The notes below the pieces were generated by a model. It saw only the letters and a program-made list of their open reading frames with translations. It was not told where the DNA came from and did no database searches. Of a stretch of DNA of 64,000 nt, positions 1-64,000 are shown piece by piece. The DNA lies in the NCBI GenBank assembly GCA_042563375.1, contig JBHPMF010000001.1, positions 11,007 through 75,006 of the forward strand, written 5' to 3'. Source of the stretch: Elusimicrobiota bacterium. Lineage in GTDB: Bacteria; Elusimicrobiota; Elusimicrobia; JACQPE01. Numbering within the stretch: position 1 is the first letter of the stretch; each line of letters begins with the position of its first letter. Made by a program: the position numbers and the translations under genes.

Positions 1-1567
1 TGTGTATTTATTGGGTTGCACCTCTTCAAAGGCTTCAATGTAATTCTGATCAAGAACGATCAGGTTGTTATGCGGATCAAGCATGAAGTCAGTCGGATTA
101 ATGAATGAACCCAGAGCGCCTTTTTCCTTTGTTTTGCCCTGCGCTATGATCGAGAGGTATTTGCCCTTACTGTCGAGTATCCATATCCCAGGAATGCCTG
201 AATCAAGGACGAATAGCCTGTCTTTTTCCTTGTTGTAATGGATCTTAGACAGCTTTGTGAAGGTGTTGGGCGCAATGCTTTTGCCGGTGTTGGGGCCATA
301 GCTTGCAAGGTAGATACCCTGTTCAGTGTATGTATGTATCTGTTTTAAATCCATGACATAGAGCTTCTCATTCGCGTATATAAGATCACGGGGGTTCTTT
401 ACGGCTGATTTCTTGAAGCTGACTGTGGCGTTTAATTTTAGAGTTTTGCGCTCAAGTATCAGCATTTCCTTTCTGCTTAAGATATAAAGGAATTTTCCCT
501 TGCTGTCTGAGGTTATTGAGATAATCTTTGAAGGCGCCACAGGCTTGCCTTTCTGATTCTTCACTGTTCCAAGCTGTGAGATGCTGCCTTCATTGTTCAT
601 AATGTATATGCCGGCTTTTTTGCCTTTGTTTACCAGAACGAACATGTTTCCGGATTTTTGCGCATCCTGCTTGATCACAGCCGGGTCTGTGAAAAACGGG
701 GTCTTTTTCCCCTTGTCAAACGACCATTTGGAGAATTTGCTTGGGCTTGAAAAAATAATTTTATCCTTGTTCTCAACCTCAAAACTCTGGATCCTGCGGT
801 TCTTGGCATCCAATACCCATAGATTCTGATCATTATCGATCGCAATATCGCATGGGAAATTGAATTCTCCGCGGTTTTTGCCTTTTCTGCCGAAATTCCC
901 CTTGGTTTTAAGTTTCGGAGACATCTCGATTATGCTGCTCTTTGCAGTGCCTGCGTAAAGCCACATGTAATTATCAAGGGCAATGGAAATAATGCCTTTT
1001 GCCTCTACGCCGCCCAGTTTGCGTCCGCGTTCATTGACGACAATGATGGTATTGCCTCCGAGGATGGCAATCGAGTCTGAATGCCTGTTGATCGATATCT
1101 TGCTGTTCTTAGGGTATTTCCCGAATGAATATTGGGGCTGGCCTGTGGCGGTCAGCAGATTAAGAGCCCCGTTAAAAAACCATATTCTTCCCACGCTGTC
1201 CAGATCAAAATCACTTGCCTGCTTTGTCTTGGTGAGCAAGCGCCATTTATTGTTTTTATGGGGCTTAAGCCATATTTCACCCTGCTTGTTGAGCGCGAGC
1301 AGGTTTCCCATGCCGTCAATCCGCATTCTGAGCACCTGCTTAAAAGGCACATAGAGCTCATTCCATTTTTTCTCCTCTATATCATAGTGCCAGGCTTTTT
1401 TAGAGCTTGCCACATAAACAATCTTGTTTTTGCTGTCAGCGGCCAGGATGCTGGGATAGCCTTTTTTTCCGGGCATTTTTATTTCTTCAATAAGTTTAAT
1501 GTTTTCAAAAGCATGAGAATTGGATAATGCGAAAACAGCAAGGCAGCCAATGATTACTTTTTTCATA
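1..1567 (-). CDS. NHL-repeat six-bladed beta-propeller protein with N-terminal signal peptide. Partial: the start (ATG at 1567-1565) is inside the window and the C-terminus runs off the window start.
   Basis: Manual minus-strand translation gives MKKVIIGCLAVFALSNSHA... followed by repeated G.F..P.DIAID.D.N.WV.D..N.RIQ.F units typical of NHL repeats. The frame is open to position 1. The plus-strand ORFs listed at 581-1527 are antisense artefacts of this gene. Confidence 0.55.
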
Positions 1568-1647
1568 TCTTCCTCCGAATTAGTGTGGCGATGATTGCGT
1601 TCTTATATCTTAGCTAAATCTTTTGAGTCGTTAACCGGCTCATAAAT

Positions 1648-1680
1648 CACACTAGCGCCTTGCTAACAAGGCGCTAGTGT
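1648..1680 (-). terminator. Perfect 13-bp-stem palindrome (cacactagcgcctt gctaac aaggcgctagtgt) 27 nt downstream of the etfA stop. It is a terminator-like hairpin or a protein-binding palindrome in the promoter of the NHL gene.
   Basis: Inverted repeat read directly. Only a weak T-run follows on the minus strand. Confidence 0.35.
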
Positions 1681-1706
1681 ATCAGAAATTACCTCAGACC
1701 TGTATA

Positions 1707-2729
1707 TTATGACTTGCGCTTTTTAATTTCTTCAACAAGCAGCGGTATGAACTCATAGACATCAGCTTCTATGGAGTAATTAGCCATTTTCATCATGGGA
1801 CATTCCGGATCCTTGTTTATCGCGATGATGACATCTGATTGGCCCATTCCAGCTAAGTGCTGGATTTGTCCTGATATGCCGCATGCAACATATAGTTTCG
1901 GCTTAACTGTTCTGCCTGTGAGTCCTACCTGGTGGCGGTAAGGTATCCAGCCGAGATCAACCGCGGGCCTGCTGGCTCCCACAGCCGCTCCGATCTCTTT
2001 TGCCAGGGTTCCTATTATCTCAAAACCATTCGCTTTGCCCAGGCCTCTTCCTCCGGAGACTATCTTCTCAGCTGAGGAAAGATCAACAACCTCCCCTTCC
2101 TCGGGCACATATTTGACGAACTTTGACTGTACATTCCATTTGCTTGCGTCATATGTCGGCTTTTCGATCTTGCCCTGTTTCGGGCTTGTCTTTTGAGCCT
2201 TTGGATATGACATCGGCCGCACTGTCACCATTTCAGGTCGTGCTTTTTTGGATACAACAGTGGCCAGAATGCTTCCGCCGTACGCAGGCCTTGTGATATT
2301 GAGACTGCCGCCTTCTCCAACCGAGATTTCCGTGGCATCAGCCACGAGTCCGGTTTCAAGTGTTATGGCAAGCCTGCTGGCAAGGCTTCTTCCTATGATG
2401 GTCGCCGGAAACAGGATTTTGTTCGGCTTGGCACTGGCTGCGAGTTCTGCGATAGCCTGGCTATGAGTCTCGCCGCAAGTAAGGTTCTCGAACATCGCGT
2501 CATTAAAGACGTATACCATGTCAGCTCCGTATTCAAAGAAGCTGTTTGCCTCATTCTCAATGTTATTGCCCATAAGGATGACGCAGAGCTCTTCCTTGAG
2601 ATCATCCGCGAGTTTTCTGCCTATATGAAGAAGTTCATAGGTGGCTGGAATGATTTTGCCGTGTCTTTGCTCAACATAGCACCAGACACCCTTGTAAGAC
2701 GATGTGTCGATATTGGTTTCGTTTGGCAT
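1707..2729 (-). CDS. etfA: Electron transfer flavoprotein alpha subunit
   Basis: Translation has an EtfA-type N-terminal domain and the C-terminal FAD-binding region (VACGISGQIQHLAGM). It is translationally coupled to the upstream etfB (shared base at 2729). Confidence 0.9.
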   Translation of the reverse strand: MPNETNIDTSSYKGVWCYVEQRHGKIIPATYELLHIGRKLADDLKEELCVILMGNNIENEANSFFEYGADMVYVFNDAMFENLTCGETHSQAIAELAASAKPNKILFPATIIGRSLASRLAITLETGLVADATEISVGEGGSLNITRPAYGGSILATVVSKKARPEMVTVRPMSYPKAQKTSPKQGKIEKPTYDASKWNVQSKFVKYVPEEGEVVDLSSAEKIVSGGRGLGKANGFEIIGTLAKEIGAAVGASRPAVDLGWIPYRHQVGLTGRTVKPKLYVACGISGQIQHLAGMGQSDVIIAINKDPECPMMKMANYSIEADVYEFIPLLVEEIKKRKS

Positions 2730-3538
2730 TAGAGTACTTTCAACTCCTTTAGTTTATCAGCAAGAACCTTGGCTTTCTCGTTCGGATCAGCCCCGTCTAT
2801 CTTCATGCCGGCGCTGCGCGTTGGAGGCGCAAAATTCTTGACTACTGTTGTAGGGCTTCCCGCTACGCCGATCTTTGTCTTGTCGCAGGATAGTTCATCA
2901 GGAGTCCATCTGGTGATAACCGCTTTTTTCGCTGCCATTTTTCCTTTTAATGAAGGAAGCCTGGGCTCATTGATCTCCTTTACAACCGAGATAACAGACG
3001 GCAATTTCATCTCGATCACGTCGTATCCGTCTTCCATCATGCGATGTATGGTGATCGTTGAGTCAGCGAGAGCCTCTATCTTTTTAACGAATGACGAACT
3101 CGGCCACTTAAGCCAGGAAGCTATCTGCGGCCCAACTTGCCCTGTGTCGCTGTCGCTTGATTGCTTTCCGCAGATCACCAGGTCCACTTTATTGTCTTTG
3201 AGTTCCTTGATCTTGGCTATGGCTCGTGACAGGGCGTAGCTTGTGGAGTATGTGTCAGCGCCTTCATACGCATTATCACACAGGGAAAATGTCTGGTCGC
3301 ATCCGCGCGATATCGCGTCTTTTAGCGCGCCTTCAGCCTGAGGCGCTCCCATCGTCAATACGCCGACCCAGGAGCCAGGGTTTTTCTCCTTTATTCTGAC
3401 CGCTTCCTCAATTGCGTATTCATCAAACGGATTGAGCTGACCCGCATCTGCGTCTTTTTTTATGGCTCCGTTCGCGTCAATAGCAACATTGGTCGATGAA
3501 GGTGTTTGTTTAACGCATACAACTATATTGAATGGCAT
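2729..3538 (-). CDS. etfB: Electron transfer flavoprotein beta subunit
   Basis: MPFNIVVCVKQTP... matches the typical EtfB N-terminus. It sits directly downstream of the acyl-CoA dehydrogenase. Confidence 0.9.
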   Translation of the reverse strand: MPFNIVVCVKQTPSSTNVAIDANGAIKKDADAGQLNPFDEYAIEEAVRIKEKNPGSWVGVLTMGAPQAEGALKDAISRGCDQTFSLCDNAYEGADTYSTSYALSRAIAKIKELKDNKVDLVICGKQSSDSDTGQVGPQIASWLKWPSSSFVKKIEALADSTITIHRMMEDGYDVIEMKLPSVISVVKEINEPRLPSLKGKMAAKKAVITRWTPDELSCDKTKIGVAGSPTTVVKNFAPPTRSAGMKIDGADPNEKAKVLADKLKELKVL

Positions 3539-3544
3539 TTTAAC

Positions 3545-4801
3545 TTACACCCCCACCGGCACTTTCGCGTCTTTGGATGCTGTTTCCTTGATAAGCATCA
3601 TTGCGATCTCGTTTCTCTGCATCTGGCTTGTGCCCTCATATATCTGAGTGATCTTCGCGTCCCTCATGTATTTTTCCACCGGGAAGTCCCTCATATAACC
3701 TATCCCGCCGCAGATCTGCACGCAGTCAGTCGTGACCTTCATGGCTACATCAGCGCAGAAGAGTTTTACCATGGCTGAATATTTAGTGAGCCTGCCCGGA
3801 TTAAGAGCGCGCAGTTCCTCATACACGAGTTTGCCTGAAGTACGGCTTTTCGCAATGGATTCTTTCAGGAGCTTATCCATCATCTTATTGACCGCATACA
3901 TGAGCGTGCGCCCTGCTTCAATTTGAGCTGCGCAGTCAGCGAGCATGTGCTGTATGGCCTGGAAGCTGATGATAGGCTGTCCGAACTGCCTTCGCATCTT
4001 GGCGTATTCCATGGTTTCTTCCATGGCGCCGTGGGCAAGTCCGATAGCTTGCGCGCCTACGCCGATTCTTGAAAAATCAAATGTAGTCTGCGCTACGAAC
4101 AAACCTCTGCCTTCGCTCCACAGCCTGTTCGCCGCCGGGACTTTGCAATTATCAAAAATCAGTTCGTATGTGGGGCTTGCACGGATCCCCATCTTTGTTT
4201 CTTTTTTGCCCATTGTGAATCCGGGGGTCCCTTTTTCAACAACAAAAGCTGTTATTCCCCGGGCTCCTTTCTTTGGGTTGGCATTGGCGAACACTATATA
4301 TAGTTCAGCCACTTCTCCATTGGAAATGAATGTTTTCGTTCCATTGAGGGTATAGTGATCCCCATCCAGTTTTGCGGTTGTTTTTTGAGCTGTCGCGTCT
4401 GAGCCTGCTTCAGGCTCAGTGATAGCGAATGCTCCGAGTCTTTTTCCTGATGCAATGTCCGGTAACCACTTCTTTTTTTGTTCTTCATTGCCGAAAATAA
4501 GGATCGGTATGGCGCAAAGGCCGTTCGCTGCCACGCATAGCGCGACTCCGGCGCATGCCTTGGAAAGTTCTTCCACAACAAGGCAAAGCTCAGTGTTGGC
4601 TCCGCCCATTCCGCCATATTCCTCCGGAAGGTAGACGCCCATAAGGTCTGCCTGGCGCAGCTGTTCCACTACTTCCCATGGAAATGATTCATCCTCATCA
4701 TGTTTCATACGGACGGGTTTTATCTTTTTCTGGGCGAGTTCCCTCGATAAATTTATTATTTCCCGTTGTTCCTCTGTGAATTCAAGATCTAGAGATTGCA
4801 T
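3545..4801 (-). CDS. Acyl-CoA dehydrogenase (butyryl-CoA dehydrogenase-like)
   Basis: Acyl-CoA dehydrogenase family motifs (GGMGG..., YEGTSQ) and the classic ACAD-etfBA gene order. RBS aaggggga lies 8 nt upstream of the ATG. Confidence 0.9.
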   Translation of the reverse strand: MQSLDLEFTEEQREIINLSRELAQKKIKPVRMKHDEDESFPWEVVEQLRQADLMGVYLPEEYGGMGGANTELCLVVEELSKACAGVALCVAANGLCAIPILIFGNEEQKKKWLPDIASGKRLGAFAITEPEAGSDATAQKTTAKLDGDHYTLNGTKTFISNGEVAELYIVFANANPKKGARGITAFVVEKGTPGFTMGKKETKMGIRASPTYELIFDNCKVPAANRLWSEGRGLFVAQTTFDFSRIGVGAQAIGLAHGAMEETMEYAKMRRQFGQPIISFQAIQHMLADCAAQIEAGRTLMYAVNKMMDKLLKESIAKSRTSGKLVYEELRALNPGRLTKYSAMVKLFCADVAMKVTTDCVQICGGIGYMRDFPVEKYMRDAKITQIYEGTSQMQRNEIAMMLIKETASKDAKVPVGV

Positions 4802-4823
4802 AATTTAGTTCCCCCTTTTATTT

Positions 4824-4888
4824 GGATCCCGAATCAAGTTCGGGATGAATATGATACATCTCCGGTAGGGGATGCATTATATTCATTT
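4824..4888 (-). repeat. Copy 1 of a conserved ~65-bp double-hairpin element that begins at the TGA stop of rnc and ends ~20 nt before the ACAD ribosome-binding site
   Basis: Near-identical copies at 49823-49887 and 56267-56330. Two inverted repeats: gaatat(g/a)a..tctcc / ggggA..tatattc and atcccgaa / ttcgggat. Confidence 0.7.
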
Positions 4889-5614
4889 GGCTTGAGCCTG
4901 GCGCAAATAAGCCAGTGCTTCTTTTGCGCCGCTTTGCTCTGCTTCCTTCTTGTTCTTTCCTATGCCTCTTCCTAAAAATTTACCCCTGAATACAACATCA
5001 ACCTGGAATGTCTTCTCGTGTTCCGGTCCCCAGCTTTTGGTTAAGCGATATTCAGGGATGCTTTTGTACTTTTTCTGTATGATCTCCTGAAGGCGGCTTT
5101 TATAATCCCTGAGGATAAACCGTTTCTTCTTGCTTATCCATTTGTCGATTATCAACTCATGGCAGTGTTTGATGCCGCTGTCCAGGTAGATCGCCCCGAT
5201 TATCGCCTCAGCGCAGTCTGCTAAAATGCTCTCTTTTTCCCTGCCGGCATGCTCGAGTTTTCCATTCCCAGAGCCATCGTCAAAGAGAACGAATTCTTCG
5301 AGACTCAGGTATTTGGCCAAGTCAAGAAGACTTCTCTTTGAAACGAGCATAGACTTGAGCTTTGAAAGCCTCCCTTCGTCAGATGTCGGAAACCGTTCAT
5401 ACAAATGAGATGCTATCAGCATGTTAAACACGCTGTCTCCCAGGAATTCAAGCCTTTCATTTGAGAAGGGAAGGCGTTTCCTTTTAGCGTAGGAAGAATG
5501 CAACAGGGCAAGTTCAAGGTGTTTTGAATCCTTGAATGTTATGCCCAGCCTTTCTTCCAGGGCGTCAATGATTTGGGGCTGTACTGCTGATGTATCCACT
5601 TTGTCAGGACACAA
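4883..5614 (-). CDS. rnc: Ribonuclease III
   Basis: ERLEFLGDSV signature of the RNase III catalytic domain plus a C-terminal dsRBD. It lies downstream of acpP. Confidence 0.9.
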   Translation of the reverse strand: MCPDKVDTSAVQPQIIDALEERLGITFKDSKHLELALLHSSYAKRKRLPFSNERLEFLGDSVFNMLIASHLYERFPTSDEGRLSKLKSMLVSKRSLLDLAKYLSLEEFVLFDDGSGNGKLEHAGREKESILADCAEAIIGAIYLDSGIKHCHELIIDKWISKKKRFILRDYKSRLQEIIQKKYKSIPEYRLTKSWGPEHEKTFQVDVVFRGKFLGRGIGKNKKEAEQSGAKEALAYLRQAQAK

Positions 5615-5660
5615 CCCTACCTGATAGCTTTACGTAATCAGGCGGTGTTTTCGCTGAAAG

Positions 5661-5912
5661 TTACTTTTTTCCGTGTGCTTTGATGAATTCTATTGCTTGT
5701 CCGACGGTTTGGATCTTTTCAGCTTCTTCATCAGGAATCTCAGCGTTGAATTCCTCTTCAAGTGCCATAACGAGTTCCACTGTATCGAGGGAGTCAGCGC
5801 CCAGATCATTGACGAAATGTGCCGGTGGATTAACTTCTGATGCATCAACCCCAAGTTGTTCCACGATGATCTTCTTTACTCTTACTTCAATATCCTGTAC
5901 TGCTTCTGCCAT
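5661..5912 (-). CDS. acpP: Acyl carrier protein
   Basis: [20 protein letters not shown] motif with the phosphopantetheine-attachment serine. Confidence 0.92.
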
Positions 5913-6002
5913 TTTGTTTCCTCCGTTTGTTAGCGTGTTTAAGCTATAAATTACCTTATCATCTTATAATTTAACTGTCAACTGTATTTATGCTAGCAAA
6001 TC

Positions 6003-6058
6003 CGCTTCTTATTCGCGTTCATTCGCGCGTCTTTTCATTCGCGTTAATTCGCGTATCC
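6003..6058. promoter_or_regulatory. Array of four direct ATTCGCG (CGCGAAT on the coding strand) repeats in the fabG-acpP intergenic region. Candidate operator or promoter array for acpP.
   Basis: ttattcgcgttcattcgcgcgtcttttcattcgcgttaattcgcgtatccgc, read directly. Confidence 0.3.
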
Positions 6059-6060
6059 GC

Positions 6061-6801
6061 TTACATATGCAGTCCGCCGTTTACTCCCAGAACCTGTCCA
6101 GTGATATAGCATGAATCATCACCGCTTAAAAACAGGCAGGCTTTGGCTATTTCCTCAGGCTCGCCAAAGCGCCCCAGTGGCGTTGTTGTCATGAAAGCTT
6201 GCTTTAACTTTTCCGGTAATACATCAGTCAGGCGTGTCCTGACAAATCCCGGCGCGATAGCATTGACCAAAACGTTGCGGCTTCCGACTTCTTTTGCCAG
6301 GGATTTTGTCATGGCTATGACTCCGCCCTTTGAAGCAGCGTAATTGGTTTGGCCGGCATTGCCCATAAGTCCGACAACGCTTGAGATATTGACTATCCTG
6401 CCGCCTCTTTGTTTCATCATGATGGGAGTGCAGGCTTTCAGGAAGTTGAATGTTCCCTTAAGATTGACGTCAATGACCATGTCCCAGTCTTTTTCAGTCA
6501 AGCGCATGATCAGGTTGTCTTTTGTTATGCCCGCGTTATTAATGAGGATGTCTACGCGGCCGAATGCTTCCTGAGTTTTTTTGGCTATGGCTTCGCATTC
6601 ACTTAAATTTGTGACATTGCAGCATGCTGTCATGACCCCGTCTGATCCCCCGCCTATTTCCTTGGCTGTGTTTGCGAGAGTCGCTTCGTCAAGGTCGCAA
6701 AGCATCAGTTTGGCCCCCTCTTCCTTGAAGAGTTTTGCCGTGGCTTTGCCTATGCCCTGAGCTCCTCCTGTTATGATCGCTACCTTATCTTTTAATCTCA
6801 T
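6061..6801 (-). CDS. fabG: 3-oxoacyl-[ACP] reductase
   Basis: Short-chain dehydrogenase/reductase with TGGAQGIGKA and the NAG...YAASK catalytic tetrad pattern. Position is between plsX and acpP. Confidence 0.9.
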   Translation of the reverse strand: MRLKDKVAIITGGAQGIGKATAKLFKEEGAKLMLCDLDEATLANTAKEIGGGSDGVMTACCNVTNLSECEAIAKKTQEAFGRVDILINNAGITKDNLIMRLTEKDWDMVIDVNLKGTFNFLKACTPIMMKQRGGRIVNISSVVGLMGNAGQTNYAASKGGVIAMTKSLAKEVGSRNVLVNAIAPGFVRTRLTDVLPEKLKQAFMTTTPLGRFGEPEEIAKACLFLSGDDSCYITGQVLGVNGGLHM

Positions 6802-6846
6802 TTATCATTCTCCTTTATACAGTTATACAACCTTAAAGAACCACAT

Positions 6847-7860
6847 TCATGTAATGATAGGATACTTTTCTTGCATTGCTTTGGCAAGGTTTTCCCTGCC
6901 CATATTAGCGCATAGTCTTATGGCATTGGTTATGGCGGTCGGAGTTGATTTTCCATGCGCGATCACCATATTCCCGCGGATCCCAAGCAATGGAGCGCCT
7001 CCTATATTCTCCCATGATACTTTTCGCTTGATTCTTTTTAAAGTGGGCAACAGGAGCAATACTCCGAGTTTGCCGAAAATATTAAGGTCATTTTTTATTG
7101 ATTTTGCTGTTTCAGCCAATAATCCTTCTCCGAGTTTGAGTATTATATTGCCAAGGAAACCATCGCAGACAACCACATCCATCTTGCCGCGAGCCAGGTC
7201 ATTGCCTTCGATCATTCCCTTGAAATCACTTTTAAGTGTTTTTAAAAGCGCGCTATGCGCGTCTTTAGCCCTGATATTGCCCTTGGTCCTCTCTTCGCCT
7301 ATGGAAAGAAGGCCCACTGAGGGTTTCTCTATTTTCAGAAGATGTTTGGCGTATAAGGATCCCATGATGCCGAAATGAGCGAGGTCTGCGGCGTCAGCGT
7401 CTACGGTTGCCCCGGCGTCAATAAGTATGGTAGCGCCTCTTGAGGTGGGCCATGGTATGGGTATTGCGACTTTTGAAGTATTTTGAGGGTAGGTGCCGAA
7501 CACTTCTCTTGACCAATAAACGCTTGCCGCGGTTGAACCCGCGCTTAACGCGGTATGCGCTGTGCTGTTCAATACGAGCTCAAGGGTTCTTTTGATCGTT
7601 GCGCTGCCTTTTTTGCGCGCCAGGGAGACAAAAGATTCCCCCATTCCAACGACTTGTTCGCAGTGTTCAATGGCAATGTTTAAATCCTGCCATGAAGGAT
7701 ATTTCTCGGTTAACGTTGATTCGAGTTTTTGTTTGTCTCCTACAAGGATTATCTTAAGTGCTTGATCTGCGCGCAGCGCATCCAGGCTCCCGGCGATCAA
7801 TGGCTTAAAGCCTGTGTCGCTTGCCATAGCATCAATTGCGACAGTGACTTTATCCGGCAT
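6847..7860 (-). CDS. plsX: Phosphate acyltransferase PlsX
   Basis: PlsX family protein (about 330 aa) located immediately downstream of rpmF. Confidence 0.85.
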   Translation of the reverse strand: MPDKVTVAIDAMASDTGFKPLIAGSLDALRADQALKIILVGDKQKLESTLTEKYPSWQDLNIAIEHCEQVVGMGESFVSLARKKGSATIKRTLELVLNSTAHTALSAGSTAASVYWSREVFGTYPQNTSKVAIPIPWPTSRGATILIDAGATVDADAADLAHFGIMGSLYAKHLLKIEKPSVGLLSIGEERTKGNIRAKDAHSALLKTLKSDFKGMIEGNDLARGKMDVVVCDGFLGNIILKLGEGLLAETAKSIKNDLNIFGKLGVLLLLPTLKRIKRKVSWENIGGAPLLGIRGNMVIAHGKSTPTAITNAIRLCANMGRENLAKAMQEKYPIIT

Positions 7861-7926
7861 GATCTTTAAAATATCCTTCGTCCGATGAAATCGTCCTTAA
7901 GGATGGATTTGCTGTTATCAGCAAAA

Positions 7927-8139
7927 TCACTTTGCCTGTTCTTTCTTCTTTTCTTTTTTGACCTTTGGCTGCATTACCATTCTTTTGCCATAAAAGCCGC
8001 ATACAAGACAGATCGTGTGCGGCAGTACGGGCTTCCCGCAATTACTGCATTTAGACAGGGTTGATGTTTTGCATTTCCAATTCGATGATCTGCGAGTGCC
8101 CGTCCTGTGTCTAGTGTGTTTCTTTTTTGGATTTGCCAT
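7927..8139 (-). CDS. rpmF: 50S ribosomal protein L32
   Basis: MANPKKKHTRHRTGTRR... with a CxxC...CxxC zinc ribbon. Part of the classical yceD-rpmF-plsX arrangement. Confidence 0.85.
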   Translation of the reverse strand: MANPKKKHTRHRTGTRRSSNWKCKTSTLSKCSNCGKPVLPHTICLVCGFYGKRMVMQPKVKKEKKKEQAK

Positions 8140-8611
8140 GTTCTAACTCCTTTTTCAACCTCTCCAGATTAGCAAATGGTTTGGCTGTTGGCGGATTACA
8201 TTTACAGGATACATTATTTAAATCGTTCCCGCAGTTTGAACACAAGTCTTTGCAGTCCGGTTTGCAAACCGGTTTTTCCGGCAGAGACAGTATTATCGCC
8301 TGGCGGACTTCATCACCTGCGTTTATCGTCTCCAGAGTGAGCGGGTATATTTCCTCGATCTGGCGCGAAAAAGACATTGCGAACTTTTTAAGGCAGCGCG
8401 AACAGCCTATATTGAAACTTCCTGATACTGTGCCGAGCATGAGAAAATCATCCTTGCCTATTGAGATCTCAATGGATACTTTTATCGGATACTCGATGCC
8501 TGCGTTTTCGCTCTTTAAGTCTTTGTCTATAGCGCCCGCATCATCGAGCTCGCTGTTGAAGGTAAGCCCCTTGTTTTCAAGAATCTCGTTGACGTTAAAT
8601 ATAAGAGTCAT
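8111..8611 (-). CDS. yceD: YceD/DUF177 family protein (large ribosomal RNA subunit accumulation protein)
   Basis: Size, conserved Cys pairs and position immediately upstream of rpmF. Confidence 0.7.
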   Translation of the reverse strand: MTLIFNVNEILENKGLTFNSELDDAGAIDKDLKSENAGIEYPIKVSIEISIGKDDFLMLGTVSGSFNIGCSRCLKKFAMSFSRQIEEIYPLTLETINAGDEVRQAIILSLPEKPVCKPDCKDLCSNCGNDLNNVSCKCNPPTAKPFANLERLKKELEHGKSKKETH

Positions 8612-9768
8612 AAAAAAAGCCGCTTGTATAACACTTCCTGGTCTTTGACCATCTTGTTTATATCAAATTCCGCGTCTATACTGGATGCCGCGCATTTGGA
8701 CATTTTATCCCGCAGCTGCGTGTCGCTTAAGATATCGCTTACATGCTTGGTGATGCTTTTAAGATCCGCGCAGTCCGATATGAATCCGTTTTGCCCGTGT
8801 ATAACCACTTCCTTGACCCCGTCTGTCGCGTAGGCGCATACGGGGATGCCGGCGCAAAGGGCTTCAAGGACGCTTCTGGGCAAGCCTTCCCAGAGGCTTG
8901 TGAGCACAAAAATATCCGCGGCTTTCAATAGGTCCGCGGTATCTTCTCTCCAGCCTAAATGCCTGGAATTTTCCGGGATATCACCCAGAATGTTGTTTTT
9001 ATCATCCCCGCCAACGAATAAGAACAGGGCGTCGGGAAGCTTGCTCTTGAGAGCTTGCGCTATATTGAAGAAATCTTTGGGATTTTTTTGTTTCTTAAGA
9101 TTTCCGATGGTCACGGCGATCTTGCGCGTGCTGTTGAAACCGAGCCTCTCGCGTATCGTATCCCTGGACTCGGATTTTTTGTATTTTGCTATATCAATTC
9201 CGCTTCGTATCAGTACCTGCTCTGCTTTTCCGGGGATACAATGTTCCTTGGCGATGCGGATATTTTCCTTTGATACATACACAAGCGCGGTTGTGATTTT
9301 GGCTGTGATCTTCTCGATCCATATCAAAAAATTTCTTAAAGGCCGTTTCTGTCTGTCATGAAAGCCGAATCCATGGAAAGTATGGATGATAACAGGAGTG
9401 CCTGCGAAATAGGCCGCCCAGCGTCCCAATATCCCGGCTTTGGAGGAGTGTGTGTGGATGATATGGGGTTTTAAGCGCCTGATAAGCAGGAATATCTCGA
9501 TAAAAGCCAATAAATCAGATAGCGGCCGGATTTCTCTTATCAGATGCTTCAGCCAGAACGTGGGGCAAGTCGATCTGAAATTTTCAGCTTTGCTGTCAAA
9601 ATAACCTCCTGCGCCGGAGGCAAGGACCGGCTCGAATCCTGTCCTGTCAAGATGGGTCACGGTGTGAAGCGTGTTCTGCTGCGCCCCCCCGAATTCAAGT
9701 TTTGTGATCAGGTGAAGAACCTTTATCATATAAAGTGTTAGACGTAAAACGTGAGACGTGAGAAGCAA
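8608..9768 (-). CDS. Glycosyltransferase family 4 (GT-B fold)
   Basis: GT4-like C-terminal domain (EGLPRSVLEALCAGIPV). First gene of the glycan locus. Confidence 0.8.
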   Translation of the reverse strand: MLLTSHVLRLTLYMIKVLHLITKLEFGGAQQNTLHTVTHLDRTGFEPVLASGAGGYFDSKAENFRSTCPTFWLKHLIREIRPLSDLLAFIEIFLLIRRLKPHIIHTHSSKAGILGRWAAYFAGTPVIIHTFHGFGFHDRQKRPLRNFLIWIEKITAKITTALVYVSKENIRIAKEHCIPGKAEQVLIRSGIDIAKYKKSESRDTIRERLGFNSTRKIAVTIGNLKKQKNPKDFFNIAQALKSKLPDALFLFVGGDDKNNILGDIPENSRHLGWREDTADLLKAADIFVLTSLWEGLPRSVLEALCAGIPVCAYATDGVKEVVIHGQNGFISDCADLKSITKHVSDILSDTQLRDKMSKCAASSIDAEFDINKMVKDQEVLYKRLFL

Positions 9769-9890
9769 GAAGCGTGAGACGCAAGACGTGAAACGTGAGA
9801 AGTGTGCCAGAAAACAGAATTCAGAATTTTTTTCTTGCTTTTTATTTTTAACATTTCACGTTTCACATCTCACGTCTTACGTCTCGCGTT
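9737..9890. repeat. Heptamer-periodic long hairpin, family 1 site A (GTGARAC/ACGTGAG units). The right arm overlaps the stop of the FAD oxidoreductase gene.
   Basis: Left arm 9737-9804, loop containing cagaaaacagaattcag, right arm 9852-9890. The stop (tca, rc TGA) at 9870-9872 is inside the arm. Confidence 0.75.
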
Positions 9891-11198
9891 CTTCAAGATC
9901 GTTTCCGCGGCTTGTTTCCCCTCAAGCAGGGCTTCTTCCATAAAGGAATATTTCCAGGCGCCGTACCTGCCTATGGAAAGAATATTATTCGCTTTCAGGT
10001 AGTTCATGACTTTGGGCATGATGAGCTGTCTGGTTTTTGTAAATATCACGTAGCCCGGATCGATCCCACACCACTCTTTGGCGAGAATCCTGTCTGAGGA
10101 CTTAAGAAGTCCGATTGATTCGAGTTTTCTTATTGCGGCACGTTCGTTTTTGTTGAAATCAAAGCGACTTGGACTTCTTGTCGCAAATTCAATGTAGAAC
10201 GAGGTCGCGTTTGTTGGGGCGACTTTTGGGGTGAAATTGCTGGCGACTCCAACGCGATAAAAAGGAAATTTGGGCTCAGGAAAATAAATCCAGTGTTTAT
10301 CGGTTATGTTCCCCCTGTTCACGCCGAGGTTCAGGTTAAAAACAGCGGCATATGGCAAGGTGGACGCGCGCTTAAACCAGGATGGAGTTCTTGAGGTAAA
10401 GCGCTTGGCAAAGAACGGCAGGGGGCTCGTGTTTATCAGCCAGTCGTACTTAAAGCTTGCGTATGGCGTGTGCACTGTGCGCTTTTTCGCATCTATCTCA
10501 AGCGCCTCGTGCCCCGGATAAATCTCAGATTTTTTTAATCTGCCGGCAATCGCGTTTGGCAGAGACTGGATGCCTCCGACTCGCGGATAATAAAATAATG
10601 CGTTATAACCCAGAGGCTTATCCTGGTTTTTTATAGCCCCATAAAGCACTTCTTCCCGAGTCGGGACAGGCACAAAACCTTTTACCCATTCCGCGGTCAT
10701 TTGATTCAGGTCGCAGCAGAAAAGTTTCCTGTTATACGGGTTCATGAAATATTTTGATATTCCCTTTCCGAACACCTCAACGCACCATTTGGCAAAGCTG
10801 GAGTTCGAAGAAGGCTCTTTGAATTTGTCGCGCGCTTTAAGAAAATGAGCCACGCATTGGGCGGCTGTTTTGCCGGGCAGTTCCGAGAGATTAGCCTGGA
10901 ATGGATATTTGCTGAACTTTTTTTGATTGAATATGAAACTTTTGCGCTTATGCCGGCAAAGGTTGTTTTTCAAAAGACCGTTTAATATCCATTTTGTGGT
11001 ATATGGGTTATGCAGATGCAGGAGATGTCCGGAAATGTCAAATGTAAATCCATTATGCAAACTTGAGCTGGCCAATCCGCCAAGGCGCTCGTTTCTTTCA
11101 AGAATAGAGATCTCAACGGGTTTATTTCCGGAAAATTTCTCAATATGGAATGCGCTAGATAGGCCTGCAAGGCCTCCGCCGATAATCACGACCTTCAT
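9870..11198 (-). CDS. FAD-dependent oxidoreductase (amine oxidase / protoporphyrinogen oxidase-like fold)
   Basis: N-terminal GxGxxG dinucleotide-binding motif (VVIIGGGLAGLSSA). Exact function not assignable. Confidence 0.7.
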   Translation of the reverse strand: MKVVIIGGGLAGLSSAFHIEKFSGNKPVEISILERNERLGGLASSSLHNGFTFDISGHLLHLHNPYTTKWILNGLLKNNLCRHKRKSFIFNQKKFSKYPFQANLSELPGKTAAQCVAHFLKARDKFKEPSSNSSFAKWCVEVFGKGISKYFMNPYNRKLFCCDLNQMTAEWVKGFVPVPTREEVLYGAIKNQDKPLGYNALFYYPRVGGIQSLPNAIAGRLKKSEIYPGHEALEIDAKKRTVHTPYASFKYDWLINTSPLPFFAKRFTSRTPSWFKRASTLPYAAVFNLNLGVNRGNITDKHWIYFPEPKFPFYRVGVASNFTPKVAPTNATSFYIEFATRSPSRFDFNKNERAAIRKLESIGLLKSSDRILAKEWCGIDPGYVIFTKTRQLIMPKVMNYLKANNILSIGRYGAWKYSFMEEALLEGKQAAETILKNARRKT

Positions 11199-11339
11199 AA
11201 TTTCTCAAAATAAACGAAATTAAATTTCATTTGTACCATTCATATTCTCATTCGTACACCATTCGCGTTGAGGCTCAATTGAATCAGCGCGAATTAATAC
11301 GAATTATATACGAATACGTACAAATAAAACAGGAAAGTT

Positions 11340-12015
11340 ATTTATCTAACGAGGACGTATGGACTTTGCTCAGAATGGTTCCTTTTTGATGCGGTGAGCA
11401 CTTCGACTTCGCTCAGTACGTTGCACGCTCTATCGAGCCATAGGGGATGTGTTAGTGGACTTGGATCCCGGATATTTACCACATTGCACTTTATATTAAT
11501 CCCGGATTTTGCATTAGCCGTCAAATCGGGAATACAAAGACGGGACTATCTTTTCCGTTTTCTAATGCAACGCAATTAGAAAACACGACTAAAATACACT
11601 GATTGCCAACGGATTTCATTCTTTAATTTTTCAACCTAGAATCCTTCAGTTCACCTGCTATTACCGTCGGGAATGGCGGAACTTTCCTATTGCCCCCTCA
11701 CCCTGCCCTCTCCCTCAAGGGAGAGGGGAAAGAGAAAGTCAGCTGAGAATTCCGGGTTTAAGGAAGAATCCTAATGCAAAATCCGGGTTAATAGCGGATA
11801 TGTGTTAAATTCTGGGATGAATTAAACGCATCTCCGGCCCTTCGACTTTGCTCAGGGTGGTTCCTTCTCGATGTGGTGAGCGGAGTCGAACCATAGGGGA
11901 TGCATCAGCGGATTTGGATCCCAGACATTTACCACATTGCACTTTATATTAATAGCGGATATGTGTTAAATTCTGGGATGAATTAAACGCATCTCCGGTA
12001 GGGGATGCGTTTAAT
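11340..12015. repeat. Tail of the ~800-bp ORF-free intergenic region (11199-12015). It carries a duplicated ~115-bp segment (11355-11500 and 11838-11951), direct 47-bp repeats (11792-11838 and 11951-11998) and a stop-embedded hairpin (11978-12020).
   Basis: Self-similarity read directly. No protein-coding frame of 60 aa or more. Confidence 0.5.
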
Positions 12016-13077
12016 TCATTTTACGCTTTTTAGCTTTGATAAGTATTTGGCAAAAAGCACAAGTTCCGCGATCACGGCCGCATAGATCAGGATCACGATC
12101 ACCTCATTGGAGATCAGCGTGACTATCCAGGAAAGGATTGAAAGCACTATGGCGACTGACGCCATGGCGAAAAGTATTTTTCTGGGCGTGAAGCCGTACG
12201 TTTGAAGGCGATGAGCCACATGGTCCTTGCTTCCCTTTACGGGCGACTTTCCTTGCCGCAGACGGATATAGATCAGGAAGAATGTCTCAAAGATCGGGAT
12301 TGCCAGTATAAAAAGAGGAGCAAACACAGCATAGGGGTTATTACTGGTGTAAGAACAGCCAAGGCTCATTGTGGCCAGAAGATAACCCAGGACAAGCGAT
12401 CCTCCGTCGCCCATGAATATCTTGAATTTGTTCGTCAGGTTGTACGGCAAGAATCCAAGCGAGCCTCCGATCGCAGCGGAAGCCAGGATGTTGACGTATA
12501 TGGCTTCTGAGGGAAAGCCTATGGCAAGGAAAGCCAAAGACGCGATCGCTATCTGTGTTCCCGCGATGCCGTCAATAACGTCGATCAGGTTTATGGCATT
12601 TGTGATCCCGATGATCCATATGAATGACACGAGCATGGCAAAATATTCAGGGCTTACAAAATGGATCCTGACATTAGCCCAAACAAGGATCCCTGCCGCT
12701 ATGCTTTGAATAATGAATTTCCAGGCAATAGGCACTCCGCCTTTTTTTATGTCATCAATGAATCCCAGGCAGAATACTATCATCGCCCCGATCAATATGA
12801 ATCTGAAATTGTGTATGGTTCCCGTGGGGTAGTGTGTGAATAAGCGCACTATGACAAGGGTAATGATGATCGACATGAATATGGCTGTGCCGCCGAGTCT
12901 GGGTATAGGTCTTTTGTGCGATTTCAGCCTTGGGTCAGGCAGGTCAAAGAGGTTAAAACGCTGCGCGATCCGGCTTATCAAAGGGGTCAGGGTGGCTGAA
13001 AGCACGAATGCCAGCAGCATCAATACGATATAAGTCACTGCGCCGCCGCTTGGCTGGGACCAATCGTATGTGTTCAT
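12016..13077 (-). CDS. Polyprenyl-phosphate N-acetylhexosamine-1-phosphate transferase (WecA/MraY-like GT4 initiating transferase)
   Basis: About 10 TM helices with MraY/WecA-family motifs (DDIKKGG, NxxNxxDGIDGL-like NLIDVIDGIAG). Confidence 0.8.
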   Translation of the reverse strand: MNTYDWSQPSGGAVTYIVLMLLAFVLSATLTPLISRIAQRFNLFDLPDPRLKSHKRPIPRLGGTAIFMSIIITLVIVRLFTHYPTGTIHNFRFILIGAMIVFCLGFIDDIKKGGVPIAWKFIIQSIAAGILVWANVRIHFVSPEYFAMLVSFIWIIGITNAINLIDVIDGIAGTQIAIASLAFLAIGFPSEAIYVNILASAAIGGSLGFLPYNLTNKFKIFMGDGGSLVLGYLLATMSLGCSYTSNNPYAVFAPLFILAIPIFETFFLIYIRLRQGKSPVKGSKDHVAHRLQTYGFTPRKILFAMASVAIVLSILSWIVTLISNEVIVILIYAAVIAELVLFAKYLSKLKSVK

Positions 13078-13081
13078 AATA

Positions 13082-15196
13082 CTATTGCTCTATTATGTTA
13101 AAAACAAAATTTTGCGGGAGCATGGTTGTTGCTTTGGCTGTAATCCGTATAGTTTTGGTTGTTACGCCGAATTCCGGTGAATAAAAGAATTCTCCTTTCT
13201 CAAGAGGGATCTGCGAGACGATCGCGAATACGCGGCCTGACGGCATGGAGATCGCGGCCCTGTCTGCCTTGAGATCGACAAGGCTTGCTTGCGGGTGCAG
13301 TATAAAATTCCATACGCAGATTATTTCCTCATGATGAGAGCTTGGGGTAAGCAGCTCATCCGTGATCCCAAGCTCGCATTTGTCCCCGTTTTTTAGAAGC
13401 AGGCTTCTCTTGTGGGTTATCGGCGGCTTAAGTTTCCCGTATCCGTTATGCTCGCCGCTAAAGCTGCATTGCCGCGTCTTGGGATCATATTCGCAGCGAA
13501 GCAGAGGGATTTTTGTCACGTCCTCTTTTAAGCAGAATGGCCCGAGATCCATCCGGTTTTGCTCCTCGTTGTTTAAAATAAGTGTTGTGTGCGAGGATGT
13601 GCTGCGCATCTGATTCCTGAGGGACCTGTTCCTTAAATAGCATCCGGTGCCGGGGTCGACGAATAGGTCCTCTCCGTATGGAGAAAATTCAATGGCCAGT
13701 TTGTCATTATGGCTGTGTCCCCCGTTTCCAGCCTGGCCGTTGGGAATAGTACAGAACGCCAGAAAATGTTTCTTTGCCGGATCATGAAAAGTATGTATCC
13801 CTCCATTAGGCAAAGAAACAATCACCGGTTTTCGCTCCATCGCTCCATCGCTCTGCCGCTCCTTCATATTTTTGTCCGCTTGTGCCGGTCCCAGGAGCCA
13901 TAATGATTCCGGGGCGGGATCGTGGCAGTATATGGGCGGCTTTAGATCCTTGAACACGCAGGACCCGATGTGGGCCAGATAGGAATGATCCAGGAGCGGG
14001 CGTCCGGGGTTGAGCGCCAGGAATCGCCCTGAATCATTATCTCCGAACTGCGCCGCATGCCCGTTGCCTTTTGTGAAAGCGTATGTCGCTTCCACCATTT
14101 TTTTGAGTTTATCCTTATATTGGGCGCGCACAGAATCCTTGTCTGTTATGAGATAGCTGAATAAAAAGAATTCTGTTACAAGGCGGTGATAGCTTGTTGA
14201 AGCCTCAAAATCCATTCCATCAGCGTATACCTGGAAATCCATCTGCTTATTGAATTCATCCTGAGAAAGCTCAGTCCAGTATCTGCTTGCCCGAAAATGA
14301 GGATACATGCGCCCTGCGAAGGAAAGACCCGCAAGATTCGCCAGGAAATGGTTCGAAGTCCATTCAAAGTTCTTCACAATATGCATGGCGTGGTTAAAGA
14401 CCAGGGACGGCAAGATCCTTTTAAGGTGCTTGAGTTCTTCCGGATGATGCGCAAGCTTATTTTCAATGAGGCCGAGGGCGAACAGGATATTGGCTATTCT
14501 TATGCCTACATCCATTGTGCAGGCCCAGTTGACTCCTTTTGCCGGAGGATTATGTTCGTACCAGTCTGATATCTGGGTGAATATCTCCTTGCAGTATTTC
14601 GCGTCTTCTGTGATCAGGTAGGCCTGAGCCAATGTGACTAAATGGTGAAATCTGGATAGCTCCCAAGGGACTTTCACATCTCTGCCGTCATCCTGAGCGT
14701 AGTCGATGTTGAGATACAGGGCTTTTGGGTCAAAAAGGCGGCCGCTGATAAAGTCATAATGCCAAGGCAGATAGGTCGGGGCAATGCCATGTTTTTTCGC
14801 GAGTTCTATGGAAAGGGCTTTAAGGTTTCTGGGTTTCTCCTCGAGGACCCGGTGATTACCCGCTAGATATTGGTCAGCGGCAGCAGTAACAGCTTGGACA
14901 TGTTTTGGGTGATCCGCCTTGAGGATCGACACAAGGGATTGCAGCTTGTGAGCCGGGCAGAACGGGAAATTAATGCCGAGCTCAAAATGTCCGATCTGCC
15001 CAAGACTCTCAAGCGCCGCGAACTTTATCCGTTTGTCGCTGACCCATGTGTTCCTGTGCCATGATATCCAAACATTCAGGAAGATGCGACGAATAAGATC
15101 CTTGATTTTAATAAGGATCTTGAGCATCACGATCCTGGGCGGATTTTGCAATGCTCGTTTGAATCTGGACAGCAAGATCGGGTGTTTCTGTATCAA
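13082..15196 (-). CDS. Heparinase II/III-like family protein (alginate-lyase-fold polysaccharide-modifying enzyme)
   Basis: Length and aromatic-rich central region typical of heparinase II/III-like proteins found in surface glycan loci. Assignment is by family resemblance only. Confidence 0.6.
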   Translation of the reverse strand: MIQKHPILLSRFKRALQNPPRIVMLKILIKIKDLIRRIFLNVWISWHRNTWVSDKRIKFAALESLGQIGHFELGINFPFCPAHKLQSLVSILKADHPKHVQAVTAAADQYLAGNHRVLEEKPRNLKALSIELAKKHGIAPTYLPWHYDFISGRLFDPKALYLNIDYAQDDGRDVKVPWELSRFHHLVTLAQAYLITEDAKYCKEIFTQISDWYEHNPPAKGVNWACTMDVGIRIANILFALGLIENKLAHHPEELKHLKRILPSLVFNHAMHIVKNFEWTSNHFLANLAGLSFAGRMYPHFRASRYWTELSQDEFNKQMDFQVYADGMDFEASTSYHRLVTEFFLFSYLITDKDSVRAQYKDKLKKMVEATYAFTKGNGHAAQFGDNDSGRFLALNPGRPLLDHSYLAHIGSCVFKDLKPPIYCHDPAPESLWLLGPAQADKNMKERQSDGAMERKPVIVSLPNGGIHTFHDPAKKHFLAFCTIPNGQAGNGGHSHNDKLAIEFSPYGEDLFVDPGTGCYLRNRSLRNQMRSTSSHTTLILNNEEQNRMDLGPFCLKEDVTKIPLLRCEYDPKTRQCSFSGEHNGYGKLKPPITHKRSLLLKNGDKCELGITDELLTPSSHHEEIICVWNFILHPQASLVDLKADRAAISMPSGRVFAIVSQIPLEKGEFFYSPEFGVTTKTIRITAKATTMLPQNFVFNIIEQ

Positions 15197-17409
15197 TGGG
15201 AATTTATGTTCTCTGTTCCCCTGAGAGTTTCTTCCAGGGAAAATGTCGCTAAAGTTGATTTCAATGCTTCTTCGAATGGCAGCGGGGCATCTGCTGTTTT
15301 ACCCTCAAGATATCGAAAGCAGGCATCCCAGGCCCGGGAGAATCCTTTATCCGGCGCTGAAAGGTTTTTCACTTTTTTCCTGCCCTTTTGATCCGCGATC
15401 TCCAGGCGTTTAAAATCCGTGAGCACCATCGTGTATCCCCCGGCCATCACTTCGATGCGTTCTTTGGAGAATTCCTTTGAACCGCAGCTCGCATAGGTAA
15501 GATTCGCGCTCGTGCCTTCGGGATACCTCAGGATCGCGGAGAAATTCTCGCAATTCTTCGAATCGATCATTTGCGCCTTGATGGCGGCCGGAGTAATGCT
15601 TTTTGCTGCATCTGCGCTTGCCAGGAAGTCCAGCAGATCAACCATATGGCAGGCTTCTCCCAAAACCCTTCCCCCTCCTTCTTCGCCTATGGCCCAGTGG
15701 TCAGCCGGGAGATTCTCTGTTGCCACGCGATAATCTATGAACCAGGGTTTTGGCAGGGACTTAAGTCTGGTTTTGAGGTCATGCACAAGAGATGAGAACC
15801 TTCTGTTAAAACCAAGATGGAAGAATATTGAGGTCTGTTTTATTGCCTGTTCAAGATATTCGATCTCATGCATATTCAGAGCCATGGGCTTTTCCAAAAA
15901 TATATTTTTGCCTGCGTTTATGCAATCGCGCGCGATTGCTGCATGAAGGTTGTGCCTTGTTCCTATTAAAACCAGGTTGATATCAGGATTATCCAGGATG
16001 TCCTTATAATTGCTTGTCGCGATCGGCGCATTATATTGCTTTGCTATAAAAGACGCTTTTTCAGGATGCTTGTTGCAAATCGCAGTGATGTTCACTTTTT
16101 CCGTGAATTTGGCAAGTATAGGCAGATGAACGCTTGTCATAAAGTTGCCCGCGCCGATAATACCGATATTGAGAGGCAGTGTTGTTGGGAATGACTTTAT
16201 TGTCTCCTTCTTCTTTTGGCTGTCTCCTGTCTCCTGTTCCCTGTCTCCTGATTTAGGATAGGTGAGCACGGTTAGTATTGGTTTTGGGCCATTTTTGTCT
16301 GTTATCGCGCTGTAAGCCTGCTGTGCGTCATCTACCTTATATGCTGCGTTAAGCAGCGGAGCCAATGTGATTTTTTTATTGGCTATAAGATCCAGATAAC
16401 ACGACATGTTCCTTGACGCGCTCCATCTCACAAAAGAATACGGATAATCCCTGCCTTTAGTCTCATATTCAAGGTCATAGCGGCCCGGACCGTAAGATGT
16501 GGCGATTTTCAGTTCAAGGTCCTTTTTATAGAATATTTCGCGCGCGACATTTATTCCCACATCTCCGACTATGATGACCCTTCCTCTTGGGCGGGCGATT
16601 TTCGCGGCAAGCTCAAGGGGTTTCGGGTTTCCCGGGCTGTGAGCGCAGATGATCACCCCGTCAACTCCAAATTTGTTGGTGGCATGAAGGATCCTTGATT
16701 CAAAATCAGGCTCATCCAAGACCAGGCCATGCTCTATCCAGCCATTGGACCTGGCAAGCTCCAGTCTGCTTGCGTCAGCTTCAATTCCTATAGTGCGGGT
16801 TCCGGATTGGGTCAGCATTTGAGCAGTGAGCTGGCCGATGAGTCCAAGCCCGATGACCGCTACATTATCCCCTAATTGCGGTTTAAGGCGTCTGACTCCT
16901 TGAAGAGCGATAGCGCCTATGGATACAGTCGATGCTTCTTCAAAACTTATGTTATCAGGCATCTTAACCGTAAGCATCGAAGAGGCAATGTTTTTTTCAG
17001 CGTGACTCGCGAAGTTCCCTCCTGCGCAAGCTACCCTGTCTCCCGGGGATAGATAGCTGACGTTGGGCCCGATCTGCGTGACTATACCGCTTGCTGAATA
17101 TCCAGGAGCAAAGCCTTGCGCGGTCCGTTCCTTGACTTTTGCCAGGAATGCGCTGAATCCGCGCTCTTTGGCGAATCGAAAAGCTTTACCTGCAAGCTCA
17201 AGGTTTTTCCTCCAGTTCGTGGGGCTTGATACGACTGAAGCTGTTTCTGTGCCTGCTGAGATGGTTGTGGCATAAACATCAACGCTTAGCTCATGGTCAC
17301 CCGGGAGTCCTGTGTCAGGGACGTTTTCCAGAGTGATTTTCCCGGCTTTTAGGAGGACTTTTTTCATTTCACCACTACCTATACCAGGATGGAGCGCGTT
17401 CTGCCGCAA
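15193..17409 (-). CDS. Bi-domain oxidoreductase: N-terminal zinc-type alcohol dehydrogenase (MDR) fused to C-terminal Gfo/Idh/MocA NAD(P)-dependent oxidoreductase. The true start is probably MKKVLL near 17367.
   Basis: N-terminal GGNFASHAE and Rossmann GLGLIGQ motifs. C-terminal IGIIGAGNF plus the EKP motif of the Gfo/Idh/MocA family. The interdomain linker is encoded by (tgtctcc)n repeats. Confidence 0.8.
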   Translation of the reverse strand: MRQNALHPGIGSGEMKKVLLKAGKITLENVPDTGLPGDHELSVDVYATTISAGTETASVVSSPTNWRKNLELAGKAFRFAKERGFSAFLAKVKERTAQGFAPGYSASGIVTQIGPNVSYLSPGDRVACAGGNFASHAEKNIASSMLTVKMPDNISFEEASTVSIGAIALQGVRRLKPQLGDNVAVIGLGLIGQLTAQMLTQSGTRTIGIEADASRLELARSNGWIEHGLVLDEPDFESRILHATNKFGVDGVIICAHSPGNPKPLELAAKIARPRGRVIIVGDVGINVAREIFYKKDLELKIATSYGPGRYDLEYETKGRDYPYSFVRWSASRNMSCYLDLIANKKITLAPLLNAAYKVDDAQQAYSAITDKNGPKPILTVLTYPKSGDREQETGDSQKKKETIKSFPTTLPLNIGIIGAGNFMTSVHLPILAKFTEKVNITAICNKHPEKASFIAKQYNAPIATSNYKDILDNPDINLVLIGTRHNLHAAIARDCINAGKNIFLEKPMALNMHEIEYLEQAIKQTSIFFHLGFNRRFSSLVHDLKTRLKSLPKPWFIDYRVATENLPADHWAIGEEGGGRVLGEACHMVDLLDFLASADAAKSITPAAIKAQMIDSKNCENFSAILRYPEGTSANLTYASCGSKEFSKERIEVMAGGYTMVLTDFKRLEIADQKGRKKVKNLSAPDKGFSRAWDACFRYLEGKTADAPLPFEEALKSTLATFSLEETLRGTENINSH
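16219..16250. repeat. Tandem heptamer (tgtctcc) x4 inside the coding sequence. It encodes the Q-E-T-G-D linker between the two oxidoreductase domains.
   Basis: ctgtctcctgtctcctgttccctgtctcctg, read directly. Confidence 0.8.
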
Positions 17410-18640
17410 ACAGCCCTACAGTGTCAATATCGTGGTATTGAGTTCTTTCTATGGCGCTCTTTATTTGTGGTTTTGCGTCAATAAATTCCTTATGCGCGAC
17501 CAGGATCAGGATAATATGAGCTTTTTCCAGGGCTTCTCTTAAAGGATAGGTCCTGATTGTTTTTAATTTATGCCCGTATGGGTCCACCGGAAAAACATTA
17601 AGGTCTTTTCTTTTCAGGAGTTTTTTCACAATATTTAATGCCGGGCTTTCCCTGAAATCATCAGTATTTGCCTTATACGCAAGTCCCAGGCATGCTATAT
17701 TTATCTTTGTAATAGACATAGCGGATTTCATCTTGTTTAACCGTGCGATTACCTTGTCAGGTTTAGCGTCATTTGTTTGCCGTGCGCATCTGATGAGTTT
17801 TGATTCGTTTGGGCAGTCCTGAGCAAGGAACCATGGATCAACCGCTATACAGTGGCCTCCAACACCGGGTCCGGGTTGCAAGATATTGACTCTTGGGTGG
17901 TAATTAGCGAGTTTTATGACTTCGCGGGTGTTTACCGCGAGCTTATTGCAAATCCCGTCAAGCTCATTGGCGAATGCGATATTAATATCGCGGAAAGTAT
18001 TTTCCGAGAGCTTTGCCATTTCAGCCACTGTGGCGCTTGTCAGGAATATTTTCCCTGATACAAATTTTGAATAAACAGCCTGAGCATGCTTAGCGCTGCT
18101 TTCGTTCATGCCGCCGATTATGCGGTCATTGGCGATGAGTTCATCCATAATATTACCGGGCAGGACTCTTTCCGGGCAATGCGCAAGATGTATCTGCGAC
18201 GGTATGCTGTATCCGCTTTTACGCAGGATAGATGCTACTTTGTATTCGGTTGTTCCCGGAGGAATAGTGGATTCAAGTATTACGAGATTACCCGGTTTTA
18301 TCAGATGCACGATGGATCTCGCGGCTTTGTTGACGAAGTTCAAGTCAGCTTTTTTGGATGATGGTATCAGCGGTGTTGGAACACAGATGATGAACACATC
18401 CGCTGCTTTGGGCTTGCTTGTGATTTTCAGGTTTCCGGATTTGATCGCAGCTCCGACAAGAGTCTGCAGGCCTGGCTCCTCGATCTGAGGAACCCCGCGT
18501 TGGATATTCGCGCGGGCATCGCGTTTTATCTCGACCCCTGTTACTTTAAATCCATGTGTGGCAAGGATGCTGGCTGTGGGTAATCCTATATAGCCGAGCC
18601 CGATCACGCATATTGTCTCTTGCTTGAATTTATGGTTCAT
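17375..18640 (-). CDS. UDP-N-acetyl-D-glucosamine / mannosamine dehydrogenase (nucleotide-sugar dehydrogenase, WecC/WbpA-like)
   Basis: ICVIGLGYIGLPTA N-terminal Rossmann motif and the catalytic Cys region (GGHCI) of UDP-glucose/GDP-mannose dehydrogenase family enzymes. Confidence 0.85.
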   Translation of the reverse strand: MNHKFKQETICVIGLGYIGLPTASILATHGFKVTGVEIKRDARANIQRGVPQIEEPGLQTLVGAAIKSGNLKITSKPKAADVFIICVPTPLIPSSKKADLNFVNKAARSIVHLIKPGNLVILESTIPPGTTEYKVASILRKSGYSIPSQIHLAHCPERVLPGNIMDELIANDRIIGGMNESSAKHAQAVYSKFVSGKIFLTSATVAEMAKLSENTFRDINIAFANELDGICNKLAVNTREVIKLANYHPRVNILQPGPGVGGHCIAVDPWFLAQDCPNESKLIRCARQTNDAKPDKVIARLNKMKSAMSITKINIACLGLAYKANTDDFRESPALNIVKKLLKRKDLNVFPVDPYGHKLKTIRTYPLREALEKAHIILILVAHKEFIDAKPQIKSAIERTQYHDIDTVGLFAAERAPSWYR

Positions 18641-18677
18641 TTAGGATTATTTTAGTTATTTTTACGGCGCCTTTCCG

Positions 18678-19670
18678 CTATATCGGCAGGTGTTTCTTTA
18701 CTTTGTCTGTTTTTTCCTCGATCTTGCTCAAGTTTATACCCTCATTGAGCACAACAAATATCGTGATAGAGGAAAGCATCACATAATACATTGCATGGTA
18801 CGTGACAACAAATGCCAGGGATGGTCCCGGAGGTCTGCCCAGGATATCCATTGCCCATGCTCCCAGCAGCTCCACAATGCCTATTGAGCCCGGAGAAAGA
18901 GCCGGAAGGCTTGCGATGGCTGTTGTTGTCATCATGAATGCTGAATCCCGCATGGAAAGATGTATGGAGCTCTCAAACCCCCGAGAAACTATAAAAAGGA
19001 AAAAAGCATCAAAGAACCATATTCCCAAAGTGGCTAAAAACGCCATGCCAAGCCTGTTTATGAACACTTTGCGGATCGTTTTGAATTTCTCCGTACTTTC
19101 CCGTATCTTTTCCTTTGCGAATTTTCTGGCTCGCTTATTGTAAAGGATGATCCCTGATATTAAGGCCAGAACCATCAATACAATGAGAATGCCTATGCTG
19201 ATATTCCCAAAAGATAGGCGTATCTGCGGAGCTCCGAAACGCTTTGTCCAGTAATCAATAAGATCCGGGTTGGCTAACACGAATATGACGATCAAGGTTC
19301 CCAGCATTATCACATCAAGGATCCTTTCACACACTATTGCCAGGCTCGATGTCAGGAGGCTTGTCTTGGTTTTCTTGTGAATGTAGATGATCTTGGCCAC
19401 TTCGCCGGCCCTCAGGGGTATAAAGCAGTTCACACCCAGGCCCAATACAGCTGCTTTGGAGTAATCCAGGATGTTTTTGCCTCCCAGCAGGGTCTTGAGC
19501 CTGACGCCTCGCATCGTGATCTCGAATGAATACACGAGTATCGCAAGCGCGATCCATTTCAGGGAACAGGATTTGAGCGCAGTCAGGATATCCCCTGTTG
19601 GGATGCCCTTGATGGCAAAGTACATAAGAACAGCGCCGAAAGCTATGCCTAAAAATATTTTTAGTTTCAT
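18678..19670 (-). CDS. Polytopic membrane protein of the lysylphosphatidylglycerol-synthase-TM / UPF0104 (flippase-like) family
   Basis: 8-9 predicted TM helices. Adjacent to a dolichyl-phosphate-type GT2, the usual pairing for this family. Confidence 0.55.
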   Translation of the reverse strand: MKLKIFLGIAFGAVLMYFAIKGIPTGDILTALKSCSLKWIALAILVYSFEITMRGVRLKTLLGGKNILDYSKAAVLGLGVNCFIPLRAGEVAKIIYIHKKTKTSLLTSSLAIVCERILDVIMLGTLIVIFVLANPDLIDYWTKRFGAPQIRLSFGNISIGILIVLMVLALISGIILYNKRARKFAKEKIRESTEKFKTIRKVFINRLGMAFLATLGIWFFDAFFLFIVSRGFESSIHLSMRDSAFMMTTTAIASLPALSPGSIGIVELLGAWAMDILGRPPGPSLAFVVTYHAMYYVMLSSITIFVVLNEGINLSKIEEKTDKVKKHLPI

Positions 19671-20377
19671 CCCACCCCCATGATAAGCGGTAAATACTCC
19701 TTAATAGATTTTATTAATGAGAACCGGCTTTTAGATTGCTTTTTTTCATATTTCAGGAAAAACGGCAGTTCAATGGCGCTTGCGCCTTTTTTGCTTAATT
19801 TGAGCAGCGCTTCAAGCTGTATGGCGAATCCGCAGGATCTGAGCTCCGGCAGGATCTTACATAGGCAGCGCGCCCTGTATAGGCGAAAGCCGCTTGTCAG
19901 GTCTTTAATATTATTGATAGATCCATAGCGCAAGCGGAACAGGGACCTCGCAGTGTTCGCTATGGCTTTTCTTGCGCACGGCACTCCGCTTTCTCCTCCG
20001 CCCGTGATGAATCTTGACGCAATAACAAGGTCAGATGAGGTTTTGTCTGCGGCAGCGAGCATTTCCCGCAAATAACATACAGAGTGCGTATTATCAGCAT
20101 CCATAGTGGCGATAAAATCAGTTTCAAGCGCGTCAGGGCATATGAGCGTCAGGGCGCGTCTTATGCTTGAGCCAAGCCCCAGGTTTTCGGGATTTTTAAT
20201 TATCTTAACAGGGAGGCCTCCGGAGCGGTTCTTGACTATATCCAGGGAATTGTCCGTTGAGCCGTCATCCACAAAAACAACATGCATGTCAAGATCTTTC
20301 TTGATTTGCGCGATATCATCAAGGAGTTGCGGAAGGGCTTTTTCCTCATTAAGAGCGCAGATTATTAGATAAAGCAA
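19667..20377 (-). CDS. Glycosyltransferase family 2 (polyprenyl-phosphate sugar transferase-like)
   Basis: GT-A fold with DDGSTD and DAD(N) motifs. Confidence 0.8.
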   Translation of the reverse strand: MLYLIICALNEEKALPQLLDDIAQIKKDLDMHVVFVDDGSTDNSLDIVKNRSGGLPVKIIKNPENLGLGSSIRRALTLICPDALETDFIATMDADNTHSVCYLREMLAAADKTSSDLVIASRFITGGGESGVPCARKAIANTARSLFRLRYGSINNIKDLTSGFRLYRARCLCKILPELRSCGFAIQLEALLKLSKKGASAIELPFFLKYEKKQSKSRFSLIKSIKEYLPLIMGVG

Positions 20378-20405
20378 GGCAGGTTATAAGGGCTAAATGC
20401 TAAAA

Positions 20406-20490
20406 AGCGTGAAACGCGAGACGTGAAACGTGAGAAGTTAGGCATGGAATTTTCTTTACTTTTCACGTTTCACGTCTCGCGTTTCACGCT
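20406..20490. repeat. Heptamer-periodic hairpin, family 1 site B: a perfect 33-nt inverted repeat with a 19-nt loop. The right arm supplies the last codons (..KRET*) of the upstream GT2.
   Basis: agcgtgaaacgcgagacgtgaaacgtgagaagt / acttttcacgtttcacgtctcgcgtttcacgct. The stop is at 20470-20472. Confidence 0.8.
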
Positions 20491-21438
20491 GCTGGCATTA
20501 TGCGTTATTGTGGATTCTATCTGATATGGTTTTTGGTTGGTGATAATGACATTGTTGCGCATCATAATATCTGCCAGGGGGCCCAGGAACAGGAATAATA
20601 TCGCGCCGGCGAAAAAGAAGAATCCAAAGAAAAACAGCGGAGACAGCCATATTCCGCCCAGGAATATCCTCCGGATCACAACTGCGCAATGCATAAGGAG
20701 TCCCAAGCTTGCGAAAAGGAATGCTGCTCCTCCGAAAAGATGCATGGGTCTGGTAAAGTATGAAAGATAGAACTTAAGCAGGAATGCATCCAGAAGCACT
20801 TTCACTATGCGTGAGAATAAGCCGTATTTTGATCTCCCCCAGGTGCGCGGATTATGCGACACGCTGATCTCGGCTATGCTGTGCCCCCTGAGGGCCAGGT
20901 ATGCGGGGAGCAGGCGGTGCATTTCCCCTAGTATCTCAAGGCCTTCGAGCGCTTTTCGTGAATATGCCCTTAGCGTGCACCCGTGATCATGCAGGCTGAT
21001 CCCCATTATTCCTGAAATAAACCTGTTTGCGACCCATGAAGGCAATACCCTGATGAAGCTGTCATGGCGGTCTTTGCGCCATCCGCAGACAACGTCGTAG
21101 CCCTCGTCAAGCTTGGACAAGAGAGCCGGTATGTCCTTGGGATTGTTCTGTCCGTCGCCGTCAAGGGTGACGACGGTATCTCCGGAGCTTTCCTCGATGC
21201 CGCAGGCCAATGCTGCTGATTGCCCGAAATTCTTTTTGAACTTTATGATCCTGGCTGAAAGCCCGGTGTTTTTAAGAGTTTCGCTGATATTGTCAACGCT
21301 GTTATCCGTGGAGCCGTCATCCACAAAGACAATTTCCAGGCTTTTCTTTATGGCCCCTGAAACTTCCCAAAGAGCCTTGGCCAGGTCCTTTACATTTCCG
21401 CCTTCATTGTACACGGGGATTATTATTGAGATGTCCAT
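20470..21438 (-). CDS. Glycosyltransferase family 2 with C-terminal TM anchor (DPM1/GtrB-like)
   Basis: IIIPVYNEGGN..VDDGSTD GT2 motifs plus two C-terminal TM helices. Confidence 0.8.
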   Translation of the reverse strand: MDISIIIPVYNEGGNVKDLAKALWEVSGAIKKSLEIVFVDDGSTDNSVDNISETLKNTGLSARIIKFKKNFGQSAALACGIEESSGDTVVTLDGDGQNNPKDIPALLSKLDEGYDVVCGWRKDRHDSFIRVLPSWVANRFISGIMGISLHDHGCTLRAYSRKALEGLEILGEMHRLLPAYLALRGHSIAEISVSHNPRTWGRSKYGLFSRIVKVLLDAFLLKFYLSYFTRPMHLFGGAAFLFASLGLLMHCAVVIRRIFLGGIWLSPLFFFGFFFFAGAILFLFLGPLADIMMRNNVIITNQKPYQIESTITHNASSVKRET

Positions 21439-21546
21439 TATAAAGAAGTGATGGTTCGGCTGCGCTCACCGCAGGAAAGTGAAAAGCTAGAAGTTAGAAG
21501 TAAAGGAAAAAAGACAGGAAAAGTGAATACTTGTAAAAAATGCATA

Positions 21547-23097
21547 TTATTGGCCAGCATCATGACTCCTGTGAGTTATTTTACTCTTTTGGCGGATAAT
21601 TTGGAGATTTCGGAGGAGGATCTTGTTGTGCGGCAGGATTTTCAGAGCTTGTGTTTGAGCTACGGCAGCAAGGGTTTTGTTCCTTGAATAATCATGGGTA
21701 TTCATTGAGAGCTCTGTCCACAGGAAAGCGTTTGCCGGGTCCCATCTGAGAGCGCGCTTTAGATAATGAGAGCAGGTCTTGTCATGAAATTTAGCGGCAG
21801 TGATGAATGAATATCCGAATAAAATTTTTATATTCATATAGGCAAGAATGACCAAAGCGCCAAACAGTATCGCGATGCCTGCTCGCGTATGCGCATGCTG
21901 CGCGGTTTTAGGCGGTTCCCCGGATGTTTTTTTTGTGTTGCAGCTTTGAGAATGAGCGATGGCGGTTATGGCGGTGAATACAAGTAAATTCGGGATGAAT
22001 ATGAGCGATGAATCATTTATCCAGAAAAGCGCGTTTGCCAGGCATGTGATGAGCCACCAGGGATTTTTGAATAATCCTGATCCGGGATTGAGCCTTAAAG
22101 CGCAGAATATCATCCATATGATCAAGAAAACGCCCGCGATCCCGTGATCCGCCAGGATCTGCAAGGGCAGATTGTGCGTTAAGGTCGTTCCGGTTTTGGC
22201 GAAAAGCTCTCCTTTATATAATTGGTAAAGTTCAGCGAACCCTCCTTTTGTAAACGCACCGAACATCCAATTATCCAGGAATATGAATATCGAGGAGTGG
22301 AACCATTTTAATCTGTCTGTGAGGCTGGCGGGGTCATTTGAAAGTTTGATCAATGCGGTGAAAATGATGATAAGGATCGCAATCATGATCAATATTGCCG
22401 CGGATTTTCCGGGCAATCTCCAGTTCGCCGGCAGGGTTTTTTTATTTCTTCGCATGAGATAGTATGCGGCAAAAGCTATTACAAGGCATGATATAGCCGA
22501 GAAAGATTTTGTCAATATTAAAGCCCAGACAAAGGTGAATGCCGCGACAGCGTGGAACAGCCTTATCCGGGAATCTTGGGCGGCCAACGAGAGCCAGATG
22601 CTCATGGGTATCAGGAGTATCAGGTGTTGCGCGAGTATATTTGAATTCCCAAGGACGATCGCCGCGTTTGTGTTTGCGCTGGATATATACGAGACGCTTA
22701 AAAACAGGATCGCCAACAGCCATCCTCCGCATATCACAGCCAAGCTGAGCATGTCCCGCTCTGCCGGTTCGGAAAACCTCACAATGTAGACGATAATGAT
22801 AAAGGCTGTGGCAATGCCGGACAGCACAGGCGATTGCGCAGAACTGCTTATCGACACGCAGGCGGATACTGCAGTGAGCAATATCAGAGGCAGCATCAAT
22901 ATCACGGGCGCATCAGCGCGGCGCTCTTTTTTAGAAGATATATTCAGCGCAACAGCTGCATAAATGCCTGCTTGCAGCGCAATCAGGCTCATTGCGCCGA
23001 TAAGTTCAGGCGCCAGACCAAAGAGTGCGGGCAATAGGAAAAATGGAAATGTTACAAGAAGATCCCGTGATTTAAATGTTTTAGCGCTGGACCGCAA
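21547..23097 (-). CDS. O-antigen ligase/polymerase-like membrane protein (Wzy_C domain) with C-terminal TPR region
   Basis: About 10 TM helices with a large periplasmic loop, and a C-terminal soluble TPR-like segment (ALRWDPANAFLWTEL). Confidence 0.65.
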   Translation of the reverse strand: MRSSAKTFKSRDLLVTFPFFLLPALFGLAPELIGAMSLIALQAGIYAAVALNISSKKERRADAPVILMLPLILLTAVSACVSISSSAQSPVLSGIATAFIIIVYIVRFSEPAERDMLSLAVICGGWLLAILFLSVSYISSANTNAAIVLGNSNILAQHLILLIPMSIWLSLAAQDSRIRLFHAVAAFTFVWALILTKSFSAISCLVIAFAAYYLMRRNKKTLPANWRLPGKSAAILIMIAILIIIFTALIKLSNDPASLTDRLKWFHSSIFIFLDNWMFGAFTKGGFAELYQLYKGELFAKTGTTLTHNLPLQILADHGIAGVFLIIWMIFCALRLNPGSGLFKNPWWLITCLANALFWINDSSLIFIPNLLVFTAITAIAHSQSCNTKKTSGEPPKTAQHAHTRAGIAILFGALVILAYMNIKILFGYSFITAAKFHDKTCSHYLKRALRWDPANAFLWTELSMNTHDYSRNKTLAAVAQTQALKILPHNKILLRNLQIIRQKSKITHRSHDAGQ

Positions 23098-23098
23098 T

Positions 23099-24904
23099 CT
23101 AATCTACGATTGTGGGTGTTACGAATATCAACAGTTCATTGCGGCTGCTGTCTTCGCCTGTGCGTTTAAAAAGCCATCCGATCAATGGAATATCACCCAG
23201 AATAGGTACCTTGGTTTTTACTTTGTTTTTGCGATCTGAAATAAGCCCTCCCAAAACCGCTGTGTCACCATCTTTCGTGATGATCTCAGTGGTGGCTGTT
23301 CTGGTTAGAATACCGGGGGCAACATTCGGGATTCCGCCTTGTCCGACCTGGCTTACTGTTGGCGTGAGTTTTAACTTGATATAGCGCTCAGCATTTGCCG
23401 TGGGAGTCACTTGCAGAGTAATGCCCACGTCCTTATACTGAATGGTTTGAGTGACTATCGCCGTGCCTCCGCCTGTGTCGATCTGCGATTGCACTATTGG
23501 TATCTGGCTTGTGACAGAAATATTGGCAGCCGTGTTATTAAGTGTGACGATCTTTGGATTTGAGAGTACTTTAAGGTTGCCCTTGCTTTCAATAGCTGAG
23601 AGGGTGGCTGTTAAAAAGCTCGTGTTCGTGACCCTGCCAAAAGAAACACCTGAGAGAAGCGGGAGGATCGTTTGCGGCATTATCACTCCTGTGCCCCTGC
23701 TGCCTGACCCGAAACCAGCAGGAGGACTGGCTGAAGTGCCACCTGCAGGCGTGTTTGGGTCGATTCCGCCAACAGTGCGCTGGTCAAGCTTGTCTGTGGT
23801 GCTTTTGTCCCAGCTTTTGGCGTATTCCCATTGAACTCCATAATCCATACCTGAGTCAAGTATCAGGTCGACTATTCTTGCCTCGATCGATACGGAAATC
23901 GGCTTTTCATCAATCTTCTTAATGATCTTCGCATTCTCAATATGGCCTTCTTCTGTATCCGTGACTATCAGGGAATTGGCAGCTTTATGGATTAAAATAT
24001 TGCCCTTTCTGCCCTCTTTGCTTCTTATTGTATCCAGATGTGTTTTAACCTCAGCGGCTTCAGAGTAATTCAAGGTGATTATCTTTGTGGTAGTCCTTGC
24101 TTCCTTGCGTTTGGCGAGGTATGATGCTTCATCCGTGACCTTGATGATGTTTTTCCCCAGCTGAATGGCTATAAGGCTGTTTGCTGATAATACGAGGTTA
24201 AAAACCTCATTAAAGGGCACATCCCGCAGATCAATAGAAATAGACCCGGAGACCCCTGTGGTTGTCAGCAGATTGATCTTTCTTTTGCTCAGGCTTTCCC
24301 ATTTGCTGATGAGCATTTCCATGGCCATTTTAAGGTCGGTTTCCTGAAAATTTATGTTTATCGGGGTTTTTGGCATAGTCGTAAGCAGGTCTTCATATTT
24401 TGACTTGCCTGATGGAGCCGCATCTTTTGTCTTGGTAAGCTTAAGCCGCGGGGTTTTTAAAGATTTAAATACTACCTTGATATTCCCATCGGTTTCATTC
24501 ACATGAAAATTAACGACTTTCTTCAGATCAACAACTATGCGCACGATCGCGGTCGGAGCGCTCGCAAACTGGGCTATGCGTATTTTCTCAAGCGAGAATC
24601 CTGTCTTTTTCTTGCGCGGATACATCTCTCTTGGCAGGGTCGTCGGTATCCAAGCGTCATAGAGCTCCAGAACCACCTTTGGAGGCGCTTTCAGAGCAAA
24701 GCTTTTGTAAACCGGCTGGTAACCTTCGGTTTTTATGTCAATGCCGTCTGGAAGTATGTCCACGCTCGTGATCTTGGTCTTGGCTTTCCATATCTGCTGT
24801 TCCCGAATGCTTGGCTTGGCGCTTTCCGCTATGAGATTGGCCATCAATATCGCAGCGCACGCGGTACATGTGAAAATCATGATTCTCTTGCCGAGAAAAT
24901 TCAT
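23099..24904 (-). CDS. pilQ: Type IV pilus secretin PilQ
   Basis: N-terminal signal/AMIN region. The C-terminal secretin domain ends in the canonical LLIFVTPTIV motif. It heads the pilMNOPQ block. Confidence 0.85.
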   Translation of the reverse strand: MNFLGKRIMIFTCTACAAILMANLIAESAKPSIREQQIWKAKTKITSVDILPDGIDIKTEGYQPVYKSFALKAPPKVVLELYDAWIPTTLPREMYPRKKKTGFSLEKIRIAQFASAPTAIVRIVVDLKKVVNFHVNETDGNIKVVFKSLKTPRLKLTKTKDAAPSGKSKYEDLLTTMPKTPININFQETDLKMAMEMLISKWESLSKRKINLLTTTGVSGSISIDLRDVPFNEVFNLVLSANSLIAIQLGKNIIKVTDEASYLAKRKEARTTTKIITLNYSEAAEVKTHLDTIRSKEGRKGNILIHKAANSLIVTDTEEGHIENAKIIKKIDEKPISVSIEARIVDLILDSGMDYGVQWEYAKSWDKSTTDKLDQRTVGGIDPNTPAGGTSASPPAGFGSGSRGTGVIMPQTILPLLSGVSFGRVTNTSFLTATLSAIESKGNLKVLSNPKIVTLNNTAANISVTSQIPIVQSQIDTGGGTAIVTQTIQYKDVGITLQVTPTANAERYIKLKLTPTVSQVGQGGIPNVAPGILTRTATTEIITKDGDTAVLGGLISDRKNKVKTKVPILGDIPLIGWLFKRTGEDSSRNELLIFVTPTIVD

Positions 24905-24927
24905 ACTATCCTCCTAACGATCTCCAT

Positions 24928-25449
24928 CTATTTTTTGCCCTTCTTCTCATAATTAACAATAATCATTAAAGGTTCGCCTTTTGTCTTTGTTATTACGACT
25001 TCTTTGTCATGAACCTTTGCTTTGTAGTTCTCAAGCCATAGCCTTGACGATGCATGCTGAATTTTGCCTTTTTTTATCACAAATTGTTCTCCGTTCACGG
25101 GATTTGTCAGAAGAGCAACGGAATAGTCTTTGTTCGCGCCTCCAATGACAGCTTGGAGTTTCAGCGCCGTGGGATCAAATTTGCTCTCGACTTCCGCAAT
25201 AGTCATCTTTTTCTTGGAGTTCGCTGCCGCAAGCCTGTATCCTCCTTTTGATAGGTTGATAAAAGGATCCCGATAATTCAGCCCCGTGTATTTGAATGCA
25301 GCGGTTGAGGTGCTGACATCAGCGCACCACACTGAAGATGACGGAGCGATACACAGACACAGCGCCACAGCGATAAAGAAAAACAGGGGTAGAGCAATTG
25401 AATTATTACTCTTTCGCCTCATCTCCTCATCGCTCCATCGCCTCATCAT
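24928..25449 (-). CDS. pilP: Pilus assembly lipoprotein PilP-like
   Basis: Small protein with signal peptide and the conserved RDPF motif. Position is between pilO and pilQ. Confidence 0.55.
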   Translation of the reverse strand: MMRRWSDEEMRRKSNNSIALPLFFFIAVALCLCIAPSSSVWCADVSTSTAAFKYTGLNYRDPFINLSKGGYRLAAANSKKKMTIAEVESKFDPTALKLQAVIGGANKDYSVALLTNPVNGEQFVIKKGKIQHASSRLWLENYKAKVHDKEVVITKTKGEPLMIIVNYEKKGKK

Positions 25450-25453
25450 TCTT

Positions 25454-26020
25454 CTATCCTCCCTTATGCTGGAATGTCACCAGCTCCATTCCCACCTGAA
25501 GCGTTGCTTTCGGGGATGTTAAAGTGGGTGTTGCCGGATTAAATGAGAGCTTCTTAGCATGAAAGATCCTCTTTTCTTTGCCGATCGAGACAAGGAACTG
25601 AGCCACATCATGATAAGCTCCCACAATAGTCATCTGATAGCTGATCTCATTGTAGAGCGGTTGCGGACTTGGTTTTTTTGGCGCTATACTTAAGATGGTT
25701 ATTTGATGCTTTCTGGCAAGCTGCATCACAAAGTCCAGGACTTTGGGCAGATCCCTGTCCTTGGCCAGGTTCTCTTCGAGCTTAGCCCATTCCTTGTTCA
25801 AGACTTCTATCTCTCTTTTAAGACGGTCAAGTTTCGCTGTTTTCATTTGAAGCTGCGTGATCCTACCATTGAGTTCAACGATTTTTTCCTTGCTTTCCTT
25901 GATCGTCTTCATAGTGGGCTTAAAGAAATATTGTGTGTAGATATAGCCTGCCGCAGCGAGCATCAAGGCTCCCGCGACTATTTGCTGCTGCTGTTCTTTT
26001 GATAATTGCGGTATTGTCAT
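25454..26020 (-). CDS. pilO: Type IV pilus assembly protein PilO
   Basis: Single N-terminal TM helix, coiled coil and periplasmic domain. Position in the operon. Confidence 0.7.
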   Translation of the reverse strand: MTIPQLSKEQQQQIVAGALMLAAAGYIYTQYFFKPTMKTIKESKEKIVELNGRITQLQMKTAKLDRLKREIEVLNKEWAKLEENLAKDRDLPKVLDFVMQLARKHQITILSIAPKKPSPQPLYNEISYQMTIVGAYHDVAQFLVSIGKEKRIFHAKKLSFNPATPTLTSPKATLQVGMELVTFQHKGG

Positions 26021-26565
26021 GGTTTGTACTCGAATTTCACGTTAATCGGAATAATCTTGCCGGATGAGACTCCGGAGAGGGCTCCAATGTCCACCTCGGA
26101 GATAGCGGGGTTTGATTCCAGTTTTTCGATCCATTCAATGACGCCGTCTATGCTTGTGGCCATGGCTGAGATATTCATATTGAATTTATTCCCGCCGGCT
26201 TCCGGGCTGGCGACCACATTCGAATACCATATCTGGGGAGACAATATCGAAGCCAGGCCCTGCATGAGCTTGGGATATGTGAATCGTTCCGTGATAAGCT
26301 TTTTTACAGCGTCTATTTTCGAGGTTATTGAGTTTTTAGTCGACTGCAGGGCGTCAACCTGGCTTGCTATCTGCTCAAGCTCGCTTACTTGCGATTCCAG
26401 GTTCATAGCCTGTTTTTTAAGATTTTGCGCTTTAAAAACAAAAGACAGGGAGATTCCAATGACGATCATCGCTACTATGCCGGCTGCTCCGCCGGCAAGC
26501 ATTGCGACCTCGCGTTTCTTCTCCTTTTGTATGTATTCCTTCGGTATCAGGTTTACTCTTATCAT
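26017..26565 (-). CDS. pilN: Type IV pilus assembly protein PilN
   Basis: MIRVNLIPKE... is the canonical PilN N-terminus. One TM helix plus coiled coil. Confidence 0.75.
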   Translation of the reverse strand: MIRVNLIPKEYIQKEKKREVAMLAGGAAGIVAMIVIGISLSFVFKAQNLKKQAMNLESQVSELEQIASQVDALQSTKNSITSKIDAVKKLITERFTYPKLMQGLASILSPQIWYSNVVASPEAGGNKFNMNISAMATSIDGVIEWIEKLESNPAISEVDIGALSGVSSGKIIPINVKFEYKP

Positions 26566-26600
26566 GACCGTATCACACCGCTTAACGTATTATGTCCGCT

Positions 26601-26634
26601 AACAGAAGCACAGGAGCACAGGAGCACAGGAGCA
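26601..26634. repeat. Direct 8-mer array (gcacagga x3.5) in the pilM-pilN intercistronic gap
   Basis: agcacaggagcacaggagcacaggagcacaa, read directly. It shares its unit with the inverted repeat at 29388-29474. Confidence 0.8.
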
Positions 26635-26641
26635 CAACTCG

Positions 26642-27790
26642 TCATTTCTGCCAGTCTCCGTATTTTCTCAGAGCAAGACCGCAAGCCACAGAGAATGCGG
26701 GTCCGGCCTGGATCAGGTTTTGATAAGCAGGAGGTATTTTGAGCAGCGAAAGCGGATTGAGGATCTCAACAGGCAGCTTGAATTCTTTCGAGAGATAAGC
26801 GTCCAGGTTCTTAAGCAGGGCTCCGCCTCCGCTTAAATAGATTTTTGTTATTTCACGGTCCATTCCATGAGTGAGATAAAAATCAATGGATTTATGCACC
26901 TCCGCCAGAAGCTCATTAGCTACGGTTATCAAGCATTGAGACGCCTGGGTATCAGCCGGTTCCCCTGAGGAAAGGGTGCCTTCCTTATCATCTTCTCCCG
27001 TGTTGATCTTGCTGTCCCTTTTCATTTTTTCGCTTGCCTGTGCGTCCTGGCCCAGACTGCTTTCGATGGCGTTTGTGAATGCGTTGCCTCCGATATTAAC
27101 GTCCCTGACAACGCGCGGCGTCCCGTCTTCCACGATTACCAGGTTCGTTATAGTAGAGCCGATATTCACCATAAGCGTTGTTTGCTGGGATTGTTGATCG
27201 GAAACAAGCGATAAAAGATTGGTCACGGCAAAAGCATCAACATCCACGATAATGGGCCGCAGTCCCGCCTGCGCAAGTATTGATAATCGTCCGTCGATCA
27301 GATCTTTTTTCGCAGCCACTAAAACAGTGTCATATTTCTTCTGATTCTCCTCGACTATCTCCTTGATCACATAATAATCAAGATTAACATCGCGGATATC
27401 GTAAGGTATAAACGGTTCAGCCTCGAATGGAAGGGTGCGTTCCAATTCCTGGTGTCCTATAGCCGGCAGTTTTGCTTCGCGCACGATCACGGAACTTCCG
27501 GATATGCCTATGGCGATCGGAGATTTTTTAAGTTTTGCGTCGCTGAGCATCTTCTTTATCTCGCCTATCATGTAGATCTGCATGGCTTCTTCATCACCGG
27601 AGATGCTGCGCATATCAAGTTCCTTATATGCCGCAAAGTCAGCCGCGTATTGATTGCCCTCAGATTTGATCCTGATCGATTTTATCGCGCTCGATCCTAT
27701 ATCAACAGCAAGAATAGGTTTTTTGAAGCTGATCGCGTCCTTTACCTTTGTAATAATAGGTTTGAGTTTTTCAGTGATATTAGCCTTCAT
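26642..27790 (-). CDS. pilM: Type IV pilus assembly ATPase-fold protein PilM
   Basis: Actin-like/FtsA-fold protein. It is the first gene of the pilMNOPQ block. Confidence 0.85.
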   Translation of the reverse strand: MKANITEKLKPIITKVKDAISFKKPILAVDIGSSAIKSIRIKSEGNQYAADFAAYKELDMRSISGDEEAMQIYMIGEIKKMLSDAKLKKSPIAIGISGSSVIVREAKLPAIGHQELERTLPFEAEPFIPYDIRDVNLDYYVIKEIVEENQKKYDTVLVAAKKDLIDGRLSILAQAGLRPIIVDVDAFAVTNLLSLVSDQQSQQTTLMVNIGSTITNLVIVEDGTPRVVRDVNIGGNAFTNAIESSLGQDAQASEKMKRDSKINTGEDDKEGTLSSGEPADTQASQCLITVANELLAEVHKSIDFYLTHGMDREITKIYLSGGGALLKNLDAYLSKEFKLPVEILNPLSLLKIPPAYQNLIQAGPAFSVACGLALRKYGDWQK

Positions 27791-27833
27791 CTTGAGCCTC
27801 TGGTATATAGTGTGCGGTCTATAATGCCATTTT

Positions 27834-28565
27834 TCAATAGTTTTTTATGAAAATAGGGAAAAGCTCGATTTTCCCCTTTGCCAGAAATACCAGGAAGGCA
27901 GCTATCGCCAGGAACGGGCCATATGCGATCGGGTCCTGGCGATTAAGCTTGCCTGAAATAAGCATAGGCAACGCATACAGGATGCCAAAAGCGCTTGAGA
28001 TGAGTATTGTGGGATACAGCGATGATACTCCAAGACTGGCGCCGATAGCTGCCGCCAGCTTCACATCGCCGCCTCCCATAGCCTCTTTCTTATATATCTT
28101 CTCTCCGATAAAAGCGAATAAAAAGAAAATCGCGCCTCCTGCTAATGTTCCGGCAAGGCTTGAGATTATCCGTGATGTAACAGTGCTTCCAAGAAGAGGG
28201 TTCCACGGGGAGAATACAAGCATTCCTGTTAACAGTCCCAGGCTGAAAATATCGGGTATTGTATAGGTATCGAAATCTATAGCAGTAATAACTGTCAAAA
28301 TAAAGGCAAAAGAAACAAAAGCAATGACCTGGACCAAGCCCAGAGCGCCGGTAGTGTCAAGCTTCCACAATATCAGAATACATTCAAGACTCAAGGCGAG
28401 TTCGATTATGGGGTAGCGCCATGAAATAGGGTTTTCGCACTTGCGGCATTTTCCTTTTAGCGCAATAAAACTGAGTACGGGTATATTATCAATAGCGGGT
28501 ATTTTGTTGCCGCAATTCGGACAATAGGAAAGCAGGGGTTTTATCGGAGATTCGCCTTTAGGCAA
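27834..28565 (-). CDS. pilD: Prepilin peptidase PilD (A24 family). The reading frame stays open upstream to 28640 and encodes the expected first TM helix, so the true start is probably upstream of the listed one.
   Basis: CPNCGNKIP...CRKC zinc-binding motif and a polytopic TM core. The upstream in-frame translation IIDIYILAGIIGLILGSFANVVIYRLP is the canonical PilD N-terminus. Confidence 0.8.
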   Translation of the reverse strand: MPKGESPIKPLLSYCPNCGNKIPAIDNIPVLSFIALKGKCRKCENPISWRYPIIELALSLECILILWKLDTTGALGLVQVIAFVSFAFILTVITAIDFDTYTIPDIFSLGLLTGMLVFSPWNPLLGSTVTSRIISSLAGTLAGGAIFFLFAFIGEKIYKKEAMGGGDVKLAAAIGASLGVSSLYPTILISSAFGILYALPMLISGKLNRQDPIAYGPFLAIAAFLVFLAKGKIELFPIFIKNY

Positions 28566-28670
28566 TCTGTAAATGACAACATTCGCGAAGCTGCCCAGGA
28601 TCAGGCCGATGATTCCCGCAAGAATGTATATGTCGATTATTTAAGTTAAATCCTCGTTTGATGTGAAATC

Positions 28671-28706
28671 AAAAAACCCGTCCCGAGGTCTCGGGACGGG
28701 TTTTTC
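28671..28706 (-). terminator. Rho-independent terminator of pilA
   Basis: On the minus strand: acccgtcccgag-acc-tcgggacgggt followed by TTTTTT, 11 nt after the pilA stop. It could act bidirectionally (A-run on the other side). Confidence 0.75.
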
Positions 28707-28716
28707 TCATTGTATC

Positions 28717-29190
28717 TTAATACTCTTGCCAGATTTTACCTTTGCTGTCATTGTGACTGCAGCCGATCCATACATGTCCCCAGTTGATGTTCGTGTTGTT
28801 GTAGATATACTCCCATTGGCCGGCATCTGTGGTCGATGAATACATAACCACCTCGTTAAAGGTGTTGTTTTCACCGTGACCAGTGTTGCCTTGGTCAGCT
28901 ACTGCAGGAATAACGATGTTTGGTATCTCTTTGAGGTATTTGGAGTTATTCGTTAATGCTCCCTCTGAAGTTGCTGATTGCGGGTAGATACCATCATTGT
29001 CACCATAGTAGATAGCCAGAGAACTTCTTACAGTGCTCAGGTTCCCTTTGCTTTTGCCTTCCTGCGATTTCTTTACAAGGTCAGCGAACTTGGGTATCGC
29101 GATTGCCGCGAGAATACCAATAATTGCCACCACGATCATAAGTTCGATCAAGGTGAATCCCAATTCGCCTGCTTTTCTTGTTTTTAGCAT
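28717..29190 (-). CDS. pilA: Type IV major pilin
   Basis: Class III signal peptide KAGELGFTLIELMIVVAIIGILAAIAIP (G-F cleavage and N-methylation site, Glu+5). C-terminal Cys pair. Confidence 0.85.
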   Translation of the reverse strand: MLKTRKAGELGFTLIELMIVVAIIGILAAIAIPKFADLVKKSQEGKSKGNLSTVRSSLAIYYGDNDGIYPQSATSEGALTNNSKYLKEIPNIVIPAVADQGNTGHGENNTFNEVVMYSSTTDAGQWEYIYNNTNINWGHVWIGCSHNDSKGKIWQEY

Positions 29191-29387
29191 AATGGCGTTC
29201 CTCCTTTTTTTTGCCCCTTATTTGTGATCTTTTAGGGCAAATCTGTCAAAGAACAATTTATCACATTTATACTATGTCAATACCTGGTATTTCGCGTTTT
29301 GTCAATAGGGGTCTTTTATAGCTGGACAGGCAGGCGCGTTAGAATTTTTATGTTTTTGAGGGGTGTGAAGAAAATCACACATTAAGC

Positions 29388-29474
29388 AACGTGCTCCCGT
29401 GCTCCAGTGCTGCTGTTTTTGCAAAGGAAATTCTTCTGTTAACAGGAGAACCGGAGCACAGGAGCACTGTAGCA
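29388..29474. promoter_or_regulatory. Inverted repeat built from GTGCTCC / GGAGCAC 8-mers in the divergent pilA-pilB promoter region
   Basis: aacgtgctcccgtgctccagtgctgctg ...27-nt T-rich loop... caggagaaccggagcacaggagcactgtagcac. Confidence 0.6.
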
Positions 29475-29544
29475 CAATTCACTTTGCTTATTGACAAAGC
29501 TCAAAACAGGGGCTAAATAGATAAATGAGGGAGAGTATGTAAAT

Positions 29545-31308
29545 ATGGCTTCGCAGCGTTTAACTTTAGCAAAGAAAAAAATCGGCGAATTATTGATCGA
29601 AGCAAAGTTATTGAATGATAATCAACTGGGAGAGGCTCTTGGTATCCAGAAAGAGAAGGGCGGCAAGATCGGCAAGATCCTGGTTGACAGGGGCTATATT
29701 ACCGAGCAGGTGCTCTTAACCTATCTTGGAAAACAATGCGGCATAGGGTATGTATCCTTGTCAAGTCTTGGCGAGATACCCAAGTCGATCCTGGAGATTA
29801 TCCCCTTTTCAACCACCAGAAGGCAGCTTCTTATCCCAATAAAGAAAGAGGGGCGCAAGCTCACAGTCGCCATGGCAGATCCTCTCAATGTTTTTGTGCT
29901 TGATGATCTCAAGCTTACAACAGGCCTGGATATCATTCCTGTTATCGCCAGTACAGATGAGATCTCAGGCGCGATCGATAAATTCTATGAAAAGGAAAAG
30001 TCAGTTGAGGAAATGGCTGAAAGCACGGAAAAGGAGTATGAGGAGGCTCTGGAGAAGATCGAGGATTCGGGTGAATTCGAAGAGGTTGGTGATCAAGCGC
30101 AGTCGGGCTTAAGTCTTGATGAGAAAGTCATAGGCGCGCCTGTCGTAAAACTGGTCAATGCCATACTTTCAAAAGCAATAACAGCCAAAGCCTCTGATAT
30201 ACATTTTGAGCCTTATGAGAAAAGCTTTCGCGTCAGGTACAGGATCGACGGGGTCCTGCAGGAACAGCCTTATCCGCCGAAAAGACTCCAGAATTCAGTT
30301 ATTGCCAGGATCAAGGTTCTGGCAAAAGCTGATATTTCCGAGAAAAGAGTTCCCCAGGATGGCAGGATAAAGCTTAAAATGGCAGGCAAAGACATTGATC
30401 TGCGAGTGAGCTTTGTGCCTTCAGTATTTGGAGAGAAGGTTGTATTAAGATTATTGGATTCTTCGGGCTTAAAGCTTAGCTTGAATCAACTCGGCCTTGA
30501 GCCTGATAATCTCGCTGTTTATGCGAAGGTGATACGCTGCCCTTATGGAATGATCCTGATAACAGGGCCGACTGGCAGCGGAAAATCAACCACGCTTTAT
30601 TCAAGCATTTTCGTTCTTAATTCACCCGCAAATAATATTATGACCATTGAGGATCCTGTTGAGTATATCATCGCAGGTATAAATCAGGTCAATATCAAGC
30701 CTGATATAGGGTTTAATTTTGCTGCTGGTTTGCGGGCATTCTTAAGGCAGGATCCTGACATCATCATGGTGGGTGAGATCAGGGACAAGGAAACAGCTGA
30801 GATCGCTGCAAATGCCGCTTTAACAGGACATATGGTGTTTGCAACATTGCATACTAATGATGCTTCGAGTGTTCCTGCAAGGCTTGCGTATCTCGGGGTC
30901 GAGCCTTTTTTGATCGCAAGCAGTTTATTGGCGGTTGTGGCCCAGAGGCTGATCAGGGTATGCTGCAATTACTGCAAGAAACCCTATGAGATAGATTCTG
31001 CTGAGCTTGTAAAGCTCGGGATTCCCGATATCTACCTGCCGGCAATGAGCGAAAAATTAACCATATATAAAACAGATGGATGCGATAAATGTTCCTTCAC
31101 TGGTTACAAAGGACGCATGGGCATACATGAGATCATGGAGATCAATGATGAACTCAGGGAGGCTATAGTGCGCCGCGCTCCTACCCTGGAGATAAAGGAT
31201 ATGGCAACAAAAAACGGCATGGCAGGCTTAAGAATATCCGCTTTGCGCAAGGTATTAAACGGTAGTACCACGATAGAAGAGCTTCTTAGGATCACTGCTG
31301 AGACATGA
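29545..31308 (+). CDS. pilB: Type IV pilus assembly ATPase PilB (GspE family)
   Basis: N-terminal GSPII domain. Walker A GPTGSGKST, Asp box, His box and the tetracysteine motif CNYC...CDKC. Confidence 0.9.
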   Translation: MASQRLTLAKKKIGELLIEAKLLNDNQLGEALGIQKEKGGKIGKILVDRGYITEQVLLTYLGKQCGIGYVSLSSLGEIPKSILEIIPFSTTRRQLLIPIKKEGRKLTVAMADPLNVFVLDDLKLTTGLDIIPVIASTDEISGAIDKFYEKEKSVEEMAESTEKEYEEALEKIEDSGEFEEVGDQAQSGLSLDEKVIGAPVVKLVNAILSKAITAKASDIHFEPYEKSFRVRYRIDGVLQEQPYPPKRLQNSVIARIKVLAKADISEKRVPQDGRIKLKMAGKDIDLRVSFVPSVFGEKVVLRLLDSSGLKLSLNQLGLEPDNLAVYAKVIRCPYGMILITGPTGSGKSTTLYSSIFVLNSPANNIMTIEDPVEYIIAGINQVNIKPDIGFNFAAGLRAFLRQDPDIIMVGEIRDKETAEIAANAALTGHMVFATLHTNDASSVPARLAYLGVEPFLIASSLLAVVAQRLIRVCCNYCKKPYEIDSAELVKLGIPDIYLPAMSEKLTIYKTDGCDKCSFTGYKGRMGIHEIMEINDELREAIVRRAPTLEIKDMATKNGMAGLRISALRKVLNGSTTIEELLRITAET

Positions 31309-31499
31309 TGACTCTGCCATTTCTTTGGGCTAAAGCCGTATTTAATGGCTTTTGAAAAACCCTGATTTTCAGGATTTTTCAAAAGAAGGCATTGTTGCTT
31401 TGATCGATCAGATAGTTTAAACATGTTTATAATGAATAATAACAATACAGTTCCTCGATACCAGCGCGCTGAGCCTTCCCGGCCCGAAGAGGCTGCGCA

Positions 31500-32579
31500 G
31501 TGATATTCGAAGAACTTCTCATGTTAATGAAGCGCAGGGGCGCCAGTGACCTTCATATTTCAGCTGGCAGCCCCCCCATCTTGCGCGTTGATGGCAAGCT
31601 TATTGCCGCAGATGAGAAAATCTTGAGCGGGGATGAATGCCAGAAGCTTATTTATAGCGTTTTAAACGAGTCGCAAAGGCACAAATTCGAGGAAATGAGT
31701 GAACTCGATTCTTCCTTCAGCCTTAAGGAAGTCGGACGTTTTCGTCTCAATGTATTCAGGCAAAAGGGATTTGTCGGCGCTGCTGTGCGCCTTATTCCCC
31801 AAGAAACCGAGTCTTTCGAGCAGCTTGGACTTCCTCAAGTGATTTATGAGGTATCAAAGCTGCCAAAAGGGCTTATACTTGTAACAGGTCCCACCGGGAG
31901 CGGCAAATCAACGACGCTGGCTTCAATAATCAATCATATAAACGAGAACAGGGCATTGCATATCCTCACGATCGAGGATCCTATTGAATTCGTCCATCCC
32001 CATAAAAAGAGCATTGTAAATCAAAGGGAGATAGGGGATGATTGCCGCAATTTCAGCAATGCATTACGCCATGTGCTGCGCCAGGATCCGGATGTAATAT
32101 TGGTCGGTGAGATGAGGGATCTGGAGACGGTAGCCACGGCTTTGACCGTTGCCGAGACAGGGCATCTGGTATTCGCCACACTGCATACCAATGACGCGAT
32201 CGGCACGATAAACAGGATAATAGATGTTTTTCCGTCAAATCAGCAGGAACAGATCAGGGTCCAGCTTTCCTTTGTGCTGGAAGCAGTGTTCTCTCAACAG
32301 CTTTTGCAGCATTCCTCGGGGCATGGCAGGGCAATGGCTTGCGAGGTGCTGATCGCAACAACTGCCATTCGGAACCTGATCAGGGAAGTTAAAATAGAGC
32401 AGATACATTCGTTAATACAGGCCGGAGCTAAATACGGTATGCAGACAATGAATCAATCCTTATGCAGTCTGTATAATCGCAAAATGATTTCCTATCAAGC
32501 GGCCATTGAGAGTACATTATTCCCCGATGAATTGAAAAAGCTCTTAGCTCAAAAGACGGAGGTCAAGATCCATGGCTAG
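31500..32579 (+). CDS. pilT: Twitching motility retraction ATPase PilT
   Basis: About 360 aa with Walker A GPTGSGKST and the PilT-specific AIRNLIRE motif. Confidence 0.9.
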   Translation: MIFEELLMLMKRRGASDLHISAGSPPILRVDGKLIAADEKILSGDECQKLIYSVLNESQRHKFEEMSELDSSFSLKEVGRFRLNVFRQKGFVGAAVRLIPQETESFEQLGLPQVIYEVSKLPKGLILVTGPTGSGKSTTLASIINHINENRALHILTIEDPIEFVHPHKKSIVNQREIGDDCRNFSNALRHVLRQDPDVILVGEMRDLETVATALTVAETGHLVFATLHTNDAIGTINRIIDVFPSNQQEQIRVQLSFVLEAVFSQQLLQHSSGHGRAMACEVLIATTAIRNLIREVKIEQIHSLIQAGAKYGMQTMNQSLCSLYNRKMISYQAAIESTLFPDELKKLLAQKTEVKIHG

Positions 32580-33795
32580 TTTTGCGTATAAGGCAAAATC
32601 TGCCACAGGCGCCATCACCGAGGGCGTGATCGACGCTGACAGTATTAGAACCGCTACAAACCGTCTTAAATCGCAGCGTTTGAATATTGTTGAGATCAAA
32701 GAAGGCGGCGGCGGATTGGGTGAGATCCTCAATAAGTACAATCCATTCAAGCCGTCAGTCAGCGGGAAGGATCTGGTGATTTTCTCGCGCCAGCTCGCGA
32801 CCCTGGTGGCTGCCGGAGTTCCTCTTGTCCAGGGATTGGCTCTGCTTACCGGATCGATCGAGAACCCGCTTTTTAAGAGTATTGTTGAGAAACTCAAGGC
32901 TGATATCGAGGAAGGATCTTCGATATATGAGTCAATGAGAAAGTATCCGGAAGCTTTTACCGAGCTGTACTCATCGATGATCCGGGCGGGTGAGATGGGC
33001 GGCGTGCTGGATGTGATCCTGGACCGCCTTTCAAGCTATCTGGAAGCGTCTGAAGAGCTCAAACATAAGGTCAAGGGGGCGCTGATGTATCCGGCAGTGG
33101 TGGTAACTATTGCCGTGAGTGTGACAGCGTTCCTTTTGATCGTTATTATTCCGCGTTTTGAGGAGATCTTCGCGAGTTTTGGTTCGGAATTGCCGATGCC
33201 TACGCAGATACTTTTAGGATTATCCAAGGGGTTGACCAAGTATTTCTATATGCTTTTTATCGTTCCTTTCGGCTTCTATAGACTGCTCAAGTATGGCCAA
33301 GCGCATGAGCCGTGGGCTACGAGGATCGATGCTGTAGTGCTCAAATTGCCTATATTCGGCGATATCATGCGCAAAGTGGCTATCGCGAAATTCGCGCGCA
33401 CTCTTTCGACCCTGGTAAAATCAGGGGTCAATATATTGGAGGCGCTTGATACCGTAGGCAAGACAAGCGGAAACAAGGTTGTTGAGCATGCTATTGAAGC
33501 ATCCAAGAAGTCAATACAGGAAGGACAGAGGTTCTCTGATCCTTTGAAAAAGAGCGGAGTTTTTCCGGCTATGGTCGTGCAAATGATATCCATCGGGGAA
33601 GAATCCGGAAATCTTGACACAATGCTTTCAAAGATCGCTGATTTTTATGACGGAGAAGTGGACGCCGCTGTTAAAGGCCTGACCAGTATGATCGAGCCTA
33701 TCGTGATCTGTTTCATGGGCGTGGTTGTCGGTGCGATCGTTGTAGCCATGTTCTTACCCATGTTCGAGATATCTTCAGCTGCCGGCGATATGTAA
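32572..33795 (+). CDS. pilC: Type IV pilus platform protein PilC (GspF family)
   Basis: Two GspF repeats, three TM segments. Overlaps the pilT stop. Confidence 0.9.
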   Translation: MASFAYKAKSATGAITEGVIDADSIRTATNRLKSQRLNIVEIKEGGGGLGEILNKYNPFKPSVSGKDLVIFSRQLATLVAAGVPLVQGLALLTGSIENPLFKSIVEKLKADIEEGSSIYESMRKYPEAFTELYSSMIRAGEMGGVLDVILDRLSSYLEASEELKHKVKGALMYPAVVVTIAVSVTAFLLIVIIPRFEEIFASFGSELPMPTQILLGLSKGLTKYFYMLFIVPFGFYRLLKYGQAHEPWATRIDAVVLKLPIFGDIMRKVAIAKFARTLSTLVKSGVNILEALDTVGKTSGNKVVEHAIEASKKSIQEGQRFSDPLKKSGVFPAMVVQMISIGEESGNLDTMLSKIADFYDGEVDAAVKGLTSMIEPIVICFMGVVVGAIVVAMFLPMFEISSAAGDM

Positions 33796-33796
33796 T

Positions 33797-33877
33797 CGAG
33801 AAGTTAGAGGTTGGAGGTCAGAGGTAAGGGGCTGAATCCATTGATCTTTTCTTCTAACTTCTAACTTCTAACTTCTT
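33797..33877. repeat. Heptamer-repeat hairpin between convergent pilC and coaD. The right arm (cttctaa)x3 encodes the last residues (..KLEVRS*) of CoaD.
   Basis: gagaagttagaggttggaggtcagaggtaagggg / cttttcttctaacttctaacttctaacttcttc. The left arm is degenerate with G-for-A substitutions that preserve G-U pairing. Confidence 0.7.
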
Positions 33878-34357
33878 CATTATGGCTTTTTCCACACATT
33901 TCGGTATGAAGTCTTTGGGCGGGCGGCCATGGCGCGAGATCTCCTTGACTATCGATGAAGATAAGTACACATACTTGTCATCAGGCATCATGAATACAGT
34001 TTCTATGGACTCAAGAAGATGGCGATTCATCAGAGCCATTTGAAATTCATATTCAAAGTCGGACACAAAGCGCAATCCTCGTATGATCACCTTTGCTTTT
34101 TTCGTCTTTAGGTAGTCCACAGCCAAACCCTTGAATTCTTCCACAATAACGCGGTTGTGCAAGTTTTTTTCCTTTAAAGCTGTTTTTACCAAATGGATCC
34201 GTTCGCGCACGGGAAATAGCGGGATCTTGGATGTGTTCGCGTTGACCGCGACTATAAGTTTGCCGAATATCGCCAATGATCGCTTGACAATATCAATGTG
34301 CCCGTTCGTGATAGGGTCAAAACTTCCAGGATAAACCGCAATGATATTCTTATGCAT
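33854..34357 (-). CDS. coaD: Phosphopantetheine adenylyltransferase
   Basis: AVYPGSFDPITNGHIDIV is the canonical (H/T)xGH nucleotidyltransferase N-terminus of CoaD. Confidence 0.9.
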   Translation of the reverse strand: MHKNIIAVYPGSFDPITNGHIDIVKRSLAIFGKLIVAVNANTSKIPLFPVRERIHLVKTALKEKNLHNRVIVEEFKGLAVDYLKTKKAKVIIRGLRFVSDFEYEFQMALMNRHLLESIETVFMMPDDKYVYLSSSIVKEISRHGRPPKDFIPKCVEKAIMKKLEVRS

Positions 34358-34390
34358 ATAATCTCACTTTAACATTTTAAAAATGATGAA

Positions 34391-34527
34391 GCAGGAGAAA
34401 GTATACAGTAGACAGCATACAGGGGAGGAGATGGTACGTTTCTAATTAAAAGAGGAATTCTTTTTTCTTATATGCTGCCTGCTTTCTTCTGTGTGCTGCA
34501 TGCTGTCTACTGTATGCTTTCTTCTTA
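34391..34527. repeat. Heptamer-periodic hairpin (AGCATAC/AGTAGAC units, family 3) ending exactly at the recG stop codon
   Basis: Left arm agcaggagaaagtatacagtagacagcatacagggga. Right arm tgctgcctgctttcttctgtgtgctgcatgctgtctactgtatgctttcttcttatga. Confidence 0.7.
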
Positions 34528-36660
34528 TGATATATCGCTTATCTCAAAATCCTTGCCGAATCTTTCTCGTATCAGCGATTTTAGCAATGGAAAGGAATTA
34601 AGATTCGCGCTTTGATCCGTCACCTTTGCGCTTACGCTCTGAGCATGTGCGATAAGCTCAGTGTCTTTCTGGAAATTAGTGTATTTGAATTCGAATTCTC
34701 CGTGCTGGCTGATCCCAAGAAGTTCTCCGGGGCCTCTGAGCTCGAGATCGAGTTTACCTATGTCAAAGCCGTCCTTGGCTTCAATAAAGCGCAGGAGTCT
34801 TTCCCATGCCTGGCTTGGGGCCGCAGAGCTTTTAATGAACTCCTGTGATGGGAACAAGAGGCAGATGCCGGGCAGGTCTCCCCTGCCGACCCTGCCTCGA
34901 AGTTGATGCAGCGTGGCAAGACCGAAACGCTCAGCTGCCAGTATTATTATGATATTGGCTCCTGGAACATCCACTCCGACTTCAATGATGGTCGTTGTGA
35001 TAAGGATATCAAGGTCTCTGCTCCTGAAGCGACTAAGCACTGTTTCCTTGTCTGCTGCGCTCATTCTTCCGTGTAAGTATCCTATCTTGTTCTCGGGAAA
35101 TATCGCCTCGACCCTTTTAGTTTCTTTGATGATATTATGAGCTATGTTATCGTCCTCTATGGCCGGTACGGTTATATAGGCTTGGCCGCCATCATCAAGC
35201 TTTTGCCTGAGGATATCCCAGAGATCATCTTCGTTGCTTATCAATTTGGCCGGGGATATTGTTCTTCCGGGAGGCAGTTCTTCCATAGTAGTCATATCAA
35301 GGTCTCCGTAAAGAGCAAGGGCGAGGGTGCGCGGTATGGGCGTGGCTGAGAGTACGAGCGAATCAGGCACCATGTTCGCTTTATCTCTTAGGCACCATCT
35401 TTGCTTTACCCCGAATCTATGCTGTTCATCAATTATCACAAGGGCCAGGCTTTTAAACAGCACATTTTCCTGAAGGATTGCGTGTGTGCCTACTATCACT
35501 TGCAACTGGCCTGATGATATCCGGTTCAGGATATCGTCTTTTATACTTGGTTTTATATCGCTGTTGAGCGCGGCAAGGCTGATATTAAGGGGTTCGAGAT
35601 ATGCCTTAAGCGTAGCGAAATGCTGAAAAACAAGCACTTCAGTCGGAGCGATAAAAGCTACCTGATGCCCGGAACTGACAGCCCTTATTATCGCGGCTAT
35701 TGCTACCACGGTTTTGCCGCTTCCCACTTCTCCTTGAAGGAGCCTGTTCATCGGGTGCGGCTGCTGCAGATCACTTTGTATCTCTTGTATGGCCGTGCTT
35801 TGGCTTTTTGTGAGAGTGAAAGGCAGACTGTCAAAAAAACTTCTCAAATTCTCGTTCTGAGCGCAGCCTATGTATTTTTGCGGCTTATTGATCAGTTCAA
35901 GCTGCTTTTTCCTTGAGTTAAGAGCTGTAGAGAATATCAAGAGTTCGTAAAACGCATGGCTTTTTCTCGCTAATTCAAGCTCGGACTCATTCTCCGGGAA
36001 ATGGATCTTTTGATAAGCAGAGTTCCAGGCGAATAAATGCTCAGGCATCTCAAAACCACGATCCAGGTTGCCAGCATCCTCAAATATACTTTTAGGCGCC
36101 ATATCCAGCCAGACTTCCATCGCTTTCCAGCGCAAGTTCCTGAGTTCTTTTTGAGAGATGCCTTCTGTTAAGGGGTAGACAGGTACGATCCTGTTGAAAT
36201 GAGGCGAGGCGGCTTTGTTCTCATCGAACACCTCATAATCCTCGACCATAATATCGCGGCCAAAGAACGTTTTTGTGGCTTTCCCATATATGAACAATAA
36301 TGGTTTTGTATCCAGTAATTGCCTCAAGCTCTTAAAGACGTCATACGCGAAGGATGTTTTCCTTATCCATAAAAGGTCAAGATTCCCCCCATCGCCTGTT
36401 TTTGCCTGGACCTTCAGGAATGTGAGGCGGCCATCGCGCGATGTATTCGCGGAAACTGATCCCACTTTGCATGAGAACGCGTATTTATGGCCTTCCTGCA
36501 TCGATGCTTGCTGCATGCTGACGGCCTGGATGCGCCGGTCTTCCCAGACCCTTGGAGTCTCAAGTATCAGGTCTTCCACAGCGCAGAGGTTGAGATGCTT
36601 TTCTAGAATAGCGGCTTTTTTCGGGCCTATGCCTTTGAAGTAGCGGATGGGAGTGGTTAG

Positions 36661-36666
<6 letters not shown>
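34525..36666 (-). CDS. recG: ATP-dependent DNA helicase RecG
   Basis: Wedge domain plus superfamily-2 helicase motifs (GDVGSGKT, DEQHRFG, LSATPIPRT, QLRGRVGR). Confidence 0.9.
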
Positions 36667-36830
<164 letters not shown>

Positions 36831-36852
36831 GATTTCGTATAATATATGCCTT

Positions 36853-37029
36853 ATGGCAAATAAATGTAGCGTCTGCGGAAGAGGGCCCAGAGCCGGAAAG
36901 ACAGTGAGCCATTCTAATAGAGCCACGAACCGCTTTTTTCATCCGAATATCGTTAAGAAGCGTATTCATGAGGGTTCATCAAAGAGAGTGCGTATCTGTA
37001 CATCCTGTCTGAAAAGGACAAACAAATAA
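36853..37029 (+). CDS. rpmB: 50S ribosomal protein L28. True start is the ATG at 36853; the listed ORF 36730-37029 carries a spurious N-terminal extension.
   Basis: MANKCSVCGRGPRAGKTVSHSNRATNRFFHPN... matches the L28 family, including the C4 zinc-ribbon Cys pairs. Confidence 0.85.
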   Translation: MANKCSVCGRGPRAGKTVSHSNRATNRFFHPNIVKKRIHEGSSKRVRICTSCLKRTNK

Positions 37030-37097
37030 CGTCCTGTCACTTTTCTTAAACTGAGAGCTCTCTCGAACGCATAAATTTTTTTAGACACCCGGCTTGA

Positions 37098-38546
37098 TCA
37101 TCCCTTTCGGGGGCCTGATAACACCCTTCTGATTTTTGACCTTGCTCTTGCGGTTTTGACGAATGCGAGCCAATCCTTGTTCGGCTTAGCGTTTTTGCGT
37201 GTGACTATCTCGCATGTATCTCCATTCTTTAATTCAAAGTTAAGCTTCACCATCTTGTTATTAACTTTCGCGCCTATCGCCCTGTTCCCCACTTCGGTAT
37301 GTATGGCATAGGCGAAATCTATGGGCGTGGCGCCTTCCGCGAGCGCCTTGACCTCTCTGCGCGGGGTGAATATGAATATCTGATGCACCCGCAGTTCTGT
37401 TTTAAGACTGTCAAGGAATTCTCCGGGATTTTTCAGATCTTTGAGCCAGGTTAATGTTTCCGCGATCCATGAAAGTTTTGCTTCAAGCTCTTTGTCTTTA
37501 TGGCTGGGGCTGGTTCCCATCTTGTATTTCCAGTGAGCGGCGATACCGTACTCGCAGCGTTTGTGCATCTCATCGGTGCGCACCTGGATCTCATAGATAT
37601 TATCCTCTGGTCCATACACGGTTGTGTGCAGGCTTTGATACATATTGATCTTTGGCTGCGCAATGTAATCGGTAAAAGATCCGGGAACAGGCTTAAAACT
37701 GGCATGTACTTCCCCGAGGATCACATAACAGCTTGAGATCGTGTCCGCGATGATTCTAAGCGCCATAACGTCTTCTATCTCTTCAACAGTTTTATTCTGC
37801 CTGAGCATTTTTTGGTAGATGGAATATATATGCTTTGGTCTGTGCGTGAACGTAAGAGTTCCTTCGTATTTATCAAGTTTTTGCCTGAGTATGCTTTCCA
37901 TGGTTTGCAAGCATTCGTCTCTTTGAGAGGCGTTCTCGTCGAGCTTTTTCAGTATCGCGAGGTATATTTCCTCATCCAAAATTTGAAAGCTGATATCTTC
38001 AAGATCGCTTTTTATCGTGAACATTCCAAGACGATCCGCTATAGGAGCATAAAGATTAAGAGTCTCCTTTGCGATCCTTTGCCTTGATTCAAGGGGCAGA
38101 TAGTTTATCGTGCGCATGTTGTGCAGCCTGTCTGCGAGCTTGATCAATATGACTCTGATGTCTTTTGCGCTTGAGAGAAGCATCTTCCTCCAGTTCTCCG
38201 CTTGATAGAGATCCGGGTCAGAGAATTTGAAACGCTCGAGCTTTGTGACTCCTTCCACGAGGTTGGCTATATCCCTATTGAATTCTTTTACCAGGTCTTT
38301 GTGCGTTGCTTTGGTGTCTTCGACCACGTCGTGTAAAAGTCCGGCGCAGATCGAATTCAGATCGAGTTTGAGCTCAAGAAGGGTTTTCGCTGTTTCAATG
38401 CAATGGATCAGGTAAGGTTCCTCGCTTTTACGCAGTTGGGATTCGTGGGCGTTTTTTGCATAATCATATGCCCTTTCGATCAGGTTTGCGTCCTTGTCAG
38501 GCTCGTATGATTTGAATAAGTCAAGCAAAATATTTATATCGATCAT
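37098..38546 (-). CDS. Short RelA/SpoT-homologue: HD hydrolase, (p)ppGpp synthetase and TGS domains only (482 aa, no ACT/RRM C-terminal regulatory domains)
   Basis: HDVVEDT in the hydrolase domain. RelA_SpoT nucleotidyltransferase region (YQSLHTTV). A TGS-like beta-grasp at the C-terminus. Confidence 0.8.
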   Translation of the reverse strand: MIDINILLDLFKSYEPDKDANLIERAYDYAKNAHESQLRKSEEPYLIHCIETAKTLLELKLDLNSICAGLLHDVVEDTKATHKDLVKEFNRDIANLVEGVTKLERFKFSDPDLYQAENWRKMLLSSAKDIRVILIKLADRLHNMRTINYLPLESRQRIAKETLNLYAPIADRLGMFTIKSDLEDISFQILDEEIYLAILKKLDENASQRDECLQTMESILRQKLDKYEGTLTFTHRPKHIYSIYQKMLRQNKTVEEIEDVMALRIIADTISSCYVILGEVHASFKPVPGSFTDYIAQPKINMYQSLHTTVYGPEDNIYEIQVRTDEMHKRCEYGIAAHWKYKMGTSPSHKDKELEAKLSWIAETLTWLKDLKNPGEFLDSLKTELRVHQIFIFTPRREVKALAEGATPIDFAYAIHTEVGNRAIGAKVNNKMVKLNFELKNGDTCEIVTRKNAKPNKDWLAFVKTARARSKIRRVLSGPRKG

Positions 38547-38553
38547 GGCGTAT

Positions 38554-39270
38554 CTAGTGGCAGTGGATCATAAGCCCCACGGACGCGAGTCCGGCAAGAA
38601 AGCAGACAATGGATACGGGATCTTTTAATCGGTGGATCCGCGGAAGAATGTCGCTTGCCGCAAGATAGATCAAGCCTCCTGCGGAAATACCGGCCAAAAG
38701 GGGTATGGCAGCGCTTCCGCTCTGCCTTATGAAAAACAGGGCGAGTATTGTTCCAAGGGGCATGGTTGCTGCGATCGCCAAGACTACGGCCAGGCTTTTA
38801 TTGAATCCCCATGAGAATTCAGTCTTAAACAATGCCAAGAGCATCAGGGAATCCATCAGTTTATGTATGGCCATGCCAAGGAGTACGCTTTTAAATTCCA
38901 AGGGTCCTACCTTAAAACTTGTGCCGAGTATCGCTCCGTCAAAAAGAGAATGTATAAGAAGTGATACGCATGCCATGACGCCAAGGGAGTGGACCTGGCA
39001 GTCAGTCAGGTGATGGGGACATGAGTGGATGATTATGTAGTTTTCCATGACAAAAAACAGGGTGAAGCCTATGAGAGCTCCGATCAATGTGATCTTCCCC
39101 TGAGACGGTATCAGCAGGTTAAAGCCGCTTGCCAGAAGTATCGCGCTTCCGAAGCTCAATATCCGCCAGAGGGACTTATGAGACCATGAGTGGATCCTGT
39201 AGAATACGCCGGCGAGTATTGCCGTGGACGCCGCAGCTGATGACATAAGTATCGGATTAAGCTCAATCAT
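38554..39270 (-). CDS. ZIP family (ZupT-like) divalent metal transporter
   Basis: Eight TM helices with His/Asp-containing helices (HSLFDGAILG, HKLMDSLMLL) in the ZIP-family arrangement. Confidence 0.6.
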   Translation of the reverse strand: MIELNPILMSSAAASTAILAGVFYRIHSWSHKSLWRILSFGSAILLASGFNLLIPSQGKITLIGALIGFTLFFVMENYIIIHSCPHHLTDCQVHSLGVMACVSLLIHSLFDGAILGTSFKVGPLEFKSVLLGMAIHKLMDSLMLLALFKTEFSWGFNKSLAVVLAIAATMPLGTILALFFIRQSGSAAIPLLAGISAGGLIYLAASDILPRIHRLKDPVSIVCFLAGLASVGLMIHCH

Positions 39271-40993
39271 TTTTCATTAAACGGGTCAGGCGCGATCCTA
39301 AGTCCGTTGTTTGCGCGCAGGCCGTTTCCTCGACGATCTCGCCTTTTTCCATCACTATAATACGGTTGCAAAAACTCAGGGTCTTTAGGCGGTGGCTTAT
39401 GACAAGTGCGGTCCTGTTTTGCAGCAATTCCTTGATGGCAGCGAGAACGAATTCTTCGGACTCAGGGTCCAGATTGCTCGTTGCTTCGTCAAGGATCAGG
39501 ATCTTCGGGTTTTTCAGTATTGCCCGTGCTATTGCTATGCGCTGCTTTTGGCCGGCGGACAGTCTTGCTCCACGCTCACCAACGAGTGTTTTAAAGCCAT
39601 CAGGCAGGTATTCGATAAACTCAAGAGCATAGGCTTGCGAGGCTGCGGATTTTATCTCCTCGAATGTTGATCCGGGCTTGCCCATCATAATGTTTTCTTC
39701 TATTGAGCTGTCAAAAAGAAATGCATCCTGAGATACAGCGCCGAGCAATGTCCTCAATGACGGGATAGAGAGGTCTTTGATATCCGTGTTGTCTATCGTG
39801 ATTCTTCCTTGAGCAGGGTCGTAAAATCTGCCAAGCATCATTGCCATTGTTGTTTTTCCGCTGCCGCTTGGTCCGGCAAGCCCCAGGATCTCGCCTTTGG
39901 GTATTTTCAGATCCATGCTTTTAAGTATTGCATGTCCGGGTTCGTACGAGAAGCTTACCTGTTCGAACGCGATCTGCTTTTCAATGGTTGCGATCGTCTT
40001 TGGCAGTGCAGCGTTGATGATACTCGGCTTTAAATCCAATATCTCGAGCACGCGCTTCCAGCTGGTAAGACCCATCTGGATGATCGGATTGACCTGGGCA
40101 AGGTGCTTCATCGGCATATACGCGGCAAACGATGCGCTCAAAAACGCCATGAATGAGCCGGGGCTCCATGCGTCATTTATCACCTGAAGCCCTCCGGCGA
40201 ATAAGATGAGCGTGATGATCAGAGAGCTTAAGAATTCATTAAGGGACGGAGCCAGGGCTGTTATCTTCTGGAATTTAAGCAAAGCTTTGTAGTGCGCGGT
40301 ATTCTGTTCGTCAAAATGTTTAAGCCACTTTTTTTCATACAGGAAGACTTTGAGCATTGTGAGTCCGTTAAGACCTTCCGAGATTATCGAGTATAGGACT
40401 GCGACGAGTTCCTGTATCCTTCTTGTTATTTTGCGCAGCATCATGGTGAATAGTATGAAAAGGCCCGCAAAAACAGGCATTGTAATGATTATGGCTGTGG
40501 CAAAACGCCAATTAAGATAGAAGATCAGCATCATCAGGAACGTGACCGTAAGTCCATCTCTTATGATATAGAGCGGCGCGTTCGCCACCATATTGGATAT
40601 GGCCATAACGTCATTTGTGGATCTTGAAAGGGCTTCTGAGCTTTTTGCTCTTGTATGGTATGAGTGGTCCAAGGAAAGCAGTTTTTCAAGGATCTGAGCC
40701 CTGATCGTTTTAGCTGCAGCATGACCGATTTTCGCCATATGGTAATTAAGAAGGTATGAGAAAAGGCTTTTAGCGAAGAATATGATGGGTATTATAAGGG
40801 AGAGGGTTTTAAGCATCTCTATGTCTTTCTCGATGAAGATCTGGTCTATGACCGGCTTGACAAGGCCCACGGAGCCTGATGAGAGAGCTGCCACAAAGCA
40901 CATGGACACGGCTGCGACAGAGAAATCCTTAGCGTGTGATGTTAAGTACGGAAGAAGCCGCTTCCAGGATGGCCGGTGTGTATTATCCGGCAT
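39263..40993 (-). CDS. ABC transporter, fused permease/ATPase (MsbA-like lipid A / lipid exporter)
   Basis: Six-TM N-terminal domain. Walker A GPSGSGKTT, ABC signature LSAGQKQR, Walker B ILILDEATS. Adjacent to the lpx cluster. Confidence 0.8.
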   Translation of the reverse strand: MPDNTHRPSWKRLLPYLTSHAKDFSVAAVSMCFVAALSSGSVGLVKPVIDQIFIEKDIEMLKTLSLIIPIIFFAKSLFSYLLNYHMAKIGHAAAKTIRAQILEKLLSLDHSYHTRAKSSEALSRSTNDVMAISNMVANAPLYIIRDGLTVTFLMMLIFYLNWRFATAIIITMPVFAGLFILFTMMLRKITRRIQELVAVLYSIISEGLNGLTMLKVFLYEKKWLKHFDEQNTAHYKALLKFQKITALAPSLNEFLSSLIITLILFAGGLQVINDAWSPGSFMAFLSASFAAYMPMKHLAQVNPIIQMGLTSWKRVLEILDLKPSIINAALPKTIATIEKQIAFEQVSFSYEPGHAILKSMDLKIPKGEILGLAGPSGSGKTTMAMMLGRFYDPAQGRITIDNTDIKDLSIPSLRTLLGAVSQDAFLFDSSIEENIMMGKPGSTFEEIKSAASQAYALEFIEYLPDGFKTLVGERGARLSAGQKQRIAIARAILKNPKILILDEATSNLDPESEEFVLAAIKELLQNRTALVISHRLKTLSFCNRIIVMEKGEIVEETACAQTTDLGSRLTRLMKND

Positions 40994-41003
40994 AAATATC
41001 TCG

Positions 41004-41175
41004 CAAGACGTTAGACGTTAGACGTGAGAAGCAGGAAGCGTGAAATGTGAGATGTGAAACGTGAGAAGTGCAAAGCGTGAAACGTGAGACGTGAAACATG
41101 AGAAGTTCAGCAGAAAATAAGATTCTTATTTTATCTTTTAACATTTTACGTCTCACGTCTTGCGTCTCACGTCTT
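41004..41175. repeat. Family 1 heptamer hairpin site C. The left arm (about 104 nt) is internally expanded to three times the length of the right arm (35 nt). The right arm contains the lpxB stop.
   Basis: Left arm gcaagacgttagacgttagacgtgagaagcaggaagcgtgaaatgtgagatgtgaaacgtgagaagtgcaaagcgtgaaacgtgagacgtgaaacatgagaagt. Right arm acattttacgtctcacgtcttgcgtctcacgtctt. Confidence 0.75.
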
Positions 41176-42330
41176 CAATATTTTCTCAATTTGCTCACTT
41201 GCGTATTCAATCGGGTTCCTGTTTTCATGAATCAAGCTGTTGCTTAATTTCAGCAATTCCTTGCGCATGGCCTCCGCTGAATCTTTATTTTGCAAGGTTT
41301 TTAAGGCTGATGCGGATACTTCATCAATAATATTATCAAGCGGGCCCTTATGGGGCCATACGAATTCATCGATTATTTTCCTGTTTGCGAGGATATTGGG
41401 CATTGAAGTGTATCTGATATGAAGGGCTCTCTTGAGAACATGATAGAGCCAGGCGGGTTTTACAGTGTAGATGCTCAACATTGGTACGCCGAGGATCAGA
41501 TTCTCAAGAGTAGCTGTGCCGCTTGTAGTGAGCGCCAGATCAAGCAGAGCCCGTTTTTCATGGTCCGATCCGAATGCTTCGCTTATCCCCATCTTCAAGA
41601 GTTCGCCTTGCTCGGGGTATAATTGCGGCGGTATTCCATTGACCTTGAAAATAATAGCGCTGGCATTCGGGATTTTATTTTTGATCTTGCGCCATGCCCC
41701 AAGAAGTATGGGAACATTCTGGACTATCTCCCTTGGCCTGCTCCCGGGTAAGATCCCCACTAAAGGGGATTTGAGATTTGAGATTTGAGATTTGAGATTA
41801 ACGTATTTTCTGAGCATCTGGGCCATGGGATGGCCCACGAAACATGCTTTAATCCCATGCTCGTTGTAGAAGGGCTCTTCGAATGGGAACAAGCACAGCA
41901 CAAGGTCTGTGAGCTTCCTTATCTTATGGATCCTGTTTTTGCGCGTTGCCCAGACTTGCGGGCTTATGTAATAAACCACTTTGGCTCCGCTTTTTTTCGC
42001 AAGAGAAGCTATCCTCACGTTAAAACCATAATAGTCCACGGGCATGTGCAGATCGATGGGGTCCGCCGCGATTTTTCGTTTTACGGCCCTATATGCCTTA
42101 AGGAGAGGAAAAGCTTTAAGCAGCGGATCCGTCCAGCCCATGATCCCCATGTTTGAGAGATCGAAAATAAAACTGTCCGCTATTGCTGCGAGATTTTTCC
42201 CGCCTAAAGCTGACACGCGAATATCAGGGAAACGTTTTTTTAAATCTTTAATAACAAGAGACGCCAGGAGATCGCTGGAAGGTTCTCCTGCTGTAACAAG
42301 GATATGTTTGCTAAGTTTTTGTGTTGGCAA
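41167..42330 (-). CDS. lpxB: Lipid-A-disaccharide synthase
   Basis: GT19 family (ILVTAGEPSSD N-terminus, LPGSR motif). Confidence 0.85.
   Translation of the reverse strand: MPTQKLSKHILVTAGEPSSDLLASLVIKDLKKRFPDIRVSALGGKNLAAIADSFIFDLSNMGIMGWTDPLLKAFPLLKAYRAVKRKIAADPIDLHMPVDYYGFNVRIASLAKKSGAKVVYYISPQVWATRKNRIHKIRKLTDLVLCLFPFEEPFYNEHGIKACFVGHPMAQMLRKYVNLKSQISNLKSPLVGILPGSRPREIVQNVPILLGAWRKIKNKIPNASAIIFKVNGIPPQLYPEQGELLKMGISEAFGSDHEKRALLDLALTTSGTATLENLILGVPMLSIYTVKPAWLYHVLKRALHIRYTSMPNILANRKIIDEFVWPHKGPLDNIIDEVSASALKTLQNKDSAEAMRKELLKLSNSLIHENRNPIEYASEQIEKILKT
41768..41799. repeat. (GATTTGA) x4.5 tandem heptamer inside the lpxB coding sequence, encoding ..NLKSQISNLKS.. in a loop before the LPGSR motif
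   Basis: gatttgagatttgagatttgagatttgagatt, read directly. Confidence 0.85.
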
Positions 42331-43378
42331 GGCAGGCAGCGGGCTGGGTGCGGATGTCTTTTTTCTCCATGATCTTCATCAGTTCGAATGCCAGATCCAG
42401 AGCGTCCCAGGCTTCCCTCGGGTGGATATCGTGACGATTATTCTTGATCGAATTTATAAAGTGTTCAAGCTCAAGGCATAAAGGATCACTTTTTGTGAGT
42501 TTCGGCCCCACTACTTTTATGTCATCGAGGCTTTTAGGCGGCATTGTTTTCGCTGTGAATTGGTGCAGTTTTTTCTTGAGCAGGTTTATCGTCAGGTAAG
42601 AGTCTTCCTGAAAAATACGGATTTTCCTTATTTTCTCAAAAGACAAACGGCTTGCGTTCAGATCCACGACGATCAAGTGTTTAAGATTTCTTTCCCTGAA
42701 TTTAAGTCTTACCTTAACAACATCTTCATGGGGCGTCAGAATGCTTATTCCTTGGGCTTCAGCGCTCTCAAGCGTTATATCAAGCCCTGAAAGCAGCCAT
42801 AGTATGAGATCTAAGTCATGGATCATGACGTCCAATATCACGCCGATGTTGGCTACTCGATCATCGTATGGGCCGAATCTCACGGTTTCAATGAATATGG
42901 GTCTTGATATCAGTTCCCGGGCTTTTATCATGGTTGGATTGAATCTCTCAATATGGCCTATGTGCAGGTGAGTCTTATTCTCATGGCTTACAAGGTACAT
43001 ATTCTCCGCCTCATGCACCGTTGTTGCTATCGGTTTTTCAACCAGAGCCGGAATTTTATTTTTCAGGAAAAAAGTGGCGACTTCTGAGTGGGCTTCCGTG
43101 GGTGTGCATATGCTGATCGCGTCAACGCGGCCGATAAGATTACGATAATCAAATGTGGCATACGCATCAGGAAATTGAGATTGGGCATTCCTGAGTCTTT
43201 TAAAACTTATATCAGAGAGAGCGGTAACTTCGACCAGGCCTGCAAGCTTTTTCATGGTTTCAAGGTGCAGGCTGCCCATCTTCCCAAGGCCAACAATGCC
43301 GTATCTTATGGGTTTTGGAGTATTTAAGCGGCCTTTGCCATTGCTGCCATTTTGACCGTTTGAAGAATAATTCTGCAT
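42311..43378 (-). CDS. Gfo/Idh/MocA family NAD(P)-dependent oxidoreductase embedded in the lpx cluster (candidate GnnA-like UDP-GlcNAc 3-dehydrogenase)
   Basis: IRYGIVGLGKMG Rossmann motif and Gfo/Idh/MocA architecture. The function is inferred from the lipid A context only. Confidence 0.7.
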   Translation of the reverse strand: MQNYSSNGQNGSNGKGRLNTPKPIRYGIVGLGKMGSLHLETMKKLAGLVEVTALSDISFKRLRNAQSQFPDAYATFDYRNLIGRVDAISICTPTEAHSEVATFFLKNKIPALVEKPIATTVHEAENMYLVSHENKTHLHIGHIERFNPTMIKARELISRPIFIETVRFGPYDDRVANIGVILDVMIHDLDLILWLLSGLDITLESAEAQGISILTPHEDVVKVRLKFRERNLKHLIVVDLNASRLSFEKIRKIRIFQEDSYLTINLLKKKLHQFTAKTMPPKSLDDIKVVGPKLTKSDPLCLELEHFINSIKNNRHDIHPREAWDALDLAFELMKIMEKKDIRTQPAACLANTKT

Positions 43379-43498
43379 TTAAATCGTTTTTTTGCCTAGA
43401 ATTTCACGTATGGATACAAGTGTACTTATAAGGGCTGAGGGCTGACGGCTGAAAATAAAGAAATCCTGCGTATTCAACATCCAGCATTTATGCTTATA

Positions 43499-44386
43499 TT
43501 ATACTTTATCACCCGAAACTCCCACAATGGTGATTTTCCCTGAATTTGCCAGGTTGATCATGTCTTGATGTTCCATCATGAGGGTCCATTTTGCCTCGCA
43601 GGCAAGGCAGGTAGCTTGAGATTCCAGCATTGACTGAATCGTGCTCGGTCCTATTATCGGCAGGTCGTATCGCGCGTCCTGATCAGGGCGTGCGACTTTT
43701 ACGATCGTAATGCCTTCTCCGGGCTTAAGGTCTTTTTTCTTGAAAAATTTATTAAAAATATTGCCTGCTCTTTTTATGCATTCATCTGTCCCCTCCATCG
43801 CCTCCACGGCAATGGCAGCGCCGCCTGACATGCATACTGTGAGTCCTATATCCAGGGATGAGAGTTTTTTGGCGATGATAAAACCTTGTCTTACCTGCGA
43901 TAGCTCGTGCGAGCCGGCTTGCCTTTTAGTCAGAGTTTTTTCCGGGACAAGATCGTGCTCCAAAAAAGAATATGAAGGGAGAGTGGTTATCCCCTCCTCT
44001 TTGAACATATCGATGAGAGCATTGAGAATGCTTTTTGTCGTCTTGTTCTTGAGGCTCATGACGAATTTAAGGGTTTTGATATCTGCGAGCGCGCGTATTT
44101 TGTCAAGGGGTTTGAGGGCTTCTTCGTGACTTATGGTTCCCGCGAATATTGCGTATGCTGCTTTTTCTTTTTTTAAAAAAGAAAGCATTTTTGTCAGTTC
44201 TCCTACGTTGATCCATATGCAGGATTGGCAGAATTCCTCGATCTTTTTTGATGTGTAACCATTGAAAGCCACTATGGCAATGTGCGCTCCCTGCTTGTGC
44301 GCATTTTGCGCGATTGACAGCGGAAAAGTACCGCTTCCGGCGATAATCGCGATTGTTTTGCTCAGATCAGGACTACTTATTTTCAT
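43499..44386 (-). CDS. lpxI: UDP-2,3-diacylglucosamine pyrophosphatase LpxI-like (DUF1009)
   Basis: IAIIAGSGTFPL N-terminal motif characteristic of LpxI, with size and position in the lpx cluster consistent. No lpxH is present in the window. Confidence 0.6.
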   Translation of the reverse strand: MKISSPDLSKTIAIIAGSGTFPLSIAQNAHKQGAHIAIVAFNGYTSKKIEEFCQSCIWINVGELTKMLSFLKKEKAAYAIFAGTISHEEALKPLDKIRALADIKTLKFVMSLKNKTTKSILNALIDMFKEEGITTLPSYSFLEHDLVPEKTLTKRQAGSHELSQVRQGFIIAKKLSSLDIGLTVCMSGGAAIAVEAMEGTDECIKRAGNIFNKFFKKKDLKPGEGITIVKVARPDQDARYDLPIIGPSTIQSMLESQATCLACEAKWTLMMEHQDMINLANSGKITIVGVSGDKV

Positions 44387-44434
44387 CTATGTGATTTTCG
44401 CATTTTTGAAAGAATTGCTCAACCAGAGAAAATA

Positions 44435-44540
44435 GCAGGACAGCATGCAGTAGACAGTATACAGGGAAGATAAATAATTCTTAATCCAAGGAAATCCTTT
44501 TCTTTCCTGTATGCTGCCTACTGTCTGCTGTATGCTTTTA
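44435..44540. repeat. Family 3 heptamer hairpin (AGCATGC/AGTAGAC/AGTATAC units) between lpxI and lpxA, ending 2 nt before the lpxA stop
   Basis: agcaggacagcatgcagtagacagtatacagggaag / ctttcctgtatgctgcctactgtctgctgtatgctttta. Confidence 0.7.
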
Positions 44541-44542
44541 TG

Positions 44543-45373
44543 TCAGTTGTCCAGTGCTGCTTTTCGTGGGCTAGCTATGCCCCGCGGTCCGGGCTGCTTT
44601 ATGAAATCATAGAAATGCTTGACTTCCGGTATTGACATGGATTCAGACGCGGATAGTTTATTGAGAGCTTCTTCGCGCAAAAGCTCAGACACGAACACCA
44701 GCTTATAGGCTTCTTTTAATGCGCTCATGGTGCTTTTGGTTATCCTGCATCTTCGTAATCCCACTATATTGAGACCTGATACGCCTGCCCTGTTGCCCTG
44801 GGCAATGCAATAAGGAGGAACGTCCCGCTCGACCATTGAGCCGCCGCCAAGCATAGCAGCGGTTCCAATGCGCACAAACTGGTGTATTGCGGCTAGTCCG
44901 CCTACAACAGCGAATTCGCCTATTGTAACATGTCCGGCCAATGCCACGGAATTAACCAGGATAACGCTGTCACCGAGCACACAATCATGCGCTACGTGCG
45001 AATAAGCCATGAAAAAACAGTTTTTCCCTATTATTGTTTTGCCTTCGCCCCCGTCCCAGGTTGTTCCGCGGTTAAGCGTCACGCATTCCCTGACAGTAGC
45101 ATTGTCTCCAAGACACAAAAGTGTTTTCTCGTCTTTAAATCTGAGATCCTGCGGAGGGGTACCTATTGCGGCATGTGATAATATGCGGCAATTCTTGCCT
45201 ATCTGCGCGCATTCGATGTAGGTGTAAGCGCCTATTTTTGTGCCTTCTCCTATCTCTACATTTTCGCCTATTACCACATAAGGGCCTATCTGGACGTTAT
45301 CCGCGATATTAGCGGACTTATCTATTACTGCGGTTTGGTGTATTGTGCCTGTCATTTTACTTTTGTTAGACAT
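44543..45373 (-). CDS. lpxA: Acyl-[ACP]--UDP-N-acetylglucosamine O-acyltransferase
   Basis: Left-handed beta-helix hexapeptide repeats with an LpxA-type C-terminal helical domain (VGLRRCRITKSTMSALKEAYKLVF). Confidence 0.9.
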   Translation of the reverse strand: MSNKSKMTGTIHQTAVIDKSANIADNVQIGPYVVIGENVEIGEGTKIGAYTYIECAQIGKNCRILSHAAIGTPPQDLRFKDEKTLLCLGDNATVRECVTLNRGTTWDGGEGKTIIGKNCFFMAYSHVAHDCVLGDSVILVNSVALAGHVTIGEFAVVGGLAAIHQFVRIGTAAMLGGGSMVERDVPPYCIAQGNRAGVSGLNIVGLRRCRITKSTMSALKEAYKLVFVSELLREEALNKLSASESMSIPEVKHFYDFIKQPGPRGIASPRKAALDN

Positions 45374-46200
45374 CTCCTTAGTTTTTTCGTGAATAATATA
45401 TTGTTTTTATGGCTTGGGCGGTAGGCCTCGATTTTAGCCAGTATATTTCCTTGTCCGAACAGGGCAATGTCACCCAGGAAATCCAGTAATTTATGCCTTG
45501 CGAATTCATTCCTGAATCGCAAACCGTCTTTTGCCAGTATTCTTGATTCATCCACTACTATGGCGTTATCCAGGCTTCCCCCCTTGGCGAGGTTTGCCTG
45601 TTTTAATAAAGCTATTTCCTCGGCAAGACAGAATGTTCGCGCGGGCGCAATGCTTCTTGCGTAATTTTTCAAAGATAAAAGGGAAGCTTTCTGTTTCCCG
45701 ATGTTAGTATTCTCAAAATCTATCGTGACAGATACCTGGAATCTTTTTGAGGGGCTTGCCTTGTAGATAGAACTGCCGAATTTGAATGTCCTGGACTTTT
45801 TTAATCTCCATGATATTCTGCTGCTGCTGTTCTGCTTTGCTATCCCTGCTGATTTAATGGCTTTTGTGAAGATCACGGCTGAGCCATCCATGGCAGGCAT
45901 CTCTTTTCCGTTCAGGTTGACTTCAATATTGTCGATCCCCAGGCCCTTGAGTGCGCTTAACAAGTGCTCGACTGTCATAAAGCTGGCGCCATTGGCAGCT
46001 GACAGGGAAGTGGAGCGGTTCGTCAAACTTACGGAATCAGAGTTCGCGCGTATTCTTTCCCTGTTCTTTCCTATAAATACAATACCAGTGTTTGGCTCAG
46101 CGGGAATCAATCTTAGCGCGGCTTTGGAGCCTGTGTGAAGCCCGATACCTTTTATCGTTGCAATGCGTTTTATTGTCTGCTGTGCCCCGGCTTTACTCAT
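45352..46200 (-). CDS. lpxC: UDP-3-O-acyl-N-acetylglucosamine deacetylase
   Basis: IKGIGLHTG, VEHLLSAL..GIDN, MDGSA and HK.LD motifs of LpxC. Confidence 0.85.
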   Translation of the reverse strand: MSKAGAQQTIKRIATIKGIGLHTGSKAALRLIPAEPNTGIVFIGKNRERIRANSDSVSLTNRSTSLSAANGASFMTVEHLLSALKGLGIDNIEVNLNGKEMPAMDGSAVIFTKAIKSAGIAKQNSSSRISWRLKKSRTFKFGSSIYKASPSKRFQVSVTIDFENTNIGKQKASLLSLKNYARSIAPARTFCLAEEIALLKQANLAKGGSLDNAIVVDESRILAKDGLRFRNEFARHKLLDFLGDIALFGQGNILAKIEAYRPSHKNNILFTKKLRRCLTKVK

Positions 46201-46479
46201 TTTGTATTTTGCTTGATAAATTCGTACGCTTCCGGAAGCTTATTGTATAGAGCCGGAAGTTTCATTGCGTCCTTGTATTTTTTTGCTGGAGTTCCCCGGA
46301 GGACTTGTCTTTCCTTGATATCACCTATTATTCCGGCCTGTCCCCCTGCGGTCACTCCACCAGGGGTTCCTCCTGTTATTTGAGATATCTGCTCAAGTGT
46401 ATATGTTTTTATGATACCCTCTACAACATTTCTTGTGTTACAGCGTGACTGCAGCGTCCTGCTTAAGATCGCTGTTGTC
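46198..46479 (-). pseudogene. Open frame of about 94 codons with no ATG for a full-length start. It fills the skp-lpxC gap where lpxD-fabZ normally lie, and its translation ends with an LpxD-like tail. Possible lpxD remnant.
   Basis: Manual translation: ..TGGTPGGVTAGGQAGIIGDIKERQVLRGTPAKKYKDAMKLPALYNKLPEAYEFIKQNTK*. GGQAGI.GD then G.PA...LP.L resembles the LpxD hexapeptide end plus C-terminal helix. The stop overlaps the lpxC ATG (aaaATGAgt). Confidence 0.3.
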
Positions 46480-47235
<756 letters not shown>

Positions 47236-47276
47236 GATTCTGGATGCATGCGGTCCCATATTCGATTTTACATTCT

Positions 47277-49787
47277 TTATAAGATACTGCCAATTGTGAA
47301 GTAGAATTGGCTTCTTTCTTCTCCGGGAGCATGATGCAGCCCCCAGCCCCAATCCAGCCTGACAGGAAATGCAGGAGTCTTGAATCGTATGCCGAATCCA
47401 ATGCCAGCTTTGAGGTTATAAAGCCTGGTGCCGAAATTCAAATTCACAGATCTGCTTGAGCTCCAGGCTCCGCCAAAATCACAGAATAATGCGCCCTGGA
47501 TGATCGTGACCCTTCTTTCCATGAGAAGCGGGATCTTATACTCAAAATTCCCCACCATGTAGGCTTTTCCTCCGCCGGGAGGCCCGATCTGACCGCTGTA
47601 TGAGTATCCCCTTACTGTTTCAGCCCCTCCCACAAAGAAACGGTCTGAAACAAACACATCCTTGCTCTTGCCGAATTCCTTGACAACGCCGAGTCTTAGT
47701 GCGGATGAGAACACGAACTGGTATTTTCCGATGGCGAATGTCGGCACATGGATGGCATGAAGCGTGGTAGGCTTGACAAAATGCACATTGCCGCCGAATG
47801 GTCCTCCGGCTATTTCAATATTGACTGTTTGCTCGGTTCCCCTTGTGGGATTAAAACGATAATCTCTTGTATCATAGCTTGCGCGCAGATCAACCGAGGA
47901 ACGGGTGGTCCTGCTCTCTTGGATCTCGTTTTTATAATATTCAAGCACATCATATATCTCATCCCTTTGAAGGGTGTAGCCGACCCCGAATATCCACACA
48001 TCATCTTCTGATCTGGGAGACAGGAATATCCTGCCGCCCCTTGATCTCTTCTTGAATGCTGTCGTGTTTGACGCGTATTGAAGCGATCGGTTCGTGTCGA
48101 AAAGGGACAGAGACGTCGACATCCTGCGGTTTAATGTCCACGGTGTGGTCCAGGTGACATCGTAGCTTTGTCTTCGTTTCCCGAATTCAGTGGAAAGATT
48201 GACTCGTTGCGCTCTGCCGAGTAGATTGAGGTGCTGGAGGCTTATGGTGCCCACTACGCCGTCAACCGATGAAAACCCTGCTCCGGCAGTAAGCATGCCG
48301 GGTCTTCCTTCTTTTAGATCGAATATAAGATCAACGTACTTTGGATTCGCGGTTGGGTCGTATTTAAAATCAAAATCCTCGAAGAAACCCAAATTGAATA
48401 TTTTCTCCTGACTCCTCCTGAGTTTTGCTGAATTAAAAAGATCTCCTTCTTTTAAAAGGATTTCGCGCCTGACCACGTATTCCTTTGTTTTGACAAGGCC
48501 CTCAATGTAGATATCCCCGATATAGACCTTATGATGTTCAGCTATGTCAAACACCAAGACCACGCCTTGCGCGCCTTGCCACTCCTTTTTTATGGCGATA
48601 TCCGCGAAAAGGTAGCCTTTCTCATAGTAGGCCTCGAATATTTTCCCTCTTGCCTGGTCAAGCTGGGATTGTTTCAGGATCTTTTTTACTCTTAAGTTTG
48701 CGAGCTTCTTGAGTTTTTCCGATGATATGACAAGATTGCCCGTGAATCTTATGCCTGTGAGATAGTGCCTTTTCCCCTCATCAGCTGTGTATATGAGCTT
48801 CACTGCGATTTCCTTGTCAGTGTCAAGCTCTTTTATTGAATCGCTTGAGATGTTCACATGGAAATCCAGCCATCCATGCTCCTTATATAAACTTTCGATC
48901 TTTTTCTTGCCCTTGAAGATCTTCTTGAAATTGAATCGTTTGCCTTTCTTTGTTTTAAGGCGTTTCCTGATCTTTTTTTCCTTGTAGCTTTTGAATCCTA
49001 TGAGGCTGATTTCGCGGATTTTGGCTCGCTTTCCTTCGATAATGTCAAGATGCAGGTCTACTTTACGTTTTTTGGGACGTTCCACTCTTCTTAAGGTGAC
49101 GCTTGAGCCGAATATGGCTTTTTCCTCGTATTTATCCTGAACATCGACCAGGGCTTGCGCGAGTTTGTGTTCATCCAGGTATGCTCCTGATTCAACCTCG
49201 GTTTTCAGTTTCTTCCATTGGGAGCTTGATCCAAGGGCATAATCTTTTTCATCTCTTTCATCACTTCTGCTCGGGGACAGCGCGTCGCGGATGGCGCTTT
49301 TTGAAAGACCTTTATTGCCGTGTACCTTGATCTTCCCTATCAATGGCTTTTCCTTGAGGTTGAATGTGACATCAAGGTAATGGTTTCCTTTTAGGGTTAG
49401 GGTTGAAACCTCGATATCAACATTCTCAAAAACGCCGATATCCATGAGTCTTTTGATGTCCTTGGAGGCAAGGGACTTGTCAAAAACATCTCCTTCGCGC
49501 GTCTTGATCTGCGAGCGCAGCAGGTTCTCCTTTATGTTCCTTAATCCGCGGATCCGGAATTTCCTGATGATAAGAGTGTCAATGTCAGATCCGGATTCTT
49601 TATTGATGAGTTCAGTGATCTTTTCTTCGCCATAAACCGCCTGAAGATTTTCTTCGGGGGTCGTTGCGCTGATGGTTTCCGTGGATTTGATCGATGGAAC
49701 AGTCGAGCTCGTTGTCTCGATCGCGTGCATATAAGGCGAGTAAGCAGTAAGCAACAGGATGAATATAAAAATATTTGGATTATTCAC
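47277..49787 (-). CDS. bamA: Outer membrane protein assembly factor BamA (apparent GTG start)
   Basis: Signal peptide, POTRA-like repeats, and a C-terminal 16-strand beta-barrel ending in an aromatic residue (..FTIGSIL-like terminus GSIL). Confidence 0.85.
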   Translation of the reverse strand: MNNPNIFIFILLLTAYSPYMHAIETTSSTVPSIKSTETISATTPEENLQAVYGEEKITELINKESGSDIDTLIIRKFRIRGLRNIKENLLRSQIKTREGDVFDKSLASKDIKRLMDIGVFENVDIEVSTLTLKGNHYLDVTFNLKEKPLIGKIKVHGNKGLSKSAIRDALSPSRSDERDEKDYALGSSSQWKKLKTEVESGAYLDEHKLAQALVDVQDKYEEKAIFGSSVTLRRVERPKKRKVDLHLDIIEGKRAKIREISLIGFKSYKEKKIRKRLKTKKGKRFNFKKIFKGKKKIESLYKEHGWLDFHVNISSDSIKELDTDKEIAVKLIYTADEGKRHYLTGIRFTGNLVISSEKLKKLANLRVKKILKQSQLDQARGKIFEAYYEKGYLFADIAIKKEWQGAQGVVLVFDIAEHHKVYIGDIYIEGLVKTKEYVVRREILLKEGDLFNSAKLRRSQEKIFNLGFFEDFDFKYDPTANPKYVDLIFDLKEGRPGMLTAGAGFSSVDGVVGTISLQHLNLLGRAQRVNLSTEFGKRRQSYDVTWTTPWTLNRRMSTSLSLFDTNRSLQYASNTTAFKKRSRGGRIFLSPRSEDDVWIFGVGYTLQRDEIYDVLEYYKNEIQESRTTRSSVDLRASYDTRDYRFNPTRGTEQTVNIEIAGGPFGGNVHFVKPTTLHAIHVPTFAIGKYQFVFSSALRLGVVKEFGKSKDVFVSDRFFVGGAETVRGYSYSGQIGPPGGGKAYMVGNFEYKIPLLMERRVTIIQGALFCDFGGAWSSSRSVNLNFGTRLYNLKAGIGFGIRFKTPAFPVRLDWGWGLHHAPGEERSQFYFTIGSIL

Positions 49788-49822
49788 TGTGCTTCAGGAA
49801 GACAGGGGTTATAGATCCGGAT

Positions 49823-49887
49823 GGATCCCGAAACAAGTTCGGGATGAATATAATACGTCTCCAATAGGGGACGCATTATATTCATTT
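49823..49887 (-). repeat. Copy 2 of the TGA-embedded double-hairpin element (clpC stop to bamA start)
   Basis: ggatcccgaaacaagttcgggatgaatataatacgtctccaataggggacgcattatattcattt. Confidence 0.7.
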
Positions 49888-52428
49888 TTCTTTCTTTGAT
49901 GTTCCAATCTTGCCTGGGAATGGATTCGGGCTGAAAATAAGTTTCTTTTCTTTCTCGTCAATGTCCACGTGTATGGTGTCGTTTCGCTTGAATTTCTTGG
50001 ACAGTATCTCCTCGACAAGCGGATCTTCAAGATTCTTCTGGATCGTGCGCAGAAGGGGCCTTGCCCCGTAGTTCGGATCGAATCCGGTTTGCACAAGAAA
50101 GTCTTTTGCTTCCGGGGTAAGGTCGAACTGGAAATTCTGCTCCTTGAGCTTTGCAATGGATTTCTTAAGCGCGAGTTCCAGGATCAGCCTCATATGATCC
50201 TGATTAAGAGGGTGGAAGACGATGAGTTCATCGACCCTGTTGAGAAACTCCGGATTAAATACCCTTTTGACTTCTTCCATCACGATTTCTTTCATTTTCT
50301 GGTAATCTTTTGATTCGCGGACTTCTTCATCAGAGATGAAACCCAATGATTTGCCTTTTGAGATGAGTCTTGCCCCGACATTGGAAGTCATGATCACGAC
50401 TGTATTTTTAAAACTTACTTTTCTGCCGAGACTGTCTGTCAGAGAGCCTTCATCCATGATCTGGAGCAGGATATTGAAAACATCCGGATGCGCTTTTTCG
50501 ATCTCATCAAGGAGCACAACGGAGTATGGTTTTCTTTTTACAGCTTCGCTGAGCTGTCCGCCTTCTTCATATCCGACATATCCCGGAGGAGCTCCTATTA
50601 ACCGTGAGACATTGAATTTTTCCATGTATTCTGACATGTCCAGCCTTACGATCTGTTCTTCATTGTTGAACATGTATTCAGCCAAGGTTCTTGCGAGCTC
50701 TGTTTTGCCGACCCCGGTCGGCCCAAGAAACACAAAGCTTCCGATCGGCCGCTTTGGATCCTTCAGACCGGTTCTGCTCCTTCTTATGGCTTGTGAGACC
50801 GCTTTGATCGCCTCATCTTGGCCTATCATGCGATTGTGAAGCTCTTCTTCCATGTGCAGGAGCTTTTCTTCCTCACTTTCAGTGAGTTTAACAACGGGTA
50901 TTCCGGTCCACTTGGAGACAATGAGCGATATGTCATCAGATGTAATGACAGGGGTCTCGCTTTCCCTGGTTTGCTTCCATTTCTTCTTCATGTCCTCAAT
51001 GGTTTTCCTGAGTTCCCGCTCCTTATCCCTCAACTTGGCTGCTTTTTCGTAGTCCTGGGTGGCTATCGCCTCATTTTTAGAGTTAACGATACCTGCAAGT
51101 TCTTCTTCCTTTTCCTTAATAGAGAGCGGAGGCTGGTTTGAGGAGAGCTTTGCTCTTGATCCTGCTTCATCAAGCAGATCTATGGCTTTGTCAGGAAGGA
51201 ACCTGTCTGAGATGTATCTGTCGGAAAGATTCGCCGCTGACCGGATAGCATCATCATCATATTTGATCTTATGATGTTGTTCGTATTTTTCCTTGATGCC
51301 GTTTAAAATATCAATTGTCTGGTCCACTGTGGGCGGATCGACCATCACAGGTTGAAAACGTCTTTCAAGAGCTGCGTCGTGTTCTATGTGTTTCCTGAAT
51401 TCATCTATGGTTGTTGCGCCTATGCATTGCAGTTCCCCGCGGGCTAACGGCGGCTTTAAAATATTAGCGGCGTCTATCGCGCCTTCAGCTGCGCCCGCTC
51501 CGATCACAGTGTGGAGCTCGTCAATGAACAGGATAATGGCGTTTTTCGCTTTTCTTATTTCCTCGATTATGTTTTTAAGTCTTTGTTCGAATTCACCGCG
51601 GTACTTTGTGCCTGCCACGACTGCAGCCAGGTCCATCGTTACAACGCGTTTATTGGCCAGAAGTTCAGGAGCATCGCCTGTTGCGATCTTTTGGGCCAGG
51701 GCTTCGACTACAGCTGTTTTCCCCACCCCGGGTTCGCCTATCAGAACAGGATTGTTTTTTGTTCTTCTGGAGAGGATCTGTATCACCCTCTCTATCTCAT
51801 TCTGTCTGTTAACAACAGGATCGAGTTTTTGTTCTCTTGCCAGTTGTGTTAGATCCCTTCCAAATTCATCCAGGGTTGGGGTTTTTGATTTGCCCTTTGC
51901 TGCTGGTCCGCCTGAGGGGCCTCCCTGCTGGCGGCCTGTTTCTTTGGCTTCGGATTCACCAAGGAGGTTTAAGACCTCTTCTCTGACGACTTCAAGGCGG
52001 ATACCGAGGTTTTCAAGGACTCTGGCAGCGACTCCTTCTTCTTCCCTGATAAGGCCAAGAAGGATATGTTCTGTCCCAACATAGGTGTGCCCCATTTTCT
52101 GGGCTTCTTCAACAGCGAGTTCCAGGACTTTTTTAGCGCGTGGAGTGAATGGGATTTCACCCAGCTGCATGATATTATCCCCGGCTCCCACGATCTTCTC
52201 TATCTCAGCCCTGACCCGTTTTAAGTCAACTCCGAGATTAGCCAGTACTTGGGCTGCAACGCCTTCATTTAAGGCAACAAGGCCTAAGAGTACGTGCTCA
52301 GTGCCCACATAATCGTGATTAAGGCGTTTTGCCTCTTCCTGAGCGATTAAAATCGCCCTTTGGGCTCTTTCTGAAAAACGGTTATAGAACATTGCCATGG
52401 TGCATAATCCTCCGAGTCCATTATACAA
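49882..52428 (-). CDS. clpC: AAA+ chaperone ClpC (Clp_N repeats, two NBDs, short M-domain with UVR-like motif)
   Basis: Two Clp_N repeats. Walker A GEPGVGKT and GPTGVGKT. The M-domain carries the DYEKAAKLRDKE UVR-type motif and is too short for ClpB. Confidence 0.85.
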   Translation of the reverse strand: MYNGLGGLCTMAMFYNRFSERAQRAILIAQEEAKRLNHDYVGTEHVLLGLVALNEGVAAQVLANLGVDLKRVRAEIEKIVGAGDNIMQLGEIPFTPRAKKVLELAVEEAQKMGHTYVGTEHILLGLIREEEGVAARVLENLGIRLEVVREEVLNLLGESEAKETGRQQGGPSGGPAAKGKSKTPTLDEFGRDLTQLAREQKLDPVVNRQNEIERVIQILSRRTKNNPVLIGEPGVGKTAVVEALAQKIATGDAPELLANKRVVTMDLAAVVAGTKYRGEFEQRLKNIIEEIRKAKNAIILFIDELHTVIGAGAAEGAIDAANILKPPLARGELQCIGATTIDEFRKHIEHDAALERRFQPVMVDPPTVDQTIDILNGIKEKYEQHHKIKYDDDAIRSAANLSDRYISDRFLPDKAIDLLDEAGSRAKLSSNQPPLSIKEKEEELAGIVNSKNEAIATQDYEKAAKLRDKERELRKTIEDMKKKWKQTRESETPVITSDDISLIVSKWTGIPVVKLTESEEEKLLHMEEELHNRMIGQDEAIKAVSQAIRRSRTGLKDPKRPIGSFVFLGPTGVGKTELARTLAEYMFNNEEQIVRLDMSEYMEKFNVSRLIGAPPGYVGYEEGGQLSEAVKRKPYSVVLLDEIEKAHPDVFNILLQIMDEGSLTDSLGRKVSFKNTVVIMTSNVGARLISKGKSLGFISDEEVRESKDYQKMKEIVMEEVKRVFNPEFLNRVDELIVFHPLNQDHMRLILELALKKSIAKLKEQNFQFDLTPEAKDFLVQTGFDPNYGARPLLRTIQKNLEDPLVEEILSKKFKRNDTIHVDIDEKEKKLIFSPNPFPGKIGTSKKEK

Positions 52429-52599
52429 ACTACGAAATAAGTAATGGATGCAAAAGGAAAAATACGGAAATCTCTTAGATAGGGTTTGATATAGATTATT
52501 AGGGACTAAATGCCAAATGATTTAATGCGAGTAAGGACCATTCTTGCTTGTGATTATACGTATATGTTCGTGTTGATACGCAATGTTGATTCCCGGGTA

Positions 52600-53445
52600 T
52601 TATAGTTCGAATTCCTCGATGATCTCATCGGCGTAATCTTCATAGATGGATGATCTAAAGGTTTCGAGCAGGATTTCGTATGTCTTTGTTTGGATCTCGC
52701 TCCTGCATGCTATATCATCAGACTTAGCTCCGCTGATTTCTGCGTTATCAGTAATGTTATTGAGATAGTTTGATCTGGCGCACGCGTTAGGAGGTTTTTG
52801 TTTTAGCTCCATCATCTTATTGTGCACGCCTCGGCCCGCTTCGAATCCGTTTAAGGGGTTCAAATAGAACTTACCACAATAATCATCGCAATCAGCGCCC
52901 TTTCGCGGTTCAAGGATGTTGGCATTACTATGCGAAAAAGCTTTTATGAATTTACATTTATCTTCTCTATCTAGAGCGCCACATATGGCGTTTCTCATGG
53001 TCATTCGGTGTAGATTCAGGACGTTTATCCGCAGTTCTTCCATATTTGCAGGAGACATCTCTTTCCCATTGCCATCTGCGAAATATACCGCGTTTTTTGT
53101 CTGGCCATCCACAGTCCTGTCGCATATCATGAGCATAGTGGCGCTTTGCAGCGCAGCATCGACGTATTGAGCATATGATACGCTCATGTCAGCGTTGAGC
53201 ACTTGGTCGAATATTTCGTCATAACCATGACCTGGCCCCCACACTAAAATGCCCCATACTGAGTTGTCACGATTTATATCGGGTTTATTCGGGTCATCGT
53301 ATGCCATATTCTCAGTGTGCATGGTCCTACACTCTGTGTCACCCTCTTGTTCAGCGTAAATCGTGGTTATAGAGCTAATTGTTAATGACAATACCAAGGT
53401 ACATATTAAGGTTTTGATTTTCATTTTCCTGTCCCCCTTATCCAT
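52600..53445 (-). CDS. Hypothetical secreted Cys-rich protein (probable start MKIKTL at about 53424)
   Basis: Signal peptide MKIKTLICTLVLSLTISSITTIYA and about 12 Cys. No recognisable family. It is AT-richer than its neighbours. Confidence 0.5.
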   Translation of the reverse strand: MDKGDRKMKIKTLICTLVLSLTISSITTIYAEQEGDTECRTMHTENMAYDDPNKPDINRDNSVWGILVWGPGHGYDEIFDQVLNADMSVSYAQYVDAALQSATMLMICDRTVDGQTKNAVYFADGNGKEMSPANMEELRINVLNLHRMTMRNAICGALDREDKCKFIKAFSHSNANILEPRKGADCDDYCGKFYLNPLNGFEAGRGVHNKMMELKQKPPNACARSNYLNNITDNAEISGAKSDDIACRSEIQTKTYEILLETFRSSIYEDYADEIIEEFEL

Positions 53446-53505
53446 AAAAACTGCTTCATATATAGTGTTGCGGGAAAACTCTTTTATGTCAAGGGGCAGC
53501 TTTAT

Positions 53506-54561
53506 TTAGGAGAGAATTTTACGTATAAGGTCAGCGCGTGAGATGTCTCGTTCCTGAGGGCTGAGTTCTTCGCCTGCCGCGATCTGGATGTGAGCCGGCT
53601 GAGTAAGGATCAGGACTTCATTTAATTTGGCGAAATTAAGCTTGTCAAATCTGATGTTATTTGAGAGCCCGAGTCTTAAAAGTGAGAGTTCCTGCATGCT
53701 CTCTTTGTAGCTGATGAGTCTGGCATTGGACAATGTCCCATAAGCTCTCCATATCTTGTCATGGAGATTAATGTGCTTTGGTCCTTTAAATATCGCATCC
53801 CTGATTTTAGCGTCATGATTGATCACATTTTTCAATATTCCTGTCATGATGTCTGTGAATTCAGTCTCGCTTTTTCCAAGGCTTGTTGCATTTGATATCT
53901 GGAAAAGATCCCCGAACACTTGTGATCCTTCCCCGTAGAATCCTCTGGCGACAAGGCCAAGACGGCTTAGATTCCTCAAGACGGCTTCAGTCTCTTTTGC
54001 AAGCCCTATCGAAGGAAGGTGGATCAATGCGCTTGCTCTCATCCCTGTTCCAAGATTCGTGGGACAGCTCGCAAGAAACCCGAAATCATCCCTGTAAGCA
54101 AAAGCGAGCTCTTTGCCAAGAGCCGCGTCAATGTCAATGGCGGTTTTTAGCGCATGGGTCAAGTTGAGTCCGGGCGCTATGACCTGAATGCGCAAATGAT
54201 CTTCTTCATTGACCATTATGCTTATGGTTTCCTTGTTCCCGATGAATACTGCCCTGTTCTGAGGATTCTGCGCAAGGTCAGCGCTTATCAGGTGGCGCTC
54301 TACCAGGAACCGGGCATCTGTCTGGCTTATTTCCCCGAGCTGTACATAAGCGAGCCTTGATATTTCCTTGGCTTTGCGCACAGCTTCAGATACCTGGGCA
54401 AGCACTGCCTTGAGCTCCTGGGAAGATGCTTTGTGCGGAAATCTGGAAAAAGCCAGGTTTCTGGCAAATCTGATCCTTGATGCCACCACATTCTCCGCGT
54501 TTGAGCCTTTGGCATCCAGCCATCCGATCTGGTTTTTGAGGAGATTTGTTAATTGGAACAT
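53506..54561 (-). CDS. mcsB: Protein arginine kinase McsB (ATP:guanido phosphotransferase family)
   Basis: Phosphagen-kinase C-terminal catalytic domain (CPTNLGTGMRAS). Adjacent to mcsA. Confidence 0.85.
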   Translation of the reverse strand: MFQLTNLLKNQIGWLDAKGSNAENVVASRIRFARNLAFSRFPHKASSQELKAVLAQVSEAVRKAKEISRLAYVQLGEISQTDARFLVERHLISADLAQNPQNRAVFIGNKETISIMVNEEDHLRIQVIAPGLNLTHALKTAIDIDAALGKELAFAYRDDFGFLASCPTNLGTGMRASALIHLPSIGLAKETEAVLRNLSRLGLVARGFYGEGSQVFGDLFQISNATSLGKSETEFTDIMTGILKNVINHDAKIRDAIFKGPKHINLHDKIWRAYGTLSNARLISYKESMQELSLLRLGLSNNIRFDKLNFAKLNEVLILTQPAHIQIAAGEELSPQERDISRADLIRKILS

Positions 54562-54566
54562 TTTAT

Positions 54567-54673
54567 ACGTAAGACGTGAAGCGTAAGACGTGAGAAGTTC
54601 GGCAGAAAACAGAATTCAGGATTTTTTCTTTTTTTGCTTTTAACATCTTGCGTCTTACGTCTCACGTTTTACG
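54567..54673. repeat. Family 1 heptamer hairpin site D. Its loop shares cagaaaacagaattcag with site A. The right arm supplies the ..VKRET* end of McsA.
   Basis: acgtaagacgtgaagcgtaagacgtgagaagt / acatcttgcgtcttacgtctcacgttttacg. Stop TAA at 54655-54657. Confidence 0.75.
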
Positions 54674-55020
54674 ATCTCCTTGATCTTGTCGCGAAGGATG
54701 GCGGCTTTTTCGTATGCTTCCTTTTTTATGGCTTCCGAGAGGTCTGATTTGAGTTTTTTAAGATCCTCTTTTGGAGCTGTTTTTTTAGCTCTTGGATCCG
54801 CTATCTTGCTTGGAGAATATGAGATCCCTGTATGTTTTGAGCTGCCGTGTATTTTTTTCACTACCTCCTGCATAAGCTTATGAAAAGTGTCATAACACTG
54901 TGCGCATCCCACAAAACCGGTTTCCTTAAAAGCAGTGTATGTTGTAGCGCAGTTGGGGCATTTGAGCACCGGGGGCTTGCTTGCTGGCCTGTGATAGGTT
55001 CCGGAGGCCGCTCCCGGCAT
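54655..55020 (-). CDS. mcsA: McsA-like activator of protein arginine kinase (zinc finger plus UVR motif)
   Basis: CPNC...CAQC zinc ribbon and C-terminal EAYEKAAILRDKIKEI UVR-type motif. The frame stays open upstream to the ilvE stop and includes another CPDC. Confidence 0.6.
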   Translation of the reverse strand: MPGAASGTYHRPASKPPVLKCPNCATTYTAFKETGFVGCAQCYDTFHKLMQEVVKKIHGSSKHTGISYSPSKIADPRAKKTAPKEDLKKLKSDLSEAIKKEAYEKAAILRDKIKEIVKRET

Positions 55021-55209
55021 AAGATTGCCGATGATATCAGGAAGATTGAATCCGGGCGTTTCAGAAGGGTCGAATGCAAAGCCTTTGACAAGGCCCTGCT
55101 CGCTGGCGCAGTCCGGGCAAAGGTTTAGATTCAGGATTTCCGAGCCTGACTGGCCCTGAAAATGTATGGTGGCTTTATTCTTGCCGCAGGATTGACAGAT
55201 CGCTATTGT

Positions 55210-56250
55210 TTAGACCTCTGACTTTTCGTAAACCGGTGTTCCTGTGGAGTTGACAAGGTCAGCGTAGAGTTCCCTGATCTTGTAAGTGATCGGGCCTTGC
55301 TTTCCCTTGCCGATCTTCCTGCTGTCGATCTCCGTGACGCCTATTATCTCAGCGCCTGTTCCCGTAACGAACACTTCCTTCGCGTTGTATAAGTCAGGAA
55401 GGGTGAATGGTTCCTCGCGCAAAGTCATCTGAAGCTTGGTTTGGATAAGCTCGATAACGCAAGCGCGCGTGATCCCCGGAAGGATCCCGATCCAGGTCGG
55501 AGTTGTGCGGATCTCGTTGTCTCCTACAAGAAATATATTATCTCCTGAACATTCTGACACGTGTCCTTCAGTTGTAAGAAGTATTGCTTCAGCTGCTCCT
55601 GCGCGCGTAGCTTCCGCTCTTGCCATGACATTGTTCAGGTAATTGAGTGATTTTATGCTCGGAGAGAGGCACTGTCCCGGAACGCGCCTCAAAGAACTTG
55701 TTATGACTTTTAAACCCTTTTCGTAATTGCCTGCAGGGTAAAGCTCTATTTTATCCGCTATTACGATAACTGTTGGTTTTTCACACTTGCGGATATCCAA
55801 TCCCAGGTCGCCGACACCGCGCGTGACCAAAACGCGGATATAACCGTCTTTGAGCTGATTGTTTTTTACGGTAGTAAGGATTATTTTCTCGATCTCCTCA
55901 AAAGTGTAGGGGATATCAAGCATGATGCCTTTTGCGCTCGCGAATAACCTCTCGACATGCTCGCTTAATTTGAACACGCGTCCGTTATAAGCCCTGATTC
56001 CCTCAAAGATGCCGTCTCCGTAAAGCAATCCATGATCGAATGTTGATATCTTGGCGTCTTTTTTATCAAGCCACTTTCCGTCAATGAATATTTTCATATC
56101 TTTACCTCGTTTCTCCATTTTATATTTTGAATCAGTGTTATTGGTAGCGGGCAGATCATCGGTTCGCTCAAGGATTCCAACGCAAGAATCTTTTCTGTTC
56201 ATTTTTTCTCCTTCTCCGATCAAAAACTCGGCCTTTAGGCCGGAGAGCAT
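55210..56250 (-). CDS. ilvE: Branched-chain amino acid aminotransferase. Likely true start MKIFIDGKW at 56097, with RBS ggagaaacgaggt upstream.
   Basis: Fold-type IV PLP enzyme with the E(G)xxxxxR-type motifs of IlvE. The listed N-terminal 51 aa overlap a terminator hairpin. Confidence 0.85.
   Translation of the reverse strand: MLSGLKAEFLIGEGEKMNRKDSCVGILERTDDLPATNNTDSKYKMEKRGKDMKIFIDGKWLDKKDAKISTFDHGLLYGDGIFEGIRAYNGRVFKLSEHVERLFASAKGIMLDIPYTFEEIEKIILTTVKNNQLKDGYIRVLVTRGVGDLGLDIRKCEKPTVIVIADKIELYPAGNYEKGLKVITSSLRRVPGQCLSPSIKSLNYLNNVMARAEATRAGAAEAILLTTEGHVSECSGDNIFLVGDNEIRTTPTWIGILPGITRACVIELIQTKLQMTLREEPFTLPDLYNAKEVFVTGTGAEIIGVTEIDSRKIGKGKQGPITYKIRELYADLVNSTGTPVYEKSEV
56226..56250 (-). terminator. 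Intrinsic terminator-like hairpin (cggcc-taaa-ggccg followed by aGTTTTT on the minus strand) after the lolD 3' element and before the probable ilvE start
   Basis: Read directly from the sequence. Confidence 0.45.
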
Positions 56251-56266
56251 GCTTTATGCAGGCTCT

Positions 56267-56330
56267 GGATCCCGAATCAAGTTCGGGATGAATATAACGC
56301 GTCTCCGGCAGGGGACGTGTTATATTCATT
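56267..56330 (-). repeat. Copy 3 of the TGA-embedded double-hairpin element (lolD stop)
   Basis: ggatcccgaatcaagttcgggatgaatataacgcgtctccggcaggggacgtgttatattcatt. Confidence 0.7.
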
Positions 56331-56997
56331 TTTCCTCCAGGATGCCGTTTTTCAGCTCAAGCACCCTATCTGCCATTTTAGCAATATCAAGATTGTGGGT
56401 CACTAGCACAGCGCTTAGTTTTTTACGCGCCATTGAGACAAAATCACCCGCTATTTGTCTGGCATTTTTTGGATCCAGGTTTCCCGTGGGTTCATCAGCC
56501 AGAAGTATCCTCGGGGCTCCGACCAGGGCTTTGGCAAGATTGGCCCTGGTGAGTTCTCCGCTTGAGAATTCCCTTGGATAGCGGTTTAAAAGGCTTTCTA
56601 TACCGAGTTGCCGGCATATCTCCTGCGCTTTTTGAGATGAATCATTATTATTGTTTTTTATCATGGCAACAAGGTCAAGGTTCTCCATAAGGTTCAATTC
56701 TTCGATCAAGCTGTCGAATTGAAATAAAAATCCTATCTCTTTCTGTCTTATCAAGTCCTTGGAAGTCTCTGATATTTTTTCAGTGGATTGCGAGAAAATG
56801 CTCAAACTTCCGCTGTCAGAGAGATCCATGAGCCCCAGGATATTAAGAAGTGTTGATTTTCCGGAACCGCTTGGGCCTACGATCGCCACGATCTCACCTA
56901 CACTGATCTCAAGATTCGCGCCTGTCAGCACGTCAAGTTTTTTGCCTCCGGGCTGGGCGAAGGACTTGTGTATATCGCGTGCTATGATCGCTTTCAT
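56326..56997 (-). CDS. lolD: ABC transporter ATP-binding protein, LolD/MacB type
   Basis: Walker A GPSGSGKST, signature SSGE(L), Walker B LLADEPTGNLD. Paired with an FtsX-family permease. Confidence 0.75.
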   Translation of the reverse strand: MKAIIARDIHKSFAQPGGKKLDVLTGANLEISVGEIVAIVGPSGSGKSTLLNILGLMDLSDSGSLSIFSQSTEKISETSKDLIRQKEIGFLFQFDSLIEELNLMENLDLVAMIKNNNNDSSQKAQEICRQLGIESLLNRYPREFSSGELTRANLAKALVGAPRILLADEPTGNLDPKNARQIAGDFVSMARKKLSAVLVTHNLDIAKMADRVLELKNGILEEK

Positions 56998-57002
56998 AAA
57001 TC

Positions 57003-57125
57003 ACACGTGAAACGTAAGACGTGAGACGTGAGAAGCAAGAAGCGTGAAACATGAAGTGGAATCTTGGATTTATTTCTTGGTTTTGATTTAAACATTTCAC
57101 GTCTCACATCTAACGTTTTACGCTG
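57003..57125. repeat. Family 1 heptamer hairpin site E, ending 1 nt before the stop of the lolC/E-like gene
   Basis: cacgtgaaacgtaagacgtgagacgtgagaagcaagaagcgtgaaacatgaagtg / acatttcacgtctcacatctaacgttttacgctg. Confidence 0.75.
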
Positions 57126-57126
57126 T

Positions 57127-58398
57127 TTAGCCATATCTCAATATCTGCGACACTTCGAGCTTTGCTGTTTGATATGCCGGAATAATACTTACAATGACGC
57201 TCAATATCCACGCCAGGATAACGACTATCATGGTCTCGCCTGCTGTTATCCTGATCGGCAGACTTTCAAGCATATAAATCGCAGGAGGAAGATGCACGAT
57301 CTCAGTGTATTTGATGAGAAAATATATCGGGCACGATATTATAAGGCCTAATATGCTTCCCAGGATTCCAAGGATAGCCCCGAGCGAAAGTATCAGATGG
57401 CTCAGTTCTTTCCTGGACACTCCGAGACTGCGAAGGGACCCAAGCATCTTTGTTTTTTGTGAGCCGATAAGAATAAGATTGCTCGCGATTCCGACTGTTG
57501 CCACGAAAATTATCAGCGATATCACGAGGCTCAGCATCATTTTCTCAAGCTTTAAAGCGGAAAACAGGCTTTTGTTTATCTCGCTCCATGGAACGATCCT
57601 GGCTACAGCAGGCTCATCGGCAAACTCGGCTTTAAGGGTATCGGATAGCTCCTTGGATTTTTCAATATCAGAGCCTTTCACCCCGATCCACGCTGACTGG
57701 ATCAGGTTTCTGAGCTGGTATGCTTTCATGGCGTCGATCAGCGCGAATGAAGAATCATACTCGTAATATCCTGATCTGAATATTCCCTTCACATATGCCT
57801 TGTAAATGGCAGGGGTCATGGCCAGGGCTGAATTGTGGCCCGGAGCAAGAAGCAGGAGCTCGCTTCCCACTGTGACCGCCAGGTTCTCAGCCAATTCGCT
57901 GCCTATTATGATCGGCACAGCTTGCGTTCTTTTTTGAGGGGCTTGCGCATGGCCGGGTTCAAGCCACTTGCCTTTTATAATGAGATCTTTTGTTCGCGTT
58001 ACCTCCCCTTCGTGCATAGGGTCTACGGCTTTAAGCATCACACCAAGGCTTCCTCTTCCGGTACGCAATATCGCCTGGCCCAGAAAAAACGGAGAAACGC
58101 CTTTTACATGGTCCTTCTTGGACCTTATTCTGTCAATAAGTTCTTTTCCTGATATTTTAAAAACCCTTGGCTCAACTTCAGCCAGACGCATGAACACATG
58201 AGGCGAAAGTCCCAATATGCGGCTTTTGATCTCATGATGGAATCCATTAACGACTCCAAGGGTTATGATGAGACTTGCCACTCCGACTGCTATGGCTATT
58301 ATCGAGATCAATATAGAGAACTTCTGGAGCGTGGGATTATGCGGGTATCGCAGGATCTTCCATGCAAGCCAGAAATAGGGGACTTTCTTTTTATTCAT
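57127..58398 (-). CDS. Lipoprotein-release-type ABC permease (LolC/LolE, FtsX/MacB_PCD family)
   Basis: N-terminal TM helix, large periplasmic domain, and C-terminal FtsX three-TM bundle. Confidence 0.75.
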   Translation of the reverse strand: MNKKKVPYFWLAWKILRYPHNPTLQKFSILISIIAIAVGVASLIITLGVVNGFHHEIKSRILGLSPHVFMRLAEVEPRVFKISGKELIDRIRSKKDHVKGVSPFFLGQAILRTGRGSLGVMLKAVDPMHEGEVTRTKDLIIKGKWLEPGHAQAPQKRTQAVPIIIGSELAENLAVTVGSELLLLAPGHNSALAMTPAIYKAYVKGIFRSGYYEYDSSFALIDAMKAYQLRNLIQSAWIGVKGSDIEKSKELSDTLKAEFADEPAVARIVPWSEINKSLFSALKLEKMMLSLVISLIIFVATVGIASNLILIGSQKTKMLGSLRSLGVSRKELSHLILSLGAILGILGSILGLIISCPIYFLIKYTEIVHLPPAIYMLESLPIRITAGETMIVVILAWILSVIVSIIPAYQTAKLEVSQILRYG

Positions 58399-59893
58399 GC
58401 GTTTTAGGTTTCAATGTAGGGAACAATATTACTTCCCTGATGCTTTTAATATCAAGCAATGCCATGACAAGGCGGTCAATGCCTATGCCAAGGCCGCCTG
58501 TGGGAGGCATGGCGTATTCAAGGGCATTGATGAATTCATCATCAACAGGAGGAGCTTCTTCATCTTTCTCCTCTTCTCTTAAGGAAGCCTGGACCTCCAT
58601 CCTTTTTCTCTGCTCTGCCGGGTCATTTAATTCCGTGAAAGCATTGGCTGCTTCAGCATGCTTGATAAAGAGTTCGAATCTCTCAACAAGATGCGGTTTT
58701 CCGGGCATTGATTTAGCGAGAGGGCTGATCGCTGTGGGATAATCAAACATAAATACTGCTTCCCCAAGCTTAGGAATAACGCATGTATCCATGATCTTGT
58801 CGAAGATCTTATTTGTCGGCATTGCTTCATCAGCTTTTATCTGCAAGCCAGCTGCTTTTTCCTTTAATTTAGCGCGGTTGAATCTGTGCGGATCATCAAG
58901 AAGATTTTCCAGGTCCTCGCCTGTGGCTTTCTTCCATTCTTCGGGCAGGCTCACTCGCTCAAAAGTCATTTTCGGTTTTCCAAGGGAGTCCTGAGCATTG
59001 TTGATTATCTCTGTTGTAAGCTTAGCCATACCTTCATAATCATTGTACGCCTCATACACTTCAAGCATCGTGAACTCAGGATTATGCTGGGTGTCGATAC
59101 CTTCGTTCCTGAAACATTTTCCTATCTCATAGACCTTTTCCATGTCTCCGACAATGAGGCGCTTAAGGTAGAGCTCCGTTGCTATGCGCAGGAATAGATC
59201 TGTTTCCAGGGCATTATGGAAACTTGTGAATGGCTTGGCAGCGGCTCCGCCTGCTTTTATCTGGAACACAGGCGTTTCCACTTCAGTGAATCCCTTCTGA
59301 TTCAGCGTATTCCTTACGGAGTCGATGATCTTCGCCCGGGAACCAAATATCGAGGCTATCTGGGAACTTGACATTAGATCAAGATATCTTTGCCTGTATC
59401 TGGTCTCAGTGTCTTTGAGTCCGTGCCATTTCTCGGGCGGAGGGTTGAGTGACTTTGAAAGAAGAGACCACTTTTTCGCGTGCACTGACGGCTCTCCTGT
59501 TTTGGTTTTGAAAGGAAACCCTTCTATCCCAACGATATCTCCCACCTCAATGGTGCTGGAAAATATGGGGTAAGTATCCGCGAGTTCGTCTTTTCTCATG
59601 TATATCTGGATCTTGCCTGTGGAGTCCTTTACATGAAAAAATCTTGTTTTACCCATGGATCTCATCTGCATTATGCGGCCCGCAACTATCACTGTTTTGT
59701 CCTCAAGCCTTGCCCCTATCTCAAGGTCCTTGGCGAGATCATAAACTTCCTGAGCTTTGTGGGTTCGGTTGAATCGCGGCGGATACAGATCGATCCCCGC
59801 GTCTTTTAAGTGCTGTATCTTAAGTTCCTTATCTTTATTCATAATTAATCCTGTAATTATATTACGCAATAGCGCAATAATGCAATAACGCAA
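58391..59893 (-). CDS. lysS: Lysine--tRNA ligase (class II). Probable true start MNKDKEL at 59842; the 17 upstream codons are a translation of 8-mer repeats.
   Basis: OB-fold anticodon-binding domain plus class II motifs (FRNEG, GGLGIGIDRL). Confidence 0.9.
   Translation of the reverse strand: MRYCIIALLRNIITGLIMNKDKELKIQHLKDAGIDLYPPRFNRTHKAQEVYDLAKDLEIGARLEDKTVIVAGRIMQMRSMGKTRFFHVKDSTGKIQIYMRKDELADTYPIFSSTIEVGDIVGIEGFPFKTKTGEPSVHAKKWSLLSKSLNPPPEKWHGLKDTETRYRQRYLDLMSSSQIASIFGSRAKIIDSVRNTLNQKGFTEVETPVFQIKAGGAAAKPFTSFHNALETDLFLRIATELYLKRLIVGDMEKVYEIGKCFRNEGIDTQHNPEFTMLEVYEAYNDYEGMAKLTTEIINNAQDSLGKPKMTFERVSLPEEWKKATGEDLENLLDDPHRFNRAKLKEKAAGLQIKADEAMPTNKIFDKIMDTCVIPKLGEAVFMFDYPTAISPLAKSMPGKPHLVERFELFIKHAEAANAFTELNDPAEQRKRMEVQASLREEEKDEEAPPVDDEFINALEYAMPPTGGLGIGIDRLVMALLDIKSIREVILFPTLKPKTHE
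59853..59890. repeat. (GCAATAAC)-type 8-mer x4 tandem array in the lysS leader region
   Basis: tattacgcaatagcgcaataatgcaataacgcaataacg. Confidence 0.8.
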
Positions 59894-59906
59894 TAACGTT
59901 CCGGTT

Positions 59907-61002
59907 TCATTCTCTCTTCCACGGCGTCTTGGGCTTCTTGATTATGAGGTAATCCAAAAATCCGTCAATAAAAGGTCCTAATGCCCCATCAAGGACTTCT
60001 TCGGGTTTTGATGATTCGACTTGCGTTCTAAGGTCTTTTACCTGCCTGTATGGCATGAGCACGTATGATCTTATCTGGTTCCCCCACCCCATCAGGCCTT
60101 TGCTGTCATAGCGCTTTTCCTGGGCAACCCTTTTTTTATCCATCTCCATCTCATAAAGCCTGGCTTTGAGCATTTTCATGGCGATATTGCGGTTCTTAAA
60201 TTGGGATCGCTCAGCTTGGCACGCAACTATCGTATTGGTGGGCAAATGCGTGATGCGGACCGCGGTTTCAACCTTATTAACGTTTTGTCCTCCGTGCCCG
60301 CCTGCCCTGAACGTATCCAGTTTTATCTCGCTGTCAGGGATCTCGATCTCAATATCCTTCTCAATATCAGGGAGCACGTCGCAGCTGGCGAATGATGTGT
60401 GTCTTCTTTTATTCGAGTCAAACGGGCTTACCCTGACAAGGCGATGGACCCCTGTTTCCCCCTTAAGCATGCCGTACGCGCATTCCCCGTTAACCAGGGC
60501 ATCAACGCTTTTTATGCCTGCTTCATCTCCTACGAGTATGTTTGTTATCGTGAATTCAAAGCCTTCTTTTGAAGCCCACATCTTGTACATTCTAAGCAGT
60601 ATTTCAGCCCAGTCGCAGGCTTCAGTGCCTCCGGCTCCGGCATGGATCGAGAATATGGCATTGGATCTGTCGTGTTCTCCCGAGAGCTTCAGTTTTATCT
60701 CCCAGGTTTCAATGCTTTTCCCTATTTCAGAGAGCGCTCTTTCCGCGGCATTGATCTCATGCGCGTCCTGGTCCTGGGCAGCAAGATCCCAGTAAGCCAT
60801 AGCGTCTTTTGTCTGGGTTTCAATATTTGTGAAATCATCGATATTTTTTCTTATGTCGGATATTTCTTTTGAAATGGTTTTGGCGTTTTTCGTATCTTGC
60901 CAGAAGCTCGGATCGTGGGTTTGCTCCTCAAGTTCTTGCAGGCGGACTTTTTGTTTTTCTAGGTCAAAGAAGCCTCCTTAGGCGTTCGATTTTTTTCAGC
61001 AT
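59907..61002 (-). CDS. prfB: Peptide chain release factor 2 with programmed +1 frameshift. Frame 0 is [12 protein letters not shown] then UGA (60964-60966); the shift occurs on CUU at 60967-60969.
   Basis: mRNA reads AAGGAGG-CUU-CUU-UGA-C, the classic SD-like element plus CUU UGA C shift site. The +1 frame continues [24 protein letters not shown]... into the listed ORF. Motifs SPF and GGQ(NVNK) are present. Confidence 0.85.
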
Positions 61003-61049
61003 TATGGCTTACATTATCCAAAATTTTAGGCACATTTCAGACTGCCGCC

Positions 61050-61976
61050 TTATTTTCGCGAAGAAGTCTGTTGATTTGCGCTTTTAAGGGCTGCGCTGAT
61101 CGTGTTTATGTGTATCTTGATGCCGTCAGCCAGATTCTTTGAATATCCCCCTCCCAGTGTTACGGCGCATGGGATATGTCTTTTCTGGGCTTCAAAGAAT
61201 ACGATTTCATCCCTTTTTTTCAGGCCTTCCATGCTTAGATTAAGACCTCCAAGGACGTCTTCTTTATATGGGTCAGAGCCTGCCTGGTAAACGATCATCT
61301 GCGGTTTATGCTTGTTAAGAACCTGTTTTAAAGCTTTTTCTAATATTTCCAGATATTGTTCATCTTCTGTGCCGTCTTCAAGGCCTATATCAAGATCGCT
61401 TCTGGGCTTTATGGCGGGATAATTGTTCTGCTGGTGCATGGAGAATGTGAACACATCCGGATCATTCCTGAATATATAAGCTGTTCCATTGCCTTGGTGC
61501 AGATCCAAGTCTATAACAGCGGCTTTTTTGATCCCGCCCTTCTTTTGCATAGCCATGATCGCGATCGCCATATCATTAAGCGCACAGAATCCTTCTCCAT
61601 GGTCCGGAAAAGCATGATGAAATCCGCCTCCTATGTGGATGCCAACTGAATTTTCCAGTGCCTGTTGGCATGCTTGCGTTGTTGCTCCGCAGCAAAGTAT
61701 GCAGGCCATGGCGAATTCCGGGCTCATTTTAAGCTCGAGCCGCAGTTCATCCTCGATCTCAAGCGTGTTGTTTTTGATCTTGTCAAACCATTCTTTTGTG
61801 TGACAAAGAAGAATGTCTTTATCATGGGCTGCTTTTGGCTCACGAATCCAGGATTTCTTTATTATGCCTGTTGAGACAAGGGCTTCTGCAATAAGCCTGT
61901 ATTTTTGCATTGGAAAAACATGAGGCCCTATGTTTACTTCGTATTTGGGAGAGTAGAAGATGCGAGGGGGCTTCAT
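61050..61976 (-). CDS. Histone deacetylase / acetoin utilization (AcuC)-family zinc amidohydrolase
   Basis: Arginase/deacetylase fold motifs (GGGFHHA, DLDLHQGNG). Confidence 0.75.
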   Translation of the reverse strand: MKPPRIFYSPKYEVNIGPHVFPMQKYRLIAEALVSTGIIKKSWIREPKAAHDKDILLCHTKEWFDKIKNNTLEIEDELRLELKMSPEFAMACILCCGATTQACQQALENSVGIHIGGGFHHAFPDHGEGFCALNDMAIAIMAMQKKGGIKKAAVIDLDLHQGNGTAYIFRNDPDVFTFSMHQQNNYPAIKPRSDLDIGLEDGTEDEQYLEILEKALKQVLNKHKPQMIVYQAGSDPYKEDVLGGLNLSMEGLKKRDEIVFFEAQKRHIPCAVTLGGGYSKNLADGIKIHINTISAALKSANQQTSSRK

Positions 61977-62067
61977 AGCAGATAATAGATAATAGATGGC
62001 AGATGGCAGATGGCTAAAAAAGAAAAGAAAACAATGGTACTGGGTTCTTTTTGATTTCTGGCGCCTT

Positions 62068-62856
62068 CTACCATGTGCCTTTTAGTTTTATTTGCAGCGG
62101 CACCAGGAAAGCTTTTATGGCGTCCATCAGGCGTATTTTCTTACCTTCTTTAACAGTCCTTGGGTTATAAGAGATGGGCGCTTCGCTGAATTTTATTTTT
62201 CCCTGTCCGGTCAGAGTACCTATCTTTGTGGATATTTCAGCTTCAATATCGAATCCGTATTTTTCCAGGCTCAGGCCCTTGATAAGGTTTGTTCTGATGA
62301 TTTTTCGTCCTGTATAGGAGTCAGTGATTAAGGTCCCTGTGAGCAGGCTTATCCATTTTGAAATGAACTTGTTCGCAAAAGCGCAATGCGGATATATTAC
62401 GGGATTGGGCTCAATAAAGCGGCTTCCAAAACATGCATCCAGGCTGTTTTGCGTGATATCCTCCATTATCCTGTCTATATCATGCGGGTCATATTCAAGA
62501 TCAGCATCCTGGATGCAAAAATATCTGCCTGATGAATGCTTGATCGCGGTTATAATGCCTGCGCCTTTGCCTTTTCGCTTTTCATGCTTGAATATCTTTA
62601 TAAGGCCGTTCGACTTATCAGCCATGCTTTTAATGATCTGGGGCGTCGCGTCTGTGCTTGCGTCATCAATGATCATGATTTCCTTGTTGATCTTCAGAGA
62701 AAGCAGTTCGGTGAGCACCCGGCCGACATTGGCTGCTTCATTAAAAGCACATACGGCAATAGTGACTTCCGGAAGATTCGTTTGGCTCATTCTCCGCACC
62801 CGAAGCTTTGCCTTGGTATTGTTCTGCCCATGATTATTCTTTGGGTTTTTTAGCAA
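62068..62856 (-). CDS. Glycosyltransferase family 2
   Basis: VTIAVCAFNEA...IIDDASTD and DADL motifs. Confidence 0.75.
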   Translation of the reverse strand: MLKNPKNNHGQNNTKAKLRVRRMSQTNLPEVTIAVCAFNEAANVGRVLTELLSLKINKEIMIIDDASTDATPQIIKSMADKSNGLIKIFKHEKRKGKGAGIITAIKHSSGRYFCIQDADLEYDPHDIDRIMEDITQNSLDACFGSRFIEPNPVIYPHCAFANKFISKWISLLTGTLITDSYTGRKIIRTNLIKGLSLEKYGFDIEAEISTKIGTLTGQGKIKFSEAPISYNPRTVKEGKKIRLMDAIKAFLVPLQIKLKGTW

Positions 62857-63988
62857 ATAAATAGACTTCGTTGTTTTGTGCGATCAAGCTGTATTCGCCG
62901 TTATCTTGAAGTTTCTCAATATGTTTACGGAGTTCGCTTTGGCCTGAAAGAGGCCATGTATTTCCATGTGCATCCACAATAACATAGTCAGCATTAGGAT
63001 TATCAGGAAACTGATAAAGGTTATTGCGTGTGGCAACATGAGGGCCTATGTCGGATTGCGCGCTTACTGATCCGTCCGCCGGCACGAGCGAAACAATGTG
63101 GCTCAAGGCAGTGCGATGAGATTCACTTATAGGTTTGTAGTATCTTGATACATTAAAGCTCCAGTGAATGATAATCAGGGCCATTATAGGCCAGATCGTG
63201 GCCTTAGAGACAGCTTTTCTTAATGTTAATTTGAATCCGCTGTCAGAGCGCAGTATCGCATTGAGGCCATAGCATGAGCATATTATGACAAGCGGAAGCA
63301 CAGCGCATATATATTGTCCGGACAGGGCCCGTTGAGTGGAATAACTGCTCAGGAAATGCGGAAGCGCAGCGAACAGCGGAAGCGCCATGGCCCATCCGCT
63401 TAAGATCGGCAGAAATATCATGGGCGTAAGAATTTTTAAGATTGTTTTCCATATGACCTGGTCTGAGAGCAGGTTTACGGCGACTTTGTGCGGCGTGAAA
63501 GTAAACGTGCGCAAAACCTCCTGCCAATTTGCGCCCAGGTTCTCGTATCTGTCCATATGCGTAGGCACCTGGGATCCAAGAAAAAACGGCATGATCACAA
63601 AAATAACAAGCACAAATACTATCGCGCTGGAGACGCCAAGAAGCGCGCCCATTATTTTTTTATCTTTCCAGTGAAAAGCCATAAAAACTCCTATGGCTGC
63701 TGATACATGAGGTAAATCCTCTTTGATAAACCACATGGCAATGAAGGCTGCCAAAGCTTTCCAGTGCTTTCCCGTGGATAGCCAATAAAAGCCCCATAAT
63801 ATGCAAGGCACTGCAAGAAATTCAGGATGATAATCAAATCGGTTTATTGCATGAAGCTGGGGGCTGAAAATATAGCATGCGCTAATTAGTATGGCCCATG
63901 ACCTTTGTTTTATTACAACAGCGCAGAGCTTATACGCTCCTATCGCGCCGAGAACCAAAAATAATGATTGAAACAGTATCAGCAGCAT
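62834..63988 (-). CDS. Polytopic integral membrane protein (DUF2079 / GT-C-like putative glycosyltransferase)
   Basis: At least 10 predicted TM helices. Overlaps the downstream GT2. No catalytic motif confidently recognised. Confidence 0.45.
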   Translation of the reverse strand: MLLILFQSLFLVLGAIGAYKLCAVVIKQRSWAILISACYIFSPQLHAINRFDYHPEFLAVPCILWGFYWLSTGKHWKALAAFIAMWFIKEDLPHVSAAIGVFMAFHWKDKKIMGALLGVSSAIVFVLVIFVIMPFFLGSQVPTHMDRYENLGANWQEVLRTFTFTPHKVAVNLLSDQVIWKTILKILTPMIFLPILSGWAMALPLFAALPHFLSSYSTQRALSGQYICAVLPLVIICSCYGLNAILRSDSGFKLTLRKAVSKATIWPIMALIIIHWSFNVSRYYKPISESHRTALSHIVSLVPADGSVSAQSDIGPHVATRNNLYQFPDNPNADYVIVDAHGNTWPLSGQSELRKHIEKLQDNGEYSLIAQNNEVYLFAKKPKE

Positions 63989-64000
63989 GGCGCTTTCCCA

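Follow-up and report, generated by a model that had tools for sequence, protein, structure and literature searches.

Tandem heptamer repeats in other bacteria

Tandem heptamers (STRR sequences) have been reported in the cyanobacteria Calothrix and Nostoc since 1990 (Mazel et al. 1990), and a later survey reported heptanucleotides as the most abundant class of long simple-sequence repeats (LSSRs) in most genomes, proposing polymerase slippage linked to a polymerase contact of about 7 nt (Mrazek et al. 2007). LSSRs were reported mostly from non-pathogens (Mrazek, Guo & Shah 2007). Each Xanthomonas genome carries 70 to 75 convergent, inverted pairs of heptamer arrays capable of forming stem-loops (Rehm et al. 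2015, PMC4692102). These arrays have a modal length of about 4 units, most are transcribed, and no function was found for them; they keep the same gene neighbors in related species while varying extensively in length and sequence, and the inverted pairs differ in length between Xcc and Xac (PMC4692102). In marine Beggiatoaceae, TAACTGA arrays lie a few nucleotides upstream of start codons without a Shine-Dalgarno sequence (MacGregor 2015, PMC4679880); the linked genes include essential housekeeping genes and share no functional theme, and the unit occurs in several phyla. In H. influenzae, a transcribed (ATCTTTC)n array is one of the two arms of the hmw1A 5'-UTR hairpin (Rapun-Araiz et al. 2025, PMC12721329). 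Repeat number sets the length of this stem, cleavage by RNase III increases expression, and changes in repeat number require both transcription and RNase III (PMC12721329).

Here, we analyzed a 64-kb stretch of Elusimicrobiota DNA (the window), in which the original prediction had placed likely undescribed biology, knowing of no described system with such 7- and 8-nt repeats. That claim fails: heptamer LSSRs, the cyanobacterial heptamers of 1990, the Xanthomonas pairs, and the start-abutting arrays of Beggiatoaceae had already been described, and the elements in the window belong to this bacterial repeat class, described between 1990 and 2015. As reported by Mrazek, Guo & Shah (2007), LSSRs (units of 5 to 11 nt) resemble the repeats here in their head-to-tail arrangement, above-chance length, dominant period of 7, many different units per genome, and slippage as the proposed cause; accounts of that survey, unlike the window, describe no mirrored extensions of hairpin stems. 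Cyanobacterial STRR, including the Nostoc recF/recO heptamers, are likewise reported as several tandem heptamers per genome near promoters and starts, but they are described mainly as direct arrays, and their phylum and units differ from those of the window. A strong intergenic bias and inverted pairs are shared with the GGGAATC and GGGGAYT heptamers of Xanthomonas and Nostoc (PMC4692102). However, Xanthomonas has one dominant G-rich unit, capable of forming G-quadruplexes, and its repeats are under-represented between divergent ORFs, whereas the window has at least 12 units (none rich in G tracts) plus octamers, and both divergent spacers checked hold hairpins (C and D, below). The TAACTGA repeats resemble those of the window in their near-start arrays, lack of Shine-Dalgarno sequences, and housekeeping genes. 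In contrast to the mostly inverted pairs of varied units seen here, they comprise a single unit in 169 direct sets and one indirect set (PMC4679880); no TAACTGA array was listed by TRF in the 64-kb window.

Period-7 and period-8 arrays exceed chance in the window

Tandem repeats were counted across the 64-kb window with TRF (score ≥30, non-redundant) against order-3 Markov shuffles. Period 7 gave 21 arrays (1.29 per shuffle) and period 8 gave 7 (1.8 per shuffle); no period-6 array was found, and periods 9 to 11 were near the shuffle expectation. Exact arrays of at least 3 units numbered five at period 7 and one at period 8 (expected, 0). In a second, composition-matched control confined to intergenic DNA, period 7 gave 17 arrays versus 0.30 at score ≥30 and 10 versus 0.01 at score ≥40, and period 8 gave 4 versus 0.37 and 2 versus 0.00, respectively. 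Even within this intergenic DNA, no arrays had periods of 5, 6, 9, or 10. The period-7/8 pattern is genuine and far above chance, and the census by unit length bore out the predicted sharp excess for this window, with other periods near expectation. Since periods 5, 6, 9, and 10 are equally frame-breaking yet absent from intergenic DNA, selection alone cannot explain the sharpness of the 7/8 peak; a generative, slippage-type mechanism, as originally proposed, is therefore the natural reading. A sequencing or assembly artefact has next to no probability as the source of the periodicity. Although the sequence probably comes from a metagenome-assembled genome, we found no support for this idea: the arrays contain variant units, which have their mirror images on the facing arm; some arrays lie in frame within conserved genes; and like architecture recurs in many assemblies made independently by different projects and from different phyla.

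The arrays are concentrated outside genes, with 24 of the 28 being intergenic or at ORF edges (about 10% of the window). The four deep in coding sequence are all in frame, within linkers or an apparent signal-peptide tail. Tandem units had been called the universal building block of non-coding structure; arrays are indeed many, but the phrase overstates their reach, given that they occur in 12 of 28 spacers of at least 60 nt (13 if hairpin B1 is counted) and make up about 11% of the intergenic sequence. The distinct units number at least 12, consistent with the minimum of eight anticipated. Each predicted setting was recovered. Direct arrays lie at 26602, 43431, 59864, and 61980-62014, and inverted pairs make up ten hairpins. 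Arrays also occur at the 3' ends of coaD (33851-33876) and of the 9870 gene, in promoter spacers (the divergent spacers that hold hairpins C and D), and in frame within coding sequence (lpxB, 41768-41799; skp-like, 47153-47183; 16201-16250; 13832-13853). Two arrays had been named individually. The (gggctga)3 array exists as (AGGGCTG)3.1 but is downstream, not upstream, of lpxI, and (gcaataac)4 in the lysS leader lies about 10 nt from the predicted 59853-59890. Arrays outside the hairpins are as follows (all detected by TRF).

13832-13853, minus strand: octamer array (GGAGCGAT)2.8, in frame within the linker joining the heparinase II/III N and C domains; GGAGCGAT recurs at 25414-25447
16201-16250, minus strand: in-frame GAGACAG-type array, period 7/21, in ORF 15193-17409, where it encodes the linker that joins the ADH_zinc_N and GFO_IDH_MocA domains
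25414-25447, minus strand: octamer array (GAGGCGAT/GGAGCGAT)4.2, at the 5' edge of a pilus-cluster ORF (24928-25449)
26602-26636, minus strand: solitary direct octamer array (GTGCTCCT)4.4, beginning directly after the pilM stop codon; unit family of hairpin D
41768-41799, minus strand: in-frame array (TCAAATC)4.6 in lpxB, encoding NLKSQISNLKS in a variable inter-domain loop (compared with LpxB of relative L081)
43431-43452, minus strand: solitary direct array (CAGCCCT)3.1, i.e., (AGGGCTG)3.1, in the lpxI-to-oxidoreductase spacer, downstream of lpxI (43499-44386, minus); the ATG of the following gene comes 53 nt later
47153-47183, minus strand: in-frame array (TCATCAT)4.4 in a skp/OmpH-like gene, with the unit of hairpin C, encoding NSSFIIHHSSL at the end of an apparent signal peptide (read by eye from the translation)
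59864-59898, minus strand: (TTATTGCG)4.4, a solitary direct octamer array flanked by the prfB stop codon (59907) and the lysS ATG (59842); the octamer, in 4.4 copies, is ACGCAATA, a rotation of GCAATAAC
61980-62014, minus strand: two abutting direct arrays, (CCATCTG)3 and (TTATCTA)2.6, stopping 4 nt before the ATG at 61976

Unit reuse between loci is non-random: 11 locus pairs have a unit in common (null mean for random heptamers, 3.8). The units are thus not unrelated to one another, as had been supposed, and one third of all arrays are of a single ACGTGAG type. Slippage alone leaves the shared unit at separate loci unexplained, both in this family (A) and among the 11 pairs.

Inverted arrays form ten hairpins

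About two-thirds of the arrays are paired inversely, yielding ten hairpins with stems of 20 to 33 bp between stop and start codons and arms of 3 to about 12 units. The ACGTGAG-type family makes five of these (A1 to A5), which can be aligned over both arms and the loop with a mean column identity of 56%.

9740-9892, minus strand: hairpin A1 (TRF, family alignment; fold, -55.3 kcal/mol, z = -6.7), in the spacer from an amine-oxidase-like gene (9870-11198) to a glycosyltransferase gene; 5' arm (GAGACGT/GAAACGT)n, containing the stop codon of the former gene, then an A-rich loop and a 3' arm (TCTCACG/TTTCACG)n of about 9 units
20400-20495, minus strand: hairpin A2 (fold, -54.8 kcal/mol, z = -12.2; arm match, 32/33), flanked by two GT2 glycosyltransferase genes; near-perfect stem with variant units (CGCGAGA) mirrored across both arms and T5 directly after
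41000-41178, minus strand: hairpin A3 (TRF, family alignment; fold z = -4.7), occupying the entire lpxB-to-msbA spacer; 3' arm of about 12 units ending 10 nt before the msbA ATG (40993)
54568-54678, minus strand: hairpin A4 (family alignment; fold z = -4.9), in the spacer from a UVR-motif gene (54655-55020) to an ATP:guanido phosphotransferase (McsB-like) gene; 3' arm stopping about 6 nt short of the ATG (54561)
57000-57125, minus strand: hairpin A5 (family alignment; fold z = -6.2), in the spacer from an FtsX-like permease gene to an ABC ATPase gene; 3' arm stopping about 7 nt short of the ATG (56997)
34385-34528, minus strand: hairpin B1 (TRF periods 14 and 21; fold z = -6.6), in the recG-to-coaD spacer; arms (GCATACA/GTAGACA)n and (CTGTATG/CTGTCTA)n, match 27/30, variant order mirrored
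44415-44545, minus strand: hairpin B2 (TRF; fold z = -5.3), in the lpxA-to-lpxI spacer; same unit family as B1, followed by TATTTTCT
36670-36830, no strand: hairpin C (TRF; fold z = -4.2), arms (GAATGAT)n and (TCATCAT)n, filling the divergent spacer between recG (ATG 36666, minus) and rpmB (ATG 36853, plus; Pfam L28 match); one array stops 8 nt before the recG ATG
29385-29482, no strand: hairpin D (TRF; fold z = -5.9), octamer arms (CGTGCTCC)n and (ACAGGAGC)n; divergent spacer flanked by pilB (29545-31308, plus) and a pilin gene (28717-29190, minus)
33800-33880, minus strand: hairpin E (TRF, arm comparison), in the convergent spacer between coaD and a T2SS-F gene; (GAAGTTA)3.7 (33851-33876) extends over the coaD stop codon and the codons just before it, and its partner is a degenerate (CCTCYRA)n

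Nine hairpins had RNA folding z scores of -4.2 to -12.2 relative to shuffles; the fold of hairpin E had no such control. The antisense strand folded equally well or better in 9 of the 10, and stem transitions favored antisense wobble by 29 to 13. Thus, strand folding and the wobble comparison gave no sign of selection on sense-strand RNA structure in the ten hairpins. A single mRNA containing both arms is unlikely for hairpins C and D, which lie in divergent spacers. By eye, hairpin D is upstream of candidate -35/-10 hexamers on both sides; a consensus scan over this region did not list them.

Relatives, unit turnover, and origin of the arrays

A syntenic relative (L081) has identical gene order with spacers of 0 to 20 nt and no period-7 arrays in this region. 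Its lpxB and msbA genes overlap, leaving no spacer at the A3 site, and its lpxA-to-lpxI spacer is 16 nt compared to 156 nt in the window. These short, array-free spacers show that the elements were gained in the window's lineage. In the closest relative (L001), a hairpin of like geometry occurs in another spacer and has another unit; RecG identity between the window and its nearest relative is 45%. The ACGTGAG-type unit also occurs in Gemmatimonadales, where loci could be compared at 94 to 95% protein identity. To our knowledge, neither Elusimicrobiota nor Gemmatimonadota genomes were yet available for the 2007 LSSR survey. In the convergent AT/Gcw spacer of Gemmatimonadales, the GC-rich core GGGGTGG..CCACCCC is kept, while its flanks are (CGTGAGA)5/(CTTCTCA)~4.5 in L161, (CGTGAGA)3/(CTTCTCA)~6.5 in L204, and the octamers (GGATGTTT)~3/(ACATCCMA)9.5 in L205. 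In other spacers, copy numbers of the same unit are 5.4 versus 4.9 and 5.5 versus 3.1. Whole units are therefore gained and lost among close relatives, and unit and period turn over around a conserved core. Slippage alone leaves the joint acquisition of one new unit by both arms unexplained.

These comparisons bear on whether the hairpins are MITE-, REP-, or REPIN-like mobile elements with incidentally repetitive arms that slippage only modifies later, copied by a transposase encoded elsewhere (e.g., RAYT, or an IS200/IS605-type enzyme acting on single-stranded hairpins). Like REP/BIME, REPIN, and MITE sequences, they are dispersed intergenic palindromes inside operons; the five family A copies in 64 kb align over arms and loop, inter-locus unit sharing exceeds that of random heptamers, and the hairpins are insertions relative to L081. 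Units also recur across settings: AATGATG in a hairpin (36675) and a CDS (47153), a GGAGCAC-type unit in a hairpin (29390-29476) and a solitary array (26602), and GGAGCGAT in two CDSs. Nevertheless, we regard this origin as rather unlikely. By eye there are no target-site duplications, fixed ends, or terminal inverted repeats beyond the arrays; no transposase, cognate or otherwise, was found encoded in the 64 kb; the arms are tandem arrays varying from 3 to about 12 units rather than a fixed imperfect palindrome; and identity within family A is just 56%. Moreover, Gemmatimonadales spacers each have their own unit, and arms changing round a conserved core at a fixed position point to in-place evolution, not insertion.

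It is improbable that the hairpins are ordinary intrinsic terminators, some bidirectional, with arrays as incidental stem sequence. The L161 and L204 arrays do flank a GC-rich core between convergent genes, bracketed by an A-run and a T-run, and in the window A2 precedes T5, B2 precedes TATTTTCT, and hairpin E separates convergent genes. However, in most hairpins of the window the core is AT-rich, the 3' arm is not followed by a U-run, and the hairpin lies within an operon contiguous in the relative (lpxB-msbA and lpxA-lpxI); C and D occupy divergent spacers; and a consensus terminator scan flagged no hairpin and showed no enrichment.

The originally suggested reader with 7-nt modular recognition, a protein or RNA serving a post-transcriptional regulon as MacGregor proposed for TAACTGA (PMC4679880), is highly improbable. 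At least five window genes have an array or 3' arm ending 4 to 10 nt before the start without a Shine-Dalgarno sequence, lpxB of L001 has like geometry, and ACGTGAG-type arrays occur in contigs of 30 to 72% GC, including Gemmatimonadales. Yet a Shine-Dalgarno-like motif precedes just about a third of all window genes, so its absence beside arrays is not distinctive; the elements nearly fill their spacers, so that start-codon proximity follows from geometry; and the metagenome match count is biased, the search pattern itself being about three units. Array-adjacent genes have unrelated housekeeping functions. With at least 12 units within 64 kb, and unit replacement plus a 7-to-8-nt switch round the conserved core of one orthologous site, sequence-specific reading is hard to sustain.

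We consider it probable, although by no means certain, that slippage-driven arrays of the known repeat class extend intergenic hairpins, possibly as RNase III substrates. Heptamer, and less often octamer, LSSRs would be made and resized by strand slippage in whole-unit steps, as the differences among Gemmatimonadales suggest, and, since steps of 7 or 8 nt disrupt a reading frame, would persist chiefly between genes. In this lineage, about two-thirds are mirrored around a short AT-rich core, possibly through hairpin-templated copying or selection for pairing, and extend the hairpin into a stem of 20 to 33 bp that fills a short spacer between co-directional housekeeping genes. As either arm is repetitive and could pair in any register, the stem would tolerate unequal slippage, and no dedicated 7-nt reader would be required. 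The slippage model gives no reason for the step size of 7 or 8 nt.

If a single operon transcript carries both arms, the stem formed in the RNA may be both an RNase III substrate and a barrier to 3' exonucleases, which could uncouple the stability or translation of adjacent cistrons, with stem length tunable by mutation of the array. The original prediction that no protein partner is encoded here was nearly right: no transposase or reverse transcriptase is present, but an RNase III gene is.

4883-5614, minus strand: rnc (RNase III; Pfam Ribonucleas_3_3 and dsrm)

By analogy, this generic double-strand-specific enzyme would process the stems if they are transcribed. The window resembles hmw1A in having rnc and, shortly before a CDS, a long stem with a heptamer array as an arm. 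In contrast, hmw involves just one contingency locus, that of a surface adhesin, in which a non-repetitive G-rich arm faces at least 11 repeats (PMC12721329), whereas here, as read from sequence, both arms are arrays of 3 to 12 units at many housekeeping loci. Any function of the elements would be dispensable, given that about half of the spacers are array-free and the syntenic relative has no arrays.

Heptamer and octamer arrays in the window

TRF returned 52 rows for the window, in which periods 7 and 8 and their multiples dominated. Relative to order-3 Markov shuffles, non-redundant arrays were strongly overrepresented at period 7 (21 observed versus 1.29 expected) and were in excess at period 8 (7 versus 1.8); period 6 was absent, and periods 9 to 11 occurred at about the expected frequency across the whole window. 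Exact arrays of at least three units numbered five at period 7 and one at period 8 (expected, 0). Because the spacers are AT-rich, we also ran this test on just the 31 padded spacers, shuffling each one separately. Here, period 7 yielded 17 arrays versus 0.30 expected at a score of at least 30 and 10 versus 0.01 at a score of at least 40; the corresponding values for period 8 were 4 versus 0.37 and 2 versus 0.00. No intergenic arrays of periods 4 to 6, 9, or 10 reached a score of 40 in these spacers. The pattern is real and statistically overwhelming, bearing out the periodicity claimed in the original prediction.

Intergenic sequence and ORF edges, which amount to ~10% of the window, held 24 of the 28 period-7/8 arrays. 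Such arrays were found in 12 of the 28 spacers of at least 60 nt (13 when counting hairpin B1, which TRF called at periods 14 and 21) and made up ~11% of intergenic bases; they are frequent, but not the universal building block that had been proposed. At least 12 units occur, with ACGTGAG the commonest and none of the GGGNNNN type. The units had also been described as unrelated, which is not true of all of them: the 21 period-7 arrays form 14 loci, and 11 pairs of loci have a unit in common (at most one mismatch), compared to a mean of 3.8 pairs for random heptamers of equal composition (maximum of 11 in 500 draws). Both arrays that had been named individually are present. However, the octamer array lies at 59864-59898 rather than 59853-59890, and (GGGCTGA)3, reported upstream of lpxI, is in fact downstream, since lpxI is on the minus strand. 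An assembly artefact, a possibility raised at the time, was rejected: variant units are mirrored between arms, arrays in coding sequence are in frame, and independent assemblies have this architecture as well.

The window (46% GC) derives from an Elusimicrobiota bacterium. After an identical NCBI protein, annotated as RecG of an Elusimicrobiota bacterium, the next relative of its RecG is 45% identical, with none closer to the window lineage. Within the species-representative collection, the nearest genome, an Elusimicrobia MAG, has an MsbA that is 56% identical. Nearly all genes are housekeeping genes on the minus strand: etfAB, acyl-CoA dehydrogenase, rnc (RNase III; 4883-5614), acpP, fabG, plsX, polysaccharide and O-antigen genes, and a type IV pilus cluster; coaD, recG, rpmB, relA/spoT, a ZIP transporter gene, msbA, lpxB/I/A/C, skp, and bamA; and clpC, mcsB, an ABC transporter gene, lysS, and prfB. 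These 64 kb encode no transposase, RAYT, or reverse transcriptase, nor any other protein dedicated to handling repeats. The prfB gene (RF2; 59907 to ~61040, minus strand) carries a canonical programmed +1 frameshift site, AGGAGG-N3-CTT-TGA-C, at ~60969, and its in-frame ORF begins only at position 60 of the Pfam PCRF profile. It is followed by lysS, an order also present in E. coli.

Four arrays, each in frame and each within a tolerant segment, lie deep in coding sequence. The array in LpxB occupies an inter-domain loop in which a relative has a longer, unrelated insert; that in the Skp-like protein forms the tail of a putative signal peptide; and the remaining two are in inter-domain linkers. 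A 738-amino-acid ORF (15193-17409, minus strand) joins ADH_zinc_N and GFO_IDH_MocA domains through a linker (16201-16250) encoded by the heptamer array SGDREQETGDSQKKKET, and may be a gene fusion made via an array-filled spacer. In addition, the octamer array GGAGCGAT was observed at 13832-13853 and 25414-25447 (minus strand), where it is translated in the identical frame although the two proteins are unrelated (..SDGAMER.. and MMRRWSDEEMRR..).

Inverted pairs, predicted stems, and possible functions

Inverted pairs account for about two thirds of the arrays, and most intergenic arrays are the arms of one of ten hairpin elements.

Inverted-pair elements (units as viewed on the minus, coding strand) and solitary direct arrays
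9740-9892: hairpin A1, family A (5' arm GAGACGT/GAAACGT, A-rich loop, 3' arm TCTCACG/TTTCACG)
20400-20495: hairpin A2, family A
41000-41178: hairpin A3, family A
54568-54678: hairpin A4, family A
57000-57125: hairpin A5, family A
34385-34528: hairpin B1, family B (GCAKACA-type units)
44415-44545: hairpin B2, family B
36670-36830: hairpin C (GAATGAT)
29385-29482: hairpin D (octamer GGAGCACR)
33800-33880: hairpin E (GAAGTTA)
26602: solitary direct array
43431: solitary direct array
59864: solitary direct array
61980-62014: solitary direct array

Folded as RNA, nine of the ten elements (A1 to A5, B1, B2, C, and D) gave predicted stems of ~20 to 33 bp, with z scores of -4.2 to -12.2 relative to dinucleotide shuffles; hairpin E was folded without a shuffle control. 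The predicted stems end 4 to 12 nt before start codons. Considered as candidate MITE, REP, or REPIN elements, the five copies of family A can be aligned across both arms and the loop, but at a mean column identity of 56% and with arms of 3 to 12 units. By eye, neither defined termini nor target-site duplications were seen at the boundaries of these five copies. Complementarity between family A arms was not systematically greater within than between elements, except in the near-perfect A2, and is therefore no general demonstration of templating between arms.

Hairpins whose arms differ in unit have similar loops, in which an A-rich stretch is followed by GA(W)nTTCC or GAATTC (for example, 9805-9855, 34420-34490, 44450-44500, and 29412-29441). 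The core GA-W2-6-TYC was present in 7 of 10 loops versus 0.5 in shuffles, for a motif defined post hoc and with family copies that are homologous. This shared core is probably the palindrome continuing through the apex. An apparent rule that the purine-rich arm comes first was discarded as uninformative, since either strand of any inverted repeat will obey it.

We considered several functions for these elements. A scan with promoter and terminator consensus sequences flagged no array hairpin and showed no enrichment. The hairpins do not match canonical intrinsic terminators (GC-rich stem plus U-run), as the cores are AT-rich and a T-run follows only A2 and B2; the terminator feature does occur in a hairpin of two Gemmatimonadales loci, L161 and L204, described below. 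An array or arm lies within a few nucleotides of an ATG without a Shine-Dalgarno motif at msbA, recG, and the ATGs at 54561, 56997, and 61976, and also at lpxB of the closest relative, L001; the window elements fill their spacers. The missing motif is not a distinctive trait of array-adjacent genes, because only about one third of all window genes have a Shine-Dalgarno-like motif and about two thirds of predicted starts are without one. The 3' arms are probably close to start codons because the elements fill the spacers, and this closeness may carry no meaning.

There was also no indication that selection acts on a sense RNA. In 9 of 10 hairpins the antisense strand folded as well as or better than the sense strand, the difference reaching 17 kcal/mol, and transition mismatches in the stems formed G-U wobbles more often in the antisense (29) than in the sense strand (13), many of them at shared stem-loop junction positions of family A that are not independent. 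The wobble and folding test thus ran opposite to expectation for a sense RNA, and we took it as no evidence for one; we did not take the 29-versus-13 bias as evidence for an antisense RNA either. The antisense bias in folding and mismatches may be a family-consensus effect or may stem from a U-rich antisense loop.

Since RNase III is encoded in the window and the predicted stems are 20 to 33 bp long, co-transcribed stems would be expected to be cut. An RNA-level role, such as RNase III processing or protection of mRNA ends, may be plausible for the seven co-directional spacers, and any such role is evidently dispensable. Hairpins C and D lie between divergently oriented genes (recG/rpmB, with rpmB confirmed, and pilin/pilB, respectively), so both arms are unlikely to lie within one mRNA. 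The reader with 7-nt modular recognition suggested by the original prediction is unlikely.

The small rpmB gene (L28; 36853-37029, plus strand) lies on the opposite strand between relA and recG, as it does in a syntenic relative. A TATAAT box is only ~10 nt before its ATG; the mRNA would therefore be nearly leaderless, and the -35 region would fall inside a (TTCATCA) array. Between two envelope-polysaccharide genes, ~800 nt (11199-12015) contain only weak period-11 repeats, with no convincing ORF (longest, 61 amino acids and of low complexity) and no Rfam match. At the gathering threshold, Rfam gave zero matches across the window.

Turnover of arrays in related and distant genomes

We compared the window with two relatives. 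In L081, another Elusimicrobia MAG (RecG 44% identical), gene order is as in the window: lpxC-fabZ-lpxA-lpxI-oxidoreductase-lpxB-msbA-zip-relA-(rpmB)-recG-coaD. However, its genes overlap or are separated by 7 to 20 nt, compared to the hairpin-filled spacers of 156 to 173 nt in the window, and this syntenic locus contains zero period-7 arrays. In L001, one hairpin has the same geometry as those of the window, with a 3' arm ending 9 nt before the lpxB ATG. It is built of GAAGTCT-type units and lies in an oxidoreductase-lpxB spacer that is absent from the window. By comparison with these relatives, the window elements are of recent origin and fast-moving.

Heptamer arrays were also present in loci chosen only for MsbA homology (L013, 3258-3507; L008, 16093-19270; L027, 95-150 and 10285-10384), consistent with the wide, patchy distribution known from the literature. 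An uncultured bacterium, for example, carries (AAATCCC)8.4/(TTTGGGA)9.6 as an inverted pair, and Flavobacterium fontis has (AGTCACT)14. In Soonwooa, (TTAGATT)4.9 is closely followed by a period-15 AATCT-type array, a putative inverted partner.

When metagenome contigs were scanned, the family A 3'-arm motif matched at least 120 of them, and we examined 80 loci. The 80 loci among the matches listed range from 30 to 72% GC, and in 461 kb of such loci among the matches listed, period 7 accounted for 131 arrays, period 8 for 14, and period 6 for 1, with periods 14 and 21 also dominant. Many among the matches listed have the architecture seen in the window, with (GTGAGAC)n on one arm pairing with (GTCTCAC)n on the other in stems of 25 to 35 bp. 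We do not regard the prevalence of ACGTGAG units as special, since the search pattern itself comprises about three units and the scan had no control unit. In one metagenome contig (L106, Ga0334890_1007458, 1-8120), a mosaic of at least nine direct heptamer arrays joined end to end surrounds an IS110-family transposase gene (3497-4597), with units TCCAGCC, TTTACGA, GTTCACC, ACCGTTT, TCTCACG, TTTCCTG, CGATTCA, and others; longer repeated blocks lie on both sides of the transposase gene.

One of the matches listed, L161 (64% GC), is from Gemmatimonadales, its GabT being 94% identical to proteins so named. We compared three syntenic loci with L161 (~94 to 95% protein identity). These Gemmatimonadales loci have 7- or 8-nt arrays in nearly every spacer. 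Three loci (L161, L204, and L205) cover the convergent aminotransferase/Gcw spacer. All three have retained its GC-rich core hairpin (GGGGTGG..CCACCCC), and the coding sequence on either side is likewise conserved, but the arrays around the core differ.

Arrays flanking the core hairpin of the Gemmatimonadales aminotransferase/Gcw spacer
L161: 5' flank (CGTGAGA)5; 3' flank (CTTCTCA)~4.5; bracketed by A5 and T5
L204: 5' flank (CGTGAGA)3; 3' flank (CTTCTCA)~6.5
L205: 5' flank (GGATGTTT)~3, octamers; 3' flank (ACATCCMA)9.5, octamers

Between L161 and L204, the arms differ by two whole units each, in opposite directions (5 versus 3 on the 5' flank). Counts of 4.7 versus 6.7 were also recorded among Gemmatimonadales loci with a common unit, and other spacers have 5.4 versus 4.9 or 5.5 versus 3.1 copies. 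In the gabT spacer, units of a family with a GGTC core mirror one another across the two arms, and each genome adds new variants. This series is direct evidence that whole units are gained and lost, in a phylum other than that of the window; it likewise directly supports a rapid turnover of units, in which the period can change from 7 to 8 nt or back, and arrays that behave as outgrowths of an existing hairpin. Inverted heptamer arrays ~490 to 530 nt apart were also observed (L204, 3226-3265 and 3756-3792; L205, 3281-3313 and 3841-3878), bracketing a whole spacer rather than forming a compact hairpin.

Known repeat systems and a possible origin

According to later accounts of Mrazek et al. (2007) (PMC4679880, PMC4692102), heptanucleotides are the most abundant class of long simple-sequence repeats in most genomes, and a polymerase contact of ~7 nt was proposed to favor slippage. 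Rehm et al. (2015; PMC4692102) described GGGAATC arrays in two Xanthomonas genomes, 186 in one and 183 in the other, with a strong intergenic bias, a mode of four units, and 70 to 75 convergent inverted pairs that could form stem-loops. These arrays are mostly transcribed and differ between Xcc and Xac in length and sequence at conserved positions; the authors identified no function. MacGregor (2015; PMC4679880) reported 169 sets of TAACTGA repeats directly upstream of start codons without ribosome-binding sites. In H. influenzae, experiments showed that the transcribed (ATCTTTC)n repeat of the hmw adhesin locus makes up one arm of a long hairpin in the 5' UTR, that cleavage of this hairpin by RNase III increases expression, and that change in repeat number requires transcription, the hairpin, and RNase III (Rapun-Araiz et al., 2025; PMC12721329).

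The window shares features with each of several types. Like LSSRs (long simple-sequence repeats of 5- to 11-nt units) or STRRs, it has head-to-tail arrays above compositional expectation, a peak at 7, and a non-coding bias. Like Xanthomonas, it has convergent pairs of same-unit arrays (the ten hairpins); however, Xanthomonas has one dominant, G-quadruplex-capable GGGAATC unit, in contrast to the varied units, none GGGNNNN, of the window. Beggiatoaceae TAACTGA arrays are almost all direct repeats, unlike the predominantly inverted pairs found here, and TRF detected no TAACTGA array in the window. With the hmw type, the window shares a heptamer array as an arm of a predicted stem of at least 20 bp upstream of a coding sequence. 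The window arrays thus belong to a known class, hepta- and octanucleotide simple-sequence repeats with paired inverted arrays. The suggestion of undescribed biology does not hold, as heptamer LSSRs and their inverted pairs are already published (PMC4692102, PMC4679880), and the slippage mechanism put forward with it had already been proposed in the literature.

The arrays most likely arise by slippage in whole-unit steps, on and around intergenic hairpins, and an additional process would spread units between loci and mirror them between arms. A broader reading, which we consider rather unlikely, is that one generative process is at work across phyla (Elusimicrobiota and Gemmatimonadota in this analysis, Xanthomonas and cyanobacteria elsewhere), in which mirrored 7- to 8-nt arrays grow outward from pre-existing intergenic hairpins and the unit, even the period, is replaced within the divergence time of close species. 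By analogy with the H. influenzae hmw repeat, both transcription and RNase III may be coupled to such a process. If so, evolvable, register-tolerant stems would tune the strength of terminators or processing sites operon by operon, and the step size would follow from a physical constant of an enzyme complex rather than from sequence recognition. The bacterial 7-nt peak was recognized nearly two decades ago, and a cause has been proposed; we found no demonstration of it in the literature.

The window adds a deep-branching phylum to the carriers of heptamer repeats. The Gemmatimonadales series is the most useful by-product, as it makes the dynamics measurable (rates of gain and loss, joint change of arms) and can guide the choice of spacers for reporters. 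Array-filled spacers should not be taken for novel regulatory RNAs unless there is RNA evidence, and long ORF extensions into arrays should be treated as annotation artefacts. Mechanical ORF calls in the window extend into arrays in this way, with TTG or GTG "first starts" at 9768 and 59893 (both TTG), 20377, and others, and the real starts lie downstream, such as the lysS ATG at 59842.

Follow-up and report, generated by a model that had tools for sequence, protein, structure and literature searches.

The window analyzed here, a single stretch of 64,000 nt from an Elusimicrobiota bacterium, contains four full copies of a palindromic repeat, Family 2, all on the minus strand, which is the sense strand of the flanking genes. 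The unit spans 66 nt and reads AAA-TGA, then hairpin 1 (hp1), then hairpin 2 (hp2). Copy 1 (4823..4888, −) follows rnc (ORF 4883..5614) and consists of AAA at 4886–4888, TGA at 4883–4885, hp1 at 4846–4885, hp2 at 4826–4846 and a CCA tail at 4823–4825; the next gene, encoding an acyl-CoA dehydrogenase, starts at 4801. Copy 2 (49822..49887, −) lies between a clpC-like gene (ORF 49882..52428) and a bamA ORF starting at 49787, with TGA at 49882–49884, hp1 at 49845–49884, hp2 at 49825–49845 and CCA at 49822–49824. Copy 3 (56266..56331, −) follows a lolD-like ABC ATPase gene (ORF 56326..56997), with TGA at 56326–56328, hp1 at 56289–56328, hp2 at 56269–56289 and CCA at 56266–56268. These three copies, all listed in the initial annotation to within 1 nt, are identical to one another at 58–60 of 66 positions (88–91%) and score 94–95 bits against a covariance model; a 29-nt core pattern of the family matched three times in the window and never in 100 shuffles. 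Copy 4 (11915..12021, −), newly found, follows a glycosyltransferase-4 (GT4) gene (ORF 12016..13077); it likewise starts with AAA-TGA (TGA at 12016–12018), with hp1 at 11979–12018, hp2 at 11918–11979 and CCA at 11915–11917. By chance, 0 copies would be expected in 64 kb, and the flanking genes are functionally unrelated.

Hairpin 1 is a stem of 18 bp, longer than the roughly 15 bp first described, with a 4-nt loop. Its first three bases are the stop codon TGA (TGAAT...ATTCA), which bears out the earlier assignment of the TGA to the conserved block. The stem is rich in A+T and its apex, CCCC-N4-GGAG, is G+C and conserved. Every copy has one C.A mismatch in the stem, which in copy 4 is the only unpaired position of hp1. 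In copies 1–3, hp2 has an 8-bp stem starting with AT, a loop of 5 nt (CTTGA or CTTGT) rather than the 2 nt originally given, and the CCA tail. Copy 4 has a long-loop form, in which the stem ATCCCAGA/TCTGGGAT encloses an extended interior of 46 nt. Four of the 18 hp1 pairs are changed on both sides among the four copies, and 93.5% of hp1 alignment cells are paired, compared with 28–47% in slid controls; the paired substitutions noticed at the outset are therefore real. The antisense strand folds as well as or better than the sense strand in all five known copies (the fifth is described below) and better in four of them. The sense strand has 2 G.U pairs and 7 mismatches, the antisense strand 7 G.U pairs and 2 mismatches, and the fixed hp1 mispair is C.A on the mRNA and G.U on the antisense strand. 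Neither these counts nor the better antisense folding indicates that the mRNA fold is under selection.

The GT4 locus carries three head-to-tail copies, copy 4 and two disrupted ones (11356..11914, −). In the disrupted copies an insert ("Y") of 56 or 85 nt interrupts the hp1 loop between CCCCTA and CCGGAG, and in the middle copy the long hp2 is additionally split by a 287-nt MITE (11501..11787, strand not assigned) nested in its loop. The MITE is bounded by perfect terminal inverted repeats of 17 bp (CCCGGATTTTGCATTAG) and flanked by a duplicated 5-bp target, TTAAT; it is part of the GT4 locus and lies outside Family 2. Once it was removed in silico, 11356–11837 aligned with 11838–11998. Nested insertions thus occur in the loops of both hairpins at this locus.

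In the nearest available relatives, the same gene junctions are tight, with genes 1–12 nt apart, and lack Family 2. The gap between rnc and the acyl-CoA dehydrogenase gene is 8 nt in L102 and L103 versus 81 nt in the window; GT4 and the amine oxidase gene are separated by 1 nt in L101, by 4 nt in L102 and by 817 nt in the window. No copy was found after clpC among 80 loci of relatives (1.23 Mb in all). The tightness of the orthologous junctions makes the window copies look like insertions. The rnc junction of relatives is either empty or occupied by a different repeat, and only one of the five copies follows rnc, so the connection to RNase III raised in the initial annotation is weak; L101 does retain TGAATATAATAC directly at its rnc stop. 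The fifth copy was found in L037, another Elusimicrobia MAG, at a non-orthologous site 62 nt past the TAA of fabZ, where it scores 65 bits; the fabZ–lpxA gap is 179 nt in this genome and 12 nt in L105–L108. It shows further compensatory changes in both hairpins and retains the C.A mispair. The apex and the AAATGAAT block are common to the window genome and L037 although their LpxA proteins are only 53% identical. Family 2 is thus dispersed beside unrelated genes, missing at the same junctions in relatives and present at a different junction in L037.

The second hairpin resembles the CGTC-tagged REP superfamily described by Di Nocera, De Gregorio & Rocco (2013, BMC Genomics 14:522; PMC3733652), which includes dRS3 of Neisseria and RPE-4 and RPE-6 of Rickettsia. 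Those repeats have an 8–9 bp stem with complementary A/T residues at the first and second positions, a loop of 4–5 nt, an unpaired 5′ tag CGTC (variants TGTC, CCTC) and a short unpaired 3′ tail with the consensus CCA. They are multi-copy and interspersed, lie mostly downstream of ORFs and have no known transposase; REP termini often supply stop codons, and long palindromes regularly accompany some REP families (PMC3733652). Family 2 likewise forms a cluster and has no known associated transposase, and each of its four loci within the 64 kb follows an ORF. The stem rule holds for ATCCCGAA/TTCGGGAT in copies 1–3, which begins A-T/T-A, and for the copy 4 stem, while the L037 stem, ACCCCGAC/GTCGGGGT, deviates at the second position. 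The loop is of the expected size in copies 1–3 and in L037 (4 nt, GAAA) and expanded in copy 4, and the CCA tail is present in copies 1–4 and in L037. What is absent from hp2 is the unpaired CGTC tag: the corresponding bases are ATTC in the window and TATC in L037, sharing only the final TC, and instead of being free they form pairs with TGAAT in the basal part of hp1. Family 2 further differs in that the dispersed unit is the composite of hp1 and hp2 instead of the REP alone, in that the associated palindrome, and not the REP tag, provides the stop codon, and in its host, since Elusimicrobiota fall outside the five phyla listed for CGTC repeats. Fourteen IMG/VR contigs, unrelated in context, contain the exact hp2 core of 21 specified bases, tagged with CGTC or AGTC; close hp2 matches occur in gut Elusimicrobiaceae, related forms in L057, L061 and sphingomonad plasmids, and canonical CGTC- or TGTC-tagged REPs with CCA tails in the relatives L007, L037 and L061. 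Palindromes of the hp2 type are found in both orientations in other genomes. A match to a known mobile or REP family, which the initial annotation had named as evidence against its reading, is therefore largely in hand, in the stem, loop and tail of hp2 and in the spread of its core over unrelated genomes.

Other mobile families share some of these features. Compensatory changes are common in REPIN hairpins, for which mobilization through single-stranded hairpins has been proposed (REPIN/RAYT; Bertels & Rainey 2011; PMC3116915). Like REPINs, Family 2 is a short, non-autonomous, extragenic hairpin repeat with compensatory changes and a tandem cluster. Unlike them, its hp1 does not consist of two inverted REPs, the hp1 arms are not themselves palindromic, and it has no terminal GTAG, this motif occurring only in the hp1 loop, on the plus strand, of three of the five copies (1, 4 and L037). 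REPIN/RAYT systems include a Y1 transposase (RAYT) gene with the repeats on its flanks; no transposase, including Y1_Tnp, was found among the 30 window ORFs scanned. The Correia/NEMIS hairpins of Neisseria and other MITEs are small ORF-adjacent repeats that are co-transcribed with the neighboring genes, form strong RNA hairpins and can stabilize or destabilize mRNA; Correia/NEMIS hairpins are RNase III substrates. Family 2 is comparable in its small size, its position beside ORFs and its strong hairpins, but it lacks MITE hallmarks: its ends, AAATGAAT... and ...GGGATCCA, do not form inverted repeats, and the only duplication shared by the flanks is AAAT, at copy 1 alone. Palindrome-associated elements derived from IS200/IS605 have subterminal hairpins, neither inverted repeats nor target duplication, a fixed short target at one end and a cognate TnpA. 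Two hairpins with neither inverted repeats nor duplication would be compatible with this type of mobility; AAA(T) precedes hp1 in all five copies but is inseparable from the element itself, and no TnpA was seen among the window ORFs scanned. An Rfam covariance-model search of the window gave nothing that reached the gathering score, with only chance-level matches in 11150–12100, and a search for tRNA and tmRNA found none.

The best interpretation of Family 2, in our view, is that of a new family among the small REP-type palindromic repeats common in bacteria, and not that of a new regulatory RNA. Specifically, it is likely (probability about 0.72) to be a lineage-specific REP-like DNA repeat, a stop-capping composite of hp1 and a CGTC-type hp2. 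The initial annotation had taken the compensatory changes as the mark of a selected RNA or DNA structure as opposed to a repeat; because such changes are documented for mobile REPINs (PMC3116915), they do not point to RNA here, and the empty orthologous junctions, the nested insertions and the REP-like hp2 also run against that claim. The element would spread, or have spread, as non-autonomous DNA via single-stranded hairpin intermediates; in line with proposals for REP/REPIN sequences and Y1 (RAYT or IS200-like) transposases, an enzyme would recognize the fixed mispair as well as the hairpins. Once inserted, it would be co-transcribed, and by analogy with stop-proximal REPs its double hairpin probably acts as a barrier to 3′ exonucleases and a brake on terminating ribosomes; these roles would be incidental or co-opted secondarily. 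Some observations fit the REP-like reading less well. Direct signs of transposition, namely terminal inverted repeats or target duplications, are missing, the window and the relatives' sequences together yielded five full copies, and the scanned ORFs include no transposase. The identical orientation of the copies and the conserved apex and AAATGAAT block would also be predicted by a selected RNA function, and the sequence retained at the L101 rnc stop hints at long persistence at that site and not at a recent insertion.

The main competitor, which we regard as unlikely, is that Family 2 is a cis-acting RNA module under selection in polycistronic mRNAs, where it slows termination or lowers translation of the upstream gene, shields the upstream cistron from 3′ exonucleases, or serves as an RNase III site between cistrons, including in feedback on rnc. 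It would account for the stop codon at the stem base in 4/4 window copies, the transcription-matched orientation in 5/5 copies, the structure preserved through double changes, the apex and mispair conserved across genomes, and the location of copies 1 and 2 inside apparent operons without a sense-strand terminator; the RNase III cleavage of Correia/NEMIS hairpins offers a precedent. A passage in PMC12306157, citing Liang, Rudd & Deutscher (2015), reports ribosome stalling and reduced translation where a REP is located less than 16 nt away from a stop codon. Family 2 resembles these E. coli REPs, whose hairpin lies within 15 nt of the stop, in that its own distance is zero, but its stop codon is inside the stem rather than upstream; any effect of Family 2 on translation would be a prediction by analogy. 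Against an RNA module stand the absence of the element from orthologous junctions, the position of the L037 copy away from a stop codon, the unrelated functions of the flanking genes, the poorer sense-strand fold in 4/5 copies with its C.A mispair, the insertions tolerated in both hairpin loops, the occurrence of hp2-type palindromes in both orientations elsewhere, and the same stop-codon overlap in an unrelated heptad-repeat family. Two extensions, which even taken jointly we think rather improbable, are that Family 2 has been domesticated as an "operon punctuation" RNA, or that hp1, which disperses together with hp2, is the missing "handle" that mobilizes the transposase-less CGTC REPs. If the former were true, every terminating ribosome would have to melt the UGA-containing hairpin, which would thereby determine how strongly the upstream cistron is expressed relative to the downstream one; the element would also be a checkpoint for RNase III or exonucleases, with feedback on rnc itself, and the C.A mispair and CCCC-N4-GGAG apex would form the recognition site of a dedicated factor.

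The conserved apex and fixed mispair also resemble a recognition feature for a host protein such as gyrase, IHF or a nucleoid protein, which, by comparison with E. coli REP/BIME elements and the supercoiling roles cited for them (PMC3733652), might organize the chromosome at operon junctions; this is very unlikely, as it leaves the stop-codon register and the absence from relatives' junctions unexplained. The initial annotation's view that the element is not itself a terminator stands for the sense strand: hp2 is followed by CCAAAUAA, CCAUCCGG or CCAGAGCC with no U tract, and a minus-strand terminator scan flagged nothing at the elements themselves and only a separate terminator-like hairpin after copy 3 (56229–56242, −, tail AGTTTTTGAT), so we rejected a Rho-independent sense-strand terminator. 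An intrinsic terminator or insulator for antisense transcription is likewise very unlikely. On the plus strand, which folds at −31 to −39 kcal/mol, hp1 is fully paired when G.U is counted, the AAA codon and A-rich C-terminal codons supply a TTT(T/G) after it, giving T-rich tails in copies 2–4, and a consensus scan flagged the apex in copies 1 and 2. However, the flagged "tail" is the opposite stem arm, the true tail is just three T in copy 1 and L037, no convergent gene or plus-strand promoter was found nearby, and hp2 and the dispersal pattern are left unexplained. Bacterial SECIS elements place a hairpin directly at an in-frame UGA, a geometry that Family 2 resembles, and there the reading frame goes on past the hairpin. 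A recoding or read-through signal is effectively refuted by the in-frame TAA two codons on in copies 1–3; the upstream proteins also already have C-termini of normal length relative to homologues, and the element has no Rfam match. To our knowledge, the products of rnc, clpC and the ABC ATPase and glycosyltransferase genes are not selenoproteins.

In the window, the element's own TGA closes the upstream ORF in 4/4 copies. The earlier statement that Family 2 always begins at a stop codon thus holds for these copies and fails for the one in L037, downstream of the fabZ TAA; likewise, the double stop TGA-ATA-TAA described for the family is present in copies 1–3, while copy 4 reads TGA-ATT-AAA and the L037 copy TGA-ATA-AAA. 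Under the REP-like reading, copies would persist where insertion hit the final codons of a gene and brought the element's TGA into frame, so that the ORF is closed immediately and the upstream protein gains only one lysine. Such a survival filter in tightly packed operons would explain the 4/4 overlap. An unrelated family of heptad-repeat hairpins in the window, compared with ORF ends, also contains the upstream stop codon in four of five cases. That these repeats supply stop codons as well suggests a general filter rather than a function specific to Family 2: in tight operons a repeat would survive only if it closes the upstream ORF immediately.

The 66-nt element called Family 2, composed of AAA-TGA, a first hairpin (hp1), a second hairpin (hp2) and a CCA tail, is best explained, judging from sequence comparison, as a REP-like family of palindromic repeats that is new and restricted to its lineage, in which a long hairpin appears fused to a hairpin of the CGTC-REP type, inserted at operon junctions and supplying the stop codon. 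Copy 1 (4888 down to 4823; 5' to 3', AAATGAATATAATGCATCCCCTACCGGAGATGTATCATATTCATCCCGAACTTGATTCGGGATCCA), copy 2 (49887 to 49822) and copy 3 (56331 to 56266) lie on the minus strand, as do the neighbouring genes in the same part of the window, so that the element is in sense orientation; pairwise, these copies are identical at 58–60 of 66 positions. A 29-nt core pattern, with up to 3 mismatches allowed, matched exactly these three in the window and nothing in 100 shuffles. Repeat finding (family D3) revealed a fourth member, copy 4 (11915–12021), 3' of a glycosyltransferase-4 (GT4) gene. The upstream genes encode, according to Pfam, RNase III, a ClpC-type AAA+ protein, an ABC ATPase (lolD-like) and a family-4 glycosyltransferase, and in all four cases the TGA of the element, with AAA just before it, is the stop codon of the reading frame. 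The elements thereby mark the actual 3' ends of four genes, which is of value for annotation; in comparison with homologues, the C-termini of RNase III and ClpC are unremarkable in length.

hp1 comprises 18 bp, running from TGAAT to ATTCA with the stop codon as the first three stem bases, and closes on a 4-nt loop with a G+C-rich apex (CCCC-N4-GGAG) that carries a C.A mispair in every copy. hp2 directly abuts it and consists of ATCCCGAA, a 5-nt loop, TTCGGGAT and CCA. Across the four copies, both partners change in 4 of the 18 hp1 pairs; pairing is kept in 93.5% of cells, compared with 28–47% in registers slid by 1–3 columns. Copy 4 has the same hp1 as the others, while its hp2 stem covaries (ATCCCAGA/TCTGGGAT) and has a 46-nt interior that lengthens the helix. 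The initial annotation thus described the element correctly save for small details, its three copies, their TGA stop codons and the paired changes all being confirmed. The covariance-model search that it proposed was run with filters off, using a model built on the four window copies. In the window the model matched only these four, copies 1–3 at 94–95 bits and copy 4 at 59 bits; a weak 16-bit match at 28658–28712, a G+C-rich hairpin followed by a T-rich stretch after a gene ending at 28717, looks like an ordinary bidirectional terminator and not like a Family 2 copy.

Across 1.23 Mb around clpC in 80 relatives, the same model found one full copy (65 bits), in a locus of the MAG JACQWW01 (L037). 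This copy lies between fabZ and lpxA, at a site non-orthologous to every window copy because in the window lpxC is followed directly by lpxA. It begins 62 nt past the TAA stop of fabZ and retains AAATGAAT, and the TGA is therefore part of the element, pairing with TCA in all five copies. Family 2 is thus not bound to stop codons: the proposal that it always begins at a TGA stop codon holds for the four window copies but not for L037. There, the C.A mispair is retained even though the adjacent pair has flipped from C-G to G-C, and hp2 shows two more compensated pairs (CCCCGAC/GTCGGGG) around a 4-nt loop. In the fabZ–lpxA spacer of L037 (8256–8434), three distinct palindromic repeats stand next to each other, with Family 2 between a GTCATTGCGAGG-type unit and a TGTC-ATTCCCGC-GAAA-GCGGGAAT-CCA unit, the latter sharing its core with Neisseria dRS3-type CGTC-1 repeats (PMC3733652).

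The census of Family 2 covered the window and about 1.4 Mb of relatives' loci. The exact hp1 pattern had no match in GTDB species genomes or IMG/VR and only six chance matches, all without a hairpin, in JGI metagenome contigs; BLAST gave no match to phages and only hp2-type matches to plasmids, and a literature search by nucleotide string and translated peptide came up empty. By its ClpC the window falls in Elusimicrobiota, the best matches being groundwater MAGs (79–80% amino-acid identity), and its RNase III has a 100% identical NCBI Elusimicrobiota protein, the next relatives reaching only 59–64%.

Gene order around rnc is conserved in three relatives (L101–L103), and the distance from rnc to the acyl-CoA dehydrogenase gene is 81 nt in the window, with the element, versus 8 nt in L102 and L103 (TAG-GAGGACAC-ATG); in L101 it is 122 nt and contains a different, heptad-type hairpin. 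Between the GT4 and amine oxidase genes there are 817 nt in the window, with the element, versus 1 nt in L101 and 4 nt in L102, and between fabZ and lpxA 179 nt in L037, with the element, versus 12 nt in its nearest relative (L105–L108; LpxA 70% identical). A search for close relatives of L037 with empty sites at the nucleotide level found none, this 70% being the best LpxA match. The element was absent 3' of clpC in all 80 relatives' loci. On the simplest reading of these distances, Family 2 entered operon junctions that were tight to begin with, right where the upstream reading frame ends. It would document, for an uncultured phylum that has received little study, palindromic repeats lodged in such junctions and supplying the stop codon. 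As for target-site duplication, AAAT stands on both sides of copy 1, and none was seen at copies 2 and 3 or in L037. In L101 (MAG JACQPE01, 10739–10860), rnc ends in AAG-TGAATATAATAC, 12 nt identical to the Family 2 start, followed by the heptad-type hairpin and T7; this may be what is left of an older copy that another repeat has overwritten, or may be due to chance. The string TGAATATAA was counted 31 times over the roughly 1.4 Mb examined.

Were the element to land at random in the last codons, all four window copies would fall in the TGA frame with a probability of about (1/3)^4, roughly 0.01, and copy 1 in the other two frames would add 17–22 residues; the stop-codon register is therefore real. 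A second repeat family in the window is made up of CGTGARA/CGTAAGA heptads in inverted arrays, which fold into long hairpins between genes of the same direction (9732–9895, 20404–20488, 40991–41175, 54564–54673 and 57002–57122). The upstream stop codon lies inside a heptad at four of these five loci (TGA at 9870–9872, 20470–20472 and 41167–41169; TAA at 54655–54657), and the 7-nt period yields a stop in every frame within three units. Junctions in relatives measure only 1–12 nt, and we infer a survival filter by which tightly packed operons would keep only those repeats that close the upstream reading frame at once and spare the ribosome-binding site of the next gene. What follows copy 1, AAATAAAAGGGGGAACTAAATT-ATG, is consistent with such a site having been left intact. 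Alternatively, the element may have a target preference for A-rich gene ends.

hp2 resembles a known superfamily. CGTC-tagged REPs, described by Di Nocera et al. 2013 (PMC3733652), have 8–9-bp stems that almost always start with A-T, 4–5-nt loops, a CGTC, TGTC or CCTC tag and a CCA tail; they occur in five phyla, mostly 3' of ORFs and without a dedicated transposase, their termini often provide the stop codon of the flanking ORF, and some families are regularly linked to longer palindromes (PMC3733652). By direct scan, the window hp2 units read ATTC-ATCCCGAA-N5-TTCGGGAT-CCA, and canonical CGTC or TGTC units with CCA tails are present in three relatives (L007, L037 and L061). The stem, loop and tail of hp2 agree with the superfamily but the tag does not, because the tag position is absorbed into the hp1 base; Family 2 is therefore filed as REP-like and not as a strict member, its hp2 either deriving from CGTC REPs or having converged on them. 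The exact hp2 core CATCCCGAACTTGNTTCGGGAT is present, with CGTC or AGTC in front of it, in 14 IMG/VR contigs of differing context and G+C content (0.39–0.63); gut Elusimicrobiaceae loci carry near-identical units in either orientation, and such units are also clustered on sphingomonad plasmids. These occurrences extend the range of the CGTC-type REP hairpin to Elusimicrobiota and IMG/VR contigs. The CGTC-type palindrome GTCATCCCGAACTTGTTTCGGGATC has 21 specified bases identical in the 14 viral-collection contigs (L087–L100), in unrelated contexts, and close variants are clustered on sphingomonad plasmids (Sphingobium NZ_CP060123.1; L104, 2480–2790) and in gut Elusimicrobiaceae (L057, 13740–13880; L061, 21940–22030); such cross-phylum identity is striking for a repeat without a known transposase.

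A nest of repeats accounts for the 817-nt "intergenic" stretch 11199–12015, which holds three Family 2 units head-to-tail: the intact copy 4; a unit with a 56-nt insert in its hp1 loop, between CCCCTA and CCGGAG, and with a MITE interrupting its long hp2; and a truncated unit with an 85-nt version of the same hp1-loop insert. The MITE (11501–11787; 287 nt) has 17-bp perfect terminal inverted repeats (CCCGGATTTTGCATTAG) and a 5-bp target duplication, TTAAT, and sits in the loop of the long hp2; its uninterrupted target is seen at 11945–11953, and its end sequence has no other occurrence in the window or any locus examined. With the MITE removed in silico, 11356–11837 again aligns with 11838–11998. 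The hp1-loop insert, "Y" (11838–11893 and 11356–11439), found in two degenerate copies, contains CCCTGAGCAAAGTCGAAGGG, a small palindrome in the style of the CCTGAGCTTGTCGAAGG units clustered in the IMG/VR contig L095, and its longer version has an internal 29-nt duplication-like insert with CTGAGCGAAGTCGAAG. A tRNA-T-arm-like string in "Y", GGTTCGACTCC, was rejected as such, being without a matching 5' stem and unique in all DNA examined.

Repeat DNA typically shows tandem clusters and nested insertions, which are hard to reconcile with a tightly constrained RNA. An RNA role as the primary explanation of Family 2 is, in our judgement, improbable. The initial annotation took the paired substitutions as the sign of a selected structure rather than a decaying repeat, an argument that is not decisive since compensatory changes are reported as common in mobile REPIN hairpins (PMC3116915); they leave RNA versus DNA undecided, and in a repeated hairpin are too little to identify a functional RNA. 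In four of five copies the antisense strand forms the better fold, and in the fifth the two strands fold equally well, non-Watson–Crick positions amounting to 2 G.U and 7 mismatches on the sense strand versus 7 G.U and 2 mismatches on the antisense strand, mostly owing to the fixed C.A, which is G.U on the antisense. This asymmetry gives no support for selection at the mRNA level. By analogy, a fixed mispair near the loop is the sort of feature that hairpin-recognising enzymes may use; the E. coli transposase RAYT, as recounted in PMC3733652, requires unpaired residues at the loop edge. The mechanism by which Family 2 would spread is likewise drawn by analogy. Rfam had no match at the gathering threshold in the window and no more than chance-level hits in 11150–12100, and ARAGORN found nothing.

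A link to RNase III, raised by the initial annotation, appears weak from the distribution of copies: one does follow rnc, and L101 retains TGAATATAATAC at its rnc stop, but this is only one copy of five, and L102 and L103 have no element at the rnc junction. Its suspicion that the element is not the terminator was well founded, as the sense strand lacks a U tract and a distinct terminator-like site lies downstream of copy 3. Hairpins of MITEs and REPs, once transcribed, can make an mRNA more stable or act as RNase III substrates. REPs within 15 nt of a stop codon cause ribosome stalling and lower upstream translation, according to the summary of Liang et al. 2015 in PMC12306157, and copies 1 and 2 must be transcribed along with the operons in which they lie. 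By analogy, these points make a secondary RNA effect of Family 2 plausible, and if the stop-embedded hairpin modulates termination or processing, it would offer a compact natural module to tune cistron ratios.

Several other readings were set aside. Recoding is excluded by an in-frame TAA two codons later in copies 1–3. Small reading frames inside the element (7 codons, plus strand, copies 1 and 2) are not conserved in copy 3, and the promoter scan did not pick out the −10-like TATAAT of the hp1 arm, which copy 4 and L037 do not preserve. Judged by generally known hallmarks, the element is neither a DGR, having no adenine-specific template/variable repeat pair, nor an integron attC site, having no RYYYAAC/GTTRRRY cores. 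The repeat finder also returned further short repeats in the window, namely ATGATGA runs (36670–36759 and 47148–47197), CTGC-rich runs (34457–34520 and 44496–44538) and runs of the octamer GGAGCACA (26595–26648 and 29435–29480).

Follow-up and report, generated by a model that had tools for sequence, protein, structure and literature searches.

A dispersed palindromic repeat with heptanucleotide-array arms at co-directional gene junctions of an Elusimicrobiota bacterium

Five loci on a contig of an Elusimicrobiota metagenome-assembled genome (MAG) carry copies of one dispersed family of non-coding palindromic repeats, with the organization (ACGTGAR)n, A/T-rich spacer, (YTCACGT)n, which were gained in this lineage at tight operon junctions. 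The window, as used here, is the whole 64,000-nt stretch of DNA analysed, and the count of five copies refers to it. In our best reading, held at about even confidence, the family is a REP/MIRU-like dispersed repeat made of heptanucleotide simple-sequence arrays. The initial annotation of this DNA had proposed inverted repeats with heptamer arms at five loci, and both their positions and their architecture were confirmed; its view of them as intergenic multi-copy palindromes sitting on gene 3' ends within operons was likewise supported. The elements and their parts (arms named in the mRNA sense) are as follows.

9738–9890, minus strand: element A, between an amine-oxidase-like gene (upstream, 9870–11198) and a GT4 glycosyltransferase gene (downstream, 8608–9729); 5' arm 9847–9890, spacer 9807–9846, two 3' modules 9738–9806
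20406–20490, minus strand: element B, between two GT2 glycosyltransferase genes; 5' arm 20455–20489, 13-nt spacer, single 3' module 20407–20441
41004–41175, minus strand: element C, between lpxB (41167–42330) and an msbA-like ABC exporter gene (39263–40993); 5' arm 41145–41175, spacer 41107–41144, three 37-nt 3' modules 41006–41106
54567–54674, minus strand: element D, between mcsA (UVR-motif protein) and mcsB (protein arginine kinase, 53506–54561); 5' arm 54646–54674, spacer 54598–54645, single 3' module 54567–54597
57003–57125, minus strand: element E, between a lolC/E-like FtsX permease gene (57127–58398) and a lolD-like ABC ATPase gene (56326–56997); 5' arm 57096–57122, spacer 57056–57095, 3' modules 57003–57055

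The window contains 41 matches to ACGTGARACGTGAR with at most two mismatches, where shuffled sequence gives an expectation of 0.78, and all of them fall in the five loci; period-7 arrays were called on both arms by TRF. The arms are unequal, one 5' module on the mRNA being followed on the 3' side by one to three tandem 37-nt modules, each consisting of CTTCTCA, three CGTYTCA units and CGCTTCTTG. The element junctions, among them lolC/lolD, mcsA/mcsB, lpxB/msbA and GT/GT, all separate co-directional genes on the minus strand, and the earlier statement that the element fills the gap to the next gene is borne out: in A, C, D and E, only 8–10 nt separate the end of the other arm from the ATG of the downstream gene, and in B the distance to the putative TTG of that gene is 32 nt. 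The elements had no match in Rfam.

Common descent of the copies is indicated by two non-periodic segments.

9808–9824, plus strand: 17-nt non-periodic loop core CAGAAAACAGAATTCAG of element A, identical at 54603–54619 in element D
9756–9776, minus strand: 21-nt inter-module linker CACGCTTCYTGCTTCTCACGT of element A, exact at 57026–57046 (E) and with one mismatch at 41022–41042 (C)

The loop core is exact in A and D and has no other occurrence in the window, and the linker is found in A, C and E versus zero occurrences expected by chance. Because these non-periodic sequences are shared, the five loci are copies of one family, and the sharing by itself suggests that the copies may be mobile. 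An 18-nt core common to A and D had been reported; the exact sharing stands, but the length is 17 nt, and the further suggestion that the loop is functional does not follow, as sharing shows common descent, not function. In the JGI metagenomes, the family-specific loop pattern gave only chance matches and nothing genuine. Independent in situ slippage from purine-rich stop/SD regions, with the five loci not being copies at all, is already disfavoured and appears quite improbable. Heptamers do dominate the tandem repeats in the window and in 117 loci of other phyla (248 of 402 arrays with period 7), many unrelated unit types exist, one relative already has a purine-rich stretch at the corresponding position of its McsA C-terminus and 7-nt slippage has been proposed to be favoured (Mrazek 2007, as summarised in PMC4679880); however, slippage cannot yield an exact 17-nt core, a 21-nt linker and a 37-nt super-module shared tens of kilobases apart. 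An assembly or sequencing artefact is scarcely credible: although the contig belongs to a MAG and repeats, whether tandem or inverted, can be mis-assembled, one architecture recurs at five separate loci, fitted to the reading frames (arm stops, intact protein ends), the arrays are shorter than typical reads, and the same kind of array is present in isolate genomes (Flavihumibacter, Sulfurihydrogenibium and Pelotomaculum) and in long-read assemblies.

The initial annotation had overlooked that the elements occupy junctions which overlap or are tight in relatives, the closest of which share ~57% protein identity. The lolC and lolD genes overlap by 8 nt in two relatives and are 129 nt apart in the window, with E in between; lpxB and msbA, which are 173 nt apart in the window with C in the gap, overlap in three relatives (20, 4 and 14 nt); and mcsA and mcsB are 7 nt apart in one relative versus 93 nt holding D, while in another relative their 115-nt gap holds an unrelated octamer-armed hairpin. 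Since the genes overlap or lie 7 nt apart where a comparison with relatives was possible, the elements are lineage-specific gains. As to the ends of the flanking proteins, the LolC C-terminus (SQILRYG*) is intact beside E, LolD has lost ~3 N-terminal residues, the LpxB tail is 5–8 residues shorter and ends in an element-encoded KT*, and the McsB N-terminus is unchanged.

As the initial annotation had it, the right arm abuts or contains the upstream stop codon, which lies within the arm in four of the five copies (TGA 9870–9872 in A, TGA 20470–20472 in B, TGA 41167–41169 in C and TAA 54655–54657 in D) and 2–5 nt outside it in E (TAA 57127–57129). Each of the three frames of the purine arm has a TGA/TAA; the pyrimidine arm has no stop in any of them. 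Given that a period of 7 is coprime to 3 and that each purine unit carries TGA/TAA, any upstream frame is closed within 21 nt; therefore, the element can lie right on the end of the upstream gene and take the place of its final codons and stop. Also missed earlier was a sense ORF of 27–57 codons (hereafter, relay ORF) that bridges the upstream stop and the downstream start in each of the five copies, one sense frame being open across the residual purine arm and the spacer.

9738–9866, minus strand: relay ORF A, 42 codons (VKREMLKIKSKKK...), GTG start 3 nt past the upstream stop
20365–20466, minus strand: relay ORF B, 33 codons, GTG 3 nt past the upstream stop, ending 13 nt into the downstream gene
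40983–41156, minus strand: relay ORF C, 57 codons, GTG 10 nt past the lpxB stop, ending 11 nt into msbA
54563–54646, minus strand: relay ORF D, 27 codons, ATG 8 nt past the mcsA stop, TAA-A-ATG at the mcsB start
56994–57134, minus strand: relay ORF E, 46 codons, TGA overlapping the present lolD ATG (ATGA)

Relative to the end of the upstream stop, the relay ORFs begin at −8 to +10 nt; relative to the downstream start, their ends lie at −8 to +13 nt. Relay ORF A has an internal ATG at 9854, and the end of its TAA is 8 nt away from the ATG of the next gene. The ATG of relay ORF E (57132–57134) is at the lolD start position of the relatives, the ancestral lolD ATG, with the 8-nt overlap with the lolC stop. 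The stop-free stretch covers 83–95% of the region examined in the sense direction versus 43–78% in antisense. With the purine remnant and spacer shuffled, a comparable ORF arose in 3–25% of trials, depending on the element; the nominal product of 3.5e-6 assumes independent copies, and the true support is far weaker because A, C, D and E inherit an ATGTTWAA unit and the spacer from a common ancestor and because the pyrimidine arm is open by composition. No SD-like motif was found for the downstream genes; such motifs precede only ~13 of 51 genes, and three relay ORFs have a GTG start and no SD. Apart from two unrelated array translations, the relay peptides have no counterparts among 5.8 billion predicted proteins. 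No bridging ORF is present in the octamer element L120 (read by eye) or in another periodic hairpin of the window (family 2a, 34358–34524).

The folding energies computed for the mRNA-sense (minus) strand are −55.6 (A), −58.5 (B), −48.9 (C), −37.0 (D) and −40.1 kcal/mol (E), with Z-scores of −4.0 to −12.2 and none of 200 shuffles folding equally well. Element B forms an uninterrupted 28-bp helix, or 32 pairs with the four loop-side pairs past a 1x1 mismatch, directly followed by UUUUUAGCAUUU in the mRNA sense (U5; UUUUUAG). The initial annotation had seen no U-tract after any element, which is correct for A, C, D and E but not for B; its conclusion that these are not ordinary intrinsic terminators is supported, B being borderline. 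Non-canonical terminators or attenuators after each gene are, in our judgement, very improbable. Strong hairpins at gene 3' ends, the U5 after B and the similar arrays of other phyla that sometimes flank a canonical GC hairpin and T-tract (e.g. L029, L079, L096 and L115) would fit such a role, but four of the five elements are without a U-tract and all lie inside conserved operons, where lolC/lolD and mcsA/mcsB need co-expression and overlap or lie close in relatives. The consensus terminator scan flagged none of the five elements, a weak negative because it accepts loops of 3–8 nt only, and a canonical terminator is clearly present elsewhere in the window, in the 28566–28716 gap.

Alternatively, the element might be an adaptive intercistronic hairpin at which RNase III cleavage or an exonuclease block gives the upstream and the downstream cistron different stabilities and translation rates, the relay ORF being incidental. 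We consider this unlikely, although it has the stems and strongly negative Z-scores in its favour, as well as alternative structures ~3–10 kcal/mol from the MFE in which either the proximal or the distal 3' module is paired, an rnc gene in the window (4883–5614) and two precedents, namely the heptamer-repeat hairpin of Haemophilus influenzae hmw, which RNase III cuts (PMC12721329), and REPs, which stabilise upstream mRNA and stall ribosomes if the stop codon is no more than 15 nt away (PMC12306157). Against it, and weighing on our favoured reading too, the G·U test of arm mismatches (15 sense-compatible, 28 antisense-compatible, 37 transversions) shows no excess of G·U-compatible changes on the mRNA strand and no strand-specific signal, and nothing in these counts shows selection on the RNA structure itself. 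Furthermore, in relatives these operons have overlapping genes and do without a hairpin, the genes concerned are functionally unrelated, and in other phyla the complementarity of the two arms at variable positions barely exceeds that of arrays taken from different loci (0.67 vs 0.60).

The window holds 16 period-7 and 6 period-8 arrays in total, including at least four other periodic hairpins, and several unrelated unit sequences coexist in it. The same and permuted heptamer arrays are found at gene ends in many phyla and in phage contigs; among viral loci, the permuted controls (AGCTGAR)3 and (ACGGTAR)3 were counted 103 and 19 times, respectively, versus 38 for ACGTGAR. Because permuted controls are as common or commoner, in the same gene-end context, the exact arm motif is not special. 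Nor is the heptamer periodicity, which the initial annotation did not recognise from described REP families, without precedent: intergenic heptanucleotide arrays, some in inverted pairs, have been described in cyanobacteria, Xanthomonas, Geobacter, Beggiatoaceae and H. influenzae (PMC4692102, PMC2700814, PMC4679880, PMC12721329). These observations bear on the improbable alternative that the heptamers are binding-site arrays on RNA or ssDNA, recognized by a protein or the ribosome and defining a post-transcriptional regulon, as proposed for the TAACTGA repeats (PMC4679880). One motif is presented periodically, GUGA is complementary to the UCAC beside the anti-SD and, across phyla, a sense-oriented purine array after the stop codon is about twice as frequent as the opposite arrangement (55 vs 32). 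Yet the permuted heptamers behave alike, the equivalent junction of a relative holds an unrelated octamer unit, unrelated units share the window and no candidate binding protein was found.

REPs are tied to the RAYT transposase, and MITEs have defined terminal inverted repeats and target-site duplications, whereas in the window no transposase, RAYT or reverse transcriptase was found, no consistent duplication flanks the five copies (none was seen by eye) and the 'inverted repeats' are simple-sequence arrays. The resemblance to REP/BIME drawn earlier is fair as a functional analogy: REP/BIME/REPIN sequences of enterobacteria and pseudomonads are multi-copy extragenic palindromes, often just past stops in operons and transcribed with the operon, and a REPIN consists of two inverted REPs that form a hairpin (PMC3116915). 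However, REPs are 21–65-nt, G+C-rich imperfect palindromes without internal periodicity (PMC3184786), whereas the present family has heptamer-array arms with 37-nt super-modules, a long A/T-rich spacer and the stop codon inside the stem. The mycobacterial MIRUs are dispersed intergenic units of 40–100 bp, co-transcribed within operons, with small ORFs that overlap the flanking genes and keep downstream coupling at −4 nt (PMC12548453, PMC3184786); similarly, the ORF of element E starts on the lolC stop and ends ATGA on lolD, and in both families orthologous sites are empty in relatives. By contrast, MIRUs consist of G+C-rich direct tandem units rather than periodic-arm hairpins, their filled sites are flanked by tetranucleotide direct repeats, none being evident here, and translation of our relay ORFs is a prediction from sequence. 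The heptanucleotide arrays of cyanobacteria, Beggiatoaceae (TAACTGA), Xanthomonas (GGGAATC) and Geobacter share intergenic 7-nt units in ~2–10 copies, slippage as the proposed origin and some inverted pairs able to form stem-loops (PMC4692102), and the TAACTGA arrays put a stop in every frame and, in 13 cases, overlap the stop codon of the gene upstream (PMC4679880); they are, however, mainly single direct arrays of one unit, individually scattered, whereas the Elusimicrobiota element is a composite of arm, unique spacer and complementary super-modules, copied whole and always between co-directional operon genes. The (ATCTTTC)n of the hmw 5' UTR is a transcribed heptamer arm of a long RNase III-processed hairpin that alters expression (PMC12721329), but at a single locus, in the 5' UTR of a phase-variable adhesin, with a G-rich non-repeat partner arm and a variable copy number of 11 or more; in the present family, arrays make up both arms and the elements lie between the cistrons of housekeeping genes. 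MITEs (Correia/NEMIS, ERIC, RUP, BOX) are also small non-autonomous repeats with inverted ends and intergenic insertion, sometimes fused to reading frames or lengthening gene 3' ends (PMC3184786).

Taken together, we favour, at even confidence, a dispersed palindromic repeat gained at tight junctions and tolerated there through its built-in stops and relay ORF. The arrays would arise and change through replication slippage and inverted duplication. Within operons, the purine-arm stops would close the upstream frame and the relay ORF would span to the downstream start; ribosomes finishing the upstream gene may re-initiate on the relay ORF, and its translation could melt the hairpin and terminate at the SD-less downstream start. 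This would preserve translational coupling and keep the C-rich arm covered, as is thought for MIRUs, whose ORFs coupled at −4 nt offer a precedent (PMC12548453, PMC3184786). Untranslated transcripts, conversely, would fold into stems of up to 28 uninterrupted bp, at which ribosomes reaching the embedded stop codon would stall and which could plausibly be cut by RNase III or act as barriers to 3' exonucleases; REPs close to stop codons (PMC12306157) and the hmw hairpin (PMC12721329) are precedents, as are the TAACTGA arrays (PMC4679880) for the closing of frames. What the analysis demonstrates is the anatomy of the copies, their membership of one family, their gain in this lineage at tight junctions and the geometry of stops and ORFs; we infer relay-ORF translation, RNA processing and spread of copies. 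The element is a variant among the known, poorly understood bacterial intergenic repeats rather than a new kind of system, and processing of its stems may have REP-like effects on the relative expression of the flanking cistrons.

All five loci of family 1, the heptamer-armed hairpin elements of the window, were found again, with the architecture first described, when the stretches were re-read: in mRNA sense (minus strand), a 5′ purine arm of ACGTGAR units is followed by an A/T-rich spacer and by 3′ pyrimidine modules.

Family 1 elements: coordinates, strand, flanking genes, upstream stop codon and predicted fold in mRNA sense
Element A, 9738-9890, minus: between an amine-oxidase-like gene and a GT4 glycosyltransferase gene; stop TGA 9870-9872, inside arm; -55.6 kcal/mol, z -6.9
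Element B, 20406-20490, minus: between two GT2 glycosyltransferase genes; stop TGA 20470-20472, inside arm; -58.5 kcal/mol, z -12.2
Element C, 41004-41175, minus: between lpxB and msbA; stop TGA 41167-41169, inside arm; -48.9 kcal/mol, z -4.0
Element D, 54567-54674, minus: between mcsA and mcsB; stop TAA 54655-54657, inside arm; -37.0 kcal/mol, z -6.1
Element E, 57003-57125, minus: between lolC/E and lolD; stop TAA 57127-57129, just outside arm; -40.1 kcal/mol, z -6.0

When up to two mismatches were allowed, the window gave 41 matches to the two-unit pattern ACGTGARACGTGAR, for an expectation of 0.78 from dinucleotide shuffles, and all 41 are confined to the five loci. Tandem Repeats Finder detected period-7 arrays in both arms of every element and an extra 37-nt higher-order period in element C. 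The arms are unequal: the mRNA 5′ side comprises one module, whereas the 3′ side comprises one to three modules of 37 nt, each made of CTTCTCA, three CGTYTCA units and CGCTTCTTG, and module number differs among the copies accordingly (1-3). The elements end in CGTRARACG...CGTYTYACG, and the window holds five palindromic, periodic, extragenic copies of 85-172 nt in 64 kb. When the full elements were folded as RNA, none of 200 shuffles was as stable as the element itself in any of the five cases. The initial annotation had placed one arm on or against the stop codon of the upstream gene, which holds for all copies, the stop lying inside the arm in A-D and just outside it in E. It had also described the elements as filling the gap to the next gene; in A, C, D and E, 8-10 nt separate their far end from the ATG of the next gene, and in B the distance to a putative TTG start is 32 nt.

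The copies share sequence that is not periodic. The spacer core CAGAAAACAGAATTCAG, which is 17 nt long and not 18 as originally counted, is exact in A and D and absent elsewhere in the window; with at most one mismatch, the linker CACGCTTCYTGCTTCTCACGT recurs in A, C and E (0 expected); and a degenerate unit, ATGTTWAA, marks the border between arm and spacer in A, C, D and E. Because local slippage cannot produce shared non-periodic sequence, family 1 is a dispersed repeat, and the possibility that the elements are five independent slippage products is disfavoured by the common core, linker and border unit. A search of JGI metagenomes with the family-specific spacer-plus-arm pattern returned 12 matches, all of them chance matches without arrays; as judged from these sequence comparisons, the composite element is lineage-specific. 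Inspection by eye revealed no consistent target-site duplication flanking the five copies (only C has AGA on both sides), which argues against MITEs, for which such a duplication is required. Neither transposase, Y1_Tnp, RAYT nor reverse transcriptase was found among the ~50 window proteins, all of which were searched against Pfam.

The genes around the elements, like all of the ~50 genes of the window, are ordinary housekeeping genes, including those for fatty-acid synthesis, RNase III, LPS/EPS glycosyltransferases, type IV pili, recG, relA/spoT, msbA, lpx genes, bamA, ompH, clpC, mcsAB, lolCD, lysS and prfB. The nearest relatives of the McsB and MsbA-like proteins are only ~57% identical. 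Gene order around the elements is kept in Elusimicrobia MAGs.

Orthologous junctions in relatives and in the window
lolC/lolD: 8-nt overlap in two relatives; 129 nt in the window, with element E
lpxB/msbA: overlaps of 20, 4 and 14 nt in three relatives; 173 nt in the window, with element C
mcsA/mcsB: 7 nt apart in one relative; 93 nt in the window, with element D

On this comparison, the elements were gained where relatives have tight junctions, and the protein ends fit insertion exactly at the junction: LolC retains the C-terminus SQILRYG* of its relatives, LolD is without about three N-terminal residues, LpxB is 5-8 residues shorter and its last residues (KT*) are element-encoded, and the N-terminus of McsB is unaltered. 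The mcsA|mcsB slot of another relative measures 115 nt and carries a periodic hairpin of another kind, its octamer arms being (NTAAGTCN)4 ... (AGACTTAN)5, which indicates that periodic-arm hairpins recur in the lineage with unrelated units. Two further genes of the window deserve mention. The mcsA ORF encodes 121 aa, compared with 190 aa in relatives, and the stretch upstream of it (55021-55209) still resembles the McsA N-terminus, with CxxC motifs; the gene is either mis-started, frameshifted or split. A programmed +1 frameshift site is classical for prfB (RF2), and the window copy (59907-61049) appears to carry one, as AGGAGG precedes CTT TGA C in the sequence ahead of the called ORF.

Several other repeats occupy the window.

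4802-4882, 49788-49881, 56251-56325 and several copies within 11199-12015: a second REP-like family, ATATAATGCRTCCCCTAYYGGAGAYGYRTTATATTCATCCCGAACTTGWTTCGGGATCC, non-periodic, ~60 nt, with two hairpins, beginning right after stop codons (e.g. clpC|bamA, lolD|aminotransferase)
34358-34524 (recG|coaD) and 44387-44542 (lpxA|lpxI): GCAKACA/CTGTMTG heptamer-armed hairpins with an A/T-rich spacer
29390-29476: in the divergent pilin|pilB region, a hairpin formed by a pair of octamer arrays, pyrimidine arm first
26602-26636: one (GTGCTCCT)4 array on its own, separating pilM from the next pilus gene
33796-33880: complementary GAGGTNA and CTTCTAA arrays (TTAGAAG on the other strand) forming a purine-first hairpin at the convergent pilC/coaD junction
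36675-36826: AATGATG/TCATCAT arrays in the relA/spoT-recG gap (36667-37097)
47153-47183: perfect (AATGATG)4.4 just downstream of bamA
41768-41799: perfect (GATTTGA)4.6 inside the lpxB coding sequence
16201-16250: (CTGTCTC)4.4 inside a 738-aa ORF (15193-17409)

The lpxA|lpxI gap measures 156 nt in the window vs 2-16 nt in three relatives. Two relatives have an opposite-strand rpmB between relA/spoT and recG, and the bamA|ompH slot of one relative (L120) contains GAAGCAA/TTGCTTC arrays instead. At the pilC/coaD junction, the stop of each gene lies at or in its own purine-rich array. The units of the octamer arrays, GTGCTCCN and ACAGGAGC, resemble Shine-Dalgarno (SD; AGGAG) and anti-SD (CUCCU) sequences. 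The array within lpxB, a normally essential gene, encodes NLKSQISNLKS in a loop that is variable among relatives, and gain or loss of one unit would frameshift the gene. The 738-aa ORF may represent two genes fused via a stop-free heptamer array, which lies between its ADH_zinc_N and GFO_IDH_MocA domains.

Each purine unit of family 1 holds TGA or TAA, and 7 is coprime to 3; three successive units therefore close all three reading frames, and four upstream proteins accordingly end in element-encoded residues (...ARRKT*, ...VKRET*, ...LKT* and ...VKRET*). TAACTGA arrays provide a precedent, with the same all-frame closure and 13 cases that overlap the upstream stop (MacGregor, PMC4679880). The pyrimidine arm, by contrast, is stop-free in any frame. 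More unexpected is a single sense ORF of 27-57 codons in all five copies, here termed the relay ORF, that runs across the element from the stop of the upstream gene to the start of the downstream gene: it begins -8 to +10 nt relative to the end of the upstream stop codon and ends -8 to +13 nt relative to the first base of the downstream start. That of element D terminates in TAA-A-ATG. That of element E starts at the ATG which serves as the lolD start in relatives (TATGG..., overlapping the lolC stop) and terminates in ATGA on the present lolD start; by eye, the purine units of E that lie in frame have lost their stops (ACGTTAG, ATGTTTAA), whereas those out of frame keep TGA.

The weight of this pattern is limited. 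In shuffles of the purine remnant plus spacer, a bridging ORF arose in 3% of cases for A, 9% for B, 3% for C, 25% for D and 18% for E, and the nominal joint probability of 3.5e-6 greatly overstates the evidence, because the copies descend from a common ancestor and the composition of the pyrimidine arm by itself leaves it open. The longest stop-free stretch covers 83-95% of the region examined on the sense strand vs 43-78% on the antisense strand. A profile search of proteins with the five relay peptides recovered only two unrelated array translations. None of the genes downstream of the elements has an SD-like motif, which is present at only ~13 of 51 window genes. As read from the sequence, the relay ORF is suggestive; its precedent is the MIRU. 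In the GCAKACA family, the purine arm does not close all frames and the copy at 34358-34524 has no bridging ORF.

At the RNA level, alignment of each 5′ arm with its partner's complement, as a test for selection on the structure, gave no sense-strand G.U signature: 15 of the arm mismatches would be G.U in the mRNA, 28 would be so on the opposite strand, and 37 are transversions. The periodic arms permit alternative registers, and when one 3′ module of A or C is blocked, a pairing remains at ~3-10 kcal/mol above the MFE. Element A forms a helix of 22 bp and B one of 28 uninterrupted bp (32 pairs in all), while those of C, D and E are interrupted. With an RNase III substrate taken to be a transcribed duplex of ~20 bp or more, nearly continuous, the helices of A and B are long enough for RNase III, the gene for which (rnc, 4883-5614) is in the window, and cleavage is plausible by analogy: processing by this enzyme has been shown experimentally for a heptamer-repeat hairpin in the Haemophilus influenzae hmw 5′ UTR (PMC12721329). 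Similarly, Escherichia coli REPs located ≤15 nt from a stop codon stall ribosomes (PMC12306157); family 1 differs in that the stop of A-D is inside the stem, and stalling at such stem-buried stops is plausible on the same grounds. Intrinsic termination fits the elements poorly, with loops of 13-48 nt and no U-tract in A, C, D and E. The original statement that none is followed by a U-tract stands for these four and fails for B, where UUUUUAG (U5) comes next on the mRNA strand. A consensus terminator scan flagged none of the five, a weak result since the scan accepts only 3-8-nt loops, and Rfam gave no match at the gathering threshold on either strand of the whole window.

The arm motif was also sought outside the lineage. 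A 20-nt pattern, ARACGTGARACGTGAGAAGY, for which ~9 chance matches are estimated in 596 Gb assuming equal base frequencies, matched at least 117 loci in the genome collection. The matches listed come from Gemmatimonadota, Bacteroidota, Latescibacterota, Nitrospirota, Cloacimonadota, Verrucomicrobiota, Planctomycetota, Chloroflexota, Aquificota, Bacillota and Proteobacteria, and include the isolates Flavihumibacter fluminis, F. cheonanensis, Sulfurihydrogenibium yellowstonense and Pelotomaculum propionicicum. Among these listed matches, a complementary array lies downstream within 250 nt in 66 of 117 and upstream in 14 of 117, the latter being the background level (38/343 control windows), and unit 1-3 often provides, with its TGA, the stop codon of an ORF on the same strand. 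A first, crude assignment of ORFs placed the end of one on the same strand at the start of the array in 68/117 of the matches listed, a figure that false open frames in G+C-rich DNA had raised; stricter gene choice left an orientation bias of about 2:1 (55 vs 32, again among the matches listed). The purine-arm-first order would follow if stop codons tolerate purine arrays and the inverted copy is possible only downstream of a gene.

A conserved cross-phylum signal in ACGTGAR itself was rejected on the strength of controls: viral contigs contain 38 loci with (ACGTGAR)3-type arrays, 103 with the permuted (AGCTGAR)3 and 19 with the permuted (ACGGTAR)3, all in the same gene-end context. Arm complementarity at variable unit positions in the other phyla barely exceeds that of a cross-locus null, at 0.67 vs 0.60 for the matches listed. 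Period 7 prevails both in these loci (248 of 402 tandem arrays, among the matches listed) and among the window arrays. Together with the control heptamers, this dominance assigns the arms of family 1 to the general abundance of heptanucleotide repeats, as already known from Mrazek (2007) in the summary by PMC4679880, and from PMC4692102. Mimicry of SD/anti-SD pairing by GANGUGA units was discarded as a post hoc idea, given that other array families are not SD-like and that SD use in the genome is low. Some of the outside loci have features of their own. Two Chloroflexota MAG loci (L012 and L022) share the sequence downstream of (ACGTGAR)7, including a second array, ATCTTGC, and are unrelated upstream, which places the array at a rearrangement or insertion boundary. 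At five others (L029, L079, L096, L099 and L115), purine and pyrimidine heptamer arrays sometimes lie around or ahead of a canonical G+C hairpin that has a T-tract, and look like extensions of a bidirectional terminator stem.

Among described classes, all five elements consist of head-to-tail intergenic 7-nt units of the LSSR/STRR type. They also have two MIRU-like properties, namely, an internal sense ORF touching the flanking stop and start (5/5) and empty orthologous sites in relatives (lolC|lolD, lpxB|msbA and mcsA|mcsB); family 1 is similar to MIRU in coding geometry without being a member. The resemblance to REP/BIME elements proposed in the initial annotation is likewise one of position and probably does not extend to membership. 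REP/REPIN sequences are imperfect extragenic palindromes of ~21-65 nt, present in many copies per genome and associated with a RAYT (TnpA-REP, Y1 transposase) gene; family 1 elements are palindromic and extragenic too, but longer and periodic. Integron attC sites and CRISPR arrays were rejected, the genes being syntenic housekeeping genes and the units contiguous without spacers. We conclude with high confidence that family 1 represents dispersed non-coding palindromic intergenic repeats, built from heptanucleotide arrays and gained at operon junctions in this Elusimicrobiota lineage.

How such elements persist can be proposed with moderate to low confidence. An element would be tolerated for its ability to end the upstream ORF whatever the frame; the relay ORF would be retained as one able to hand ribosomes on to the downstream start; and the hairpin would probably modulate ribosome release and RNase III/exonuclease processing and, through these, the ratio of the flanking products. 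A broader reading, which we regard as rather improbable, is that family 1 exemplifies a class of ‘operon-compatible’ selfish repeats pre-adapted to overlapping stop/start junctions. The 5′ arm of the palindrome, on either strand, would close three frames and be paired with an element-encoded relay ORF, translation of which would unwind the hairpin and pass ribosomes to the downstream gene. A direct stop-start overlap would thereby become a two-step coupling chain, from gene 1 to the relay ORF to gene 2, with an added tunable hairpin/RNase III checkpoint, and the cross-phylum purine-arm-first polarity (66/117 vs background-level 14, matches listed) would be the signature of a survivorship rule.

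Among the long simple-sequence repeats of bacteria, heptanucleotide arrays are the most common, and to our knowledge almost nothing is known about their function. The window offers a clean natural experiment, in which lolC/lolD, lpxB/msbA and mcsA/mcsB, essential and normally overlapping, are now 90-170 nt apart, and gene pairs split by a strongly folding element must still be expressed. Dispersed repeats gained at operon junctions also carry a warning for annotation, since C-termini such as ...RET* and ...KT* and short ‘hypothetical’ ORFs can be repeat-encoded. The proposed mechanism makes testable predictions, including translational coupling, ribosome stalling at stem-buried stops and RNase III processing. 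If true, the combination of relay ORF and three-frame stops would explain how repeats colonize operons without lethality and would carry the MIRU idea beyond mycobacteria, to a distant phylum and another repeat architecture.
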